Source: Pocillopora damicornis (lineage: Eukaryota). From it: a DNA stretch of 64,000 nt. The stretch covers positions 372,001 to 436,000 of the forward strand of contig NW_020844538.1 in NCBI RefSeq assembly GCF_003704095.1, written 5' to 3'. The notes under the pieces were generated by a model. That model was not told the DNA's origin and did no database searches. It was given only the letters and a program-made list of their open reading frames with translations. The position numbers were made by a program, and so were the translations under genes. Shown here piece after piece: positions 1-64,000 of this stretch (positions are counted from its first letter, which is position 1; each line of letters begins with the position of its first letter).

Positions 1-140
1 GTCGTCGAGATAAGAGCCAATAATAACAAAAATTCACTAAGAAATACTTCTCATTAAGTCTTCGGTGCTTTGTATATCTCTTTTTAACTTATTTTTGTGA
101 CACCTCACCCATTTCCGCCCGTTGTGCTCTCTATTTTAAG

Positions 141-1655
141 CCATAGGGCAGCCATTAAATGGAGGCAAATACTCAGTAAACGGAGTGGTGGATGTTCTAC
201 CAAATGGTGACGTGGAACTTCGCCTGAATGCAAGAAAAGAAAGCAGTGGACCTGGTGCCCAACCACTTAGCCCCACACCTATGTTACCTACAAGTGGCTA
301 CACTACTGGATCTTCCACTGGGGGAGCTCCCAATACTGGTACAGCACCAATCTCCGGATCGACCTCCGGATTCAGTACAACGCCAGGGTTCAGCACATCG
401 CCCAGAATAAGGAATGCAGGTACGACGGCACTGCAATGGCACAAAAAAATTCCTGATAAAATGACGATAACAATAATTATTATTGATAACAATAATATGA
501 TAAAACTGAAAATAGGTTCCTGCCGGAAAAATTATATTCTAATCTTCGCGTCCTCGTATTCTTACAATAACAACCGAATCGAACATGACAAGTTCTACAC
601 TGCACCTAAATGATGACTTGTATAATTAAATGTTCCATATCGCAGTGGAACATTTCACGGATGGTCGTCGTCTCCATTTTGATAAATGGCGTATGATATT
701 CTTTAAGTTTTCTGAAAGTAGCACATCTCGATCAACAGCGATCCTCCACATAGTTAGGAAGAGGAACGGCCCTAAAATACGGTCTTACTTTACGAAATTC
801 AAGTTTTCATCTGCAGGCGACAACCCAAGACAAGTTGGACTTAATTTGCACAACGACTACCGCAGAGTACACAATGCTCCAATAATGAGCCTTAATTCCC
901 AACTTAACGATGACGCTCAGAGATATGCAGAAAAACTTGCCCGTGAGAGTGTTTTTGAACATGACAAAAACAATAGAAACCAAGGAGAAAACCTGGGGTT
1001 ACAATGCGCCAGTGGAAGTGATGCAGATCTGGTTAAGAAGGTTGTTGATGCATGGTAAGCTTCATCTGAGGCAATGCAAGTTTAATAAAAAATATAATTT
1101 GAACTTGGCTTTTATTGATTTGGAATAAAGCTCAGAACAATTCCCAGATGAGCCAGTTTTTCACTGAGCGGCATCCCTTGAAGTTATTACTGACCAAGAA
1201 AAACATGCATTGAATCGTCTGCCCATCAGTAATGGGGTGTTTTTTCACAAATATGCGTGCCATTGCAGTGCTACAAGAATAACTTCTGATCCGCTGTCTC
1301 ATTTTTTAGGTATAAAGAGGTTTGTGGTTACAATTTCGACAATCCTGGAGTAAGTTCTGGGGTTACTGGTCATTTTACTCAAGTTGTGTGGAAAACAAGC
1401 ACCAGACTTGGCATTGGGTTCGCCAGGGGAAGTTACACATTTGGCTCACAAAGATTTGACAACTGCCTGTTTGTGGTCGGCCGATATCTAGAACCAGGAA
1501 ACTTAGTTGGTGCCTATTCACAGAATGTGTCGAAGGGAAGCTTTAACGTGCAGATTTGTCGTTCTTCAAATAATTACGGGAAGAGAAGTAAGCCTTTTCG
1601 AAAACCAAATTCGGGAAAAAGTAAAAGAAAGAGCACCTTAGAGTTGGTCCTTTAA
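141..1655 (+). CDS. CAP-superfamily (SCP/TAPS, GAPR-1-like) gene 1, 5'-partial; exons 141-419, 817-1054, 1310-1655
   Basis: GT-AG introns in phases 1 and 2 (Trp codon split TG|G). CAP motifs [43 protein letters not shown]. Exon 141-419 encodes the hairpin motif plus a Thr/Ser/Gly/Pro stalk. The signal exon is presumably upstream of the window. Confidence 0.9.
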
Positions 1656-1850
1656 TCCTTTAACTCCCAAGATTTGATTGTTAATTCTCCCCTCTTGCTG
1701 CTACACAATTCCTTGTAAATTAGTTGCGAGAATGTGGTGAAAGATCAAGATTACAACTTCTACCTGATAAGTTTGAGTATTCTCATTAACTGTTTGCTAA
1801 AATAGTGTGGAAATTATTTAGAGAAGTTACATGTTAGTCACGTTAAAGGG
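1656..1850. mobile_element. TTAA-flanked MITE (piggyBac-like non-autonomous element)
   Basis: TTAA at 1652-1655 and 1851-1854; termini tcctttaactccca...gttaaaggg; similar to the elements at 48494-48697 and 58392-58580. Confidence 0.75.
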
Positions 1851-3102
1851 TTAACTAAGGGCAAGCCATATTGTGTGATGCATTTCTGGAAAGGTGAAAT
1901 AAAGTTGTATTTGGCGAAAGATAATGGCCATGCCTACACTTTTTTGATTTTATTTACTGGCAATTAAAAAAGCATTTAAAGAAACAGCTGGTCGGTTGAT
2001 TTTATGGGATTCACACCAACATAGGTAAAACATAGCCGCGTATGAAAGCAAATTTATTGTTATCTGACTACACAAAGAGATGGTATGACGTCGTCTTTAT
2101 ATAGATATAAATGAAATATTTAATGAAAGGCAATTTTAAAACATATTTTGGTATGAAAATATTACCCAGAAAAGCACGCATAAACTATGCTCGAATGAAT
2201 TCTATCCCAACTTTCCTACTGAAATGACATAAACTTTCTTGATGGCAGTTCAATTCAACTTTTAAGTTGCTTAAAAGCAGTGTTGGTGAAGTTCGATAAA
2301 AAAAAGAAAAAAAAACCTCACAAAATAAAAAAATCGCCGGGTTGAAACAACTGCTTATGGAGCCCAGGATGGGAAAACCCTTAAATTTCTTTGAATATCC
2401 ACATGAGATCACAAAAGAATAAACAAGAGATGTAGAAGGGCTCAACCATTTTTATAACATGGCTAGTAAATTTGTCTAATCAAATTAAATTGCGCGAGCG
2501 TGCTTCATATTCCTATTTTGCACGGACATGACGTCAGCAAACAAATCCCNNNNNNNNNNNNNNNNNNNNNNNNNNNNNNNNNNNNNNNNNNNNNNNNNNN
2601 NNNNNNNNNNNNNNNNNNNNNNNNNNNNNNNNNNNNNNNNNNNNNNNNNNNNNNNNNNNNNNNNNNNNNNNNNNNNNNNNNNNNNNNNNNNNNNNNNNNN
2701 NNNNNNNNNNNNNNNNNNNNNNNNNNNNNNNNNNNNNNCTTGATACCACTGGGCGAAAAGTTGAGACCGTCCACATTTCCGTGCCATTTTTTACACGCTC
2801 GTCGCCTCCTGGAGTGGAAGTTTAGAGATAATCTCAAGCCACAGAGCATACAAATGGAAATTAGTGGTTGATTTTCCTGCTCTGTGCATGTTAAAGATTT
2901 GGAATTATGCATTATCATAAAATTCATTATATCACATTTCTGGGGTTATTGTCCTCTACATCGATATTAAATAGGATAACTTATGTCATCTAAATACAGG
3001 TGGGTAGTTTCAATCCTTTGGTTCTGGGAGTATCAAGACTGACAGGAGATCAAGAACCTCAACTTGCAACTCAGAATTTCTACTTTTTTTAAAACCCGGC
3101 AG

Positions 3103-5441
3103 ATGTAAGTAACTTTGAAAAAAAACTAGCCAGCTAAATTTTAATTATGAGATGATTAAGTGAAGCAATTCCATGAATAACGCCATCAATTGTTAGTTAA
3201 GTATATAGATCTCTATGCATCTACTTTAATTTATGAAGTCACTTGATTTTTTAATTACAAATGCTCGATTATCGAAATCCTTAGAAAAGAAAAATTTAGG
3301 TCTTTTCCTTGCCTCTTCCATAGACTATTAACCTATTTTTGTTCTGTTAATGTCATTTATCAGGAATCCAAAGAATTTACATTGTTTGAATTATCATGGC
3401 CTGGTCGTTTGGTTAGGTTTGTTTTCAGTGGGAGGTAAGACATTTTGTTCATTAGAAATAATCGTTTATCGTACAACTATGATATCTTTCAAACACGGTT
3501 GTTATCTGCGTTTTCTTATTCTTATATTTGTTCAACAGCAAATGCAGGCTCGTTACGAATTCCTATTGAGGGACAGCTTATATACGACAGTTCATCAAAA
3601 ACGGCAGATCTCTGTCTGTCGCCGCTCATGTGTCCACCGTGTGTTTTTGACGCTCTTTGTAATCAGGGCGGAATTAATTCTATGCAAGGAACAAATAATC
3701 TACCTTACTCAACCAACGCTTTACCGCTAACCACTGTGTCAACGACCCCAACATCGTCGAGTACAGAGGCAGCCTCGACAGAGTCGCCCTCAACCACCGA
3801 AGCTACCACGCAGAGTGTTCCAACAACGGAGGAGCCGGCCAGTAGTACAACAGCATCAACCCCCTCGAGCAGCAGTATCACTGATCATACCCCTTCCTCG
3901 GCGTCTGAGACAACTCTCCTCACAGAGGCAACAGAAGCAACCGACGGTGGTAATCTAAGTCCTACAACATCGGTCACGGTGTCAGCAGCAACGGTAGGCG
4001 GAGGAATCGACGCGGAGGCAGGTAATGATGGGGATTTCATCGGAAAAAAAATCTGACATAGTGAACAACTTGGACCTTGTGGTCTCTCCGATAACACAAA
4101 TGATCCACCTCACCATTTTTTTGTGAGGCTGGAGTTGAGGTACATGATAAATGTGAATTGTAGCTATATGTCCTCCTATGTATAATGGTAGGGTTGTTTA
4201 GTTTTTGGCGAGGTTCAATGTCCAATTCATTCGTCATCAACAGGCATACCAAAATACCAGCGTTTAATCGCTTTGCAATGTCCTACCTGAAAACGCCTGC
4301 CTTTGAGAGACTTGTTCAAATCGTTGAGAAATAGAACGAGTGGATACTATAGTTCCTACTTGCATAGCCTGATTTGTTCTTTTTTGATATTCTCAATTAA
4401 GTAAAAAATGTCCATCACTTAAATCAGTTCCTTTTTGCTTTGTTTTTTTACTCGTAGACGTTCTCCAAAAGGGATTGGATAAGCACAACTTTTATCGCAG
4501 AATACACAAATCACCTGCTCTAATTTTGAGCTCACAGTTGAACAGCGATGCCCAGAAGACCGCTGAAAGAAGTGCAGCTCAGGGTAAACTTGTCCACACT
4601 GACGACTCAGAGTTGGGTGATCAAGGAGAGAATCTTGGCAAGTTGTGTGCCTCAGATGAAACTCCCGAGGAGATTATAACTAAAGTTGTTGAGAGATGGT
4701 GAGTAGATTATGACCAGATCTTCTCCGATCGACCTGGTAAAATCCTATGAAGATTTCCATAAACATGATGCTGCACGAATCCTAAAAATTAGAGACTTAC
4801 TCGTGATGAACAGATAGGTCTACCTCAGTCAAAAAAAGGCATAATCTAATCAGGAGCTTCTGAGCTCGTGCGTCACTTTCTTCGTGGAATGTGGAATGTT
4901 ATACAGGGAAACTTTGGTTTTATTCCACTATGCTAAGTGATTGTCCTAAAAAGGAAAAAATATATAGATATATATTATCTAGTTGGATAATTTCCCTTTT
5001 TTCGACTTTTCCTTTTAAAAATGCATCCATATTTTGAGGAAAAACTCATTTCTGGTTAGTTCTGGAACAACAAGGTCTAAGAAAAAATTTTTTTTTCTTC
5101 CTTTTTCTTCGTACTGAAGGTATAACGAGATTTGTAAGTACGATTTTAGCAAGCCAGAATCGTCATCCTCAACTGGACATTTTACACAGATCGTTTGGGC
5201 CTCGACTTCACAACTCGGCCTCGGATGGGCCTCAAAAGATGAAGACGGCTTCCTTTGTTATTATGTGGCAGGAAGATACAGCCCTAGTGGAAATATTGCC
5301 AACAAATTTGAAGAAAACGTCATGAAAGGAAGTTTCGACCCGTCATACTGTTCGTCAAAAAGGCGAAATCTTAAGAGTGTGCGAGATGTGATCTGGCCAA
5401 AATGGTATAACATAATTGTGAGAAGTCTCCACCAATACTAA
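3103..5441 (+). CDS. Secreted CAP gene 2 with Cys-rich hinge and Thr/Ser/Glu mucin-like stalk; exons 3103-3104, 3364-3434, 3539-4021, 4458-4698, 5120-5441
   Basis: Putative signal peptide MNPKNLHCLNYHGLVVWLGLFSVG with the start codon split AT|G. CAP motifs HNFYRRIH, LVH, GENLG, WYNEIC, GHFTQIVWA, CYYVAGRY, PSGN. Stop TAA at 5439-5441. The first micro-exon is less certain than the rest. Confidence 0.88.
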
Positions 5442-7721
5442 TTTAATCATATTTTAAAACTTAGTATAATTCCTTTTTGAAATGATTTACTATTCCTTTG
5501 TAACAATTGACATGATAAGGAAAAAAAGATGAGGTACAACTCAGTAATTTACCCGATCCTTTGTCGTTATTATATACCACAAGCCGGGCTATTCCCAAAA
5601 GTGACTAATAAATTGCTGTTTTAGAGACAAGTTTCTTATAGACGACATGAAATACAAATTTATTTACCATAGCCATGCTGTCATTGCCATACTTTTGAAA
5701 TAGGCTAATACAAAATGCCATCTTTAGACAAACACCATATCGGAAATGAATCAGTACGGTATTAAGTCGAGTAATTGTGTTACTTGATGCTTTTAAGAGC
5801 GCTACAATTGTCGTTTGAAAACTTGCCAAATCAGCTGCGCGTTGAACCGAATTGTTCTGAATTTTATGGAAGATTGGATCATCTGTAAGGGAGTTTCGTT
5901 CCATCACAGTCACATTAATTACTACGAAAACAAATTTCAGTTGAAATATTATTGCCATGGGTTGGGCTGAAAAGTGAAGGTCTATTTGGTAGGGCGGATT
6001 GCTCTTTTTGGGTGCGAATTTGCAATGGGAGGAAACCTCAAGAATACAAGTCACAATGTAAAAGGTTGGCTATCGATGGACTGACTTCACCAGGAAAAAA
6101 TGTAACCAAAATTTTCCCATCATCAGTGATACCTGACTGTCGACGATATTGATCATCACCATGATTGACAACGAATTTGTTTCTCAATGACTTTATGATA
6201 ATGTTTCAAGGACCCAATTTGAAGTTTGTCAAGCTCAAGGAAGGCTCTCTGAGGGTTTTAAATCTATAAGAACCAAAGTTTATACACCAAGGCCAAATGT
6301 ATGGTAGTCTAATGATACCAACTTCACACTACTATGATTTATAATTTAAACACTAAAGCCAGCTTAATTGGGTCGTGCTATAAGACTCAACAATTCCTAA
6401 TCAGTCTAACTGAAGGATAAAAAGTTGCCGTGTTACGTCTTCATGTCGGCGTTGTATCAATTTATTTTCGCTAGCAAGGAGATGAATTCTCTCTTTCCCT
6501 GGGAAATAAAGTGTTACACTTCATTTACTCATTTATTCGTGAAATCACCCTGAGATTTTAAGACTAGGTTGGCTCTTCAGATATAGAGAAACTGACCAAA
6601 ACTTAGCTGGAAAAGGAGCTATTGGCAAATAAATTCGTGTTTCGGAAAATTTCGTTTTATTCTAATATTTTTGTCAAACCAACTCTTCAAGACATCCACC
6701 AGTTGACAAGGCAGATTCTCTTGCGACTGGTATATGAGCAGAGGTCTTGAGTTACTGAATTCGGTCACATGCTGAATACCAGCGCCTTTCAAGTGAGCGT
6801 AGAGTTAATATTGATGGTGGTTTTGTTCAAATATTTGCACAAATTGAAACAAAAGCAATTCAGTTATTTGCATTTTTGTGACGCCTTCCTGAAGCCTGGA
6901 GTAGGTGAGTTTTGAGGAGGATGTGACTTTTTCTGTTTTCCTGAGGCAAAATCGATACATTTCCTGAGCTGTGACTTATCTACCGCAAGGTTACTAAACG
7001 ACTTCATTTCGTAGCAGATCTTGCTTTCTAGAAGTTTTTTTCTTAAAGCTTAAGGAATGAATCGAATTAGCCATTAAGAGACAGCTACTAACGATTTTTC
7101 CCTAAGTGTTAAAAAGTAGTGAAAACGTTTAAATAACGAAAGTCTGATTCAAATTCTGAGGTGATAAACGAGTATTTCACGAATTAGAAGATTCATTTGC
7201 TTTCCGTACATCGTTTTACATCTCCAGACAAAACAAACGAAATCTAACTTTACTTTGAGGGTGACGCAATAAATGTTTCAATGTATTGAGAAAATTAAAA
7301 GTGGAAAAGGACAGATTTATCTCAATGTCTCCCTCTCACAAAAATTGTCATTTTTCAAGACCATGATACACAGTATACTGGCATGGGAACGTTTGGAATG
7401 TCTTTGTGGTTTTAAAGTTACAGATTTCGGACAAGTTGGGTGTTTATGGTCGCCTTTCTAAAGGTGGCAAGTCTACGTCGAACATCACTTCACCTAGCCT
7501 ATGTGGAATTTAAAATGATACCTGGAGCGTTACACAAAGCTATGCAAAAAAGGCATGAACTAAGAATTCTGAGAGTCATTTCGCTGAAATGCTCCAAAAA
7601 TTTAGCAAAACCTACTTTCTCAGAATCTTTTGTGTTTAAGCACAAATAAGAATTTGCGTTTTTGTATTTGAATAATCAACTTTACACCGAAAAGTTCTCT
7701 ATTCTCTTATGTATAGCCATC

Positions 7722-10345
7722 ATGAGCTGGCCTTTCATTTTCCTGATAATTCATGCAACATATGCCGCGAATGGTAAGTTAGAATTACATTTATAGTGTA
7801 AAGATCGTTTTATTCACTGTAATATTTAATTAACAAGTACAGAGGAAGGATTAGATCTTTTTAAAGTTTTGTCAAGGCTAAACTCAATTAATTTTCCTTA
7901 TTAACTTTGAATCAATTTCGAACAAAAATTATATTTATCGTTGTAAAAATTTCAGGGTTATTGTTATTATTATTAGTGGTGTTAGTATATATGCCACAAT
8001 GTGTTAGTGAAAGGGGTGAATATTTACCTTGCTGCTTCGCGGTTGGGTAAATATCTACGACTATTCTCCACTTCGGTGAATAATTGTCCACCATTGTCAG
8101 CAATATCATCATTATCTGTTGTTCAATTATCAACATTATAATCTTATCAAAATCATTATTACTATGTTTACTATTACCATTTTTATTATTACCATTAATA
8201 TCATTAAAAATCATGGGAAGGATAAAGAAGGTAAACCTATTGTGCTGTTAGGCCCTTTCAAAATTTTAATGAAAACTTTATTTTCCTCTCCCACACCAAG
8301 ACTCAAACGGTTTTAAGTTATAAGAGAAATAAAACATTCGAAGTAATATTAAAAATAAATTCAAAGTGTATTTCTGCTTTGGGACCCAAAATTTGTATAT
8401 TCAGATAAAACTGACATACTCTTATCCTGACTAGATTTCTGATACTGTTCCTAACTCTCGTTGTTTTGTTTTCATATTATGTTTCACGTTGTTGTTATTT
8501 GCTGGAAACAAAGTTAATAAATGCATCTATAGGAGGCATCCACAAAATTCAACTATGTAATGAACATACTTTTAAATTCGCAGAATTTACAATCCAAGGA
8601 AACGGTTCATATGAAGCTGGGAAATTAAAAGTAGACCTTCACCTTGAGTCGAATTTGAGCTTAACAGCGAAGACAACTGTTCCCCCAACTTCAGTGGTGA
8701 AAACTCTTGCTCCTACTATAAACGCGACAACAATTCCTCCATCTGAAACGATTCCCCCCTCTACGCTACCTTCAACACCGGTTCCTACCGTAAATTCTAC
8801 GACAATTGGGTCCGTGACAGGGAACCCACCGACACCTACACCAACAACAACAAGCGCAACAGTGAATGTCACTACCCCAACACATGTACCAGAGTATCTT
8901 GATGGAAAACTTTCAACAAACTCCGAGCCATGTAAGTAAAATATTCAACCCACATCAGTCGAGAACATTCAAATGTAGCAATATATTTCAGTTCGTAGCG
9001 TCCATTAACCTTTTCATATATCATCAATGGATAAACCCTTTTCGAAATGGCAGTGGGTCGGGCAGTGACAGCTTTAGTGATAGTGGCAAGGTTAGCTGTG
9101 TGAGATGACCCCAGAAATATTACGACATCGGCATCGGAAAAAGTTGAGAGGGGTTAGCGGCGATAGGTTGGAAAAAGTTGAGAGGGGGTAGCGGCGATGG
9201 GAATAGAGTGTTGGAGAGAGTGGAATGGATAGTGGAGGTAGCAATAGTATTGGTGACAGAGGTGAGAAGCTCATTTGGTGACAGTGGAAGTGGCAGTGGT
9301 AGCAGAGGGCAATATAGAGGCCACGGTGGTGGTGTGAGACAGGTGCAATCGAAATAAGGGTTTTGAAAACGAAATAAGCTTAGAACGACTCCCTAACCAT
9401 GAGCTTGGATTTAGTTTCAGCTTTAGATCGTACAGCCCTAGAGCTTCACAATTACTATCGTTCTATCCACGAGGCGCCTCTCCTGACCCTCGATACAAAC
9501 CTCCGAAAAGATGCTCAAGAATATGCTCTCAAAGTTGCTAGAAGTCAAATGTTACGCCCAGAACAAAATTTTGTACTCAATTCTAAAAACGAAGGTGAAA
9601 ACCTGGGATTTAGATGCTCGACAACACGACCTGATCCTGGAAAATCTTTGAGACAGATAATGAAGCGATGGTAAGAAATCCTCGGGCTACTGACCCTAAC
9701 GTCTTTTAAATCTTGTCTTCTCGTACTTTTTCCCGTCTATGACCCTAGTTTCCCCTCATTTTTCATATTTACCGACTCAGGTGTGTAAACTGTCTCCAGT
9801 AGAATTATTTATTGCGCTCCTCTTCATTGTCAATGCTTGGATACGTTATAAATTTGGTGATGTGACCGTCAAACCCAACAAATTACAATTTGAAAAAACT
9901 TCCCTTAAAAAAATATATTAACAAAAGAATTCTGAATGTTTTAGAACATTTGCGGCATAGCACAATGTTGAGTGTCTCGTTAAAAAAGTAAAACTCGATG
10001 AGGAACGAGATAAATATAAAATTATTCATTTAATTTAATTTATTGCTCCTCAGGTATGACGAAGGTTGCCAATACAACTTTCAAGCACCATCGACAGATA
10101 GGTATTCCTTCAGACATTTTACACAAATGACGTGGAATGGAAGCAGAAGGCTGGGCGTTGGCATCACCTATGGGAAAATCAACAATCTGCATTGCCTGTA
10201 TTTTGTCGCACGTTACAGACCCCGCGGAAACTTGGGAAACAAGCTCATATATATCAATAACGTGAAGAAAGGAGTTTTTGATTCGTCTTTTTGCAGACCA
10301 ATAGCAAATCAATCGCCTAACCAAGAAGTTATTTTGAAAGACTAA
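7722..10345 (+). CDS. Secreted CAP gene 3 with Thr/Pro-rich stalk; exons 7722-7773, 8584-8931, 9421-9670, 10054-10345
   Basis: Signal-like exon MSWPFIFLIIHATYAAN followed by gtaagt. Motifs HNYYRSIH, GENLG, WYDEGC, HFTQMTWN, CLYFVARY, PRGN. Intron phases 1,1,2. Confidence 0.88.
7995..8086. repeat. Short palindromic interspersed repeat in intron
   Basis: Inverted arms ggtgaatatttacc ... ggtaaatatctac, ending in ggtgaataattg. Confidence 0.45.
9048..9345. repeat. Purine-rich low-complexity intronic tract with a ~32-bp direct repeat
   Basis: G/A-rich (gtggcagtg-like) degenerate repeats; ggaaaaagttgagagggg(t/g)tagcggcgat occurs twice at about 9136-9199. Confidence 0.6.
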
Positions 10346-12765
10346 TCTGAAATTAATTTTACGTGTACAAAACAAACGAGAAGAAAACTTTAATTTTTCT
10401 TTAACATATGCTAAATATGTATTTATGGGAAGTGTGTTATGACTTGGAACAGAGTTATTAAGGACATCTCGGTTTCAATATAGTTACGTAGTTCAGACAA
10501 ACTGTGTTTAAGACATTAAAAGCTGTTCAATAAACAATGTAGCTGTATTTTGAAACTGATATCTAAACGCGTGGTAAACTTATGAGCAGCCAATTCCTCA
10601 CCTCAAGTGGCTGAAACGCACGCAATTCGGCTTTTAAGAGGGATGTTTGTCGTCTTCATACGAGCGTGGGACAGAAAAAAACATTCGTTTCCTCTTGGAG
10701 ATTCAGAAAATTTCACTTTTGTCACACGCTCGAGACGAGACGAAAAATGTCCTTTTCTCTATTTCGTGGTCGAATATAATAATATTTCTTCCTTTCTTTC
10801 TTCTATTACAATTCTACTTTGTTGTCGGACACTTTTTCTCTTGATGGGTCGATAGAAAATCCTTTATCTTCCATTTTAGGGGAAAATGGTACATATCAGG
10901 CCCTTAGCATTTGCTCAACAGGTTATGGTCACCTGTAGAGAAGTGCTACGGTTGCTCTTTGGAACACCTTAGCTTCAGCACGACATTCCTGAAATTTAGG
11001 TTGAGTACAATGTTCTGTGGTTTCCGATAAAGATCTGCCGTAATCCTATCCGCTGGAATGCATCAAATTGCTTTTTAGTTCCTACTGTTAGGTAGGAACT
11101 AAAGTAATCTAGGATTGCATTGGCTCAGAACGCTTTTCGGTTATTCTAGACAACGCCCGCCAATCTCCCAAACAATCAGGTGGAAAATTAAAACCAATAA
11201 CTTGGTCAAATGCATAGAAGGGGCGAGTTTCTGAAGAAAGCGTGCTAATCGTTGCGTCGCTGGAGGTTTTACAAGATCGGTTTTATGAACTGAGTCGCTA
11301 ATATAAATTAAAGGGTTTTTAAAGCTCATGTTTCGAATTTCAGCGCAAATTACGGAGGGCTAACGAGCAAATGGCGAAGGGAAGGATTAACCATCGTTCT
11401 GACGGATGGCCAACGCGCAAAACAGCAGCTTAAGTTATGGATTAAGGATACAAAAGCGAAATCGTGATGTTGGCAGGAGTCCAACCCGCAGCATCCGCCC
11501 AGTATTTCAGATACTTTATCACTATGCCTGACAATAACCGATGTAGGTAAACCATTAAAATTAATTCTCTTGAAACGCATCTTTCGTAATGCTATGATTT
11601 GAATACACGTATAGCTGTGTCACTGACCGGCTGAAAAATATTTCACACGAATTGTTGCGATTATCTACTTTATAAGCTATTGTTTAAGGTATGTGCATGT
11701 GTTTCGATACCCTCGATACCACTACAGTTCTCTTTTTTTCAGAATCTTTTTATTACAGTTGTAAGTCTAGATTTATTTTTGAAGTGATTAATCTATCCAA
11801 TTTTTTGTTACCTCTTCGAAAACTTCTCTGTATTTAAAGACTAAAATAAAGAACTTTACTTCCTATAAAGAACTTTACTTCCTATAAAGAACGTTATTTC
11901 TAAGGTTACTCGGTGAGGTAGCAGCATAAAAAACACGACTAGTGGCACGTTAACAGCTCGATTGGAAAAACGACCAGTTAATTGTCCAGGCGTCGGGAGA
12001 ATAAACTCACACCCTGATTTCAACAATAGTCATGAATCCAAAAACACAAGCTGTAGGTGCTAGATGTTATGAAACTTATTTTCTCGTCTTACATACTTCT
12101 CAAGAAGACCTATGCTTTGTTGAAATGAATATCTCATGGACCAAAAACTGACCACAAACAGAAAAACAGCAACCTGTAACCAAAATTTTTTAGAATGACA
12201 AAAGCTTTGGTTATTGTTTACTCAGACAATATTGCTGGTCCTGATATCCTATATTTGCCTAAACCTGTTTTAAGTGAATAAGTCCATAACATTATTACTC
12301 GTTTTATGTGGCTGGAATTTTTGTTGGTTCCAGGTAAGTTATGGCTTCTTAATCTCGTAGATAATATTTACTGTTTTACTGATACTAGGATTTTAGGAGG
12401 GATGTTTGGATTTTATTTTAGTGTTGCTTATGTTTTGGCTGTGACTATTAGCAACTAATGGGATCACAAATAAAATAAGGGATCGATTGAATACATTTTA
12501 GGATTTAACATGAACGCGTATTTTTTATTACTTTCTTTTAATTTCTTCTCAGATCATGATACATATTTGATACTCTTTATTCCCGTGACATTTTGTCTGT
12601 TAACCAATAGCCTTTGGTTCTTACTTGTACTGGATTCACGATTCTTCTGATATTGATATTTTAAGGATTCAGGGATAATGATAACGCTGCCCTGGCCAAA
12701 GTTCATAGTCGAATTAATGTTCTAACCACGGCTCCCTCTTTAATTGATCATTTTTACGCTTCAGA

Positions 12766-15700
12766 ATGAAAGCTGTGCAACTGTCTGTCATATACCTTTC
12801 CATTTTCATAAGCGTTTACTGGAACTATGGTGAGTGGTTACTTTGAAACAAACTGTCATTGTGGTCCAAGACTACAAAGCCGTAACATAAACTCAGCCTC
12901 AGGATGAACGTTATTTGCATGGTGCCTATTACACTTTAATTTTCCCTTATAAGAACTAGAAGTTTAAAACGAGAAATATCCAGGGCCGGGTTGCTCAACA
13001 CACAATTAACCTAACCAGGGGTTAATGTAAATTTTTAACTTAGTTTATAATTGTGCAAAGGGAATTTATTATTTTTAATTTTGTCCCGTTAGTTTCGAGT
13101 GATATTGAGATACGAACTAACAAAACGTTAACTATCATATGCGCTCTAAGCCAAGGTTGCCTCTAAATCCTATAATAACGTTAGCCCCCTTTTCGAACCC
13201 GGCCCAGTTGTTCAGTTACTCACTACGTATTGGAAGATCTCATGCTATAAAAACTGGAAAAAATGAAGAAAATGAAAACCTAGTGTAAATACTGTGTAAA
13301 TTTGTAAAATTCACATGGGGTAGAAGGAAAACAATTATGTTCAGAGGAAGATTGGCTCTCGGGAAAAACCGAGAACCAAATCCAGTTGACAGCATAGTGG
13401 AGAAGTTTGAATGGAAAAAGGTTCATATACGTAATCGTAAGTTCTTAATATGTTCTTCTCTTGATAAAGTCCAAACAACAAAGCGAGGCTCAGTGAAGGG
13501 TACTAAAAAGGACCAGTTCACCATAACAGGAAATGGAACAACTAAAGGAGGTAAAATGAAGATATTCGTTCACGTGCAGACTACTGGCAAAAATCCAAAT
13601 AAAGCAGTGCCAGGTAAAAAACAAGGGAAGGAAGCTCCCAATGTAAAACTTGGTCAGTCTGGTGAAACTCCGAGTCCATCACCTACAACGACACCACCGA
13701 TGTCTACTCAGGTCACATCCGCATCACCAAAACCCAAGAAAGGGAAACACTTTCAAGTCACACCGAAACCACCAATCAGTGGCAAAATCCAAAGCCTGAA
13801 ACCCAGCCAAAGTAAGAAACTCGCACCAAGTCAGAGTATGAAAAAACATAGTGAAATAAAATCGGTATCAAGTTCAGTAAATAATGCAGCGAGCTCCACT
13901 GTGGACTCTGCTAAAGTCACACCAACACCCTCTCCGAATCTTAAGTCCTCTTTAACGACCAGTACTGGTGTCCTTCCCTCTCCTAACTCTGCAATGTCCA
14001 CGCCTTCGCCTCAGTCCAGCGGAGCGGTGCCGGTGCAGAGCAAGCAAGCAGCTACAAGTGGCTTACCCGGATCCTCATCGCAACCTACAAACAAGCAAAC
14101 TAAAACTAGTCGGTCATCGGCATCTTCACCGCTACCTGATAAATCTTCGAGTCACGTCTCAGTGCAGCCAAGTGCTACAAAAAGTGTAGCTATTCAATCT
14201 TCATCTATGTCCACTTTAGCTCCTTCTTTATCTGTACCATCAGCTGTAATCTCTTCAACTCCTCTTTCCATTACCCCAAGTGCGTCAAAAACAGTAGTTA
14301 ATCCAGCTTCATCTCCCGCTAGTCTTGGTCCTTCCTCGACACTGCCACCTCCAGTTAAATCTCCTGGTGCAGGCACATCAAGCGCTGCAGTTACCCAGAC
14401 ATCCTCTCTCCTTGGGTCCAGTCCTTTCTCCTCTCCTGGATCAACCATTTCACCATCAAAGTCTTCCCTAACAAACACAGTAGCTACGAAAAACCCAACA
14501 ACTTCTCCTGATTTTACATGTAAGTGATTTATTTCCTCGCAATTTTTTTTAACCTTTAAAATCTGTCAGTTTATATATCTGCGCGCATGCACTCCTCAGC
14601 ATACGAACAGCAACCGTTCAATGCCAGTTAAATTACAAAGAAACCTTGGTGAATCTGAATCCTGTCACTAGAAATCTTAGATATCGTGAAAAGGTGTACC
14701 AGAAATAATTGTGTGGTTTGATATACTGACCACCAATACTGAGATCGAGCGACTTGAACAAAACCTTTTGATGATCTCGCAAGCTGACTTTAACATCGCT
14801 ATGTTTCTTTGTAACGCCACGAGGGATACCATAGCACGTTCCCCAAAGAGAGCTACACTAACATCAAGGAATGCATGTGGAACATCTTTTCCCTTAATTT
14901 GTCAATAGGTGTTCAAACCATTCGAGAAGTGACATCATCATACACTTGAGTCATGACTAACTACATAATACAAATATTTAGCCAAGCCTAAGACTGTAGC
15001 TCAAGTTGGTAATAGCCCTCTACTTTGTTGAAACTCTCAGCAAGCTCTAGAAGAGTTTATTGACAACAATTGAGGGACCAGTAATTTTATTAGTTGGGAA
15101 GGGGATGGGGAGAAAATTATTAGCGAGGGGTTTGTTTTTGATGTTATAATTGTTTTACGTTCGTTCAATACCTGAAGTCTTGAACTGATCCTTTCTCACA
15201 GTTTCCCGAGACGAGCATATAGCCCTGGATGAACACAACTTCTTCCGAAACTTACATAAATCGGTTCCACTCAGTCTTAACAAAGATATGGTATTGGAGG
15301 CACGCAAGTTCGCCAAAAAGATATCTGTAACTGGAAATCTCACACATGAATCGCCTGATAAACTGAAGCAAATAGGTCAAGGAGAAAATCTTGGATTGGT
15401 ATGTTCTAAGGTTGAACTCTCAGCTGCGCGGGTTGTAAGGAAAGTCATAGACACATGGTAAGGTTTACACAAATAAAGATACCCTACAGGGATTCTGTTA
15501 TTGTACTTTATCGAAAATCGCTGAATTTACATATGCACCGTGATGGTGCAAGATAGTAAGGTATCAAAAAAGCACTTTGATAATCCCTAGACGCACTGCT
15601 CACTCACACGGCGTACAAAAAAGATTTTCAAGGATGAATTGGCAACCTCCGTTTGACGTTCGTTGAAGACATATCCAGGGGTGAAAAGCGGTTTTCAAGA

Positions 15701-16178
15701 AATTGGGGTCTTTCACAAACATGTCTCATTTTCGCGACAAATTCAAGACGTTTAAACCATGATAAGGGGTCTGCATGTGAGGAATTACACAATAGAAAAT
15801 TCAATTCAAAGAGCATTTACAGGTCCGAACAGGTATCTACTAGGAAAGAGCAACTCGATTTTATTTCTGATTTCCTGCTCTTATTCCACTTGTAGGCACA
15901 GAGAGGCGTGTAAATATAACTTTCAAGATCCTGACCCGATGTCAAAAAAAGCAGCCCATTTCACGCAGCTTGTGTGGGGTGCTTCCAAACAACTCGGCGT
16001 CGGTGTTGCTGCGGCAAAAAATGCGGAAAAAAACTGCATCTACGTTGTTGCTCGTTACAAGCCTATGGAAGCCTTAAAGACCAAAGAGCAGCTTAAGACT
16101 AATGTTAAAAAAGGATTATTTGATGCTTCAATAGACTGTGCCGCTACCTCAAAGAAAAAGTTTTTTATCGCTGTTTAA
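12766..16178 (+). CDS. Secreted CAP gene 4 with ~350-aa Lys- then Ser/Pro/Thr-rich stalk; exons 12766-12829, 13470-14519, 15202-15457, 15896-16178
   Basis: Signal exon MKAVQLSVIYLSIFISVYWNY followed by gtgagt. Motifs HNFFRNLH, LTH, GENLG, WHREAC, AHFTQLVWG, CIYVVARY. Phases 1,1,2. Confidence 0.88.
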
Positions 16179-17944
16179 AATCATTGATTCTTTTCCGCTT
16201 GGTCGCCGAACCTTACTCGTTAATTGGAGGGTAGTGTTAAAAAAACGCGTCAGTCAAAAGCATAGTGTAAGAAGAATAAACCGTAAAATTCTAACTAATG
16301 ACTTTTTGTTGGTTATTGTAACATCAAAAGAAATGTGAAGTACCGCTCCTAATTAAGCATCGCTCTAAATTTCTTGAATTGCTATCGAATTTCAAAGATT
16401 CGTACTCTTAAATAGCAATGTTGATATTCATAAGGGTTCAGATCCCCTTTAAATTTATCTACAATTAGTGAGTGTCAAATACTTGTCAAAGTAACAAATT
16501 CTGTGAATTGGAGCGAAAATTAACAAGCAATGATTTATATTAACAGTATTCACAACAGGTTCTACTGGCTATGGTTTTCTCAAAGCTCTTAACTGGTCAG
16601 GGAATGTCAAATACTTTATTGCGGCTCAGTGGTTCACAAAGGCCCAGTACGTAGAGCAGGCAACCGTCAGTTTTATATTGTCTTTTCATGGTAAAGCGAT
16701 GTAGATTGTCGAGTGGCTATAAAAGTTAATAAAATAAATGAGGAGATGATGAAATATGCAGAGCAGATCACTAGGGTAATGAATGAAGTTTTTGGCTCAC
16801 AAATGATGATTAAAAGCTGTAACTATTTTTTGCTTTGCCCGCAGTGATCTTTAAATATAAACAAGCTAGGCAACCCATCGTGATTCGCTCGCAGCACCTA
16901 CGAAATACGACATTTTAAAGTTAAGTGTAGTTATCATTTTGAAACTTCGACTTTCTTGTAGAAGCTTGCTGAAATTTTCTCCGTCCACAATCAACTGTTC
17001 TATTTATGTCAATTGCCAACGAAGGTTTTTCTTTGTTTTGTGTTTATCCCAAAATATCACATTCCTTTTTTCGTTTTAAATTCTTTCACCCCCACCAATA
17101 AATTAATTATAATGAGTAGAAGTTACCGGGCATAACTTCAAGGTTTGTGGACGGCTGAGTAGTGAACCTCGACTTCACTCCTCAAGGTGGCCGGTCTAAG
17201 ATATAAAGTTGGGAGACCAGAAATGACGATGATTGAATTTCACCTTTGAATACCTTCACCTGCTGATATTGGTGGCACAATGTCGGATGGGCGTGACTAC
17301 TAAAAAACTTTACGACTGTTAGAAAAAGAGACAAACATGACATCATGGTAATCACCAACACACCGAGAACTATGTTCGGTTTATATACGTTGGGTAGTTA
17401 ATTGGTGCCGTTAGAGTGGTGTCCCCATAGACATCGTTTATATAAAGGTTAGTCGAATTTTCTTCGAGTAAACGAAAGTGACAATTTTAATTTATTATTT
17501 ATTTGATACTATTTACAAATACTTATTTCTTTCGTAACCTTGACTCAAATAGAAAATTTGTTTGGATTCGGAGGGGAGTTAAAGGCATCATTATTTCCTC
17601 AGCCTTCAGAGCGTCGCTTCAGAAAATACAAGTGCACAAGCCCCCAAAATAGAACCACTTTTTGTTGAAGTATTTTACCGTTTCAATAACATGTTAAATC
17701 AGAATAAATTATATACTTTTCCCAATCCAAGACTAGAGGAACTGAGAGAATGAAACATTGTATTTTGATTGTTGAAGTTTATAATGACGTTCCGTAGAAT
17801 TGCAAGAAAGCTGTCTTTCATGGGTGGATCTTAGAGCAAATATCATGAAAACGAGGAACGGTGGTTTATTGTCACAAATTAATTTTGAGTCAGACTCATT
17901 TTTTTATTCTTTTTTTTCTTCGAACGCAAAGGAGGAATCACTGG

Positions 17945-20900
17945 ATGCACGTTCTAGTAAGAATTTGGGTCAGCATGGGTGTATTCACGTTCCACCACAC
18001 AATGTGGGCATGTATTTTGCACTGTTTCGTGGTTACACTGGGTAGCACAATTTCCGCTACAACAGGTAAATAGAATGATATCGCGGTAGAAGCTATGAAC
18101 TAATAATTTCTTGCTTAAGATGCCCTTCCACAATCCTGTCCGTAAGATGTAATATCTTCATCGCATACCAAAGTATCCTGACGAATTTGCAAGAAAATTC
18201 ATAGCAACTAGAAGGGAAATTACACTACCCGTACTGCACAATTATAAATTTCATTCATCTCTTCAGCTACGGCCTCTGGATTATCTCTGAGAGATTTTGA
18301 CAAGGTGGATAAATTTGTCCCGGAATCGATATCAGGAAAACAAAGGATGACAATACCGCATTTTTTACAAAAGTTTAACGGAGATTATTCACTGAGTTCT
18401 GCTTTGAGATTGCCGTTAAAGCACAGGATAATTTCACAGAAGTCAAACGCTTCGAAAACACAGTTGCATCATCCTTCAGGTAAGAATTCATTGCCTTTCT
18501 ACAAGGTGAAGCAAGAAGTTAACGGCAGGTTACAAAATGGGTATGACAATAAGCAAATGCAAGACCTTGGACACCAGAGAGGAAGGAATGGCTATAATAA
18601 TACCAGTAACACCCACAAAGCACTTGAAATGGTAGGACCACCTCTTACCCTCAATGCTCAATTGAAAGGGCGCAATACACCTCACAATGGTAGGATGGGG
18701 GAGTTGTTTCACTCATCAAAAGGTCCTGTTATACCAACCGCAAGGGTTGTGGGAAGAAAACCAAAGAAAGACAGTCCTCTCACGAATTACAGCAACAAAA
18801 GATTGCCTCTCACAAAGCAATTGAAGGACGCATCAGCTCTAAGAGAGAAGACGCCTTTAGACGAAGAAATAATCGTGATGGGAGCGCCATTAATATTCTC
18901 TAGAGGAAATAAAAATGTTCTCACCATCTCAAAACATACGGAAGGAAATGCAAGTAACATTTTTCGGAATAGAACTACTTCCTTTCATCAGAAAGCTTAT
19001 ACCCCTCAGAAAATTCAAAGAGTGAATAAGACAAATACGTCTCTGAATCAGTTGGCTTTGCATACCAATACGACACTTAGAAATGACAAGGAGAGTAGTT
19101 TAGCAATGAGTCCTAAAAACATCCAAAATCACACCCCTTCTGCTGGGAGTTTCCACAAACAAGAAAATAATAAAATGGAAAATCTCTTGAGACACAACCG
19201 AAATAAAACTTCAAATCAAAGCGGAAGTCATAAAGAAACATTTGGAAATAGAACAGTAGCAATCGCAGGTAATTTTCTTCCTAATAACGTAAGTTTAAAG
19301 CATCTTGACTCGGCTTACTTTGACAAACAAACATATTCTAAAAGTGGGAATCAACTCCAGAGCATAGAACAGAAACAAACAGACTTTAACTATGAGACTG
19401 AACAGGGCTCTAATGCTATTATTAAAGAAGAAAGCCTTGGTAATAATACTTCTGGTCACCAAGAATACAACGCAAAAGAAAATCACGGCAGTGAAGAAAC
19501 CAACTCCATATCCACAGATAAGGTTGGTTACGGACAAGAAAACCTTCCACCTTTTCCTGAAGAAAATCCTGAGGAAGGAGAAGCGGATGGTCAGTTTCAA
19601 GGTAAAGCGATAACCCCAGCTTCAAACCAGAGGTACATGCCAGTTGATGACTTTGGATCCCCTTTTTATGGAAACGAGACAGGTAATTAAAAGCGTCTTT
19701 TGAAGTTTGACTAGGAATCTTGATACTTATATAGACTACTAATAGCTAACGGGAGTACACTTGTAAACTTAAAGGCAGGATTATTATTCATCAGAGCCTT
19801 TAATCATAATTACCTCATATTTCCAATATGATACGTAGCTGTTTTAAGATCAAATTATATTTCACGTCTGTTTCCGCTACTTTGCTTAGTTTGCGTTCAA
19901 AATTAGTCGCCATTGTGAAATGGAACGTCCGTTGACCTTCATTTCACAGACGAGTACTTTCAGCGAGACGCCCTTGCCGCTCACAACAGGTATCGAGCCT
20001 TACACAATGCTCCTCCTCTGCAACTAAGCCAAGAGCTGTCCGCGGAGGCTGAAAAGTTTGCCAAAAAACTAGCTAGAATGGGTGTTGCGCAGCATGAACT
20101 AAACCGTAACCTTCGGAAGGAGAGTGAAGGTGATAATGTGGCAAGAGGATGCAGCGAGTGGGGAGGATTGACATCTGCTGGAGCTGTCCATAGATGGTGA
20201 GTGTGTGCATCTCATTGCGCATGCGTAAAGTTGCACAAGTAGACCGGCTGAAAAGTCTTTTCTGATTTCCTAAATATTTTTTGGGGCCTAAAAACATACA
20301 GTATACTTTTGCATACGTTTATTTGTTGAAGAGAATCCTTTACTTTGAAAAGGGTCGGAAAAATAATTAACTTTTCTTAGCGTTTCACTAAGTATCGCCG
20401 GATATTCTGGAATGTTAAGCAGGCTTTCAATTCAAGCAAGCACCATGAAACGTAGTTCAAACAACCTCTATGTTACTCAAATGTTTTTAAAAAAATTAAC
20501 TTCAGGTATAGCCAAGTCTGTTATTTTAACTGGAGCAAGAGCGCCATTCAACCCGAAGCCAAGAATTTCATGCAGTTAATATGGAAAGGAACCAGTCACA
20601 TGGGAATAGGAAGGGCATTTGGCAAACGCCGTGGCCTACCCTGCACTTTCATCGTAGCACGCTACAGACCTGGTGTGATGAATGCATTCGAAATGGACAG
20701 TAACGTAGATAAGGGTTCATTCCTGTCTTCATATTGTAATGCGGATAAGGACGAAGGCTTAATGTCAACAGGATATCCAAGTACATTTTTCCAGGAGGGA
20801 GCTACTAAACAAGATAACCAACCATTTCCTGAAGCTCAACCTCTTGGTAGTTTCCAATACACCGCAGTTCCTCCAAGTAGCGTATCGTTCGTCCCTCTGG

Positions 20901-21175
20901 GTCCATGGGAAAAAATTATGGATACACAAGATGTGCGAGACTTATCGCGGGTACAACCCAACACCAAGACACTTTACAGTTTGTCACCTCGTGTAAATTT
21001 ACCAGAAGCTACCCTTGACGACGATATGGACAATGAGGATGATGCCTCGATCACGGGAGATGATGATGACTGGAGGAGGACATATAAGTCACCCACGGAT
21101 AATGATGACATAGTCATTGATGCAAAGAAGTCTACAATAAAGAAGACAGAAAAAACCTCTCGAAGAAAGGAATGA
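17945..21175 (+). CDS. Divergent secreted CAP gene 5 with ~470-aa Asn/Lys/Ser-rich N-terminal region and acidic C-terminal extension; exons 17945 (or 17975/18002)-18065, 18267-19682, 19950-20196, 20506-21175
   Basis: Hydrophobic leader MWACILHCFVVTLGSTISATT. Motifs HNRYRALH, AQH, GDNV, WYSQVC, NFMQLIWK, CTFIVARY. The start codon choice is uncertain. Confidence 0.85.
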
Positions 21176-21204
21176 ACATTAAAGGCAAAGACAGTTTAAT
21201 ATAC

Positions 21205-21672
21205 ACTAAATGTATGGTCCCAAGGGAAACAGTTTTTGTTTCGAGGGAAAACAAAACTAACTAGTTTCCCGCGGGATCATACATTAAGTGCTTTGTTATA
21301 TATTTAGACTTTCCCTCAAACAATCATATGGCAAAAACAAACAAACAAAAACCGCACAACTTCTTTACTAACAATCGTCAATCCTGCTGAATGAATAAGT
21401 CCTAACTTAACTTCAAATGTTTCGAAGTACATGGAAAAGTAAAACATGCTTTTTATAACCTCAATAAGGAATACAAAATCATTTGGAATTGTAACAATTG
21501 AAGGTAACATTTGCTCCAGAATAAACTTTAATATTGTTTTATTCGGCGCGCGGGCAACAACTGCGCAATTGTATCCCGGTCGGGATCTATTTGAAGTTGA
21601 TCAGTAGCACGTGACCAAGAATCAACCAATCACCGTGCTCGTTTTGTTGGGGAAAGTCTAGGTATATAACAA
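21205..21672. mobile_element. Composite palindromic non-autonomous element (hairpin followed by TIR-bounded segment)
   Basis: Hairpin cactaaatgtatggtccc...gggatcatacattaagtg (21205-21290), then inverted repeats ttgttatatatttagactttccc ... gggaaagtctaggtatataacaa (21293-21672). Confidence 0.6.
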
Positions 21673-22039
21673 CAACAATTATGACCGTACTGGAGCCCTT
21701 ATGATCACGTGGTTAGCTAGGCGTCAAAACATTCTAAATTTGTTCACAAGTGATCTCTTAAATCATCACTAAGATTTTATTCTTTTGCTAGGCATAATAT
21801 TCAAGGAGCAAACTTTCGCCATGGGCCAAATTTGATTCCAAACCTATACGACAGAAACTTTCAACTCCCTCAAAGGAATCCTATCAAAACCTTTATATTA
21901 CTTACCTCTGAGGTTATAGCGGCAGGCTGTAGACTACATTGTACGTTAACATGCTCTAAATTAAATAAGTGAAAGAAACTGTGGTTCTGCGTTGGTGGGG
22001 TGTATTATTAGATAATTTTGTTTTACTGAGTCAATCAGT

Positions 22040-22138
22040 ATGTGAATGAAAGTGATCCTCGCAGTAATGCACACTACTTGAGCAGTAGTGAAAATGAGGC
22101 CTTATAAAAATTCAAGCCTGTACGGAATTTGAACCCAT
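22040..22138 (-). mobile_element. Probable tRNA-derived SINE fragment, truncated by gap
   Basis: Minus strand reads ATGGGTTCAAATTCCGTACAGGC (Pol III box-B-like), followed by a non-tRNA tail. Confidence 0.45.
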
Positions 22139-22821
22139 NNNNNNNNNNNNNNNNNNNNNNNNNNNNNNNNNNNNNNNNNNNNNNNNNNNNNNNNNNNNNN
22201 NNNNNNNNNNNNNNNNNNNNNNNNNNNNNNNNNNNNNNCTACTTAACGTGTACTTCATCCAGAGACGAGAAAGCAGCCCATAGTTTGGGTCCTTTACTCG
22301 CAATTATAGTGAGGGCCTCTTTTCAAGATGAAGAACAAAAGATGTTAATTAAATGTAAACGTATGCCAATATGTGTAAAAGAAAATATGAGCTTTACTTA
22401 TCATTTGACCATGAAATGCTTTCATTAGCCTTCTCGATCTCATATGATCAAACTAAAAGTAAAGCCTTTTTCTAACATACCAACTTCTTTTTAAAAACAT
22501 GTTCGATGAGCGAGAATAAGGATGAGGGAGAATTTAGAGCTCTACATTAGAATAACGAAACAAAAATTTTTTCATTTGTATGGGACACAGAAATAATCTG
22601 AAGAGGAATCGATTTCAAGAACTTCGTTTTCTGCGCTCAGATGCTTTGTCAGTGACCTACATAGACCTCTGTCGTGAATCAGGCCCACCGCTAGATTCAT
22701 GTTTGACACAAGTCCTGAATACTGAACACTAAGTCATTCAAAATTTTACTCAAAGTGCAGTCGATACTGCTGCTCTGATGTAAATTAGCACTTCTGTTTG
22801 ACAGTAAATCTATGTTTGCAG

Positions 22822-25473
22822 CATCACTGGGGTATGGAAACATGAAAATCGAAGGAACTGGAAAAATAAGTCCTGATCAGACATCCATGGATATACACTT
22901 TGAAATAGCAAACGTCAAGAAGACCCAGCTATCAACACCAACAAGCTTTGGCATGAAGCCAGCACCTTTGCCAATTGCGGTACAACCTGACGCACGTGCC
23001 ACGAAGCCATACTCGTTTAAAGACAAGTGGTATCAAACAGACAAACCGTCTTTTGGGATAGAAACAGGTAAAAGCTGTCCTTTTAAGTGGCCTCCTTGGT
23101 CTCTTTTTGCCATAGCTAAGGTGGAAGGGACGGCTGCGCAGGCTAAGAAAATACTGTCCCTTGCAACTTCCCGCGAACGCATAGGTAAAAAACGCGTTTT
23201 GAGGTATAATCAATTTAAAACTCTAAGGGCCGCTTATTTACACAAGGTCTAACCCAAACCGCGGTTTTACGCTAGTAGTGGGCCTCAGGGATCTCTATAA
23301 GAGGGTTGATTTAATTGACCAAATGTTGTTCCACTATCAACTTTCAGTCCTCTTGACAGTGTTCACAAAAATAAATGCTCTGAAATACGCGAGCCTCGTA
23401 TCCGCCCTCAGTTATATGTCATCAGTTTCCTGTTCGTTTACTATTATGCTTTCCTTATACTGTCAGGTGTAACATTTACGTTCTAGCAATTGCTATCGGT
23501 ACCAGTTACATCTCACGTTATATTCTGGATATTTTCCTCTCGTTTCCCTTTCATATTACACGCAGATAGAGAATTTCTGAAGTCAGCACTGGAGTCTCAT
23601 AACAGATTTCGAGCAATCCATAACTCGCCCCCTCTTAGAATCAACATGAAGATGTCAAGGGAAGCTGAACAATTTGCAAAGAAACTTTTACAAAGGGGTG
23701 CAAAGAACCAACCAATGATGCACGAGGACGTTCTTGTCCTGCGCAAGGAAGATGAAGGAGAGAATTTAGCATCAGGAGGAAGCGGCTTGGGTGGACTGAC
23801 TGCGTATGGCGCAGTAAAAAATTGGTGAGCCATGCAATTTCTAGATGGCTCAATCATTAAGGACTGCAATGGCTTTCAGCGAGAAAAAAACTTCTATTAT
23901 CGTAACCAGTAGGTTTAGCACGTTACTATGCCTGAGATCCGTCTCGGGTTCTCTTTATTGTTCAAAACTTATAGGGCCAGAATTCACCGTGGCCACAAGT
24001 CGGTTTTCGGAACAAGTACATGGAAAAGAAGGTTATTTGATATTTTCAACTGAGCTGATCGTGTAAATTGGCCACTGTTAGGACTTTACAAACTGATATT
24101 TCGAGCGAGCCCTTCTTCATTTGCTCTGATGAAGGGCTAACCCTCAAAACGTCAGCATGTAAACACTTAACGATGGCCAATTTATGCTCTTAACTCAGTT
24201 GATAATACTAAATTACCTTGTTATACTCTCCCACCGACGCATTACCATAGTTTCTTTGGATAGTTAATCAGAATGAATTCCACAAGAGATCAACTGTTTC
24301 TGGTATCTTTAAGTGACACAGGTGCAAATGACAAAAATGAGGAAATTTCGATCTGTTGATGAGTACCATAAATCTTGAGCCAGTACCAGAAAAAAAATAC
24401 CTATGCCCTCTTTAAGATAATGCTACTATAAACACATGTATATGTAACAGTTTCTGAATCGAGAAATGTTTTAGTTGACCCACTGGATCGGAGATGGAGA
24501 TTTTTTCAGAAGTAACCAAGCTTTGAGAATCGAATGATGTTGAAAATACTGATACTAATACTTTAAGTGTTCTTGAAACTCTTATTTTCATGATACAGAA
24601 TAGATTTGTGAATTACGACAGAAATGATGTGTAGAAAAAAAGCTCAACATGGTTAATTTCACAAACTTTGTCTTTTAAAGGTACAACGAGGTTTGCACTT
24701 ACAACTGGGGCAAAGGCGGTTATGAGCCACAAGCTGCTCACTTCATGCAAGTCGTTTGGAAAAATAGCACAGAATTTGGAATCGGAAAAGCGGAAGGACG
24801 GAGAAATGGTCGACGTTACACCTACATAGTGGCGCGTTACAAGCCAGCCATCAGATACGACACTATGGAAAACGTGCTGAAGGGCAAGTTTAATCCATCC
24901 TATTGTAAACCGAAGCCTACCTTTTCACTGTCAGATAGAAATCAAAGCAGGCCTAGATCAAAAGTGCGACCAATCTTTGTGGCTCGTTTTCCAAAACAAC
25001 CCGTTCATGCTCACAAGAAGCCAGCGATTTTACATAAATCATATTCCTTGAATAGGAGCAGGATTAATCAAAAGGAAATGGTAAACCGGTCGGCAGGTTC
25101 GTATGACTCAAACAATGCCAAGTACAATGAGAGATACTTAAAGGCTGTAGGCAAAGCAACTCACTACGCGCAAGGTCATCTGAACGATAAACTAAGCTAT
25201 TACGCCGGAAACTCCTGGAGCGCAAACACCGAAAACCGATCGTCTACGACAGCGTCCGAGTATTTCCCGAAGCAAGCCGAAGTTCTAGAGGAGTTCTTCG
25301 AGGGAGACGATCCAGATAAAGAAAAATATTATCAAGGAAATGGAAAATATGGAACTGTAGAAAGCATGAGGCATAGTCTCATACCCGTTATGAACAGTGA
25401 GGATGCCGAGATTGACGATGACCCATCCGAAGAAGAACAATCAGCAAAAAGGCTGCCACCAAAACAATCTTAG
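22822..25473 (+). CDS. CAP gene 6 with long basic-then-acidic C-terminal extension; exons 22822-23067, 23566-23824, 24681-25473 (signal exon not located)
   Basis: Hairpin NMKIEGTGKISPDQTSMDIHFEI. Motifs HNRFRAIH, MMH, GENLA, WYNEVC, AHFMQVVWK, YIVARY. Phases 1,2. Confidence 0.85.
24062..24260. mobile_element. Penelope-like element terminal fragment in a head-to-head inverted arrangement
   Basis: ctctgatgaagggctaaccctcaaaacgtcagc...ggccaattta...tactctcccaccgacgc, preceded by its own inverted copy (aaattggccactgtta...agcccttcttca). The same family occurs at 27950-28100, 34612-34740(-), 37836-37990 and 42620-42780(-). Confidence 0.7.
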
Positions 25474-27715
25474 AAGAATTTGCCAGTTGCACTCGAGCAA
25501 CGTATTTATAACACCTTGGAAAATAAGGCACTAGATATAGAGGTGCAATAAATCACTTAAACTCATAAAGGTTATTTCTTCTTTTTTAATCAACCCACAA
25601 ATCTTTCCTTAGGGAAACCCCTTTTGGGCTGAAATTCCAGCCATAAACACAACTGTGCTTTGAGCAATCCATCTCCGACAAGGCCAGCTACTGAATGCCA
25701 GACTAGATATTCATTCCCTCCCATTTAAAAAACGCGCTCGAAAAGTAAGATACGCACATTTTTTGGTAAAGAACCAAAACCATCTTATCAACTAACTAAC
25801 TTACCATCTTACTAACTTACCATCCCTCTTATTCTATTGTTTGGTATGTCTGCATCTTTTCTATCAAGTCATATCACTTAGATATATTTGTTTTGCTATA
25901 ACTACATTAACCAATTTTTTTCATTTTTTTCTGGGCCTTGACACCCTTAGTTGGAAAATTTTTGACAAGGCTCTCGAAAGTGGGCATCATGTCGATCGAG
26001 CAAAAGATATATTTAATGTCATAAACCAAAAGAGATGGTCGATCAGTTCATTGAATAATTTACTTTAGTATATACTAAAACAGTAGATAGCGTCAAACGC
26101 GCGCTCTGATTGGCTTCTCAAACCCAAAATATCCTTTATCATTTAATTTCATTTCCGGATGTTGCATTTCTAGTGATCTGATTGGGTCACTCAACTCTGG
26201 TTATCAGCTCATATTCGAGTCACCTCTTATCGAAATGCATTGGGGCATGTCGGAAGCTAAAAACTTTAGTGAAAGTATTCAAACGTTCAGGAATTAATGA
26301 AACTTGATAAAATGAGTTTTCCATTCGCACTTGTTGGATGCAAGATTGGCTATAGCCAACTCGGCACTACGCGCCTCGTTTGCTATTCACCGTCTCATAT
26401 CCAACTCGCGCTCGTAGAATAATTGTTAGTTATTTTTTCTAAGAGGGCACAGTAACGAATCTTGCAATCTCATTGGTTCTTAGCTCGACCCGTATTTTCC
26501 TACGCTTGTGTTAGTCACCGAGAACATCTCTAGCTTCCTTGCCACCCTTCACAAAAAGTATCTCAGAAATAAAAGACTGAATTCTAAAGATTAAAAAGAC
26601 CAAATTACCCTGAGGTCCAGTTAAAGTGTCTCATTTGACTCAAGTTATTTGGTAGAAAACTTACAGTTACATTCCTTACATTTACAGTCTTAATTCCTTA
26701 TTTTCAGCTACGTTCCTTCGCTTTCAGTGAAAATTATCTTTTTTAAACAAGGTTATAAAATGGTTCAGTGACAAGGAGTCAAAACTCCTGCAGCAAACCT
26801 CGGTATAGTTGAAAATTAATACAAATACCAGGAAAGCAAAAACGGTCGAACTCTATGACATTAGGTCTAAAGAAAATATTGGGACTATCATTTTCTCTTG
26901 ATTAGGCGATAGCTATCATTTTTTGTGTAAGGTACAGAAGCTTGAAACGAACTGCGCGCACAGCGAACCATTTTCAGAGATAGCAGAAAGAGACAAAGGA
27001 TTCCTAGCTGTTTCATTAAGCATATTTAATGAAGAAGTTGATTGTCTGTAATGATACCAAGCAAAGATGGACTGTCACAGAAATGATATTGAATACTTAG
27101 GGAAAAAAATGAAAAGTATCAAAGAAAGAAAAGAAAAAGGAAAAATTTATTTACCAAAAACAGCGCTTCAGCCGTTATATCAAGGACTTTCAAGTCTTGA
27201 AATCATTTCAGTGCTCTCTAAGTTAAAAGCAATGGATTACTTCATAGGCGTTACGAAATACTTGAAGCGTTACTTAGTATGTTTAAGATACCAGAAAAGA
27301 AGATCAGATTATATCAGCTTTTGTTTTACGAATAAGGTAGGGGAAGGGTAGAAAATTGTCAGTCAAGGGTACTCTTTTTGTTGATAGCCGAAAGATTTGA
27401 AGAGGACCTATTTTAAGTAAGTATATTCAAATAAGAAGTTAATTACCTCGACAGCAGAAAGGTAAGACAGAGCTAGAGCTGATGAAAGCCCAAGGCCGGT
27501 GTTAAAACGTAAATGAACAATTTAAAAGAAAGAGCGCTTTCAAAGAAGAAAGCATTTAAAAATTTTTCAAACTAAAACCTCAGAACTACTTGACCTGTCT
27601 CCTTTTTTACAGATTATGGCAGAGTTTAAAAAATTGCTCCATTTTCGGTATTTAGTAAAGGCTAGGCTAGTCAGCATTTTCAAGGTTAATTCTTAAGACT
27701 TCGGTCACGAACTTA

Positions 27716-28100
27716 AGCCGTTCATGCAGTGACAACTCTGATTTTTCAGAAAAATCAGAGGTCATGTGCCAGTTTTTCGATAAACGTGGCTATCCTGTTT
27801 CTGTCGTTCAAGCGGACCACCACCGTGCCCAACAAATCGATCAATAAGGAAAACACCGATCACATTCCATTCACTCTCACTAATTTATTCTTGTTTTCTC
27901 GTAACCATAATCCCACCACCAGCGCAGCTCTAGACACACACAATTTTACAGTAGCTCTGATGAAGGGCTAACCGGCGCTCAAAATGTCAGCTTTGAAACT
28001 TTTCAAGGTGGCCAATTTACGTTATCGACTCAGTTGATAATACTAAATTACCCTGTTATACTCTCCCACTGACGCAGAACCAGTTTCTTAAGAAACTTAC
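27716..28100 (+). mobile_element. Degenerate Penelope-like retroelement remnant (post-RT segment plus 3' terminal repeat)
   Basis: Translates as ...SCSDNSDFSEKSEVMCQFFDKRGYPVSVVQADHHRAQQIDQ, resembling the PLE region downstream of RT, followed by the ctctgatgaagggctaac terminal motif. Confidence 0.6.
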
Positions 28101-30435
28101 CCCCTTTTTTCAGATAAAGACTTATCAATTGATGAGGTTTCGAAAGACTTATCAATAGATGAGGTGTCGTAGACTCTTCTTTTAAACGAGACACGAATGA
28201 TCTCATGTTGCTCTTTATCGATTAACTAGCATGATTACACTTCTAACCTTAGACTATCTCCTACCCACGACATCTTTTCTATTCGACTGCTCACCTAGGG
28301 TGGGAGTGTCAATACTGTGCAATCCCTTTCATTCCTTCCCTTCAAAAAATACAAAGTTTTCAATCCAAGTCAGATTTGAAGTGGTAAGACACGTGATAAA
28401 GAGACAGGAGACTGGGAAGTACTATAACAATTCTTCAAACGAGGAAGATGTGGGTGGGCTACACGTGAGGAGTTTCTATGGGTCCACTAGTCAGTTCACA
28501 CGAGAAAAGTACAATAAAGTCAAGTGATTCACATCGCCTGACAATAATTTTTTTTCAGTTCTCTTAATATAGCACACCATTCCCGCACTTCGCTTAGATT
28601 ACAGGTTATATAAATATGATTATAAAAATCCATCCGGAGCTCGCAGAGCGTAGCGCCATAATTNNNNNNNNNNNNNNNNNNNNNNNNNNNNNNNNNNNNN
28701 NNNNNNNNNNNNNNNNNNNNNNNNNNNNNNNNNNNNNNNNNNNNNNNNNNNNNNNNNNNNNNNNNNNNNNNNNNNNNNNNNNNNNNNNNNNNNNNNNNNN
28801 NNNNNNNNNNNNNNNNNNNNNNNNNNNNNNNNNNNNNNNNNNNNNNNNNNNNNNNNNNNNNNNNNNNNNNNNNNNNNNNNNNNNNNNNNNNNNNNNNNNN
28901 NNNNNNNNNNNNNNNNNNNNNNNNNNNNNNNNNNNNNNNNNNNNNNNNNNNNNNNNNNNNNNNNNNNNNNNNNNNNNNNNNNNNNNNNNNNNNNNNNAAA
29001 TTACCTGCTTTCATTTATAACTTTGATAAACCCATAGAAAATTGATACATTTTGAGTTATCTTAAAAAGGCATTAGCCCGCGCTCTTTCGATTAGTTTAC
29101 CGGCGTAATGACACATTTGGAATGCTGGGAGAACACGAGAAAAGTTCGTAAATTGCTTGCCGGAGGCGAGTGATTTTAAAACACTTCGAGTGTTCTCCCA
29201 ACATCCTGTATGGGTTATTACCCAGGTAAACTGATGGAAAGAGCGGTCTATTGCTTTAATAGTCTTCGAAAGTTGTTTTTAGTAGTTTTTCGAGAAAAAA
29301 AGGCAATCAACAGGTTTACAAAAGAACTGTCGCCAGTCAGCTGATAGATGATACCCCTAAAACATTTACGAAGAAGTTGCTCAGAAACCATTTCAACAAA
29401 TTGCTTGATGAAGACGGCTATTAAATTGGCTTGGTTAACTTTAAATAATCAGATGAAATCTTTCTTTGATTCATGTGTGATCTCAGTATTAACTGATTAC
29501 CAAATACAGTACAAAACGAAAAAGAGTTTCTAAAAATGTGGGTTTTCACTCAAAATTTACATTTGAAACTATTAACGTTTCAGATTACGTCAAAGTGCAA
29601 AGGTCACCTTGCCACTCTAAAACTTACCAAAACGCAAAAAGCTGACTTTTCAATCGTTACAAAGAAACAGGTAATTGTCCAGAATAAGCCAATAACCTTT
29701 CTTCACGGTAAACTGAGGAATACAGTTATTGACCCAAGGACATTATTTCATTTTACTACTTGACAAAGCAAACATCATCCATCAGGCACGATCCGTCTCC
29801 AAAACTCGACAAGCTTTTGGTAAGAGATTTGAAGAACGTTAATGTTGTTTTAACGTTGGACACATTCACCTCATTTCTTTTTACCTGTGTTTAAGATAAA
29901 ATCATAACTGGTTAAAAATGATGTGAAAAATATGAAACATATCTAAGATGTAACTGGTCAGTGTTTCCTAACGAATCGAATGTGAGATGTGTAGTAATAT
30001 CTGCAGAAGAAATTCAAGTTTTAAACTTTGATTTTTAAAAAACAGAAAGAGCTTAAAAACGGAAAAACTTCGGGAATGTTTAACGAATATACTCTAAAAT
30101 CAGTTAATTAACTAGTTACCATTGTCATCTGTTGAGACCGTGGAGACCTGTGGTTTTTTTCTGTTTGTTTGTTTATCGGTTGGTTTGGAAGTTTTAGACA
30201 TCACTTGCCAGAGATTAACTTGTTAATTTTTGGTATTTCTCCAGCAGGGATACATGATAAAAAATTTCCAACATTAATACTAGTACGGAGTCATTTCTCG
30301 AGTCATTCAAATTGAAAACTACCAGAATAAGAATTTCACGTTAGTGATTTGATTATCTAAAACAGATCTTCAATATAAGATATCTCCTTTTCATCTTTTC
30401 TTTACTTTTTTTTCCTGCAGGATTTCCTTTAGAGA

Positions 30436-31861
30436 ATGTGGCTTTGTTATCTCTTGCTTGCCATTGTAGCAGTCGATGGAGGTAAAGAAGATTCCTTTTT
30501 GATTAATGAAGTTTAAATTTGGCTATTTTCTTTTATGTAACTAATCGATTTTTAACTATACCGCATGTCAATTACAACGCGGTCGAAAGGGGCGTCTCAG
30601 AGGACAATAATATGTTGACGATAATATGTCAGTCCGCTGCAAGGGGGGTAGTTTTATTTATCGGAAACAAAATAAAGCAGGAAATCTATAGGAGAGGTTA
30701 CTAAAACAAAATCTAAATAAGGCTACAGTTTTAGAAAACCAATAGATCCGGAAATATTTTGAGGCCGTTGCTCGAGATAAAAATATATTTTCCAGTCTTA
30801 TCAATAAGCCTTCCTGATTTTCTTGTCGCAGATGTATTCCAGAATTCTCAAAATTTTAAGCTTTCTGGTACTGGAACGGCGGAGAAAAATGGCAAAATCA
30901 ATTTAAACCTTCAAATTCAGATCGCAGGAACTGGGGAGAGTCCGATAGGAGGTCTAACGGGGGCGAGTCCGACAACAAGTCCAACGGGGGCGAGTCCGAC
31001 AACAAGTCCAACGGGAGCCTCGGGAGTTCCGGGAGCAGCTCCAATTACTGGGGCACCAACAGCAGGAACAGGGGGAAGTATGCTACATCAATGCTTAGTT
31101 CTGACCTTCAAGTCTTCTTTCATTTCATTTCTTAATAATAGAACTACTTGGAGCAGGGGGAAGTATGTTACATCAATGCTTAGTTTCGACGTTGAAATCG
31201 TCTTTCATTTCATTGCCGTATAGCAGAAATGCCAGGCGTAGGGGGAGGCATGCTACATCAATGCTTAGTTTCGACCTTAAAATCTTCTTTCATTTCATTT
31301 CTGTATAGCAGAAATATCGGGAGTAGGGAAGGTATGCTACATCAGTGCTAAGTTCTGACATTAAAACCCTCTTTCATTTCTCTTCTGTAGAATAGAACTC
31401 CCGGGAGCAGGGGGAAGTATGCTACATGAATGCTCACTTGGACCTTAAAACCTTCTTTCATTTTCTTTCTGTAGTAAATGAAAACTGAACATACTTCATT
31501 TACTTAACATGATCTAACAAGGCGAAATTTTGTATGAGATAACATCTCACAACATAGCACGACAAACATACTATACGATATTTTATCCTAGATGTGACTT
31601 GTCAAATCAGTTTCAGGCTACATCGCAATCTCAGCCTCAGACTGCACAACTGGGAGAGCTGAGTCCTTCTCTTGAATAGCAGAATTAGAAATTGTTTCTA
31701 TCAGTTGTCCTCATGTTAACATTTGTTGCTCAGGGGCAAGTTTACGCGAGCTTGAGAATAAAACCATACGACCTAGTTTAAAATGTTCTACTTATAAAAA
31801 GGGCGACAAATGCTTTTGCATGGCCCTGCACTGGGTATAGCATCGATTCTTTCTTAACAAA

Positions 31862-31908
<47 letters not shown>

Positions 31909-34228
31909 AGCTGAAACGTCTGCCCAATGCCAACCCCCGCTGCTAGTTTTGTTCAGTTATATTTATAAATCTTAACTCTCCTTTTGAAGAAGACCCTTCA
32001 AGGTGTCCTTTGATAATGATTCCAAAGGTATAAGCCTTTAAAAACAAATGACTATTTGCCCTCACTTAGCCTATTTTCTTTCAGTGTTTACTGAGGAAGA
32101 ACAAATGGGTTTAGCAAAGCACAATGAATTCCGACAAGTACATGAAGCTCCTGCTATGACACTGGACAGAGATATGTGTGATCAGGCGAAACAGTACGCT
32201 CAGAAGCTTGTAGATATGGGTGCTCTACAGCATTCGTCGAGAGGAGAGAGAGAAGGGCAGGGAGAGAATCTTTCCATGGGATGTTCATCAAATGCTCCAC
32301 AAACCGTAGAGGAAGCCGTGACAAATTGGTGAGGTTAAATTTCGCTTTCTTGTAGCGCAGAAATTCGATTGGGTGTAGTATTCAACTTTGGCCTTTGAGA
32401 ATAGGCTCACGAGGCTACCCAACACAATGATGTCATTTCTTTTACAGTTGTATACTTAGTTGCTAAGCTTTTGATTTGCAGTGAGGCTGAAAGTGACCTT
32501 GTTGTGATAGAGAGCAGTATCTAGTCAGATTGATAACAAAGTAATTTACTTTCGAAAAGCAGCAAGGTTTGTATCATAACCAGGTTACCCTTAGCCTCAC
32601 TCCTCTTCGAAGGCTCGGCAACCAAACACGCAACTGTGAAAGGGACTATTTACTCCCAAACCTCGCTTTCACTACATTCTTCCCGAGTCTTTGCTAAGTT
32701 CTTATCGTTCGCTTGTGGGTGTTCCTTTGATTTTTGGCCCTACTCCCCATAAATAGAGAAAGTAACGATGATGGTAATCAGTTATTTTTTATTTCAGTGT
32801 TTTGGGAATATTTTTATTTTTGAATTACATTTCACCAGTTCGCGCCTTGAGAGTGAGGCGTAGAGGGTGGAATTGGATATTGCACCGTAAAAATGCATTA
32901 GGCCTACTTCCACTAATCTAGTTAAAATTCTTTTCTTAGAAATAAGGTGTAGTAACCCTGACTATTTCTGAATGATCTGATTCGAAATACTAAGGAGCAA
33001 CCACCCTTCCAGACAAGACATCTGAAACAGATATCGAATATATTTGGCACTCTGCAATAGCGGCCCGCACACAACCCAAGCGGTCCATACCACTGACGTT
33101 CAATCCAGTCTTTTTATGTAGCCCTCATTGGTGCCACTTCATGTTGCGGTTAATAACCTAATACCTTGTTATATGCTTACGGGAATCGATCGTGACATCT
33201 TCATTGGTTAGAAAAGCATCGCCGAAACCAAAACCTTTCTGGTACACTTCCTTTTCTTGAGTAACCAGGACAGAATTTCCCATAACAGATTTAAGCAGAA
33301 AACTCATGAGAGTAAATTAGTAGGGGATTATTAAGTGATCCAACACCAAATTCCCACAACAAACAGGAGAATAGTCGAGCCAAAAGTCGACCCAAAACAT
33401 CAATGGTGATGCCAAACTCGCCAGATGAGCTGCCTTAGCACGAATTTAGTGCCCGAATAAAGCACGGAATCTATTGAAATCTTCAGTCGGTACAGGTTCC
33501 ATGAAAAAACCGGTCACGAAAATGATACGAGTTAACAAACGGCGTAAAGAGGGTGGTGAAATATATGTGAAACCCATGTCTACAAAACTATTATAGATAT
33601 TAGAAAACTTGACGCAGAGGTGGAATTACTTGAATTAAAACTGTGAGGGCAATTTTACGAAACCGGAACACCTAAGGTTGCTAATGATGAACGATACTCT
33701 CCGCCGTGTGTTTTGTGATGTATGAAGCCAAAGCAGTCAATTAATGTTATGACAGCTGATTTTTCTTTTGCTCTATTTTTGTGTTCTCTCTCTTTAGTCT
33801 CATTGTTTTCCAGGTACAACGAGGTCTGTGATCCGGGATATAATTTTGGCGGCGCTTCCTTCTCTGGTGGAACAGGCCATTTTACACAGGTAGTTTGGAA
33901 AGGCAGTACAGTTCTTGGAATCGGACGGGCAGAGGGTACAATGCGAGGAATGAAATGTGCATATATTGTGGGCAGATATAAACCAGCTGGAAACATGATG
34001 GGGGACTTTGCCCAAAATGTGGTGAAAGGTTCCTTTGATAAAGGCAGCTACTGTGCATCAATTCCAAGAAAAAATCGATGGTTCTTTGACAAGAATGGGA
34101 AAGCAGTGAAGGTGAATGGAACCAAAGTTCCGACTTTGAAAACGGGAACACCTGAGAGTCGTGCCCAGCCGGTTGAGTTATTGAATAGCAAGAAGAAAAC
34201 AACTGTTTCGCACAAGCACAATAAATGA
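30436..34228 (+). CDS. Secreted CAP gene 7 with Gly/Thr/Pro stalk; exons 30436-30481, 30832-31077, 32085-32328, 33814-34228 (possible micro-exons at 31142-31416)
   Basis: Signal MWLCYLLLAIVAVDG; hairpin FKLSGTGTAEKNGKINLNLQIQI. Motifs [44 protein letters not shown]. Tail ...LLNSKKKTTVSHKHNK. Confidence 0.92.
31057..31475 (+). repeat. 85-bp tandem repeat (about 5 units) spanning the exon 2/intron 2 junction of gene 7
   Basis: Donor-like ggggga(a/g)|gtatgctacatcaatgcttag recurs at 31077, 31162, 31247, 31331 and 31416. Confidence 0.85.
31864..31903. repeat. (CT)n microsatellite
   Basis: Direct reading of the tc dinucleotide run. Confidence 0.95.
32438..32650. mobile_element. MITE-like insertion in gene 7 intron 3, absent from paralogous introns
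   Basis: Imperfect inverted ends tttacagttgtatacttagttgctaagc ... ggctcggcaaccaaacacgcaactgtgaaa. The corresponding intron copies near 45830-45850 and 45100-45120(-) lack it. Confidence 0.65.
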
Positions 34229-34702
34229 GTCTCTCTCTGTGAAAAAAAAATTCCAAAATAAAAAAAATATATATCTAAATTGATATTTAGTAATTGCCAT
34301 GATTATTAAACAGTTAATTAAAAGATAGGACCACCAAACACCGCTGTCTCACTCTGTTCATTTCAGTTGCTTAATGTCATCTTTTAAAAACTCCAACATT
34401 CAGAAATGTGGCCGAGTTTATCTTTTAAAAACCTGGAAATATAAGCAAACTGTTGGTGGGAAGGTTTCAAGTCTACATTTTTACCAAGATGTGGGTTTTT
34501 CGCACCGCACTGGAAACGTTATCAAACTTCATTTCCGGATGTTCTGATTGGTTCATTCAACTCTGGTTATCAGTTCATATTCGAGTCACCTCTTATGGGA
34601 ATGAACAAAGGGGGTAGCTGCGTCCGTGGGAGAGTATAGCAGGTAATTTAGTGTTAACAACTGAGTTGAAAACGTAAATTGGCCACTGTAAAGGGTAAAA
34701 AA

Positions 34703-34736
34703 GCTGACGTTTCGAGCGTTAGCCCTTCGTCAGAGC
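34703..34736 (-). ncRNA. Minimal type-I hammerhead ribozyme motif in a Penelope-like terminal repeat
   Basis: Minus strand GCT-CTGACGA-A-GGGC-TAAC-GCTC-GAAA-C-GTC-AGC: intact CUGANGA/GAAA core, stem II GGGC/GCUC, GUC cleavage triplet, short stem I GCU/AGC. Confidence 0.6.
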
Positions 34737-36939
34737 GATTGGGACTTTTGTGAACATATTCAAATGTTCAGGTATTAATGAAATTTGATAAAACGATGTC
34801 TTCATTCGCGCTTGTTGGATACAAGATTGCATATAGTCAACGTGGCGCTACGCGCCTCGTTTGCTATCCAACGTCTCATATCCAACTCGCGCTCATAGAA
34901 TAGAATAATTGTTCGTTATTTTTTTTCTCAGAGGTGTATTTATATTATATAAAAAGTACCTAGAAAGTTAAAACGTGAGGTATTTGGTTACAATTGAATT
35001 AGTCGATGGAACTTTCATTCGTTAAATATCTGAATTCTCTCCAACAATTTGCTCGTAGTGAAAGGGCGAGAGAAGTTTATAGTTCTAGTGCAGATACATT
35101 TTCTATAAGTCTTTCCAAGTCCGTTCAATTTGGACATTTGTTCTGTAAATTGCACAAAAAAAAAGGAATTCAATGAGAAAAAGCCCCATTAAATCCCCTT
35201 GTGTCTCATTGAAGTGTCTCATTCGAATTAAATTTTAGTGAAAGACCAGATTGCAGTAAACAAACGAGCGAACTCTCACAACTTCAGAGTAAAAAAATTT
35301 GAATTTACTTTCAATTACTTTCCTTCCCATTTACTTACTGAACGGAGGTAATAAATCCTCGTACATTAATTAATCATCGATGAGAGTAATACTTTCCATA
35401 AGATCATTAACTGGTTTTGAAGAAAACATTGTCGGGACAGTCCTTGCCAAACTAATTCTGTTGTTTTTTCAAAAGTGTACATGCGCTTTTTTTCCTTAGA
35501 AGCTTTCTGATTGACAGGTGTCAGATTGTGACATATTGTCTCAAAGTTGGCTTGAAAGCCTTTTAAATCACCTTTATCATTACGCAAATGAAAATCTCTC
35601 GGTGGAGCTTCACTTCAATTTGCATTACCTCTATTTAATTACCGTTTACTCGCTCAAAAATTGTTCGGTTTACGGAAGATCTTGCCGTTATCACAGCCCT
35701 TAATCAGTCGAGTTCTTTTAAAGAGAATTTCGTTTTGTTTAAGGAAAAAAATAAAAATGTTATTCACCAGTCTAGGTCGGTCCGTATTGGGAAAATTGGG
35801 TCTTGAGTACCACCCGAGTACCACCTCGAGAACTGGTGAATAACATATGTTTCTTTTTTTTTCTTAGAGGGCACGGTAACGAATCTTGCAGTCTCTTTGG
35901 TTCTTAGCGCNNNNNNNNNNNNNNNNNNNNNNNNNNNNNNNNNNNNNNNNNNNNNNNNNNNNNNNNNNNNNNNNNNNNNNNNNNNNNNNNNNNNNNNNNN
36001 NNNNNNNNNNATAAACGGCTTAAGTTCGTGACCGAAGTCTTGAAAATTAACCTTGAAAATGCTGAGTAGCTTAGTCTTTACTATATACCGAAAATGGAGC
36101 AATTTTTTAAACTCAGCCATAATCTGTGAAAAAGGAGACAGGTCAAGTAGTTCGAAGGTTCTATTTTGAAAAATTTTTGAATGCTTTCTTCTTTGAAAGC
36201 GCTCTTTCTTTTAAATTGTTCCTTTACGTTTCAACACCAGTCTCAGGAGTTCATCAGCTCTAGCTTTGTTTTACCTTTCTGCTGTCGAGGTAATTAACTT
36301 CTTATTTGAATATACTTACTTAAAATAAGTCCACTCTAAATCTTTCGGCTATCATTAAAAAGAGTACCCTTGAATGACAATTTTCCACCCTCCCCTACCT
36401 TATTCGTAAAACAAAAGCTTATATGATCTCAAAATTAAATATTTTCGATCATTCTTCTTTTCTGGTATCTTAAACACACTAAGTAACGCTTCAAGTATTT
36501 CGTAACGCCTATGAGCTAGTCCACTGCTTTTAACTTAGAGAGTACTGAAATGATTTCAAGACTTGAAAGTCTTTGATATAACGGCTGAAGCGCTGTTTTT
36601 GGTCAATAAATTTTTCTTTTTTCTTTTCTCTCTTTTATATTTTTCATTTTTTCCCCTAAGTATTCAATATCATTTCGTGACAGTCCATCTTTGCTTGGCA
36701 TCATTACAGACAATCAACTTCTTCGTTAAATATTCTTACTGAAACAGCTAGAAATCCTTTGTCTCTTTCTGCTATCTCTGAAAATGGTTCGCTGTGCGCG
36801 CAGTTCGTTTCAACCTTCCATACCTTACACAAAAAATGATAGCTATCGCCTAATCAAGAGAAAATGATAGTCCCAATATTTTCTTTAGACCTAATGTCAT
36901 ATGGTTCGACCGTTCTTGCATTCCTGGTATTTGTATTAA

Positions 36940-37095
36940 TTTTTGATCCAGTGTTTGGCGGCTTTCCGAATTGCCTTGATTTAGAGAAAGGCCGGAAACT
37001 GCTAAATGCTGCTTAGAATTATTAGGGAGATTAAAGTGTCTAGCGACTGGTTTGGATGCGTCCTTGTCATTTCTCTCCAAGACGCGAAGGTGTTC
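36940..37095 (-). mobile_element. Penelope-like GIY-YIG endonuclease C-terminal remnant (further copies at 37660-37765 + and 42850-43015 -)
   Basis: EHLRVLERNDKDASKPVARHFNLPNNSKQHLAVSGLSL..., matching the EH...HF pattern of PLE GIY-YIG domains; the other copies carry stops and deletions. Confidence 0.65.
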
Positions 37096-40000
37096 TAATA
37101 CTGAAAACTTCGCAACGACGAAACTATTGATTGAGAGAATTAAGATATTAAATGAATAAAAGTTCCATCGATTAATTCAGCAGCAAAAAAATATCTCACA
37201 GTCTTAACTTTCTGAGTTACCTTTTAGGAATAAAGTTAATTGAAAACTGTTTTCAGGCCGCTTGTCAACCCATTTCAGAATGACACATTTGCTACCACAA
37301 CTTTATTTCGAAAACAAATTTCTACTGGTAACCAAAGAGACTTAAGATTGAGGGAAGAGACGATTAATAAGTTATCATTCGGCTTGATTTACTTGAAAAT
37401 AAGGCCCAGCCGGAAAAACAAAATTTATCTCTATAAGAAGAATGGCAGCGAAGCTAGGGATGTTCTCAGTGACCAACGCAAGCGTTACCGTGCCCGTGGG
37501 CAGAGGTAGGAAAATGCGGACCGCGCTANNNNNNNNNNNNNNNNNNNNNNNNNNNNNNNNNNNNNNNNNNNNNNNNNNNNNNNNNNNNNNNNNNNNNNNN
37601 NNNNNNNNNNNNNNNNNNNNNNNNNNNNCGCAACCACGCAGTTAAATCTATCATTCTAAAGAACCGAGAACACCTTCGCGACTTATAGAGAAATGACAAG
37701 GATGCATCCAAACAAATTGGCACTCTTAATCCCCGAGATAATAACGAGCGCCTTTCATTCAACTAATTTCTTCTTGTTTTCTTGTCACCATATTCCCACA
37801 AATAGCGCAGCTCGATACACACACAATTTTCCATTCGCTCTGACGAAGGGCAAGCCGGCGCTTAAAATGTCAGCTTTGACACTCTTAACGGTGGCCAATT
37901 TACGTTATCGACTCAGTTGATAATACTAAATTATCCTGTTATACTCTCCCACTGACGCAGAACCACAGTTTCTTAAGAAACTTACCCCCTTCTTTCAGAT
38001 GAAGACTTATCAATTGACGAGGTGTCGTGGACTCCTCTTTTAAACGAGACACAAATGATCTCACGTCGCCCTTTCCCGATTAACTTGCACGATTACACTT
38101 ATAACTTCGTTTATCTTCTACCCACGACATCTTTTCTACTCGACTACTCACTGGTGTGAGCTTCGATACTCTGCGACTCCCTTTCATTCCTTCCACTCGA
38201 AAGCTACAGAGTTTTCAATCCAAGTAAGATTTGGAGAAGTAAGACACGTGATAAAGAATTACGAGACCGAGAAGTACTGGAACATCTCTTCAAAAGAGGG
38301 AAATGTGGGTGGGTTACTCGCAAGGAGTTTCTATGGGTCTACTAATCAATTCACACGAGAAAAGTACAACAAAGTCAAATGATTCACATCACCTGACAAT
38401 CATTTTTTCAATTCTCTTAGAATAACCCACCATTCCCGCACTTCACTAAGATTACAGGTTATGTAAATGTGATTACGATAATTTATTTTAAAAAAACGAT
38501 AATACGAGTGACCTGATTCGTCAAAAACCTATCATTTATTGCACCGATAAACCAATAGAAAATTGAAACCTTTTAAGTTATCACATAAAAGTAATAGCCC
38601 GCGCTCCTTCGATCACTTTACCGGCGTAGTGAACCACTTGGAATGCTGGAAAACACGAGAAATGTTCATAAGTTGCTTGCCAGTGGCGAGTGATTTGAAC
38701 AAATAACTTGATAAATAGGGCTATAAATTTGCTAGGTTTCATTTGAAAAGGAAGATAAAAAAATGTCTTTAATTCATGTGTGATCCCAATATTTATTATT
38801 CTGGCGATTTCGTCCAGTCCTATCTCTAAATGCAATACAAAACGAAAAAGAGTTTCTCACAACAAGGGTTTTCACTCAAAATTTACGTGTGAAACTATTA
38901 ACGTTTCAGATTACGTCAAAGTGCAAAGATCACCATGCCACTCTAAAACTCACCAAAACGCAAAATTGCTTGCCAGTGGCAAGTAATTATCCAACATTTC
39001 GAATGTTCTCCCAACACCTTGTATGGGTTATTACCCAGGTAAATTGATATAAAGTACGGTCTATTAATATAATAGTCTTCGAAAGTTTTTTTAAATCAAG
39101 AAGAGTCAATCAACAAATTTACAAAAGAACAATTGCCGCCAGTCAGTTGATAAATGACACCCCTAAAAAAATTATGAAGAAGTTGCTCAGAAATCATTTA
39201 AGCAAATTGCTTGATGAATAAGGCTATTAAATTGGCTTGGTTTCTTTGAAAAACTCCGATGATTCTTTTTTTTGATTCATGTGTGATCTCAATATTTACT
39301 ATGCTGACGATTTCATACAGTCCTATTGCCAAATACAATACAAAACGAAAAAGAGTTTCTCACAATATGGGTTTAACGTTCCAGATTACGTCAAAGTGTA
39401 AAGGTCACCTTGCCACCTTAACTTACAAAAATGCAAAAAAACAGGTATAATTGTCCAGAATAAGCCAATAGCCTTTCTTCACGGTAAACTAAGGAATACA
39501 GCTATTGACCCAAGGACATTATTTCACTTTACTACTTGACAAAGCAAACATCATCTGTCACTTCTGGCACAATCCGTCAACAAAATTCAACAAGTTTTTG
39601 GTAAGAGATTTGAAGAACGTTAACGTTTTTTTTAACATTGAACACATTTACCTCATTTCTTTTTACCTGTGCGTAAGGTAAAATCATAATTGGTCATAAA
39701 TGATAAGATGTAACTAGTCAGTGTTAGCAAAAGAATTGAATGCCAGACGTGTTGTAATATCTTCAGAAAAAAGTTTTTAAATTTGATTTTTTAAACATAG
39801 AAAGAACAAAACGGGAAACGGAAAAAAAACTTCAAAAATGTTCTACGGATATACTCTGAAATAAGGTAATTAACCAGTTACCGTTGTCATTCGGTGAGAG
39901 CGCGGAGACCTTTGGTTTTTTTTCTGTTTGCTTGTTTATCGGTTGGTTTGGAAGTTTTAGACATCACTTGCCAGAGATTGAATGAACACTTGTTAATTTT

Positions 40001-41082
40001 CGGTATTTCTGCATCAGAGATACATGATAAAAATTTCTATCATTAATACTACTACAGAGTCATTTCTGATTCATTCAAATTGAAAACTACCATAATAAGA
40101 ATTTCACGTTAGTAATTTGGTTATCTAAAACCAAATTACAAAATCAGATGAAATCTTTCTTTGATTTATGTGTGATCTCAATATTTACTATGCTGGCGAT
40201 TTCGTCCAGTCCTATCATTAAATACAATACAAAAAGGAAAAGAGTTTATCACAATATGGGTTTTCACTCAAAATTTAGGTTTGAAGCTGTTAACGTTTCA
40301 GATTACGTCAAAGTGAAAAGGTCACTTCGCCACTCTAAAACTTACCAAAACGCAAAAAGCTGACTTTTCAATCGTTGGAAACAAACAGGTAATTGTCCAG
40401 AATAAGCCAATAGCCTTTCTTCACGGTAAACTGAGGAATACAGTCATTGAACCAAGGACATTATTTCATTTTACCACTTGACAAAGCAAGCATCATCTGT
40501 CGCTTCTGGCACAATCCGTCACCAAAACTCGACAAGCTTTGGGTGAGAGATTTGAGGAACGTCAACGTTTTTTTTAACATTGTACACATTCACCTCATTT
40601 CTTTTTACCTGTGCGTAAGGTAAAATCATAATTGGTCAAAAAATAACATGAAATATATAAAACATTTTTAAGATGTAACTACTCGTAGTCAGTGTTACCA
40701 AGAGAAGTGAATGGGAGATATGTAGTAATATCTGCAGAGAAAAAAACATTAAGATAGAAAACGGAAAAAAAATTCGCTAATGTTTTACAGATATTTTCTG
40801 AAATCATTTAATTAACCAGTTACCGTTGTCATTTGGTGAGACCGCGGAGACCTTGCAGTTTTTTTCTATGTTTGTTTGTTTATCTGTTGGATTGGAAGTT
40901 TTAGACATCACTCGCTAGAGATTGAATGAAGAACCGTTAAGTTTCGGTACTTTTGCGTCAGGGATACATGATAAAAATTTCCATCATTGATTTGGTCATC
41001 TGAAAACAGATCTCTAATATAAGATATCTCCTTTTCATCTCTTCATTACTTTTTTTTTCCTATGCAGGATTTCCTTTAAAGA

Positions 41083-41128
41083 ATGTGGTTTTGTTATATC
41101 TTGCTTGCCATTGCAGCAGTCGATGGAG
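41083..41128 (+). CDS. Signal-peptide exon of a gene-7 paralog (rest lost in gaps or on misoriented contigs)
   Basis: MWFCYILLAIAAVDG followed by gtaaag; near-identical to 30436-30481 including upstream sequence. Confidence 0.8.
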
Positions 41129-43488
41129 GTAAAGGAGATTCCTTTTCGATTGATGAANNNNNNNNNNNNNNNNNNNNNNNNNNNNNNNNNNNNNNNNNNN
41201 NNNNNNNNNNNNNNNNNNNNNNNNNNNNNNNNNNNNNNNNNNNNNNNNNNNNNNNNNACAGAACCAAAGGTATCCGCGCTCTCACCGAATGACAACGGTA
41301 ACTGGTTAACTGATTTCAGAGTATATCCGTAAAACATTCTTGAAGTTTTTTTTTTTCTGTTTTAATGTTCTTTCTATTTTTGAAAAGTCAAATTTAAAAA
41401 CTTTTTTCTGAAGATATTATTACACATCTCCCATTCAATTCTTTTGGTAACACTGACCAGTTAAAAATGTTTTGTATATTTCACATCATTTTTAACCACT
41501 TATGATTTTACGCACAGGTAAAAAGAAATGAGGTGAATGTGTTCAATGTTAAAACAACGTTAACGTTCTTCAAATCTCTTACCAAAAGTTTGTCGAGTTT
41601 TGGTGACAGATTGTGTCAGAAGTGACGGACGATGTTTGCTTTGCCGAGAAGTAAAGTGAAATAATGTCCTTGGGTCAATAACTGTATTCCTTAGTTTACC
41701 GTGAAGAAAGGTTATTGGCTTATTCTGGACAATAATACCTGTTTTTTGCATTTTTGTAAGTTAACGTGGCAAAGTGATCTTTGCACTTTGACGTAATCTG
41801 GAACGTTAAACCCATATTGTGAGAAACTCTCTCTCGTTTTGTATTGTATTTGGTAATTGGACTGTGCGAAATCGTCAGCATAGTAAATATTGAGATCACA
41901 CATGAATCAAAGAAAGATTTCATCTAATTTTTCAAAAGCCTAGGAAACCTAGCCAATTTAATAGCCTTTCTGCATTCCAAGTGGGTCAATACGCCGGTAA
42001 ACTAATTTAAGGAACGCGGGTTATTACTTTTATAAGATAACTTAAAATGTTTCGGTTTTCTACGAGTTTATCGGTGCAATAAATGAAAAGTTTGTGACGA
42101 ATTCATGTCGCTCGTAATATGGCCGTTTTTTTCATAAATTCATAAATCACATTCACATAACCTGTAATCTTATTGAAGTGCGGAAATGGTGTGTTATTTT
42201 AAGAGAATTGAAAAAACGATTGTTAGGCGATGTGAATCATTTGACTTTGTTGGACTTTTCTCGTGTGAACTGATTAGTAGACCCATAGAATCTCCTCACG
42301 TGAAATCCACCAGCATTTTCCTCTCTTGAAGAATTGTTCCAGCTGGTACTTCTCAGTCCCCTAATTCTTTATTACGTGTCTTACTTCGCCAAATCTGACT
42401 TGGATTGAAAACTATCTAGTTTTCGAGTGAAAGGAATGAAAGGGAGTCGCACAGTATTGAAGCTCCCACCAGTGAGTAGTCGAGCAGAAAAGATGTCGTG
42501 GGTAGAAGATAAACGAAGTTATAAGTGTAATCGTGAAAGGGCAACGTGAGATCATTCATGTCTCGTTTAAAAGAAGAGTCTACGACACCTCATCAATTGA
42601 TAAGTATTTATCTGAAAAAATGGGGTAAGTTTCTTAAGAAACTGTGGTTCTGCGTCAGTGGGAGAGTATAAGAGGGCAGTTTAGTATTATCAACTGAGTC
42701 GATAGCTTAAATTGGGCACCGTTAAGAGTTTCAAAGCTGACATTTTGAGCGCCAGCTAGCCTTTCGTCAGAGCGAATTGAAAATTGTGTGTATGGAGCTA
42801 CGCTATTGGTGGGAATATGGTGAGGAGACAACAAGTATAAATTAGTTGAATGAATTTTTGATCTAGAGTTTTGCGGCTTTCCGAATTGCCTTGATTCAGG
42901 GAAAGGCCGCCAACTGCCAAATGCTGTTTAGAATGATTAGGAAGATTAAAGTGTCTAGCGACTGGTTTGGATGCGTCCTTGTCATTTCTCTATAAGACGC
43001 GAAAGTGTTCTCGGTTCTTAATAACGATAGATTTAACTACGTAGTTGCGAGGGTGAAATGTGAGAGTGATTGGAATGCGATCGATATTTTCCTCGTCGAT
43101 CGATTTTTTGGGCACGGTGGTGGCCCGCTTGAACGACAGAAAAACTGGTGCATAACCTCTGATTTTTATGAAAAATCAGAGTCGTCACTACATAAACGGC
43201 TTAAGTTCGTGACCGAAGTCTTAAAAATCAACCTTGAAAATGCTGACTAGCCTAGCTTTACTTCACACCGAAAATGGAGCAGTTTTTTAAACTCAGCCAT
43301 AGTTTGTGAAAAGGAGACAGGTCAAGTAGCTCCAGGGGTCCAGTTTGAAAATTTAAAAATCCTCTCTTCTTTGAAAGCGCTCTTTCTTNNNNNNNNNNNN
43401 NNNNNNNNNNNNNNNNNNNNNNNNNNNNNNNNNNNNNNNNNNNNNNNNNNNNNNNNNNNNNNNNNNNNNNNNNNNNNNNNNNNNNNNN

Positions 43489-45387
43489 ATGTTTCCAGCT
43501 GGTCTGTATCTGGCCACAGTATATGTACATTTCATTCCTCGCATTGTACCCTCTGCCCGTCCGATTCCGAGAACTGTACTGCCTTTCCAAACTACCTGTG
43601 TAAAGTGGCCTGTTCCACCAGAGAAGGAGGGGCTGGCAAAATCGTATCCCGGATCACAGACCTCGTTGTACCTGGAAAACATCGAGACTACATAAAGAGA
43701 ACACAAAAATAAAGGAAAAGAAAAATCAGCGGTCACAGCAATGTCTTAGGCATAAATTTGACTGCTTTGGCGTCACTCATCACGAAACACACGGCGGAGA
43801 GTATCGTCCATGATTAGCGACCTTATGTGTTCCGATTTTGTCGAGACTGTCCTCACAGTTTTAATTCAAGCAGTTCTACCCCTGTGTCATGTTTTCAAAT
43901 ACCTAAAATAGTTTTGCAGACATGGGTTTCACGTATGTTTCACCACCCTGATTTGCCACTTTGCTCGCTATATTCACTAAAATTTATTATCTCTTTCATC
44001 TATTCCTTTTTACGCCGTTTGTTAACTCGTATCACATTTTCGTGAGCGCTTTTTTCATGGGACCTGTAACGATTGAAAATTTGAATAGATTCCAAGCACT
44101 ATTCGGGTACTAAATTTGTGCTAAGGCAGCTCATCTGGTGAGTTTGGTATCACCATTGGTGTTTTGGCTCGGCTTTTGGCTCGATTATTCTCTATAAAAT
44201 TCCTAAGATATTTGTTGTGGGAATTTGATGTTGGATCACTTAATAATCCCCTACAGTGATATTTTTCTTCACTCACATGAGTTTTCTGCTTTATATTTAT
44301 TTATATTGATACTGTTGGGGGAAATTCTGTCCTGGTCTCTCGTGAAAAGAAAGCGTGACAGAAGAGTGTGACTATGTAAAAATATTATGAATTCTTTTGT
44401 ATCCTTAAGTCTGCTTCCGTAAAAATTGATAATAGGAGTTGGCGAAAGACTATAACAAGAATAGAAGCAGAGTAATTGGATAAAAGTAAGAAAAAATAGT
44501 AAGAAGGAAAGGGAACACAAAAAAGGTTTTGGTTTCGGGGATGCTTGTCTTAACCGATGAAGATGTCACAATGGATTCCTGTTAGCATATTACAAGGTGT
44601 CAGGTGATTAACTGTAACATGAAGTGACACCAATGAGGGTTACAGCAAGAAACTGGATTGAACGTTAGCATGGGTTATGTGCGGGCCGCTATTGCAGAGC
44701 GCCAAATATATTCGATATTTGTTTCAGATGTTTTGTCTGGAAGGGTGGTTACTCCTTAGTGTTTCGAATCATATCATTCAGAAATAGTCAGGGTTACTAC
44801 ACCCTACGTCTAAGAAAAGAATTGTAACCAGATTGGTGAAAGTAGGCCTGGTTTATTTTTACGTTGCAATAGTCAATTTCGTCCTCTACGCCTTACCCTC
44901 AAGTAGCGAACTGGTAAAATGTAATTCAAAATTAAAAGCATACCCAAAACACTGAAACAGAAAAAAACTAATTACCATAATTGTTACTTACTCTTTTTAT
45001 GGGGAATAGGGCCAAAAATAAAAGGAACACCCACGGGTAAACGATAGGAACTTAGCAAAGATTCAGGGAGAATTTAGTGAAAGCGAGGTTTGGGGGTAAA
45101 TTTCCTGGAAATGACATCATTGTGTAGGATAGCCTCGGGAGCTTATTCTCAAAGGCCAAGGTTGAATACTACACTTAATCGAATTTCTGCGCAGCAAGAA
45201 AGCGAGATTTAACCTCACCAATTTGTCACGGCGTCCTCTATGGTTGGTGAACCGTTTGATAAACATTCCATGGCAAGATTCTCTCCCTGTCCAACTCTGT
45301 CACTGCTCGGAGAATGTACTAGGCTACCCATATCTGCAAGCGTCTGAGCGTACTGTTTCGCCTCATCACACATTTGTCTGTCCAGTG
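43489..45387 (-). CDS. Gene-7 paralog fragment: partial CAP-a exon 45387-45219 and partial CAP-b exon 43671-43489
   Basis: LDRQMCDEAKQYAQTLADMGSLVHSPSSDRVGQGENLAMECLSNGSPTIEDAVTNW|[29 protein letters not shown]...[13 protein letters not shown]; both ends abut 100-N gaps. Confidence 0.85.
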
Positions 45388-45486
45388 NNNNNNNNNNNNN
45401 NNNNNNNNNNNNNNNNNNNNNNNNNNNNNNNNNNNNNNNNNNNNNNNNNNNNNNNNNNNNNNNNNNNNNNNNNNNNNNNNNNNNNN

Positions 45487-45727
45487 NTACCGACGAAGAA
45501 CAACAGGGTTTAGCAAAGCACAATGAATTCCGACAAGTACATGAAGCTGCTGCTATGACACTGGACAGACAAATGTGTGATGAGGCGAAACAGTACGCTC
45601 AGACGCTTGCAGTTATGGGTAGCCTGGTACATTCGCCGGGCAGAGACAGAGGTGGACAGGGAGAGAATCTTGCCGTGGGATGTTCAACAGACGCTCCACA
45701 AACCATAGAGCAAGCCGTGACAAATTG
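45487..45727 (+). CDS. Second gene-7 paralog fragment: CAP-a exon
   Basis: TDEEQQGLAKHNEFRQVHEAAAMTLDRQMC...LVHSPGRDRGGQGENLAVGCSTDAPQTIEQAVTNW followed by gtgagg; its sequence differs from both 32085-32328 and 45219-45387. Confidence 0.85.
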
Positions 45728-47390
45728 GTGAGGTTATATTTCGCTTTCTTCCTGCGCGGAAAATTCGATTATGTGTAATATTCAACTTTGGCCTTTGAGA
45801 ATAAGCTCCCGAGGCTATCCCACACAATGATGTCATTTGCTGACAATTTACCCCCAGACCTCGCTTTCACTAAATTCTCCCTGAATCTTTGCTAAGTTCC
45901 TATTGTTTACCCGTGGGTGTTCCTTTTATTTTTGGCCCTATTCCCCATAAACAGAGAAAGTAACGATGTTGGTTATTAATTATTTTTTTATTTCAGTGTT
46001 TGGGATTGTTTTTTCTTTTGAATTACATTTTACCTGTTCGCCTTAAGGGTGAGACGTAGAGGGTGGAATTTTATATTTCAACGTAAAAATACACCAGGCC
46101 TACTTCCACTAATCTTGTTACAATTATTTTCTTAGAAATAGGGTGAATGTCAGAATGAATGATCTGATTCGAAATACTTAAGAGCAACCACCCTTCCAAA
46201 CAAGACATCTGAAACAAATATCGGATATTTTTGGCGCTCTGCAATAGCGGCGCGCACACAACCCAAGCGGTCCATACCACTAACGTTCAATCCAGTTTCT
46301 TTCTGTAACCCTCATTAATGTCACTTCATGGTACGGTTAATAACCTGATACCTTGTTATATACTTATGGGAATCCATTATGACTTCTTCATTGGTTAAGA
46401 CAAGCATCGCCGGAACCAAAACTTTTTGCGTTCCTTTTCCTTTTTGCTCTTTGTTTCTTACTGTTATCCAATTACTCTGCTTCTATTCTTGTTATAGTCT
46501 TCCACCAACTCCCATACACAATTTTTGCTGAGGCAGACTGAAGGGTACAAAAGAATTCATAATATTTGAGCCTTGTCACACCTTTCTGGCACGCTTTCTT
46601 CTCATGAGAGACCAGGACAGAATTTCCCCTAACAGCATTAATACAATATCAAGCAGAAAAAGGCGTAAAAAGGAACAGATGAAAGAGAGAATATATATGG
46701 GTTTCACGAATATAAAATATTCGTGAAACCCATGTCTGCAAAACCATTATAGGTATTTGAATACTCGACGTAGGGGTACAATTGCTTGAACTAAAACTGC
46801 GGGGACAGTTTCGACAAAATCGGAACACCAAGAGTTGCTAATCATGGNNNNNNNNNNNNNNNNNNNNNNNNNNNNNNNNNNNNNNNNNNNNNNNNNNNNN
46901 NNNNNNNNNNNNNNNNNNNNNNNNNNNNNNNNNNNNNNNNNNNNNNNGCGATTAGAGGAATTATCACTGTTAAGTCATTGTTAAGGTTAAGGCCAAATCA
47001 AGTTGTCGGCGACGAAACCTGATGACAACGCGGAAACGTTCAGATTTATTTTCAAAGTGTTAAGAGGTCCTTTGCATTGTAATTGATTAAATATTTTAAA
47101 AAAGGGTTTTTGATTTTTCAATCAATGGCGAGGGGAGAGGCAAATTTACTTTGTAAGACTGACCATGAGACGTATTAAATACGACCTCTCCGCCAAAGAT
47201 CTCTTGCCCATAATGGATTATTTCTCGATATCCACATCGGTGCAATTGGCCTAGTCTAAACATCTGAAGACTCTCCTCGCCATGTTGAAATTAAAAAAAA
47301 ATAGGAGATTGCTCACTTGGGTACTTTTCGAAGTCTTTCCTTTTTTCTTATCTTAAATTTGCCTTTTGCATTTAGGACTTCCTTAAAAAA

Positions 47391-50300
47391 ATGTTGCTTT
47401 GGTGCCTTCTATTTTCCATCGTTGCTGCCCAAGGAGGTAAAAACGATTTCCTTTATTGAACTGTCTGAATTTAACGGCACAGTTCTTCTTCTTATTGACT
47501 CGTGAATTTTGCTTCATGCTGCGGGTAAACGACGAGGAGAATGAAATGGCTTTCGGTGGTATAACAGTTACTATAGCCTTATTAAACTAATGATTGTCAT
47601 TCTCATAAATGAAAATAAAAGAAAAACACTTAAAAAAAAATGGACAGCGAAAACAAATTTATTATACTCATAGCTTCTCTCCGCAGGAAAATATTTTATT
47701 TGGATCAAATTTCTCATCGTGCTCTTGCTCGTTGTGCATCTGTTCTCTTGTAAAGCATGTTGTTTCAACCGACCTGAGCGCGCGCCAAGTGGAAATCTTA
47801 ATGTAATCATATATGTTGTTTAATTGATTATTAAACTGCCTTCATGTATTAATTTTACATGTCATTTAAGTTTGCCCAAGAGACTGGATCGCCTTGCTTC
47901 CAGAACTTGACCCAGTTTTTGGTAGCATACAGTGACAAAGAGCATCGTAACTCCATAAAATGAGACCATCCCGTAAATTAATCAGGTTTTATTGTCGCAC
48001 GACTGATTTTAGTTCATGCTACTGTGTAGACAGAGGCACTATTAGAATCAGAGGGACTTCCTATCTAAGATCACCCCACAAATTCCATCGCCGAGGCTTA
48101 AACTCATATCTTTTTTTAAAAAACTACTTATCATCTATCGGTACCGTCCTTTTCCTTGGTTGTCACAGACATGGACCGCGATGCTTCCATTACAATCTAT
48201 GGCACTGGGATAATAAAACAGAACGGCACAGCCAATATGAATTTACAGATTAAGATAGGTGGACGTAAGGCAGGAGGTGTACCAGGAATTCCAATGGGAG
48301 GTGCAGCTCCATTGATAGGGAAAGAACAGCCCTTACAAGGAGGAGGTATGGTTTGTAAATTCAGTCTTCGCTATTTGGTTTAGTTTTGATGTAATTTTAA
48401 AGTTCGACGGTCATTTTGTATCTAAAATAGCATCGCAAAACCTGGATACAATCAGTTTTCCCTCCCATTAGTCCATGCAGTTTGTTTCATTAACCCTTTC
48501 ACTCCCAAGATCTAATTAGTTATTCTCCTTACTGTCTGCCATACAATTCTTACGATGTTAGTTTTGAGAATTTGGTATTGGATCAACTAATAATTCCATA
48601 ATTAGTATTTTTCTTCATTCTCATCACCTGCCTGCTTGATATTGTATCAATATTGTAAGGAGAAATTCTGTCTTGGTCACTTATGGGAGTGAAAGGGTTA
48701 AATCATCTTTCTAATTTTGAGATCAATGAAGTAAACCCGGTTATCACCTTATATACCATGGCTTGACCTCATATGGGTAATAATCACATTGTCCAAAGCT
48801 TCAGTTTCCTTTTTGTGGGGGGGAGGGGAGACAGAAATTAAGGTATAAGCGAAAACCAACGTAAGAATAAAAAAAAGGTGAAAGAAACATCCTCACATAG
48901 CCAGCCCCGTTAACAAGAAAAACTAAATGAATCTTGTATTCTGTTTGGCTACCCAAAGTGACTGGTGAAGTAATCTTGCTCACTCGGGAATTCCTGCTTT
49001 GATCCAACGCATTCCTATTAACCTAATAGCCCATAAAATTAAATAGGTTCCACAGTTTAGAAATCGTCATGTGCAGCTCCTTCGCAAATTTCACTACTAA
49101 ATGGTACAGGGTAACGTGTTATACAAACTACAAATGATTACAGTTCTCTTCTCCTGTCCTTGAAAAGACATAAGCCAGCATCAGAAAAAGCTTCATGAAC
49201 CTTTACTTATCATCATCATTAGTAGTCCTGTTGACGAGCCAAGTACAGTTAGTGATTTAATTTACTTGGAGAATTAATAGTCTGATCCCACTGTCTTGTT
49301 AAGAAAGTAGTAAAGAGAGTAAGTAATAATTCTGAATAGTCCAGCCTCAGGCCTGAATTCCAGAACCCCTCCCTTTCCCCCGCCCTCTTATTTACCTCCT
49401 ATGCAAGGACAGTACCACTTAAATACTTATTCTTGATNNNNNNNNNNNNNNNNNNNNNNNNNNNNNNNNNNNNNNNNNNNNNNNNNNNNNNNNNNNNNNN
49501 NNNNNNNNNNNNNNNNNNNNNNNNNNNNNNNNNNNNNNNNNNNNNNNNNNNNNNNNNNNNNNNNNNNNNNNNNNNNNNNNNNNNNNNNNNNNNNNNNNNN
49601 NNNNNNNNNNNNNNNNNNNNNNNNNNNNNNNNNNNNNNNNNNNNNNNNNNNNNNNNNNNNNNNNNNNNNNNNNNNNNNNNNNNNNNNNNNNNNNNNNNNN
49701 NNNNNNNNNNNNNNNNNNNNNNNNNNNNNNNNNNNNNNNNNNNNNNNNNNNNNNNNNNNNNNNNNNNNNNNNNNNNNNNNNNNNNNNNNNNNNNNNNNNN
49801 NNNNNNNNNNNNNNNNNNNNNNNNNNNNNNNNNNNNNNNNNNCTTATTATAACAACCTTGACTATATTTTTAAAAACTTTATCCTGAAATACTCCGCATC
49901 AGCATCTAAAAAAAGTGATATGCGACGGTACTAAACGAAGAGAGTTATTTAGAACAGATAACTTATTTTAGAACCAGTTTGGATTGAGGAATATGGAGTT
50001 AGGGGCTTCAAGTGTTAAGATTCTATCCCTTATTACGGGCATTTATTCCAAATAGGGCAATGCAGAGGATTTAGTCAAATGAACTCGTTTCGAACAGCTT
50101 CTCCATTGTGCCTTTTCTTTCAGTCCTTCGTCCTTTAAATCCGCACGCTGTCTTTTTCCTCATTAGCTTCTTTTGAGCTCTCCTATGAAATAATACAATC
50201 TCCACATGCGTTACCACCATGCAGGAACAATGTGTTTGATGGATTGTGACAATTTAACGTCGCCTCACTTGAAAAGAACATAGTTTTTGAGAACTCTGAG

Positions 50301-51056
50301 CACTGAAAAATTGGTAGCCCATACCATTCGATATTCATTTAGCTTCTCTCCTTCCCCTGATGAGTGTAAGTTGGTAAATATAATAGCCAGTTGATGATCA
50401 GGTACTCACGATACACGTGCTTGTACCAGGAGAACAAAAATAATGCTATCGCTGGGTCAAAAAAGCATCACTGAAAAGCGCGGCCTTTCCCCGTACCATT
50501 CCCTTCTTACCGTTACCCAATTAACCAGCTTCTTTTTTCGTTTCATTCCCCCTACCAATTTAGGAGCAGTTTTTTTCCGGAACTAATCAAAGGATAAAAA
50601 GTGGTTCATGAAAAAAGTTTTTAACCTAAAAATCTGCCTTCGCAAATCACATACTTTACTTTTTCTGTTTTTGTACTCTTTCTTTCTCTATTATCTTCCA
50701 GGTACAACGAGGTCTGTCTTCCAGGATATAGCTTTTATACCCCCTCCTTCAGCGGTGGGACAGGCCATTTCACTCAGGTAGTGTGGAAAGAAAGCATTTT
50801 TCTTGGTATTGGACAAGCTTCAGGGGAGAAAAACGGCATGAAATGTACTTATACTGTGGCTAGATATAAACCGGCTGGGAACATTTTCGGAGAGTTTTCC
50901 GAAAATGTGCCAAAAGGAAACTTTGATAAGGAAAGCTATTGTGCATCAGTTAAGAGACATACCGTCTTGGACAAGCACGGAAAGGCAGCTTTGCTCAACG
51001 ATTCAAATGCCACAATGGGGTCGGCCGAACTTCGCGGCCAATACGAGGAACAATGA
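47391..51056 (+). CDS. Secreted CAP gene 9; exons 47391-47436, 48169-48345, [CAP-a exon presumed in gap 49438-49841], 50702-51056
   Basis: Signal [15 protein letters not shown]; hairpin [23 protein letters not shown]; CAP-b YNEVCLPGY...GHFTQVVWK...[13 protein letters not shown]. The CAP-a exon is not visible. Confidence 0.8.
48494..48697. mobile_element. TTAA-flanked MITE (piggyBac-like)
   Basis: Perfect 14-bp TIR CCCTTTCACTCCCA / TGGGAGTGAAAGGG with TTAA on both sides. Confidence 0.85.
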
Positions 51057-51810
51057 AATAGCAAGAACGAAGGTATTACCAAAAATAAATAATCAAATTA
51101 CCATGAATAAAAGAACTTCAATCAAATCCCGTTGTTTCCTTTAATTCTGAGCTGTGTCATATTGATGATTTAATGCCATTGAAATCGTAGCACAAGGCCA
51201 AAGATCCTTCCTATAAATCTAGAAACAAACGGAAATTCCAGAAATATGGCAATTTGTGGTCCAAAGAAGGAATCTTGAAATGTTGATTTCAATAAGAAAC
51301 AAACGATTGAGTTAGTTTTTTGCTGTTTGGCATTCAACTGTTTGACCTCTTTTTCCAATTATGGATAAGTACCTTAAAGTTTTGGTCTTTGTCTTTGTCT
51401 TCTTTTTTTTTGTTTTTAAATTTCTTTAAAAATTGGGCGAAAAGATTCCTACTCTTACATTTCATTATTTTCAAGTTTATTCATTCACTTATTCATTTCA
51501 CTTATTCACCCATTTCCATTATTTTTTTCTGTGATGATGGGAGGGGTGGGGGGCACCAGAGCCCTGATTCAGTCTACCCTTTTATCAAAATTTCGAATCA
51601 GCTGAGAATAAAATCTAAACAGTGAAGTATGTCGTTATTATTTTTGCTATTACGCGGATTAAAACACACGCGAAAGAAAACACGCGCAAATAAAAGCATT
51701 AACATAACAAAAGTTGTAATACAAGACAAGACATGGCCTTGTTCGCCCTATATATATATTTATTTTATCGTACACTACATAACAATTTTTGAGCCTAGCA
51801 AAATAACCAA

Positions 51811-54560
51811 TTAACCATGCTTGTGATGGGAAATGTGACCTTTCTTTTTGCTGTTTAGCAGCCCAAGGTCCTCGCCTCGCTGCTTTTTAAATCCAGTCTT
51901 TTTAGTCTTCCAGGCGTCCTTGACCGGAGGAGCTGAAATGGAAAGAAGAAAGTCAACAAAAGTAATTAGCTGCATTTAAGACCTACACTTTCCAGAGTTT
52001 ACGGAAACTTTGATTTTTCGCCTTAGAATTCGAAAGATTAAATAGATTCCGATTCTATGTCATCAAACCAAACCATGTTTTCTATTATCAGTAATTTTAT
52101 ACCATTAGTAACGGTAATTCCGTCATTGTATTAATTAAAGATAAGTGAATGCAAAAAGTCAGAATATAGAGCAAAACAGCTCACCAGTTTCTCCTGCTAG
52201 GTCTCCTGCCGGGAATGCCCCTCCTTGTTGGCCACCTGCAGTAAGACCAGTAGCAGGTATTCCTGCTCCAAATCCTCCTTCCGAACCTCCTACTCCTCCT
52301 TCTGGGGCTCCTAACCCTCCCACTGGGGCTCCTAAACCTCCCTCTGGGGCTCCTAACCCTCCTTCTGGGGCTCCTAATCCTCCCACTGGNNNNNNNNNNG
52401 GGGCTCCTAACCCTCCTTCTGGGGCTCCTAATCCTCCCACTGGGGCCCCTAACCCTCCTTCTGGGGCTCCCAACCCTCCCTCTGGGGCTCCTAACCCTCC
52501 TTCTGGGGCTCCTAACCCTCCTTCTGGTGCTCCTAACCCTCCTACTGGGGCTCCCAGCCCTCCCTCTGGGGCTCCTAACCCTCCCACTGGGGCTCCTAAC
52601 CCTCCCACAGGCGCTCCTAAACCTCCTCCTGCGCCTCCCAGTCCTCCTGTTGTGCTAACTGCGCCTCCCAGCCCTCCTGTTGTGCTAACTGCGCCTCCTG
52701 GGGCTCCTAATCCGCCTACTGTGCCACCTAGCCCTCCTGCTACCCTTGCTTGACCTCCTGATTTGCCTCCTATTCCTCCTACTGGACTGACTGCGCCTCC
52801 TCCAAGACCACCTGTCACGCTTCCTACGCGTGTGCTGCTTCCTTTTTTTCCGGATATGCCAGCTATCTTACCTGCTGTTCCAATTACCTTACTTGCTACC
52901 TTTCCTGCCTTTCCTCCCTTTAATGCTATGCTTCCAACTTTTGCTGCCAGGCCCAATAATCCAAGAGGTTGTGGTTGGCCACCCATTTCTTTTGATGGAC
53001 CATTAACACCTCCTCCTTCGGGTTCTACCCCTCCTCCCAGCCCCTCATCAGGTCCTTCAGCTGCCATTCCCTGCCCACCAATTTGTCCTACCGGTCCTTC
53101 TATGTCAACTTGTAGATTTAATCTGGTTGCGCCGTTTTTTTTTATTGTTCCAGTGCCAGAGATAGTTAATTGAGAATCTTGGCCCACCTCTGAAACAATC
53201 AATAAATAGTACCCCTTTGATGAATAGAAGGTGAAGGTGATCGCGGATTTTTGAACCACGACTTTGCCTTGGTTAGTAAAAAGCAAGTTGGTCAGTAATT
53301 ATCAGCCTTCTTGAACGAACAAGTTTATAATTTTGAGGTTTTCTACATGGCTAAAACCACCGACGAGATTTCACAAAAGGGTGGCAAGGTGAATTTAGGG
53401 AACTCGTCGTGTAATTTTCTTCTGCTGAATTAAAAAGGAAGATAATCACGCTCGGATGGCTGATCAAAACTTTAGGATTCGCTTCATATTGCTCGTTAAC
53501 GGAGGTGGCCTTTCAATGACAAATAACTGAAAAGAGAAACAAAGAAAAGGGGAAGACATTGTAAAAACCTCCTTAAATTTATGGGTATATCAAATGTTTC
53601 AGTTCGATTCCTTTGTTTTTCTAAGCTTCACTATCGAAACTCGCAATCATTTTGGAGGGTCATGAGCGCAGTTATCATATTTCATAAAGCTTCAGAAAGG
53701 CCAAGTGGCAGTCGAAATTTTATGACTTAAAAGGTACAACTGAAATAACACTGAAAATTTGTTAATGAACATAAGAGAAGAAACGATCTACGACATACCT
53801 CCCCCTTCAACAGGGACTACTGCCCTTCCCCTGAGAGTTCCTGCCCCCAGTGGTGGAACTTCTCTCATAGAAGTCATACGCCCTTTAGAAAGAACGCGAA
53901 ATAAGCTCTTGAGTTACAAGCCGTCAAGAGAATAATTCAATAACAGTTTTGAGTAGTTCTGGTGCAATAAGATAAAAATAATAGCAGTATCAGTGTGGGT
54001 GTAAAGCAAGTGCTAGAAACAAAAGTATTAGCTGTGACAAAAGCAGTGGCAGTTTCTGGAGCAGATGCGTAATGAAAGTAATGCGTAATGAAAGTCGAAC
54101 CTTTTTGTTTCAAGAAAAGGTTTCCATTTTATTCAAATTTACTTTAATTTCATATCACATCACCCTCGAGGCTTCACGAGTATTTTAAAATTTTTCCTTG
54201 GTATATATGAATGTAACTCGTAGACGTATGGTCAGTAATTATTCTGCGATAAAGGAGTAGATTCCCAACACCTTGAATTTCTGAGCAGGGTTTTGAGCGA
54301 TATTTTGATAGATCGATATAGATATTATTCCAAAAAGCCTATTTTAAACTGAACCTATTTGTATGAAGAGTCAATGGTCAATTTTTTTTTGCTCTTATTA
54401 CCTCTGAAACGTCCTCTGTTTCTTCGATGTCGGGCTGCAATGTAGAATAAAATTATTACTTGGGAAGACGAAAAGAAATGTAACGTTAAACTGGACGAGT
54501 TGCTTCTGTTTTACCTCCTTCTACTGCTACAACAGCCAACAGAAGAAAACGAAGCCACAT
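51811..54560 (-). CDS. Secreted Gly-rich repeat protein derived from the CAP cluster but lacking the CAP domain (gene 10); exons 54560-54515, 54434-54402, 53882-53799, 53189-52185, 51932-51811
   Basis: All-phase-1 GT-AG introns keep one open frame: MWLRFLLLAVVAVEG / ARHRRNRGRFR / GRMTSMREVPPLGAGTLRGRAVVPVEGG / EVGQDSQLTISGTGTIKKNGATRLNLQVDIEG...(GGLGAP[E/V])n...GET / APPVKDAWKTKKTGFKKQRGEDLGLLNSKKKGHISHHKHG*. The two small internal exons are less certain. Confidence 0.82.
52260..52700 (-). repeat. Coding 21-bp tandem repeat (GGLGAP[E/V]) plus two 30-bp units (GGLGGAVSTT-like)
   Basis: ggggctcctaaccctcc(ttc/cac)t period-21 array on the plus strand. A 10-N gap at 52390-52399 suggests the array is collapsed. 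Confidence 0.95.
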
Positions 54561-57500
54561 GGCTTTAAATCAGTCCTGATTGAAATAAAAAAGACGAGCG
54601 GTTAGCGAATAAGGAAATTTCTGAAAGAAATTTCTTGAAACGTGGGAAAACTTTCGATTCTTAGTCCAGCGGGTTGAAATTTGACCATAAATCGATGATC
54701 GTGCTTGATTCAGATGAGAGAAGGGATCAAATTCAAAAGTCTACACACGTTCACAAGTATTGGATTTCATTGATTTGAAAATCAGTGAAGGACCCTCTGC
54801 GCATGCCCGGACGAATAAGTGCGGCGCTTTATCATAATTAGCACTTTGTCTTAGTTATTTTTAGCTAAAGAAAAACACAACGCCCGAATGTCCCCGTTCA
54901 CAGATCATGTAAATGTGTAACTTATCTTATCCCTTCTTTTGCCTAAAAATAAAGGAAAGATTGGAGGCAAAGAAATTTATTAACCTCAGGATCAACAAAC
55001 GTTAAATTCTTTGTCAACGACCAGTAAGCAGGGCGGCTTCGAATTACAGTGAAATTGTTCTCTAGAGTTAAAACTGATCTCAGATTCACTTACTTATCTC
55101 AAAGGTTGATTGCTAACTTTTGAAATAGTGTATTTCGTCTATCTCACCAGTATGACGTTGGGTTTTTGTCACCAGACTAGAGAGAGATGGAATGCTGCCT
55201 CCTGTCCTTTTTATATAATGAGATAAGCCTATTAGTGGAGCCCTATTCCCCTGGTCACTAGACTAAAAGGTTATTGGCTCGTTCTCAAGGATAACCTGTT
55301 CTTCTCCGAAGTTCTGAAAGTCAATTTCTATTCGTTTGGCGATTCTTTAAGTGGCTAGGTGGTTTATTGAAAGTATGCTCTTCAGAAACCAGATAGGTTA
55401 ATTACCAAATGTTCACATATTTATATTTCTTAGAAAGCCTTCATATCGAGGAAAAATTTACGTATTTTTATTTTTTTTATTCTTTTATATTTTTTGCCAT
55501 TAAAGTTCGTTATTAAATGTTTCATCAAGAGGCTCTGGCTTGGCGAAAAAGCTTGAAAACAGACTAAATAGGATTCAGGGGAAACGTTTCCGAATATGTG
55601 AGGTCATGACCTTGTATTGTGACAGAGCAGGTAAAAACTTCTCCTTCATAGGCGGAAAATTTTTAACCTTGTATCTTGAGCTATTCCTAAAGCTTGATGA
55701 ACAGGAAATACGCAATTCCGAAATAAATACATCTGGATATCTTTAAGGACCATTCTTGTTGAGCTCTCTTTCAGAGAAAATTTATCTGACCATACCTAGA
55801 TTCACAAAAAGCAACAAATATTTGTCTTTTAAAAATTTAGGATGCATACAAACAAGCAAATATTGAGGAGAAGTAAATCGAAATATATTTATAGCATAGC
55901 ATGATGGGAACGAATTACTCAGCGAATAACATTCTGATGGCACGTTGAAGAGGCTCGCGTGGCATCATGGACGATTCGGATTATTTAAGCGTTTCGCGGG
56001 AAAGTTAAGTCATTTCAGGTCTGTCAGTCTTATGTTTGACCACTTTTTTTTTTGTACTTGTTATAATTTTGGTATTCCAGCTCCCTGTGAAATATGATTA
56101 AGATCATGCGATTTGTGATTAGTAGTGCAACCAGGTTAGTTTACCCTTTCCTCGAGGTATTGTGCTGCTGTATTAGATGACAAATACGTTTCCACACTTT
56201 TTTTGGCCCCATCTAAAGAGTGGTATTTTAGCAGTTTTTCGTATCTGGCGTACGCTAGTCTCAGGGTGCACATGTTAAGATTGTATCAGGATGCGTATAC
56301 AAGAAGACTGCCTGAATCATCCCAAAAAAAGTTTTTCACATTGAATGTCTCCGGTGAGTATAGTCAGAATCTGCCCTTTTCTTCTCGTGATATATGGAAA
56401 AATCCCATATATCTCGGGAGACAATTCTGAAATAATTCCTGTGAGTTAACACGATTTGAGCAAGGTTTTTTCGAAAATTATAACAAAAGTGGTGATCGGT
56501 GAGTATCGATGATGGTGATAACAATGATAGTAAAATTTAAGAGAAGAATAATTCTTGTTACCCAAGATTCATTCACGTCGGAAGTATAGGTACTCTGAAT
56601 TGATTTGAATTTTTCCCGTTTGCCACATTGACCTACCAAGATAACCAAATGTCTTTTCACAATAATAGGTTAGCCTCTTCAGAATTCTTTCTACAGAATT
56701 GAATCTATTATTGCAATAACATAAGTTTTTTTTTTTTTCACTTAATTTACTCCACTCATCGTGCTTTTATGAGTTTGAGATGGCGAGGTGCCGCCATCTT
56801 TGAAATACGAAAATGATCATTGAGATTAACCTACTCGCCGCGAGTCAAAATTTGCCGCGCATCGGATTGAAAATCTGGGGTCAACAATCTCAAGTCTTGC
56901 CACACAGCTGTGTATTACTCCCCTCGCTTCTCTGACTGTCTACGATTAATGTAAATTACAAGCATCATATGACCCGGCCCCGCTCGCGCAACCCTGTAGA
57001 AAACCGGGAAGATTTTACTCGTTCTCTTTTATATCCCACAAAGGAATAGTGCTTTTTCGGATGTTTTTTCGATGTTGAGCTGATATGATTTAGGTTAAAT
57101 TTAAGTTTTCTCTGAACTTTGTAAAAAGTCTTTACAACCTCCCTTAATTCAAGAATGTTTTATTTAAATTTAAATTATATTTACTAATTTATAGTCTGTC
57201 AGAGTAGTCCACTGAATATCCAGATTTCTCTAATTCCCAGTTAAGCAGTAAACGTTTAGTCGTCAGTTGCATAATTGAAACCGTTATCTTTTAAAATTTG
57301 ATATTACTGTCGTTTGTCTCAAGGTGCTAGAGATTAAATCCGTATTTTGTCTTTTTTTTATCCCTGCTTCTTAAAGAGACGGGGCATACCAATTAACCCG
57401 AGTTTCACCCATTTGGTCTCCCTGTGAGAGTTCTGCAGGTAGGTGAACCTTATTGATATACTTCAGGTTCCATGTTATCGTACACGAGGTTAGATTGAGG

Positions 57501-58391
57501 GCTGACTGTTTCGTGTATTCTTAACTGTACATAGAGTTTCCATAAAAAACTGAAGGACTTTAAGAAAAATAGGTAAGCAAAACCAACCGGGGACGAGTGT
57601 TTCAGGTATGATCCATTTCAAACTCTGCCCTATGATTTGTAAAGCTTTTAAAATTTGTTTCAGATATCAGAGGCGACACAAGTACCAGAGCCTTTGCTTC
57701 TTCTACATATTAAATAGGTGGATTCTTCTGTTAGCGGTAAAAGTAACGGAATGTTTGTCTCAGCACAGATATATATATATGAAGAGTTCGGATAAAAGGA
57801 AATTGACGAGTTTTCGTCCGAAATCAAACTACGAGTCTCTTCACAAGCACTGCAATGCAAAGAAACTTTAATTCCTGTTGCTACAGTTGTAAACAAACTT
57901 TTTCTTCCGCAAAAGGATTGTTTTTTATCGTTGGGTATTTACTGAAAAATATATTAAATTTTGGTCAAATTCAAAGTTCTGCGGTTTTCCTCTAAAACCT
58001 AATTAACACATTCTTAAGCGCGCGACTTGAAAGAAAAAAACAGATTGGAACTGAGCGGTTTTAATTATAACAGAATTTATATTTAATCATCTTGTTGGAC
58101 AAAGTCAACGTTACTTGTCATGAAGTTGACAAGCGAACTCATATGACTCCGTTCTTCCACAAACAGAGTTATTTTCAAAGTTATATCATTACAAAAAATT
58201 TTCAGTGTTTAAAAATTGCCATTTAGATGTGAAACACTTTAACAGGGTCACTTGTTTTTACAGGTAAAATTCCGATGAGGCCAACCAAAAATATCCGATG
58301 TGTATTTTTACAGGTTCAAACTGCAAAAGCTTAGCATTGGGAAATAATTTTAGATCTGATCTTGATAAGAACTTTCTTCCTATATCCTTAA

Positions 58392-58580
58392 CCCTTTGAC
58401 TCCCAAGATCTCATTAGTAATTCTCCTTACTGACTACCATACAATTCTTATGATTTTAGTTCAGAGAATTTGATAATCCCCTAATTGATATTTCTCGTTA
58501 TTCTTATCACTTGTCTGCTTGAAATGACATGGATATTGTGGGGAGAAATTCTGTCTTGGTCATTCATGGGAGTTAAAGGG
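58392..58580. mobile_element. TTAA-flanked MITE (same family as 48494-48697)
   Basis: TTAA-CCCTTTGACTCCCA ... TGGGAGTTAAAGGG-TTAA. Confidence 0.82.
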
Positions 58581-59068
58581 TTAAACTAAATTGAGTTAAG
58601 TGCGCATGTGTGCATAATTCAGCTATGAGCTATGAACATTTTGCGGGTTTCAATTTTTCGTGTCGCACTCGTTCCGCAATAATAAATTCTCGCGAAAACA
58701 AAGTCTCGCTTAGAAAACCCCTTCAGAAGTTTACCACTATACATGTTGAAGGGAAATCTTGGTAACCTTCATGATCGCATTCTGTCGAAATATCCATAAA
58801 CAAATCGTCTACTGCGTTGCTGCCCTCTGCTTATCTGGAAAAGTCAGAAGTTTGAAACCGTAACTTTTTCATTTTAATACTCTGCTGCTTGAGCAGAAAA
58901 TTGCAAAAATTTGTTTTTAGGGAAAACTTCTGTCGACTTGAACCGCAAAGAATCTGTCCCTACCACATAAAAAACATGAAGACGTTAGTAATGGAACAAT
59001 ATTGATTCCTGACAGCAGACTCAATGTGTTTTCTTTCTGTCCTCGTATTTCCAGGGAAAGGTAACGCT

Positions 59069-60652
59069 ATGAAGCTGCTCTTGATTTCAGTATTACTGAG
59101 CTTTATTTCCAATATATTCACAGGTAAAGTTTTAACGCTTTCACTCCGAAGACCTCATTTGTAAATCTCCTTACTTTCTGCCACACAACTTTTACGTTGT
59201 TGGTTTGGAGAACTTGGTATTGAATGAACTTATAATACCCTGAGACTTATGCCCTTTGATACTTTCTTTGTTCTGTGCTATTGACACAAGTTGAGTTTCG
59301 AAATCTTTTTGCTTTTGAAAGAATCACCAACTGATCCAGAAGTTGCAGGAAATGCTCCAATCGTGCTCCCTACTGGAAGTAAGTTGAAATAAAGTATTTG
59401 CAGCAGTGATATAGAGACACTAGCAACCGTAAACAACATATTTGAGATGTCTGCTGTGTATGTAAAGAAATATCTGTCTTTTATCGTTGAGTTCTTACTG
59501 ACTGATTGACTGACTGCCTTGCTGTCAGACTTAAGGGCTGACCTATTGACCAGCGACTGACTGGCTGTCTCGCTGTCACACAGACAGACAAACAGACTGA
59601 CTGCCCTACTGTCAGACTGTCTCGCTATAAGACTTACGGACTGACTTAGTGACCGGCTATAGATTAATTACAAAAGTCTCACTGTCAGACCGGACAGACT
59701 GATCGACGACTGACTGACCGACTGACTGTCTGTCTTTCTGTAAAATTGGTTAATTGACTGTCTGATTGCCGGAACTGGTTTTTCAATTTTTTCCAATTCT
59801 TCCTAAATTCTCCGCTTAACGTTTTGATGTAGTCGAGGGCTGACAGACCTTCCTCCAACAGCATTCTCTCAACAAGAAGTAAACGGCCTGAAAGAACACA
59901 ATCGGTTCCGTGCGATACATGATGCGCCGCCCATGACACTTGATCGTGAAATGTGCAATTCCGCTGCCCAGTGGGCCAAATACATCGCGGAACAAGGCTC
60001 TCTTGAACATTCAACTGAAGATCAAAGACCTGAACAAGGAGAGAACCTATCTATGGGATGCTCCTCAGACAAGGCTCAAACAGTAAAGGAGGCTGTTGCA
60101 AACTGGTAATTTGAGTACAGTTCATACAGTGTCTGCTTAAAAAAACCGGTCTATATCGCAGTGGTATATCTAAGGACAGGTGCGACTACGCTTATTACAC
60201 CAAAACCTGGACCACGGCCGAGATTGTTTTTAAGAGACCCTCTCCTCATTATTTACTAGTAATTATTGTTTGACAAGGGCAAACACGATGATGAGGCCGA
60301 GCGAAAACCAAAATTGAATGGCAGAATCTAAGATGGGATTTCAGTTTTCATTCATCTTAATTGTAGGTATAACGAGCTTTGTAACCCCGGCTACTATGGA
60401 CTAGGTGAGTTAGAGACTGGGCCTGATGAAGCAGGGCACTTCTCGCAGGTGGTGTGGAAAGAGAGTACCAAGCTTGGAATCGGACGTGCAGAGATTGAAC
60501 AAAATGGTATGAAATGTGCTTACATCGTTGGCAGATACAATCCGCCCGGAAATGTTCAAGAATCCTATAAACAGAATGTTCTCAAAGGGTCTTTTAACCG
60601 AGAAGTCTACTGCCCAACAGCTGTGAAAAAAGATGTGATGAGAGCGGATTAA
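59069..60652 (+). CDS. Secreted minimal CAP gene 11 (no hairpin, 19-aa linker); exons 59069-59123, 59322-59378, 59862-60105, 60367-60652
   Basis: Signal MKLLLISVLLSFISNIFT. Motifs HNRFRAIH, LEHS, GENLS, WYNELC, GHFSQVVWK, CAYIVGRY, PPGN. Phases 1,1,2. Confidence 0.9.
59495..59768. repeat. Degenerate (ACTG)/(ACAG) tetranucleotide tract in intron
   Basis: Multiple gactgact / cagacagac units. Confidence 0.7.
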
Positions 60653-60957
60653 CTCGATCAGAGAGTGGCTTACTACTATCAAGAGAAAATAGCGGAGTCC
60701 AATTAATTTCCATTACTGCCACTTATAATCATTCGATTGTGCGATGATAAAACGACCAGTTAAGCTTCGAAATCACACCTGCTCCCAAATTGAATGGAAC
60801 GATGGCGAAGAAAGTCACAATCTACCTCTGAAAAAATTCCTGGCCAAACCTTGTCAAGGCCCCCTAACAGACTTGTGGTTACTTGATGACAAATGATAGT
60901 AGTTTGAGAGCGCAGCAAATCCAAACCCGAGGAAACTTCCTGTGATTTATTTATAAT

Positions 60958-61453
60958 GGTAGTTGAACTGAGTGGAGTACAATTTGGGCTTGAATTATAC
61001 GCGTGATTTCAAAGTCGAACGGGCGCGCAGCGCAAGTTCGATTTGAAATCACAAATATGATTCCGTACCAAAATTGCACGACACGAGGTTCAATTACCAC
61101 CTTATTACATCCATTTTGAAATTGTCCAAATACAGGACTTGGTCAGTTCAAACATTTTATTGATGCAGTACTGAGCCGGTCTGAAATTAAATTCATGTCC
61201 ATTTTTTTTTTTTGCAAAAGTTGCAAAATTTGCCACATGATAATCTTTGTCTTTCATTTTCCTGCAATTTGAACGGTTACTTTAAACAAACCTTAAAATC
61301 TGATTGGTTGTTTTGTTTTTAGTGTAGCTTCCTCATTGGGGAGGAAAAAGATGCGATTTAAAGCAAAAAATGGTGCGATTCGTGAATAAATCGCATCAAT
61401 TAGAGCCAATCAGATTACAGGGACCATCAGTGATTTCAAAATGGGTGTAATAA
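60958..61453. mobile_element. Composite palindromic non-autonomous element (hairpin followed by TIR-bounded segment)
   Basis: Hairpin ...gtgatttcaaagtcgaac-gggcgcgcagcgcaa-gttcgatttgaaatcac..., then ttattacatccattttgaaat ... atttcaaaatgggtgtaataa. Confidence 0.6.
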
Positions 61454-62709
61454 ATTCATTAATTTATTAACTGTTTATGTGCAATTTAGAATAATTTCTG
61501 ATCTTTGTCTTTCCGCTACTTTCTTTAGGACGGCTAGTAAAGACTCTTACTCTATGTTATTTCTTACAATGAAGAATTACGTTTGAGACATCATTTAGGT
61601 TTTATGTTTTAGTAATTCTTTCCGGTTAGATGTGATAACCCTTTGATTCAATGCATTTTTCATTCCCATTCTCCCTATTTCTCCGTTTCACACTGTTTTG
61701 ACCGGGGGAATAAGCGCGTTTTTGCTGGAAAACAGTTACTTTTTAGCACAAAATTGCAGGCACAGTTGAGTGATCGCAGTATTCCTCATAATTCCGTATG
61801 TTGCGTTACTCTGTTTCATTCATGTCCGTTGGGCCCAAACCGCAGAAAAATCCAGTTGACAAGTAGTAATCCACGCAGTTACTTTTTAAGGCCATATCTA
61901 AACATAAATATTAAAAGTTACCACATCTTGACACAAAACCTGCGGCACAACTACAGCGAAAAAGGCAAATTATCAGTCGGTGAGAGTCGGTGAGGGGTTC
62001 CGGAAAACGGAAACAAAGACCAACACGTGGATTGTAATTAATGCGTGACTGATACGATGATTATAATAAAACAAAGATAATGCCTAATCAAGAACTCTGC
62101 AAACGAAGATGGGACAAACAAAAACTAATTCAGTGTGTATAATATAAAACTTTGTAATTAAAAGAACTAATCAAGCCAAGTGGCCTGTGTAGATGAAATT
62201 AAAAACAAAAATCGTTGCGTGACTGGAGGCCAAAGAACACGAAANNNNNNNNNNNNNNNNNNNNNNNNNNNNNNNNNNNNNNNNNNNNNNNNNNNNNNNN
62301 NNNNNNNNNNNNNNNNNNNNNNNNNNNNNNNNNNNNNNNNNNNNNNNNNNNNNNNNNNNNNNNNNNNNNNNNNNNNNNNNNNNNNNNNNNNNNNNNNNNN
62401 NNNNNNNNNNNNNNNNNNNNNNNNNNNNNNNNNNNNNNNNNNNNNNNNNNNNNNNNNNNNNNNNNNNNNNNNNNNNNNNNNNNNNNNNNNNNNNNNNNNN
62501 NNNNNNNNNNNNNNNNNNNNNNNNNNNNNNNNNNNNNNNNNNNNNNNNNNNNNNNNNNNNNNNNNNNNNNNNNNNNNNNNNNNNNNNNNNNNNNNNNNNN
62601 NNNNNNNNNNNNNNNNNNNNNNNNNNNNNNNNNNNNNNNNNNNNNNNNNNNNNNNNNNNNNNNNNNNNNNNNNNNNNNNNNNNNNNNNNNNNNNNNNNNN
62701 NNNNNNNNC

Positions 62710-63740
62710 GCCAAAGGATTCCCTGAACCGCTTCATGAGCCTTTTGTTCCAGACCCGAAGACGGGAATGCCGTCTGATAAGGATTGCGCAAAGTTTGTGT
62801 GGTCAGATTACTATTTGACCGAAGCTACCAGTGTTGCTTTCCAAAATTTGTATAACAATACCGATGGTTTGTTGGATAGCTGGGCGGCCTTCTGGGCTAA
62901 AACTGCCGCGGAGTTTAAAAGTTTCTCCAATGTTATTGGCTACGAGCTTATCAATGAGCCCTGGGCCGGGGACATCTACGCAAATCCGCTGCTTATTGTT
63001 CCAAAAGTAGCAGATAAAATGAACTTAGCTCCCGTCTACGAAGTTCTGAGTAAAGCTATCCGACAGCACGATGAAGAACACTGCATCTTCTTCGAAGGAA
63101 TAACTTGGGATGACTTTGGCGTCGGTTTCGACACCGTACCAGGCGGAGAGTTGTATCGAAACAGGAGCGTACTCAGCTATCATTACTACATCCCCCCTTC
63201 TCTAGCCCTGATCGAAAATTTCGGGGCGCGGAAAAAAGATCTAGAGAGGTTAAAATGCGGAGGAATGATGACGGAGTTTCTGACCAGTGCAGGAGAGATT
63301 GAGCCTATGTTTAAAACCATGGACGCTGCTGATATGTACCTTCAGTCGTGGATTGGGTGGGAGTATAAAGCGTACCACCCCTCCCGTCCTAACCTGAAAG
63401 GAAACAGGCGCTCTGCTTTGTGGAATGGGACAGGACTCGATCAAATTTATGTTCAAAACACAACTCGTACTTATCCCCAGGCCGTCGCAGGATATACTGT
63501 TAAATTCAGATTTGATTTGACCTCGAAAGAATTTGTTTTAGTTTATGAAGTATCTGAAACGTGTCACGCAACCGAATCTGTGGTATATTTGAACGAAGAG
63601 GTTCACTACCCATCCGGTTATACCGTGACTGTCACGCCATCCTCCGTAAAATGGTCCTCCGCGACAAAAAACATGCTCACTTTTAATCATCCTACATCTT
63701 TGCCGGTTGGGTCTATTGTGGCGATCACAATTAACAAAAA
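62710..63740 (+). CDS. Endoglycoceramidase-like glycoside hydrolase family 5 protein (partial, both ends in gaps)
   Basis: GH5 acid/base motif GYELINEPWAG, LSYHYY, nucleophile motif MMTEF, WIGWEYK, and RTYPQAVAG leading into the beta-sandwich typical of EGCases. Confidence 0.85.
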
Positions 63741-64000
63741 NNNNNNNNNNNNNNNNNNNNNNNNNNNNNNNNNNNNNNNNNNNNNNNNNNNNNNNNNNNN
63801 NNNNNNNNNNNNNNNNNNNNNNNNNNNNNNNNNNNNNNNNCTCTAAGCAAGAGATATCCACTGTGCTTATGAGATCATCTTCCTAACTTCTGACGGTGGG
63901 CGTATCAAAGCAATTCCGTTTGCAGAAGGGGCAATCAACATCTTCTCTCAGCCGAAAAAAAGTACGATTTCATCAACCTTGCCAATCGACTCCACCTGCT

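Follow-up and report, generated by a model that had tools for sequence, protein, structure and literature searches.

The window analysed here, a stretch of 64,000 nucleotides of contig NW_020844538.1 (positions 372,001 to 436,000; assembly GCF_003704095.1), holds a portion of a tandem cluster of genes for secreted CAP-domain proteins in the stony coral Pocillopora damicornis. These genes have a common scaffold—that is, a short signal-peptide exon, one phase-1 exon, and two CAP exons—with the phase-1 exon made up of a module of ~25 residues at its 5′ start and, after it, a freely evolving low-complexity stalk. Using HMMs built from exons of the window, CAP-A and/or CAP-B exons were found in every window gene but g10, and the PF00188 cut-off of 21.1 bits is exceeded by CAP exon A of g3 (26.0 bits) and of g11 (39.4 bits). 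Genome-wide, at least 71 CAP matches were counted, many of them in tandem clusters, and divergent versions of the motif occur in four further CAP genes just upstream (paralogs u3, u4, u6, and u7). The motif starts 0–14 codons past a phase-1 AG acceptor in all eight genes in which it had been described, and none of the eight copies is overlapped by a run of N; the nearest relevant gap, 10 N at 52390–52399, is within the Gly-rich stalk of g10, ~700 nt past its motif. The stalks range from ~60 to ~340 residues and differ in chemistry from gene to gene, being Thr/Pro-rich, Ser/Thr/Pro, or Gly-rich.

Coordinates for g1, g2, g3, g4, g6, g7, and g9 are on the + strand, and those for g10 on the − strand. 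The g3 gene begins with an exon (7722..7773) holding the start codon, a 17-residue signal peptide, and a phase-1 GTAAGT donor. Exon 2 (8584..8931; 348 nt, symmetric phase 1-1) contains the hairpin (~8583–8651) and a Thr/Pro-rich stalk, and is followed by CAP exon A (9415..9669; PF00188 E 1.7e-5) and CAP exon B (10053..10345, running to the stop codon; PF00188 E 0.004, and 118 bits with the CAP-B HMM). Spliced RNA contigs from three studies (runs X2, X9, and X12, poly-A or oligo-dT) span exon 2 and extend into both CAP exons through the GT..AG joints 8931>9415 and 9669>10053. The loose letters at the 5′ end of these contigs match exon 1 exactly at 7722..7773, so the hairpin directly follows the last signal-peptide codon and, in the product of the mature mRNA, lies a few residues at most past the signal-peptide cleavage site. 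Thus, the g3 hairpin is transcribed and spliced as described, and the proposed presence of the motif in mRNA is established for this copy only; over the hairpin region of g4 there are only low-depth unspliced contigs.

In g4, exon 2 starts at 13470, with the hairpin at 13514..13582 and a downstream Ser/Thr/Pro stalk of ~320 residues. The g6 hairpin (22839..22907, exon 2 from 22822) belongs to group B, and its relatives are P0013, P0017, P0019, P0021, and P0022. Group A includes the hairpins of g7 (30852..30923, exon 2 from 30832) and g9 (48186..48257, exon 2 from 48169). The predicted signal-peptide exon of g7 (30436..30481) has an ATG, a hydrophobic core, and a phase-1 GTAAAG donor; that of g9 is predicted at 47391..47436. 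On the − strand, g10 has a predicted signal-peptide exon at 54515..54560 and an exon 2 at 52185..53189, which contains the hairpin (53101..53172) and a Gly-rich repeat stalk and ends in a phase-1 GTGAGC donor. Exon 2 of g1 starts at 141, the signal exon lying outside the window, and contains a probable divergent hairpin (167..238) that is without the second Gly and has the exon position and phase seen in the others. The g2 segment (3556..3621) occupies the same position in its gene and is followed by a Cys-rich stretch; its similarity to the other copies is not demonstrable.

A preliminary description of this DNA had the motif being kept in a gene that lost its CAP domain, a claim that is weak because the CAP loss of g10 is doubtful. 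Given the phase-1 GTGAG donor at the end of the g10 stalk exon, further exons are expected. Furthermore, other public assemblies contain group-A relatives of g10 and g7 that do have CAP exons downstream, and the assembly order around g8–g10 looks wrong.

Family membership and conservation

All eight peptide strings of the preliminary description were found exactly where it had placed them. Its proposal of one motif in eight genes stands statistically for g3, g4, g6, g7, g9, and g10, but is weak for g1 and unsupported for g2. Reciprocal recovery by HMMs was likewise partial: leave-one-out HMMs run against the six-frame window recovered g7, g9, and g10 at 18–19.5 bits (E about 1e-4) and g3 marginally (9.9 bits, E 0.1), but not g4, g6, g1, or g2. 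Profiles made from other species only recovered g10 (33 bits), g6 (37 bits), g7 (15.8), and g9 (8.8, rank 3), and neither approach found g1 or g2. Repeated rounds of HMM searching across 134 kb of the cluster failed to bring in the divergent upstream copies, and pairwise Smith–Waterman shuffle tests were used instead, with 40 residues around the motif, the four upstream paralogs added, and 66 pairs in all. The floor of these tests (p ≤ 5e-4) was reached by 11 pairs, which connect u3, u6, u7, g3, g4, g7, g9, and g10 (g4 pairing at this level with both g3 and g7), with u4 and g6 connected separately. The best values for g1 (p 0.008), which aligns in register with u3, and for g2 (p 0.026) do not hold after correction for 66 pairs. 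Leave-one-out and cross-group HMMs fail to link all subgroups, and the case for a single family is built on position, phase, and pattern together with pairwise shuffle tests picked post hoc.

A search of 1.84 billion representatives gave 18 matches at E < 1e-3. Four of these are copies of the window's own g3, g6, g7, and g9 exons, six are motif exons of relatives, and the remaining eight are either unrelated or uninspected; a further search added four relatives. Relatives here are motif exons in other public assemblies from coral-associated samples, and four external contigs carry CAP-A and CAP-B exons downstream of the motif exon. Between the relatives L012 and L013, pS is 0.71 and pN 0.05, with synonymous sites near saturation, and between L011 and L008 the values are 0.51 and 0.15. 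Identity in the hairpin equals or exceeds that in CAP exon A in pairs of external relatives (L007/L013, 78% vs. 64%) and in g3/g4 (43% vs. 29%), and is somewhat lower in pairs of a window gene and a relative (g7/L007, 52% vs. 69%; g6/L011, 59% vs. 73%). Directly after the motif the alignment collapses and the stalk is unalignable, which bears out the earlier observation of one common motif in otherwise unalignable exons. These coding-sequence comparisons show that purifying selection on the protein keeps the hairpin, which changes about as fast as the CAP domain does, the adjoining stalk not being so kept. With relatives near pS saturation, CAP-like conservation, and an unalignable stalk, the motif is not just the leftover of a recent duplication, and the module is very probably real and conserved.

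The module is also narrow in range and lineage-restricted. A profile search of the whole 234-Mb genome detected six copies, all in this window, and residues 1–45 of the g10 exon had no match among annotated full-length proteins of 188–598 aa. An alignment search with g3, g4, and u-type sequences returned only near-identical u6 copies and one close ortholog; the cross-species support thus applies to groups A and B and not to g3/g4.

Predicted fold and self-association of the hairpin

The motif follows the pattern h-x-h-x-G-x-G-x-h-x, a turn of 3–5 Asn/Gly/Asp residues, and h-x-h-x-h-x-h, and is without Cys. Over 22 sequences, the hydrophobic fractions by position are 0.86/0.05/1.00/0.23/Gly/0.14/Gly/0.09/0.95 in strand 1 and 1.00/0.09/1.00/0.00/0.95/0.14/0.86 in strand 2, confirming the strict alternation and Gly/Asn turn noted from the window alone. 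One face carries Ile/Leu/Val together with the two near-invariant glycines, and the opposite face Thr/Ser/Asn/Gln/Glu/His. AlphaFold2 predicted the expected beta-hairpin both in g7 (strands at residues 6–15 and 21–30, pLDDT 83–88) and in g3 (strands at residues 2–11 and 14–23, pLDDT 74–83), with the rest of both exon products disordered, a monomer pLDDT that is only moderate, and a pTM of about 0.3. The module is, as modelled, a two-stranded amphipathic beta-hairpin at the mature N-terminus.

The hairpin had been matched to no named domain, and searches of Pfam, PDB sequences, Foldseek, and the ESM Atlas agree. A Pfam-A scan of the eight hairpin exons (E ≤ 10) gave no family for seven, the sole row being SOG2 (E 1.1) in the g2 stalk. 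The best PDB chain sequence matched by a profile of 12 hairpins was an unrelated ubiquitin-like domain (E 0.36), with no fibritin among the matches. A Foldseek search of the AlphaFold2 model against the PDB returned nothing at E ≤ 0.001, and the best ESM Atlas score, 0.84, is within the stated noise range. Literature searches did not find a description of the motif; a GAPR-1-like protein is listed for Stylophora tissue fractions in one paper. Two candidate identities were rejected. A recoverin match of 8 residues (E 3.8) suggested an EF-hand loop, but the acidic ligands at loop positions 1, 3, 5, and 12 are absent, the columns being Ile, Gly, Thr, and Ser rather than Asp/Glu. A furin-type propeptide would call for a conserved cleavage site, but the sequence following the hairpin is unconserved and dibasic pairs occur in a few copies only.

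Since a lone hairpin cannot bury its amphipathic face, self-association is its most likely role. A model of four copies of the g7 hairpin scored 0.42, the best control reaching 0.02, and at least 83% of contacts were common to the four-copy runs, with a partner pLDDT of at least 63. The predicted interface sets residues 19–29 against residues 19–29, with 9, 11, 13, 23, 25, and 27 face to face. In calibration, 21 of 30 solved homo-pairs attained a score of 0.42, as did none of 23 solved single chains; the calibration set comprised two copies of folded microbial proteins as against four copies of a 35-residue peptide in the model, and any amphipathic hairpin might pass such a calibration. This single complex model, which does not use the supplied alignment, supports self-association of the hairpin and favours the oligomerisation proposed earlier. 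Mechanistically, the strands 2 of two copies would pair along their edges, and the hydrophobic faces, glycine positions included, would pack together into a small beta-sandwich, so that several stalked CAP heads could be gathered in one multivalent secreted complex. We give this reading as a whole, a conserved hairpin module acting by self-association, a probability of roughly 0.45. It is distinctly improbable that the hairpins of different paralogs are, in addition, mutually compatible and form mixed oligomers or short cross-beta filaments, that is, a combinatorial secreted scaffold of stalked CAP heads.

Alternative roles and wider meaning

A hetero-interface would be equally well served by the amphipathic face with its conservation, by edge strands that are exposed, and by the flexible tether. 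The hairpin may thus dock on a non-self partner: its own or a neighbouring CAP domain, by head-to-tail chaining or in autoinhibition, or a mucus, collagen, or chitin fibre of the matrix by beta-strand addition. The similar rates at which hairpin and CAP domain evolve in the same gene pairs would suit such docking, but stalk lengths of ~60 to ~340 residues and a homo-oligomer model that already passes its controls speak against it, as does the consensus-like hairpin of g10 with no CAP exon nearby (an absence that is itself uncertain), and on balance docking is unlikely.

A position always 0–14 residues into the exon after the signal-peptide exon would also suit a determinant of sorting or secretion with no extracellular role, either targeting the protein by aggregation or receptor binding to a regulated secretory granule of a gland cell, mucocyte, or cnidocyte, or tuning signal-peptide cleavage. 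Prohormones are known to be sorted by hairpin loops at their N-terminus, but such loops are held by disulfides and the coral motif has no Cys. With no conserved dibasic site after the hairpin either, and with 25 residues of two-strand alternation exceeding the needs of signal-peptide cleavage, a sorting role is distinctly unlikely.

Insertion into membrane or lipid, with several copies forming a small beta-barrel or lying on a lipid surface in the manner of toxin stem hairpins and so anchoring the CAP proteins to cells or microbes, is very improbable. Ten-residue strands with strict alternation, a Thr/Ser-rich face, and glycines within the strand would be in keeping with it, CAP proteins are known binders of lipids and sterols, and the alpha-hemolysin stem was among the Foldseek rows, though at a non-significant E of 2.7. 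However, the hairpin has a signal peptide on one side and a disordered stalk on the other, with no folded pore-forming domain flanking it, its model is a sandwich rather than a barrel, and Pfam, PDB sequences, and Foldseek gave no significant similarity to toxins.

That the hairpin does nothing by itself, its similarity being a remnant of shared ancestry among young tandem copies or a DNA/RNA-level constraint (a splicing enhancer at the exon's 5′ end, for example), is scarcely credible: tandem paralogs with identical exon scaffolds and several weakly linked subgroups might suggest it, but pN/pS, with few replacements despite near-saturated synonymous sites, rejects a DNA-level constraint, and the hairpin persists in other species and is conserved like CAP within an exon whose stalk is unalignable.

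Overall, the hairpin is a new lineage-restricted module, whose function we infer from sequence and modelling. CAP proteins are abundant in cnidarian secretions, where their role is largely unknown. If the hairpin is a self-associating tag, these CAP proteins would act as multivalent complexes, which would change binding and function assays, and an oligomerisation hairpin of ~25 cysteine-free residues could serve as a part in protein engineering. Mixed assembly, if true, would give corals a system of extracellular assembly not known before, with scaffold stalks varying in length and chemistry (Thr/Pro mucin-like, Gly-rich elastomer-like). The cluster also illustrates cleanly how, within one symmetric phase-1 exon, a module under constraint can be joined to a stalk that evolves freely. 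This significance is tempered by the module being short and lineage-restricted, with computational support only so far.

Comparison with known systems

One of the closest known systems is the CAP/SCP/PR-1 superfamily (PF00188), in particular its GAPR-1-like branch, as the hairpin genes likewise encode a CAP domain, here split over two exons. Unlike GAPR-1, which is without a signal peptide, the coral proteins are secreted and stalked, and we know of no CAP family described with such an N-terminal hairpin. The strictly alternating amphipathic hairpin of ~2 × 10 residues, enriched in Gly and Ser/Thr, resembles the stems of beta-pore-forming toxins of the alpha-hemolysin and aerolysin type, but is without a flanking pore-forming fold (leukocidin, aerolysin, or MACPF) and without a significant sequence or structure match to them. 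In mucin-like stalked secreted proteins the order is the same, with a terminal assembly element, a low-complexity Ser/Thr/Pro or Gly-rich stalk, and a globular head; however, the assembly domains of mucins (VWD, CTCK) are large and Cys-rich, whereas the coral element has ~25 residues and no Cys.

The best functional analogy is the foldon of T4 fibritin, a C-terminal beta-hairpin domain of ~27 residues that forms an obligate homotrimer from one hairpin per chain and in which, as in the coral proteins, a single short hairpin ends an elongated non-globular chain. The foldon adjoins a coiled coil, whereas the coral hairpin is N-terminal, placed after the signal peptide and before a disordered stalk, and its copies are predicted to pack as sheets in a sandwich, where the foldon forms a propeller, in a model that does not give the stoichiometry.

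Hairpin exons and their expression

The N-terminal hairpin of the secreted CAP-domain (PF00188) genes is a real, undescribed, lineage-restricted module under protein-level selection. All eight peptide strings of the preliminary description—in g1–g4, g6, g7, g9, and g10 of the tandem array—were found in the window at the positions reported. Assembly gaps overlap none of the eight motifs; the single gap within any motif-bearing exon, a run of 10 N at 52390–52399, interrupts the g10 Gly-rich repeat at a good distance from the motif of that gene. A polypyrimidine-AG acceptor in phase 1 lies 0–14 codons ahead of every motif. For g3, g7, g9, and g10, a short exon lies upstream that has an ATG, encodes a hydrophobic core, and carries a GTAAG or GTAAA donor in phase 1; signal-type exons in this position are plausible for g2 and g4. 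The composition of the window (C1173:372001–436000) is eukaryotic, with 30–47% GC and numerous N gaps.

Expression was assessed in assembled RNA contigs from three poly-A or oligo-dT runs of three studies, with the runs containing window sequence labelled as coral or marine metagenome. The g3 exons in these contigs span 8583/4–8931, 9415–9669, and 10053 to at least 10470, with GT..AG joints. Their unaligned 5′ letters match 7743–7772 exactly, that is, the end of the 17-codon signal-peptide exon (7722–7773, + strand), which is directly followed by GTAAGT. Thus, the g3 hairpin begins at the first codon past that exon and lies within the mature mRNA, and the presence of the motif segment in mRNA is borne out for this gene by spliced contigs. 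Eight of the eight variant sites in g3 exon 2 in the RNA contigs fall in the stalk, the low-complexity stretch following the hairpin, and none in the hairpin itself, numbers too few for significance. For g4, only low-depth unspliced contigs were found. Separately, 41 bases at 11531–11573, in intergenic or intronic sequence, are replaced by eight other letters in RNA-library contigs, probably an indel polymorphism between colonies.

Extent of the family

Leave-one-out HMMs run against the six-frame translation of the window recovered g7, g9, and g10 mutually (18–19.5 bits, E about 1e-4) and g3 marginally, but not g4, g6, g1, or g2, so that the reciprocal recovery of all eight instances held only for the first three; by HMM alone, the similarity appears to exceed chance only partly. 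Independent data rescue most of the copies left unsupported in this way. Searching 1.84 billion representatives with a profile yielded, at E<1e-3, 18 matches that include 10 motif exons (the window's own or those of relatives), and a second search added four further relatives' motif exons. These external exons, from other coral-associated assemblies, split into group A (g7, g9, g10-like) and group B (g6-like). Profiles built from foreign sequences only recovered g10 (33 bits), g7 (15.8), g9 (rank 3), and g6 (37 bits), and did not recover g3, g4, g1, or g2. When Smith-Waterman scores of 40-residue regions were compared with 2,000 shuffles each, 11 pairs reached the floor of p<=5e-4, connecting g3, g4, g7, g9, and g10 with the upstream paralogs u3, u6, and u7; u4 and g6 pair apart, with weaker links between the two sets. 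The best shuffle p was 0.008 for g1 and 0.026 for g2, neither of which survives correction. Of the eight genes said to have the motif in common, the HMMs and shuffle tests thus point to six members in the window, with g1 probable and g2 unproven.

Two profiles run against the whole genome (a 234.35-Mb assembly of 4,393 contigs) found the six window copies only, despite at least 71 CAP matches in the genome. The CAP array runs on for at least 46 kb upstream of the window (C1173:322001–372000), where eight more genes lie on the + strand. Four of these bear divergent hairpins at the same place and in register with the window copies, in the + strand ORFs of u3 (C1173:334944–335303), u4 (C1173:339328–340062), u6 (C1173:354577–354939), and u7 (C1173:358938–359306). 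An additional segment of about five residues, possibly a third short strand, precedes the G-x-G in u3, u6, and u7.

In four external contigs, the two exons encoding the CAP domain (CAP-A and CAP-B) lie downstream of the motif exon. One of them, L011, contains a g5-like gene ahead of a g6-like gene, as in the window; the ORF concerned (L011:717–2279, 520 residues, another species) is similar to g5, and the order of g5 and then g6 is therefore conserved. The g5 gene itself has a 480-residue open exon (18248–19687, +) with neither a hairpin nor a Pfam match. Group-B stalk exons (22822–23100, +, in the window; P0013, P0017, P0019, P0021, and P0022 among the relatives) have a second conserved element at the 3′ end, aromatic/Lys ... 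F-G-x-E-T-G, directly before the likely donor, and the end of g10 is similar (G-E-T-G). In g11 (59069–60649, +), a plausible signal-peptide exon (59069–59123) and CAP exons A and B (59828–60106 and 60332–60649) were found, and neither a hairpin nor a stalk exon was seen, making it a short form of the scaffold.

Selection and the g10 region

Over 23–24 motif codons, pS and pN were 0.71 and 0.05 for the external pair L012/L013, 0.51 and 0.15 for L011/L008, and 0.45 and 0.18 for g6/L008; synonymous change is close to saturation, with few replacements. Compared within one gene pair at a time, hairpin and CAP domain are conserved to about the same degree. The hairpin is the more conserved of the two among external relatives (L007/L013, 78% versus 64%) and in g3/g4 (43%, versus 29% for exon A or 46% for exon B), and falls somewhat behind CAP in window-to-relative pairs (g7/L007, 52% versus 69%; g6/L011, 59% versus 73%). 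No alignment of the residues beyond the hairpin was possible. Given these substitution patterns, the CAP-like conservation, and the unalignable stalk, both recent duplication and constraint on the nucleic acid explain the hairpin similarity poorly.

Independent selection had also been argued from g10 as a gene that lost CAP, which goes too far. The Gly-rich stalk exon of g10 ends at 52184/5 (region 52160–52200, − strand) in a phase-1 GTGAGC donor like that of its relatives, so a further exon is expected. This donor sits just before the stop closing the ORF; the protein thus probably does not end where the ORF does, which makes the CAP-less state of g10 uncertain. Foreign group-A genes possess CAP exons. 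Furthermore, a head-to-head pair of CAP-A exons, one on each strand, flanks a gap at 45388–45487 (region 45218–45728), and the + strand copy precedes the signal and hairpin exons of g9; this arrangement suggests that contigs are mis-ordered or mis-oriented in the scaffold at 45.4–52.4 kb. The g9 gene is without a CAP-A exon of its own, and a gap lies at 49438–49842.

Predicted fold and predicted self-association, with known analogs

The described alternation of hydrophobic and polar residues on two strands joined by an Asn/Gly turn holds over 22 sequences. The hydrophobic fractions are 0.86/0.05/1.00/0.23/Gly(1.00)/0.14/Gly(0.91)/0.09/0.95 in strand 1 and 1.00/0.09/1.00/0.00/0.95/0.14/0.86 in strand 2, with an intervening turn of 3–5 residues rich in Asn, Gly, and Asp. 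AlphaFold2 models from custom alignments support a β-hairpin in g7 (strands 6–15 and 21–30, pLDDT 83–88) and g3 (strands 2–11 and 14–23, pLDDT 74–83), each with a disordered tail. In the predicted register, both conserved glycines belong to the hydrophobic face, across from bulky aliphatic side chains in strand 2.

A complex of four chains, each comprising the first 35 residues of the g7 region, scored 0.42 in three modeling runs versus 0.02 for the best control. Among proteins of solved structure, 21 of 30 homo-pairs and 0 of 23 single chains attain the tool's mark; by the tool's own warning, this calibration does not extend to four copies or to eukaryotic chains that are short and partly disordered. 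The runs had at least 83% of contacts in common, with partner pLDDT of at least 63. Strand 2 (19–29) is predicted to pair antiparallel with strand 2 of another copy, and residues 9, 11, 13, 23, 25, and 27 to pack against the same face of a third. Self-association and the hairpin fold are thus both predictions, supported by models. The suggestion in the preliminary description that different paralogs could co-assemble overreaches.

The motif had been described as matching no named domain, and comparisons agree: the hairpin exons have no match in Pfam, the best hit among PDB sequences is unrelated (E 0.36), Foldseek returned nothing at E<=0.001 for the hairpin model, and the ESM Atlas value of 0.84 is noise. 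On the features tested, the hairpin belongs neither with the fibritin foldon nor with the stem hairpins of β-pore-forming toxins. These remain its closest analogies: the toxin stem hairpin in pattern, and the fibritin foldon in function, as a lone hairpin oligomerizing the end of an elongated chain.

What the first reader, a model, noticed from the sequence alone, without database searches (positions are those of the whole stretch)
51811..54560. CAP-less derivative: a new Gly-rich elastomer-like secreted protein born from a CAP gene
Seen: this inverted gene shares with CAP gene 7 a 46-nt signal exon (MWLRFLLLAVVAVEG vs MWLCYLLLAIVAVDG), the hairpin motif, and the extreme C-terminus (LLNSKKKGHISHHKHG* vs LLNSKKKTTVSHKHNK*). 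Both CAP-encoding segments are absent and the stalk has expanded into (GGLGAP[E/V])n. Established: Gly/Pro-rich hydrophobic repeats are characteristic of elastomeric proteins such as elastin, lamprin (GGLGY) and flagelliform silk. Inference: a structural protein (mucus, skeletal matrix, mesoglea or cnida) evolved by domain loss inside the cluster, with possible assembly or cross-linking ends in the hairpin and the Lys/His-rich tail.
Basis: partly seen in the sequence, partly recalled or inferred. Interest (0 to 1): 0.85.

Follow-up and report, generated by a model that had tools for sequence, protein, structure and literature searches.

The report
CAP-less glycine-rich secreted coral protein
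A stony-coral gene inside a cluster of CAP-domain genes has lost its CAP domain and expanded its flexible glycine-rich stalk into a repeat; it is transcribed and spliced as predicted, but its function is still unknown.

Summary
On the minus strand, 54560-51811, lies a gene whose five predicted coding exons are all joined as predicted in RNA contigs from three independent studies. A sixth, non-coding 5' exon sits behind a TATA box. The product has about 429 residues, plus whatever lies in the gap. It comprises a signal peptide, an Arg-rich stretch, a predicted amphipathic beta-hairpin, a Lys/Gly/Ala-rich segment, at least 16 GGLGAP[E/V] units, and a Lys/His-rich tail.

The signal exon, hairpin and tail match CAP gene 7 (30436-34228) far beyond shuffles (0/5000 each). 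No CAP domain remains. An outgroup coral, Desmophyllum pertusum, has the same signal, hairpin, Gly-rich stalk, CAP and conserved LLNSKKK tail in tandem and in synteny. CAP loss is therefore the derived state.

The repeat units differ only by synonymous changes in codons 1-6, so the peptide is under selection. The 10-N gap keeps the frame as written and also if the 21-nt register is kept, but no contig spans it.

The elastomer or structural role is only compositionally plausible. The protein has no Cys and no Tyr, and no homologue with a known function. The mechanism of origin resembles antifreeze glycoprotein arising from trypsinogen. The scan has not noted this gene on other DNA.

The parts
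55208..55217 (-). TATA-like box about 25-30 nt upstream of the inferred transcription start
   Evidence: Read directly. The position fits the 95-letter 5' extension of the X10 contig.
55094..55188 (-). Non-coding 5' exon (the 5' end is approximate), with donor GTAAGT at 55093
   Evidence: The loose ends of RNA contigs at 54575 (table 7) match 55094-55123 exactly. Sequence read.
54515..54575 (-). Exon with 15 nt of 5' UTR plus 46 nt coding for the signal peptide (ATG at 54560); ends in phase 1
   Evidence: It is homologous to the signal exons of genes 7, 8 and 10, including the acceptor 15 nt before the ATG.
54402..54434 (-). 33-nt exon coding an Arg-rich stretch (contains RHRR); no counterpart in the CAP paralogues
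   Evidence: Junctions 54434|54515 and 53881/2|54401/2 in X1, X6 and X10. No other copy in the window or genome.
53799..53882 (-). 84-nt exon, specific to this gene
   Evidence: Junction 53189|53799 in X6 and X10, and a matching loose end in X1. Unique in the genome.
52185..53189 (-). Large stalk exon (1005 nt as written): hairpin, acidic Gly-rich linker, Lys-rich segment, repeat array, non-repeat end; phase 1 at both ends
   Evidence: RNA contigs tile both sides of the gap and show no internal junction.
53098..53172 (-). Amphipathic beta-hairpin motif shared with the CAP paralogues and with Desmophyllum CAP genes
   Evidence: AF2 predicts strands at residues 6-15 and 21-30 with pLDDT about 90. 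The beta moment beats shuffles. Homology shown.
52846..52971 (-). Lys/Gly/Ala-rich segment, moderately amphipathic as a helix, ending in G-K-K
   Evidence: Helical moment up to 0.51, reached by 53 of 2000 shuffles. AF2 gives a weak helix at residues 94-108.
52287..52638 (-). Tandem array of the 21-nt unit coding GGLGAP[E/V] (16 units as written), with 42- and 63-nt higher-order periods
   Evidence: The pattern is unique to this locus in the 234-Mb assembly.
52390..52399 (.). Assembly gap inside the repeat array, not spanned by any RNA contig
   Evidence: The frame is kept as written and also if the register is kept. The true length is unknown.
51811..51932 (-). Last coding exon: Lys/His-rich tail homologous to the C-terminal extension of the CAP2 exon of gene 7; stop at 51813-51811
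   Evidence: Junction 51932|52185 in X1, X6 and X10. Tail homology.
51523..51810 (-). 3' UTR
   Evidence: X6 contig 20 runs from 51523 to 51932. AATAAA motifs seen.
30436..34228 (+). CAP gene 7, the closest intact paralogue in the window (signal 30436-30481, stalk exon 30832-31077, CAP exons 32085-32329 and 33814-34228)

Best explanation
This is a real, expressed, lineage-restricted gene of a pocilloporid-type stony coral. The 234-Mb assembly and coral RNA libraries suggest Pocillopora damicornis, which is an inference.

Shown:
- The gene has six exons, a TATA promoter and canonical splice sites.
- The product has a signal peptide and no Cys or Tyr. About 31% of its residues are Gly.
- It is predicted to be disordered apart from a 25-residue amphipathic beta-hairpin.
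- It carries at least 16 GGLGAP[E/V] units whose peptide sequence is under purifying selection.

Shown by comparison:
- It descends from a 'stalked' CAP gene with the order signal, hairpin, Gly/Ala/Pro stalk, CAP, Lys-rich tail.
- An inverted duplicate lost both CAP-coding segments.
- It kept the phase-1 donor of the stalk exon.
- It acquired a new acceptor just before the old C-terminal tail.
- It gained two small exons coding a basic stretch.
- It amplified a motif resembling the ancestral stalk (GGGTAAPGV-like) into the 21-nt array.

Inferred:
- The secreted product acts as a flexible, hydrated extracellular polymer.
- The acidic repeat block is flanked by basic ends.
- The hairpin may mediate self-association or docking, as in its CAP relatives.
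- The Lys/His-rich parts may serve as sites for ionic, metal or lysyl-oxidase-type cross-links.

The confidence given is for gene reality plus CAP-loss origin. For a structural or elastomer-like role my odds are about 0.3.
For: - Splicing and expression: four coding junctions plus the 5' UTR junction occur in polyA/oligo-dT RNA contigs of three studies.
- Frame: the reading frame is intact across the exons.
- Variants: across four runs there is no frameshift or stop variant in the CDS.
- Repeats: 12 variant codons in positions 1-6 of 15 complete units are all synonymous.
- Homology to the cluster: signal, hairpin and tail each score 0/5000 against shuffles. The best non-self hits genome-wide are the neighbouring cluster genes.
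- CAP absence.
- Polarity: the Desmophyllum pertusum loci carry tandem signal + hairpin + Gly-rich stalk + CAP1 + CAP2 + LLNSKKK tail genes, followed by the orthologue of gene 11.
- Hairpin: predicted with pLDDT about 90, the rest disordered.
- Composition: no C or Y. The repeat is 43% G and 14% P, and high combined Gly+Pro is the recognised basis of elastomeric disorder (PMC5703643; PMC9999432).
- Cross-linking enzymes: lysyl oxidase genes exist in the genome. This is permissive only.
Against: - No contig spans the gap, so an in-frame product is inferred, not proven.
- Variants between individuals or species in the non-repeat parts are 13 non-synonymous to 6 synonymous, close to neutral expectation. 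Much of the protein is therefore weakly constrained.
- No orthologue outside the genus was found, so the age of the gene is unknown. These tools may also hide near relatives.
- About half of the repeat units carry Glu. That makes the domain more polar than elastin and argues against simple hydrophobic coacervation.
- No tissue, cell-type or proteomic datum was available.
- The self-association test of the hairpin could not be run.
Confidence: 0.8

Rival explanations
1. The product is a precursor that is cut into peptides rather than a structural polymer. The released pieces would be the cationic amphipathic Lys-rich segment, possibly amidated, and perhaps the basic tail. The acidic Gly-rich repeat would serve as a neutralising pro-region.
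For: - The Lys-rich segment has a helical hydrophobic moment up to 0.51, reached by 53 of 2000 shuffles.
- It is preceded by X-Pro dipeptides and followed by G-K-K, a classical amidation and dibasic motif (sequence; the rule is from general knowledge).
- An RHRR furin-type site lies just after the signal peptide.
- The layout alternates acidic and basic blocks.
Against: - A pro-region would not need 16 or more units conserved at the peptide level with synonymous-only variation.
- The AF2 helix has low confidence.
- There is only one candidate peptide per precursor.
- There is no homology to any known antimicrobial or neuropeptide precursor.
Confidence: 0.15
2. It is a structural component of cnidocysts, in the manner of cnidoin or spinalin, or of the skeletal organic matrix.
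For: - It is Gly-rich, secreted and lineage-specific.
- It has a His/Lys-rich end.
- The acidic repeat could bind Ca2+.
- From general knowledge, CAP relatives occur in cnidarian venoms.
Against: - It has no Cys at all. Cys-rich-domain disulfide polymerisation, which from memory defines minicollagens, NOWA and cnidoin, is therefore impossible.
- It lacks the Asp-rich blocks typical of coral acid-rich skeletal proteins.
- No expression or proteome data were examined.
Confidence: 0.15
3. It is a transcribed but functionless remnant of a rearranged CAP gene, that is, a decaying pseudogene with a slippage-prone microsatellite-like repeat.
For: - It sits inverted in a rearranging cluster that also holds broken CAP fragments.
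- It has lost the family's domain.
- The pN/pS ratio is near neutral in the non-repeat parts.
Against: - A 1290-nt frame is intact over five exons with canonical junctions.
- Two exons were gained.
- Only synonymous differences separate the repeat units at six of seven codons.
- The gene is present and spliced in polyA RNA of three studies, with no disabling variant.
Confidence: 0.05

Closest known systems
Stalked CAP-domain (PF00188) genes of the same cluster and of Desmophyllum pertusum (for example KAJ7374886.1, which is a partial model)
   Same: - A non-coding 5' exon with an acceptor 15 nt before the ATG.
- A 46-nt phase-1 signal exon (MWL...).
- A stalk exon that opens with the same amphipathic beta-hairpin and continues Gly/Ala/Pro-rich.
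- A phase-1 donor.
- A C-terminal LLNSKKK...HKH tail.
- The same chromosomal neighbourhood.
   Different: - Both CAP-coding exons are gone.
- The tail is now a separate short exon behind a new acceptor.
- Two extra small exons code a basic stretch.
- The stalk is about four times longer and carries a regular 7-residue repeat.
- The orientation is inverted.
Antarctic notothenioid antifreeze glycoprotein gene derived from a trypsinogen-like protease gene
   Same: This is the same mode of gene birth. The parent gene donates the secretory signal and the 3' end. The catalytic or globular coding part is lost. A short in-frame element is amplified into a long repetitive coding region. The new gene stays next to its parents (PMC6410882).
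   Different: - Here the amplified element resembles an already coding, already Gly-rich stalk motif rather than a partly non-coding 9-nt element. That derivation is an inference from motif similarity.
- The retained 3' part is still coding.
- No adaptive function is known.
- No polyprotein cleavage sites lie between the units.
Elastomeric repeat proteins (tropoelastin VGVXP blocks, abductin GGFGGMGGGX, lamprin GGLGY, flagelliform silk GPGGX)
   Same: - It is secreted.
- It has short tandem Gly-rich, Pro-containing hydrophobic units predicted to be disordered.
- Lys-rich non-repeat segments could carry cross-links (PMC9999432; PMC5703643).
   Different: - No sequence homology.
- Glu occurs in about half of the units.
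- No Tyr, Cys or Met-rich chemistry.
- No KAAK-type cross-link motifs.
- The mechanical behaviour is untested.

Membership tests
CAP / CRISP / PR-1 superfamily (PF00188) | Presence of the CAP (SCP) domain | tested here: not met
   A six-frame PF00188 search of the genome hits five other window genes but nothing in 51811-54560. Tblastn with gene 7's CAP exons hits only the tail. Hmmscan of the exons finds nothing.
CAP / CRISP / PR-1 superfamily (PF00188) | Common descent with cluster members, judged by the non-CAP parts (signal exon, hairpin, tail, exon phases) | tested here: met
   It is a descendant of the family but no longer a member by domain.
Elastin-like / elastomeric repeat proteins | Tandem short motifs with high combined Gly+Pro content and predicted disorder | tested here: met
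   The repeat unit GGLGAP[E/V] is 43% Gly and 14% Pro. AF2 gives low confidence and no secondary structure outside the hairpin for the first 150 residues. The criterion is taken qualitatively from PMC5703643.
Elastin-like / elastomeric repeat proteins | Defined cross-linking sites and enzymes | tested here: inconclusive
   There are 22 Lys, 5 His, 11 Gln, and no Cys or Tyr. Lysyl oxidase genes are present in the genome. No elastin-type KAAK spacing is seen.
Elastin-like / elastomeric repeat proteins | Coacervation and reversible elastic recoil | not testable with these tools
   This needs recombinant protein.
Elastin-like / elastomeric repeat proteins | Sequence homology to tropoelastin, lamprin, abductin or silk | tested here: not met
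   No hit at E <= 0.001 for the 262-aa exon piece that includes the repeats. Only a coral hairpin hit appears among 1.84 billion representatives.
Cnidocyst wall proteins (minicollagen / NOWA / cnidoin type) | Terminal Cys-rich domains for disulfide polymerisation (the definition is from memory) | tested here: not met
   The product contains no cysteine.
Partial de novo genes of the AFGP-from-trypsinogen type (a mechanism, not a homology family) | Parent gene supplies the signal and 3' end, the internal domain is lost, a short unit is amplified, and the gene sits next to its parent | tested here: met
   Definition taken from PMC6410882.

The most novel reading that the evidence does not exclude
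Pocilloporid corals have evolved their own elastin-like, self-assembling extracellular polymer from a CAP-gene stalk. It would be a block polyampholyte with an acidic GGLGAP[E/V] core, basic ends and a beta-hairpin assembly module. It would form a hydrated elastic or coacervate matrix in mucus, mesoglea or the tissue-skeleton interface. This would be a dated, mechanistically transparent birth of a biomaterial gene in Cnidaria.
Probability: 0.15. Interest if true: 0.75.

Novelty: new variant of a known kind. Interest (0 to 1): 0.5.

Why it matters
It is a clean, RNA-verified example of how a new secreted repeat protein can arise. The globular domain is discarded, the secretion signal, an assembly motif and the tail of the parent are kept, and a linker is amplified. 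Parent copies sit beside it and an outgroup fixes the direction of change.

Corals have few characterised non-collagen matrix or mucus proteins. A lineage-specific, well-expressed Gly-rich polymer is therefore a candidate for mucus, adhesion or tissue-mechanics studies in a major reef builder.

The conserved amphipathic hairpin in front of the CAP stalks is itself undescribed. It may explain how this CAP family is anchored or oligomerised.

Tried and rejected
- The search for homologous proteins on the 262-aa exon piece and on its first 150 residues: both blank. In the first search low-complexity words saturated the candidate list. The tools may withhold the window's own genome and its near kin, so these blanks do not show novelty.
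- ESM Atlas: no usable hit.
- JGI metagenome loci: none.
- Literature search for GGLGAP: only irrelevant collagen and Arabidopsis peptides.
- 'Glycine-rich' in Pocillopora papers: refers only to NF-kB.
- The Tara coral-genome paper does not mention CAP.
No verdict.
I repeated it with coordinates only.
- BLASTN found no remnant of the CAP exons or of gene 7's introns or 3' UTR in the focal introns.
- The introns and the two small exons have no other copy in the genome, so a transposon origin is not supported.
- The plus-strand frame of the repeat, (PPSGAPN)n, is open, but splice polarity shows minus-strand transcription.
- The spliced protein was never sent to a search tool as one joined sequence.
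- The gap was not filled or looked up.
Full report
**Setting.** The window is G000:C1173:372001-436000 of a 234.35-Mb, 4393-contig eukaryotic assembly. RNA libraries that hold the locus are labelled coral or marine metagenome. The Pocillopora damicornis assembly is reported as 234 Mb (PMC6208414). I therefore take the organism to be that coral or a very close relative, as an inference.

The window carries a plus-strand array of CAP-domain genes. PF00188 exon hits lie at window positions 840, 19973, 32111, 45510 and 59888. Tblastn with gene 7's exons finds about ten copies in all.

**The gene.** Reading the minus strand and locating the exons by script gives:
- e1 54560-54515 (46 nt)
- e2 54434-54402 (33 nt)
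- e3 53882-53799 (84 nt)
- e4 53189-52185 (1005 nt, including 10 N)
- e5 51932-51811 (122 nt)

All have AG/GT borders. The total is 1290 nt, in frame, giving 429 codons plus the stop.

A simpler 3-exon model (e1-e4-e5) is also in frame and mirrors gene 7, so RNA evidence was needed. I laid the contigs of four RNA runs from four studies on 51400-55000. Junctions 51932|52185, 53189|53799, 53881/2|54401/2 and 54434|54515 appear in X6 and X10. X1 shows three of them, plus a loose end that matches the end of e3. All have CT..AC on the plus strand, which is GT..AG on the minus strand.

The contigs also stop matching at 54575 and continue with letters found exactly at 55094-55123. This reveals a non-coding 5' exon of about 95 nt with a GTAAGT donor. 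It lies 25-30 nt downstream of a TATATAAAAA box.

The repeat exon is joined only to the tail exon, which runs into a 3' UTR reaching about 51523. No CAP exon is joined to it in these runs. Run X2 (random-primed) also has intronic contigs, which could be pre-mRNA or DNA.

**The gap.** Upstream of 52399 only one frame is open, and it reads GGLGAP up to the gap, leaving two bases. Downstream of 52390 the frame beginning PVGGLGAP is the only one that passes the confirmed e4-e5 junction and ends at the homologous tail.

As written, 2 + 10 N makes four codons, so the frame is kept. The upstream flank ends at position 17 of the 21-nt unit and the downstream flank starts at position 16. An in-register join therefore needs 19 mod 21 bases, or a 2-base overlap. 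That is again 1 mod 3, so the frame is kept if the register is kept.

No contig spans the gap. Continuity and unit number remain unproven. I neither filled the gap nor looked it up.

**Homology to the CAP genes.** Gene 7 comprises a signal exon (30436-30481), a stalk exon (30832-31077), CAP1 (32085-32329) and CAP2 plus tail (33814-34228). It shares with the focal gene:
- an acceptor 15 nt before the ATG
- a 46-nt signal-coding part ending in phase 1
- a stalk exon that opens with the same roughly 30-residue motif
- a phase-1 donor at the end of the stalk
- the last 30 or so residues

Smith-Waterman scores are 59 (signal), 80 (hairpin) and 68 (tail). Shuffle maxima are 39, 49 and 46, so 0 of 5000 shuffles reach the observed score in each case.

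Genome-wide, the best non-self hit of the focal hairpin plus mid region is gene 10. The best non-self hit of the tail is gene 7. Taken alone these are weak at genome scale (E = 0.03 and 0.6), but both fall in the same cluster at the equivalent positions. DNA similarity extends into the 5' UTR part of e1.

**Direction of change.** The only hit among 1.84 billion representative proteins is a hairpin-bearing fragment, 51% identical over 59 residues. Its cluster mate is a Desmophyllum pertusum hypothetical protein.

The two loci fetched for these proteins are a 2.7-kb metagenome contig and 33 kb of the D. pertusum genome. They show tandem genes with the signal MWLYYLFL, the hairpin, a GGGTAAPGVGPTA-type stalk, CAP1, CAP2 and a tail ELLNSKKKKTTVAHK(H/R)N. 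These are followed by the orthologue of window gene 11.

The ancestral gene therefore had a Gly-rich stalk, a CAP domain and the tail. The focal gene, which lies inverted between the gene 7-like copies and gene 11, is the derived form. The focal unit GGLGAPV resembles the ancestral stalk motif GGTAAPGV. From that similarity I infer that the array amplified existing coding sequence.

The tail exon corresponds to the C-terminal extension of the old CAP2 exon, now behind a new acceptor. The 252-nt intron before it keeps no detectable CAP remnant. Exons 2 and 3 and their introns have no other copy in the genome.

**Is it functional?** Fifteen complete units show 12 variant codons in positions 1-6, and all are synonymous. 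Only position 7 varies, between E, V and G. About one third of sites in these codons are synonymous, so this pattern is very unlikely without selection on the peptide, even allowing for shared ancestry of the units.

The GGLGAPxGGLG coding pattern occurs 13 times in the genome, always in this exon. Differences between the window and the RNA contigs in the CDS are 6 synonymous and 13 non-synonymous, against 353 and 922 sites. The ratio is about 0.8, so the non-repeat parts evolve fast. No frameshift or stop was seen.

**The protein.**
- Composition: 134 Gly, 45 Ala, 40 Leu, 31 Pro, 31 Val, 22 Glu, 22 Lys, 15 Arg, 5 His, no Cys and no Tyr.
- Pfam: no family in any exon.
- Fold: single-sequence AF2 of the first 150 residues of e4 gives a confident beta-hairpin (residues 6-15 and 21-30, pLDDT about 90). 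The rest is low confidence, with a weak helix at residues 94-108.
- Hairpin: both strands alternate hydrophobic and polar residues more than shuffles do. One face must therefore be buried, either by self-association or by a partner. I could not test self-association.
- Lys-rich segment: moderately amphipathic as a helix (moment 0.51, reached by 53 of 2000 shuffles) and ends in G-K-K.
- Charge layout: basic N-terminal stretch, acidic linker, basic Lys-rich segment, acidic repeat, basic Lys/His tail.

**Function.** The repeat domain has the composition that underlies disorder and elasticity in elastomeric proteins (PMC5703643; PMC9999432). Lysyl oxidase genes exist in the genome.

Against a close analogy with elastin, about half of the units carry Glu, no elastin-type cross-link motifs are present, and no homology exists. 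The lack of Cys excludes the disulfide-based assembly of cnidocyst wall proteins. The lack of Tyr excludes dityrosine chemistry.

I rate an extracellular polymer or matrix role as the most likely single function, at about 0.3. The other options are a processed-peptide precursor (0.15), a cnidocyst or skeletal component (0.15) and a functionless relic (0.05). The remainder is unknown.

**Comparison and novelty.** The mode of origin parallels notothenioid antifreeze glycoprotein. There, a trypsinogen-like gene gave the signal and 3' end and a short unit was amplified (PMC6410882).

The gene is not a CAP family member, because that domain test failed, but it is a CAP descendant. It is a new variant of known kinds, namely domain-loss gene birth and Gly-rich secreted repeat proteins. 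It is not categorically new. It is probably present in public annotations as an uncharacterised protein. The tools appear to hide the window's own records, so I could not check this.

Noticed in passing
window 31065-31473 (+), inside gene 7: There are 4.8 tandem copies of an 85-nt unit made of a 21-nt phase-preserving micro-exon-like piece plus a short intron-like piece with GT/AG borders (one GC). The stalk of the intact CAP paralogue also seems to grow by duplication.
   Followed up: partly
window 41083-45728: Gene 8 looks rearranged. Its signal exon is at 41083. There are inverted CAP2 and CAP1 fragments at 43491-43670 (-) and 45218-45385 (-) next to a plus-strand CAP1 at 45489-45728. Several assembly gaps lie between them, so part of this may be misassembly.
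   Followed up: no
L002 (Desmophyllum pertusum MU826827.1, 33 kb) and L001: This is a syntenic tandem array of stalked CAP genes with the same hairpin and a conserved LLNSKKKKTTVAHK tail, followed by the orthologue of window gene 11. The public 132-aa model KAJ7374886.1 covers only the signal and stalk and reads into the intron, so it is mis-annotated.
   Followed up: partly
window 52846-52971 (-): A cationic Lys/Gly/Ala-rich segment is preceded by Q-P-Q-P and followed by G-K-K, which makes it a possible processed, amidated amphipathic peptide. The helical moment is only moderately above shuffles.
   Followed up: partly
window 158-361, 13517-13729, 30834-30930, 48177-48264 (+): Several CAP genes of the cluster begin their stalk exon with a related motif (x-I/L-S/T-G-x-G-T...N-G...L-N-L-Q-I/V). 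The motif is predicted to form an amphipathic beta-hairpin and matches no Pfam family. It may be an undescribed module of this CAP subfamily.
   Followed up: partly
G000:C2:619000-647100: A cluster of at least three lysyl-oxidase (PF01186) genes.
   Followed up: no
window 52190-52645 (+): The antisense frame of the repeat is open and would read (PPSGAPN)n. Splice polarity shows transcription from the minus strand only in the runs laid.
   Followed up: yes
window 51770-51790: The 3' UTR carries small insertions (CAC, G) and several substitutions in run X6 relative to the assembly. This is allelic or species-level variation.
   Followed up: no
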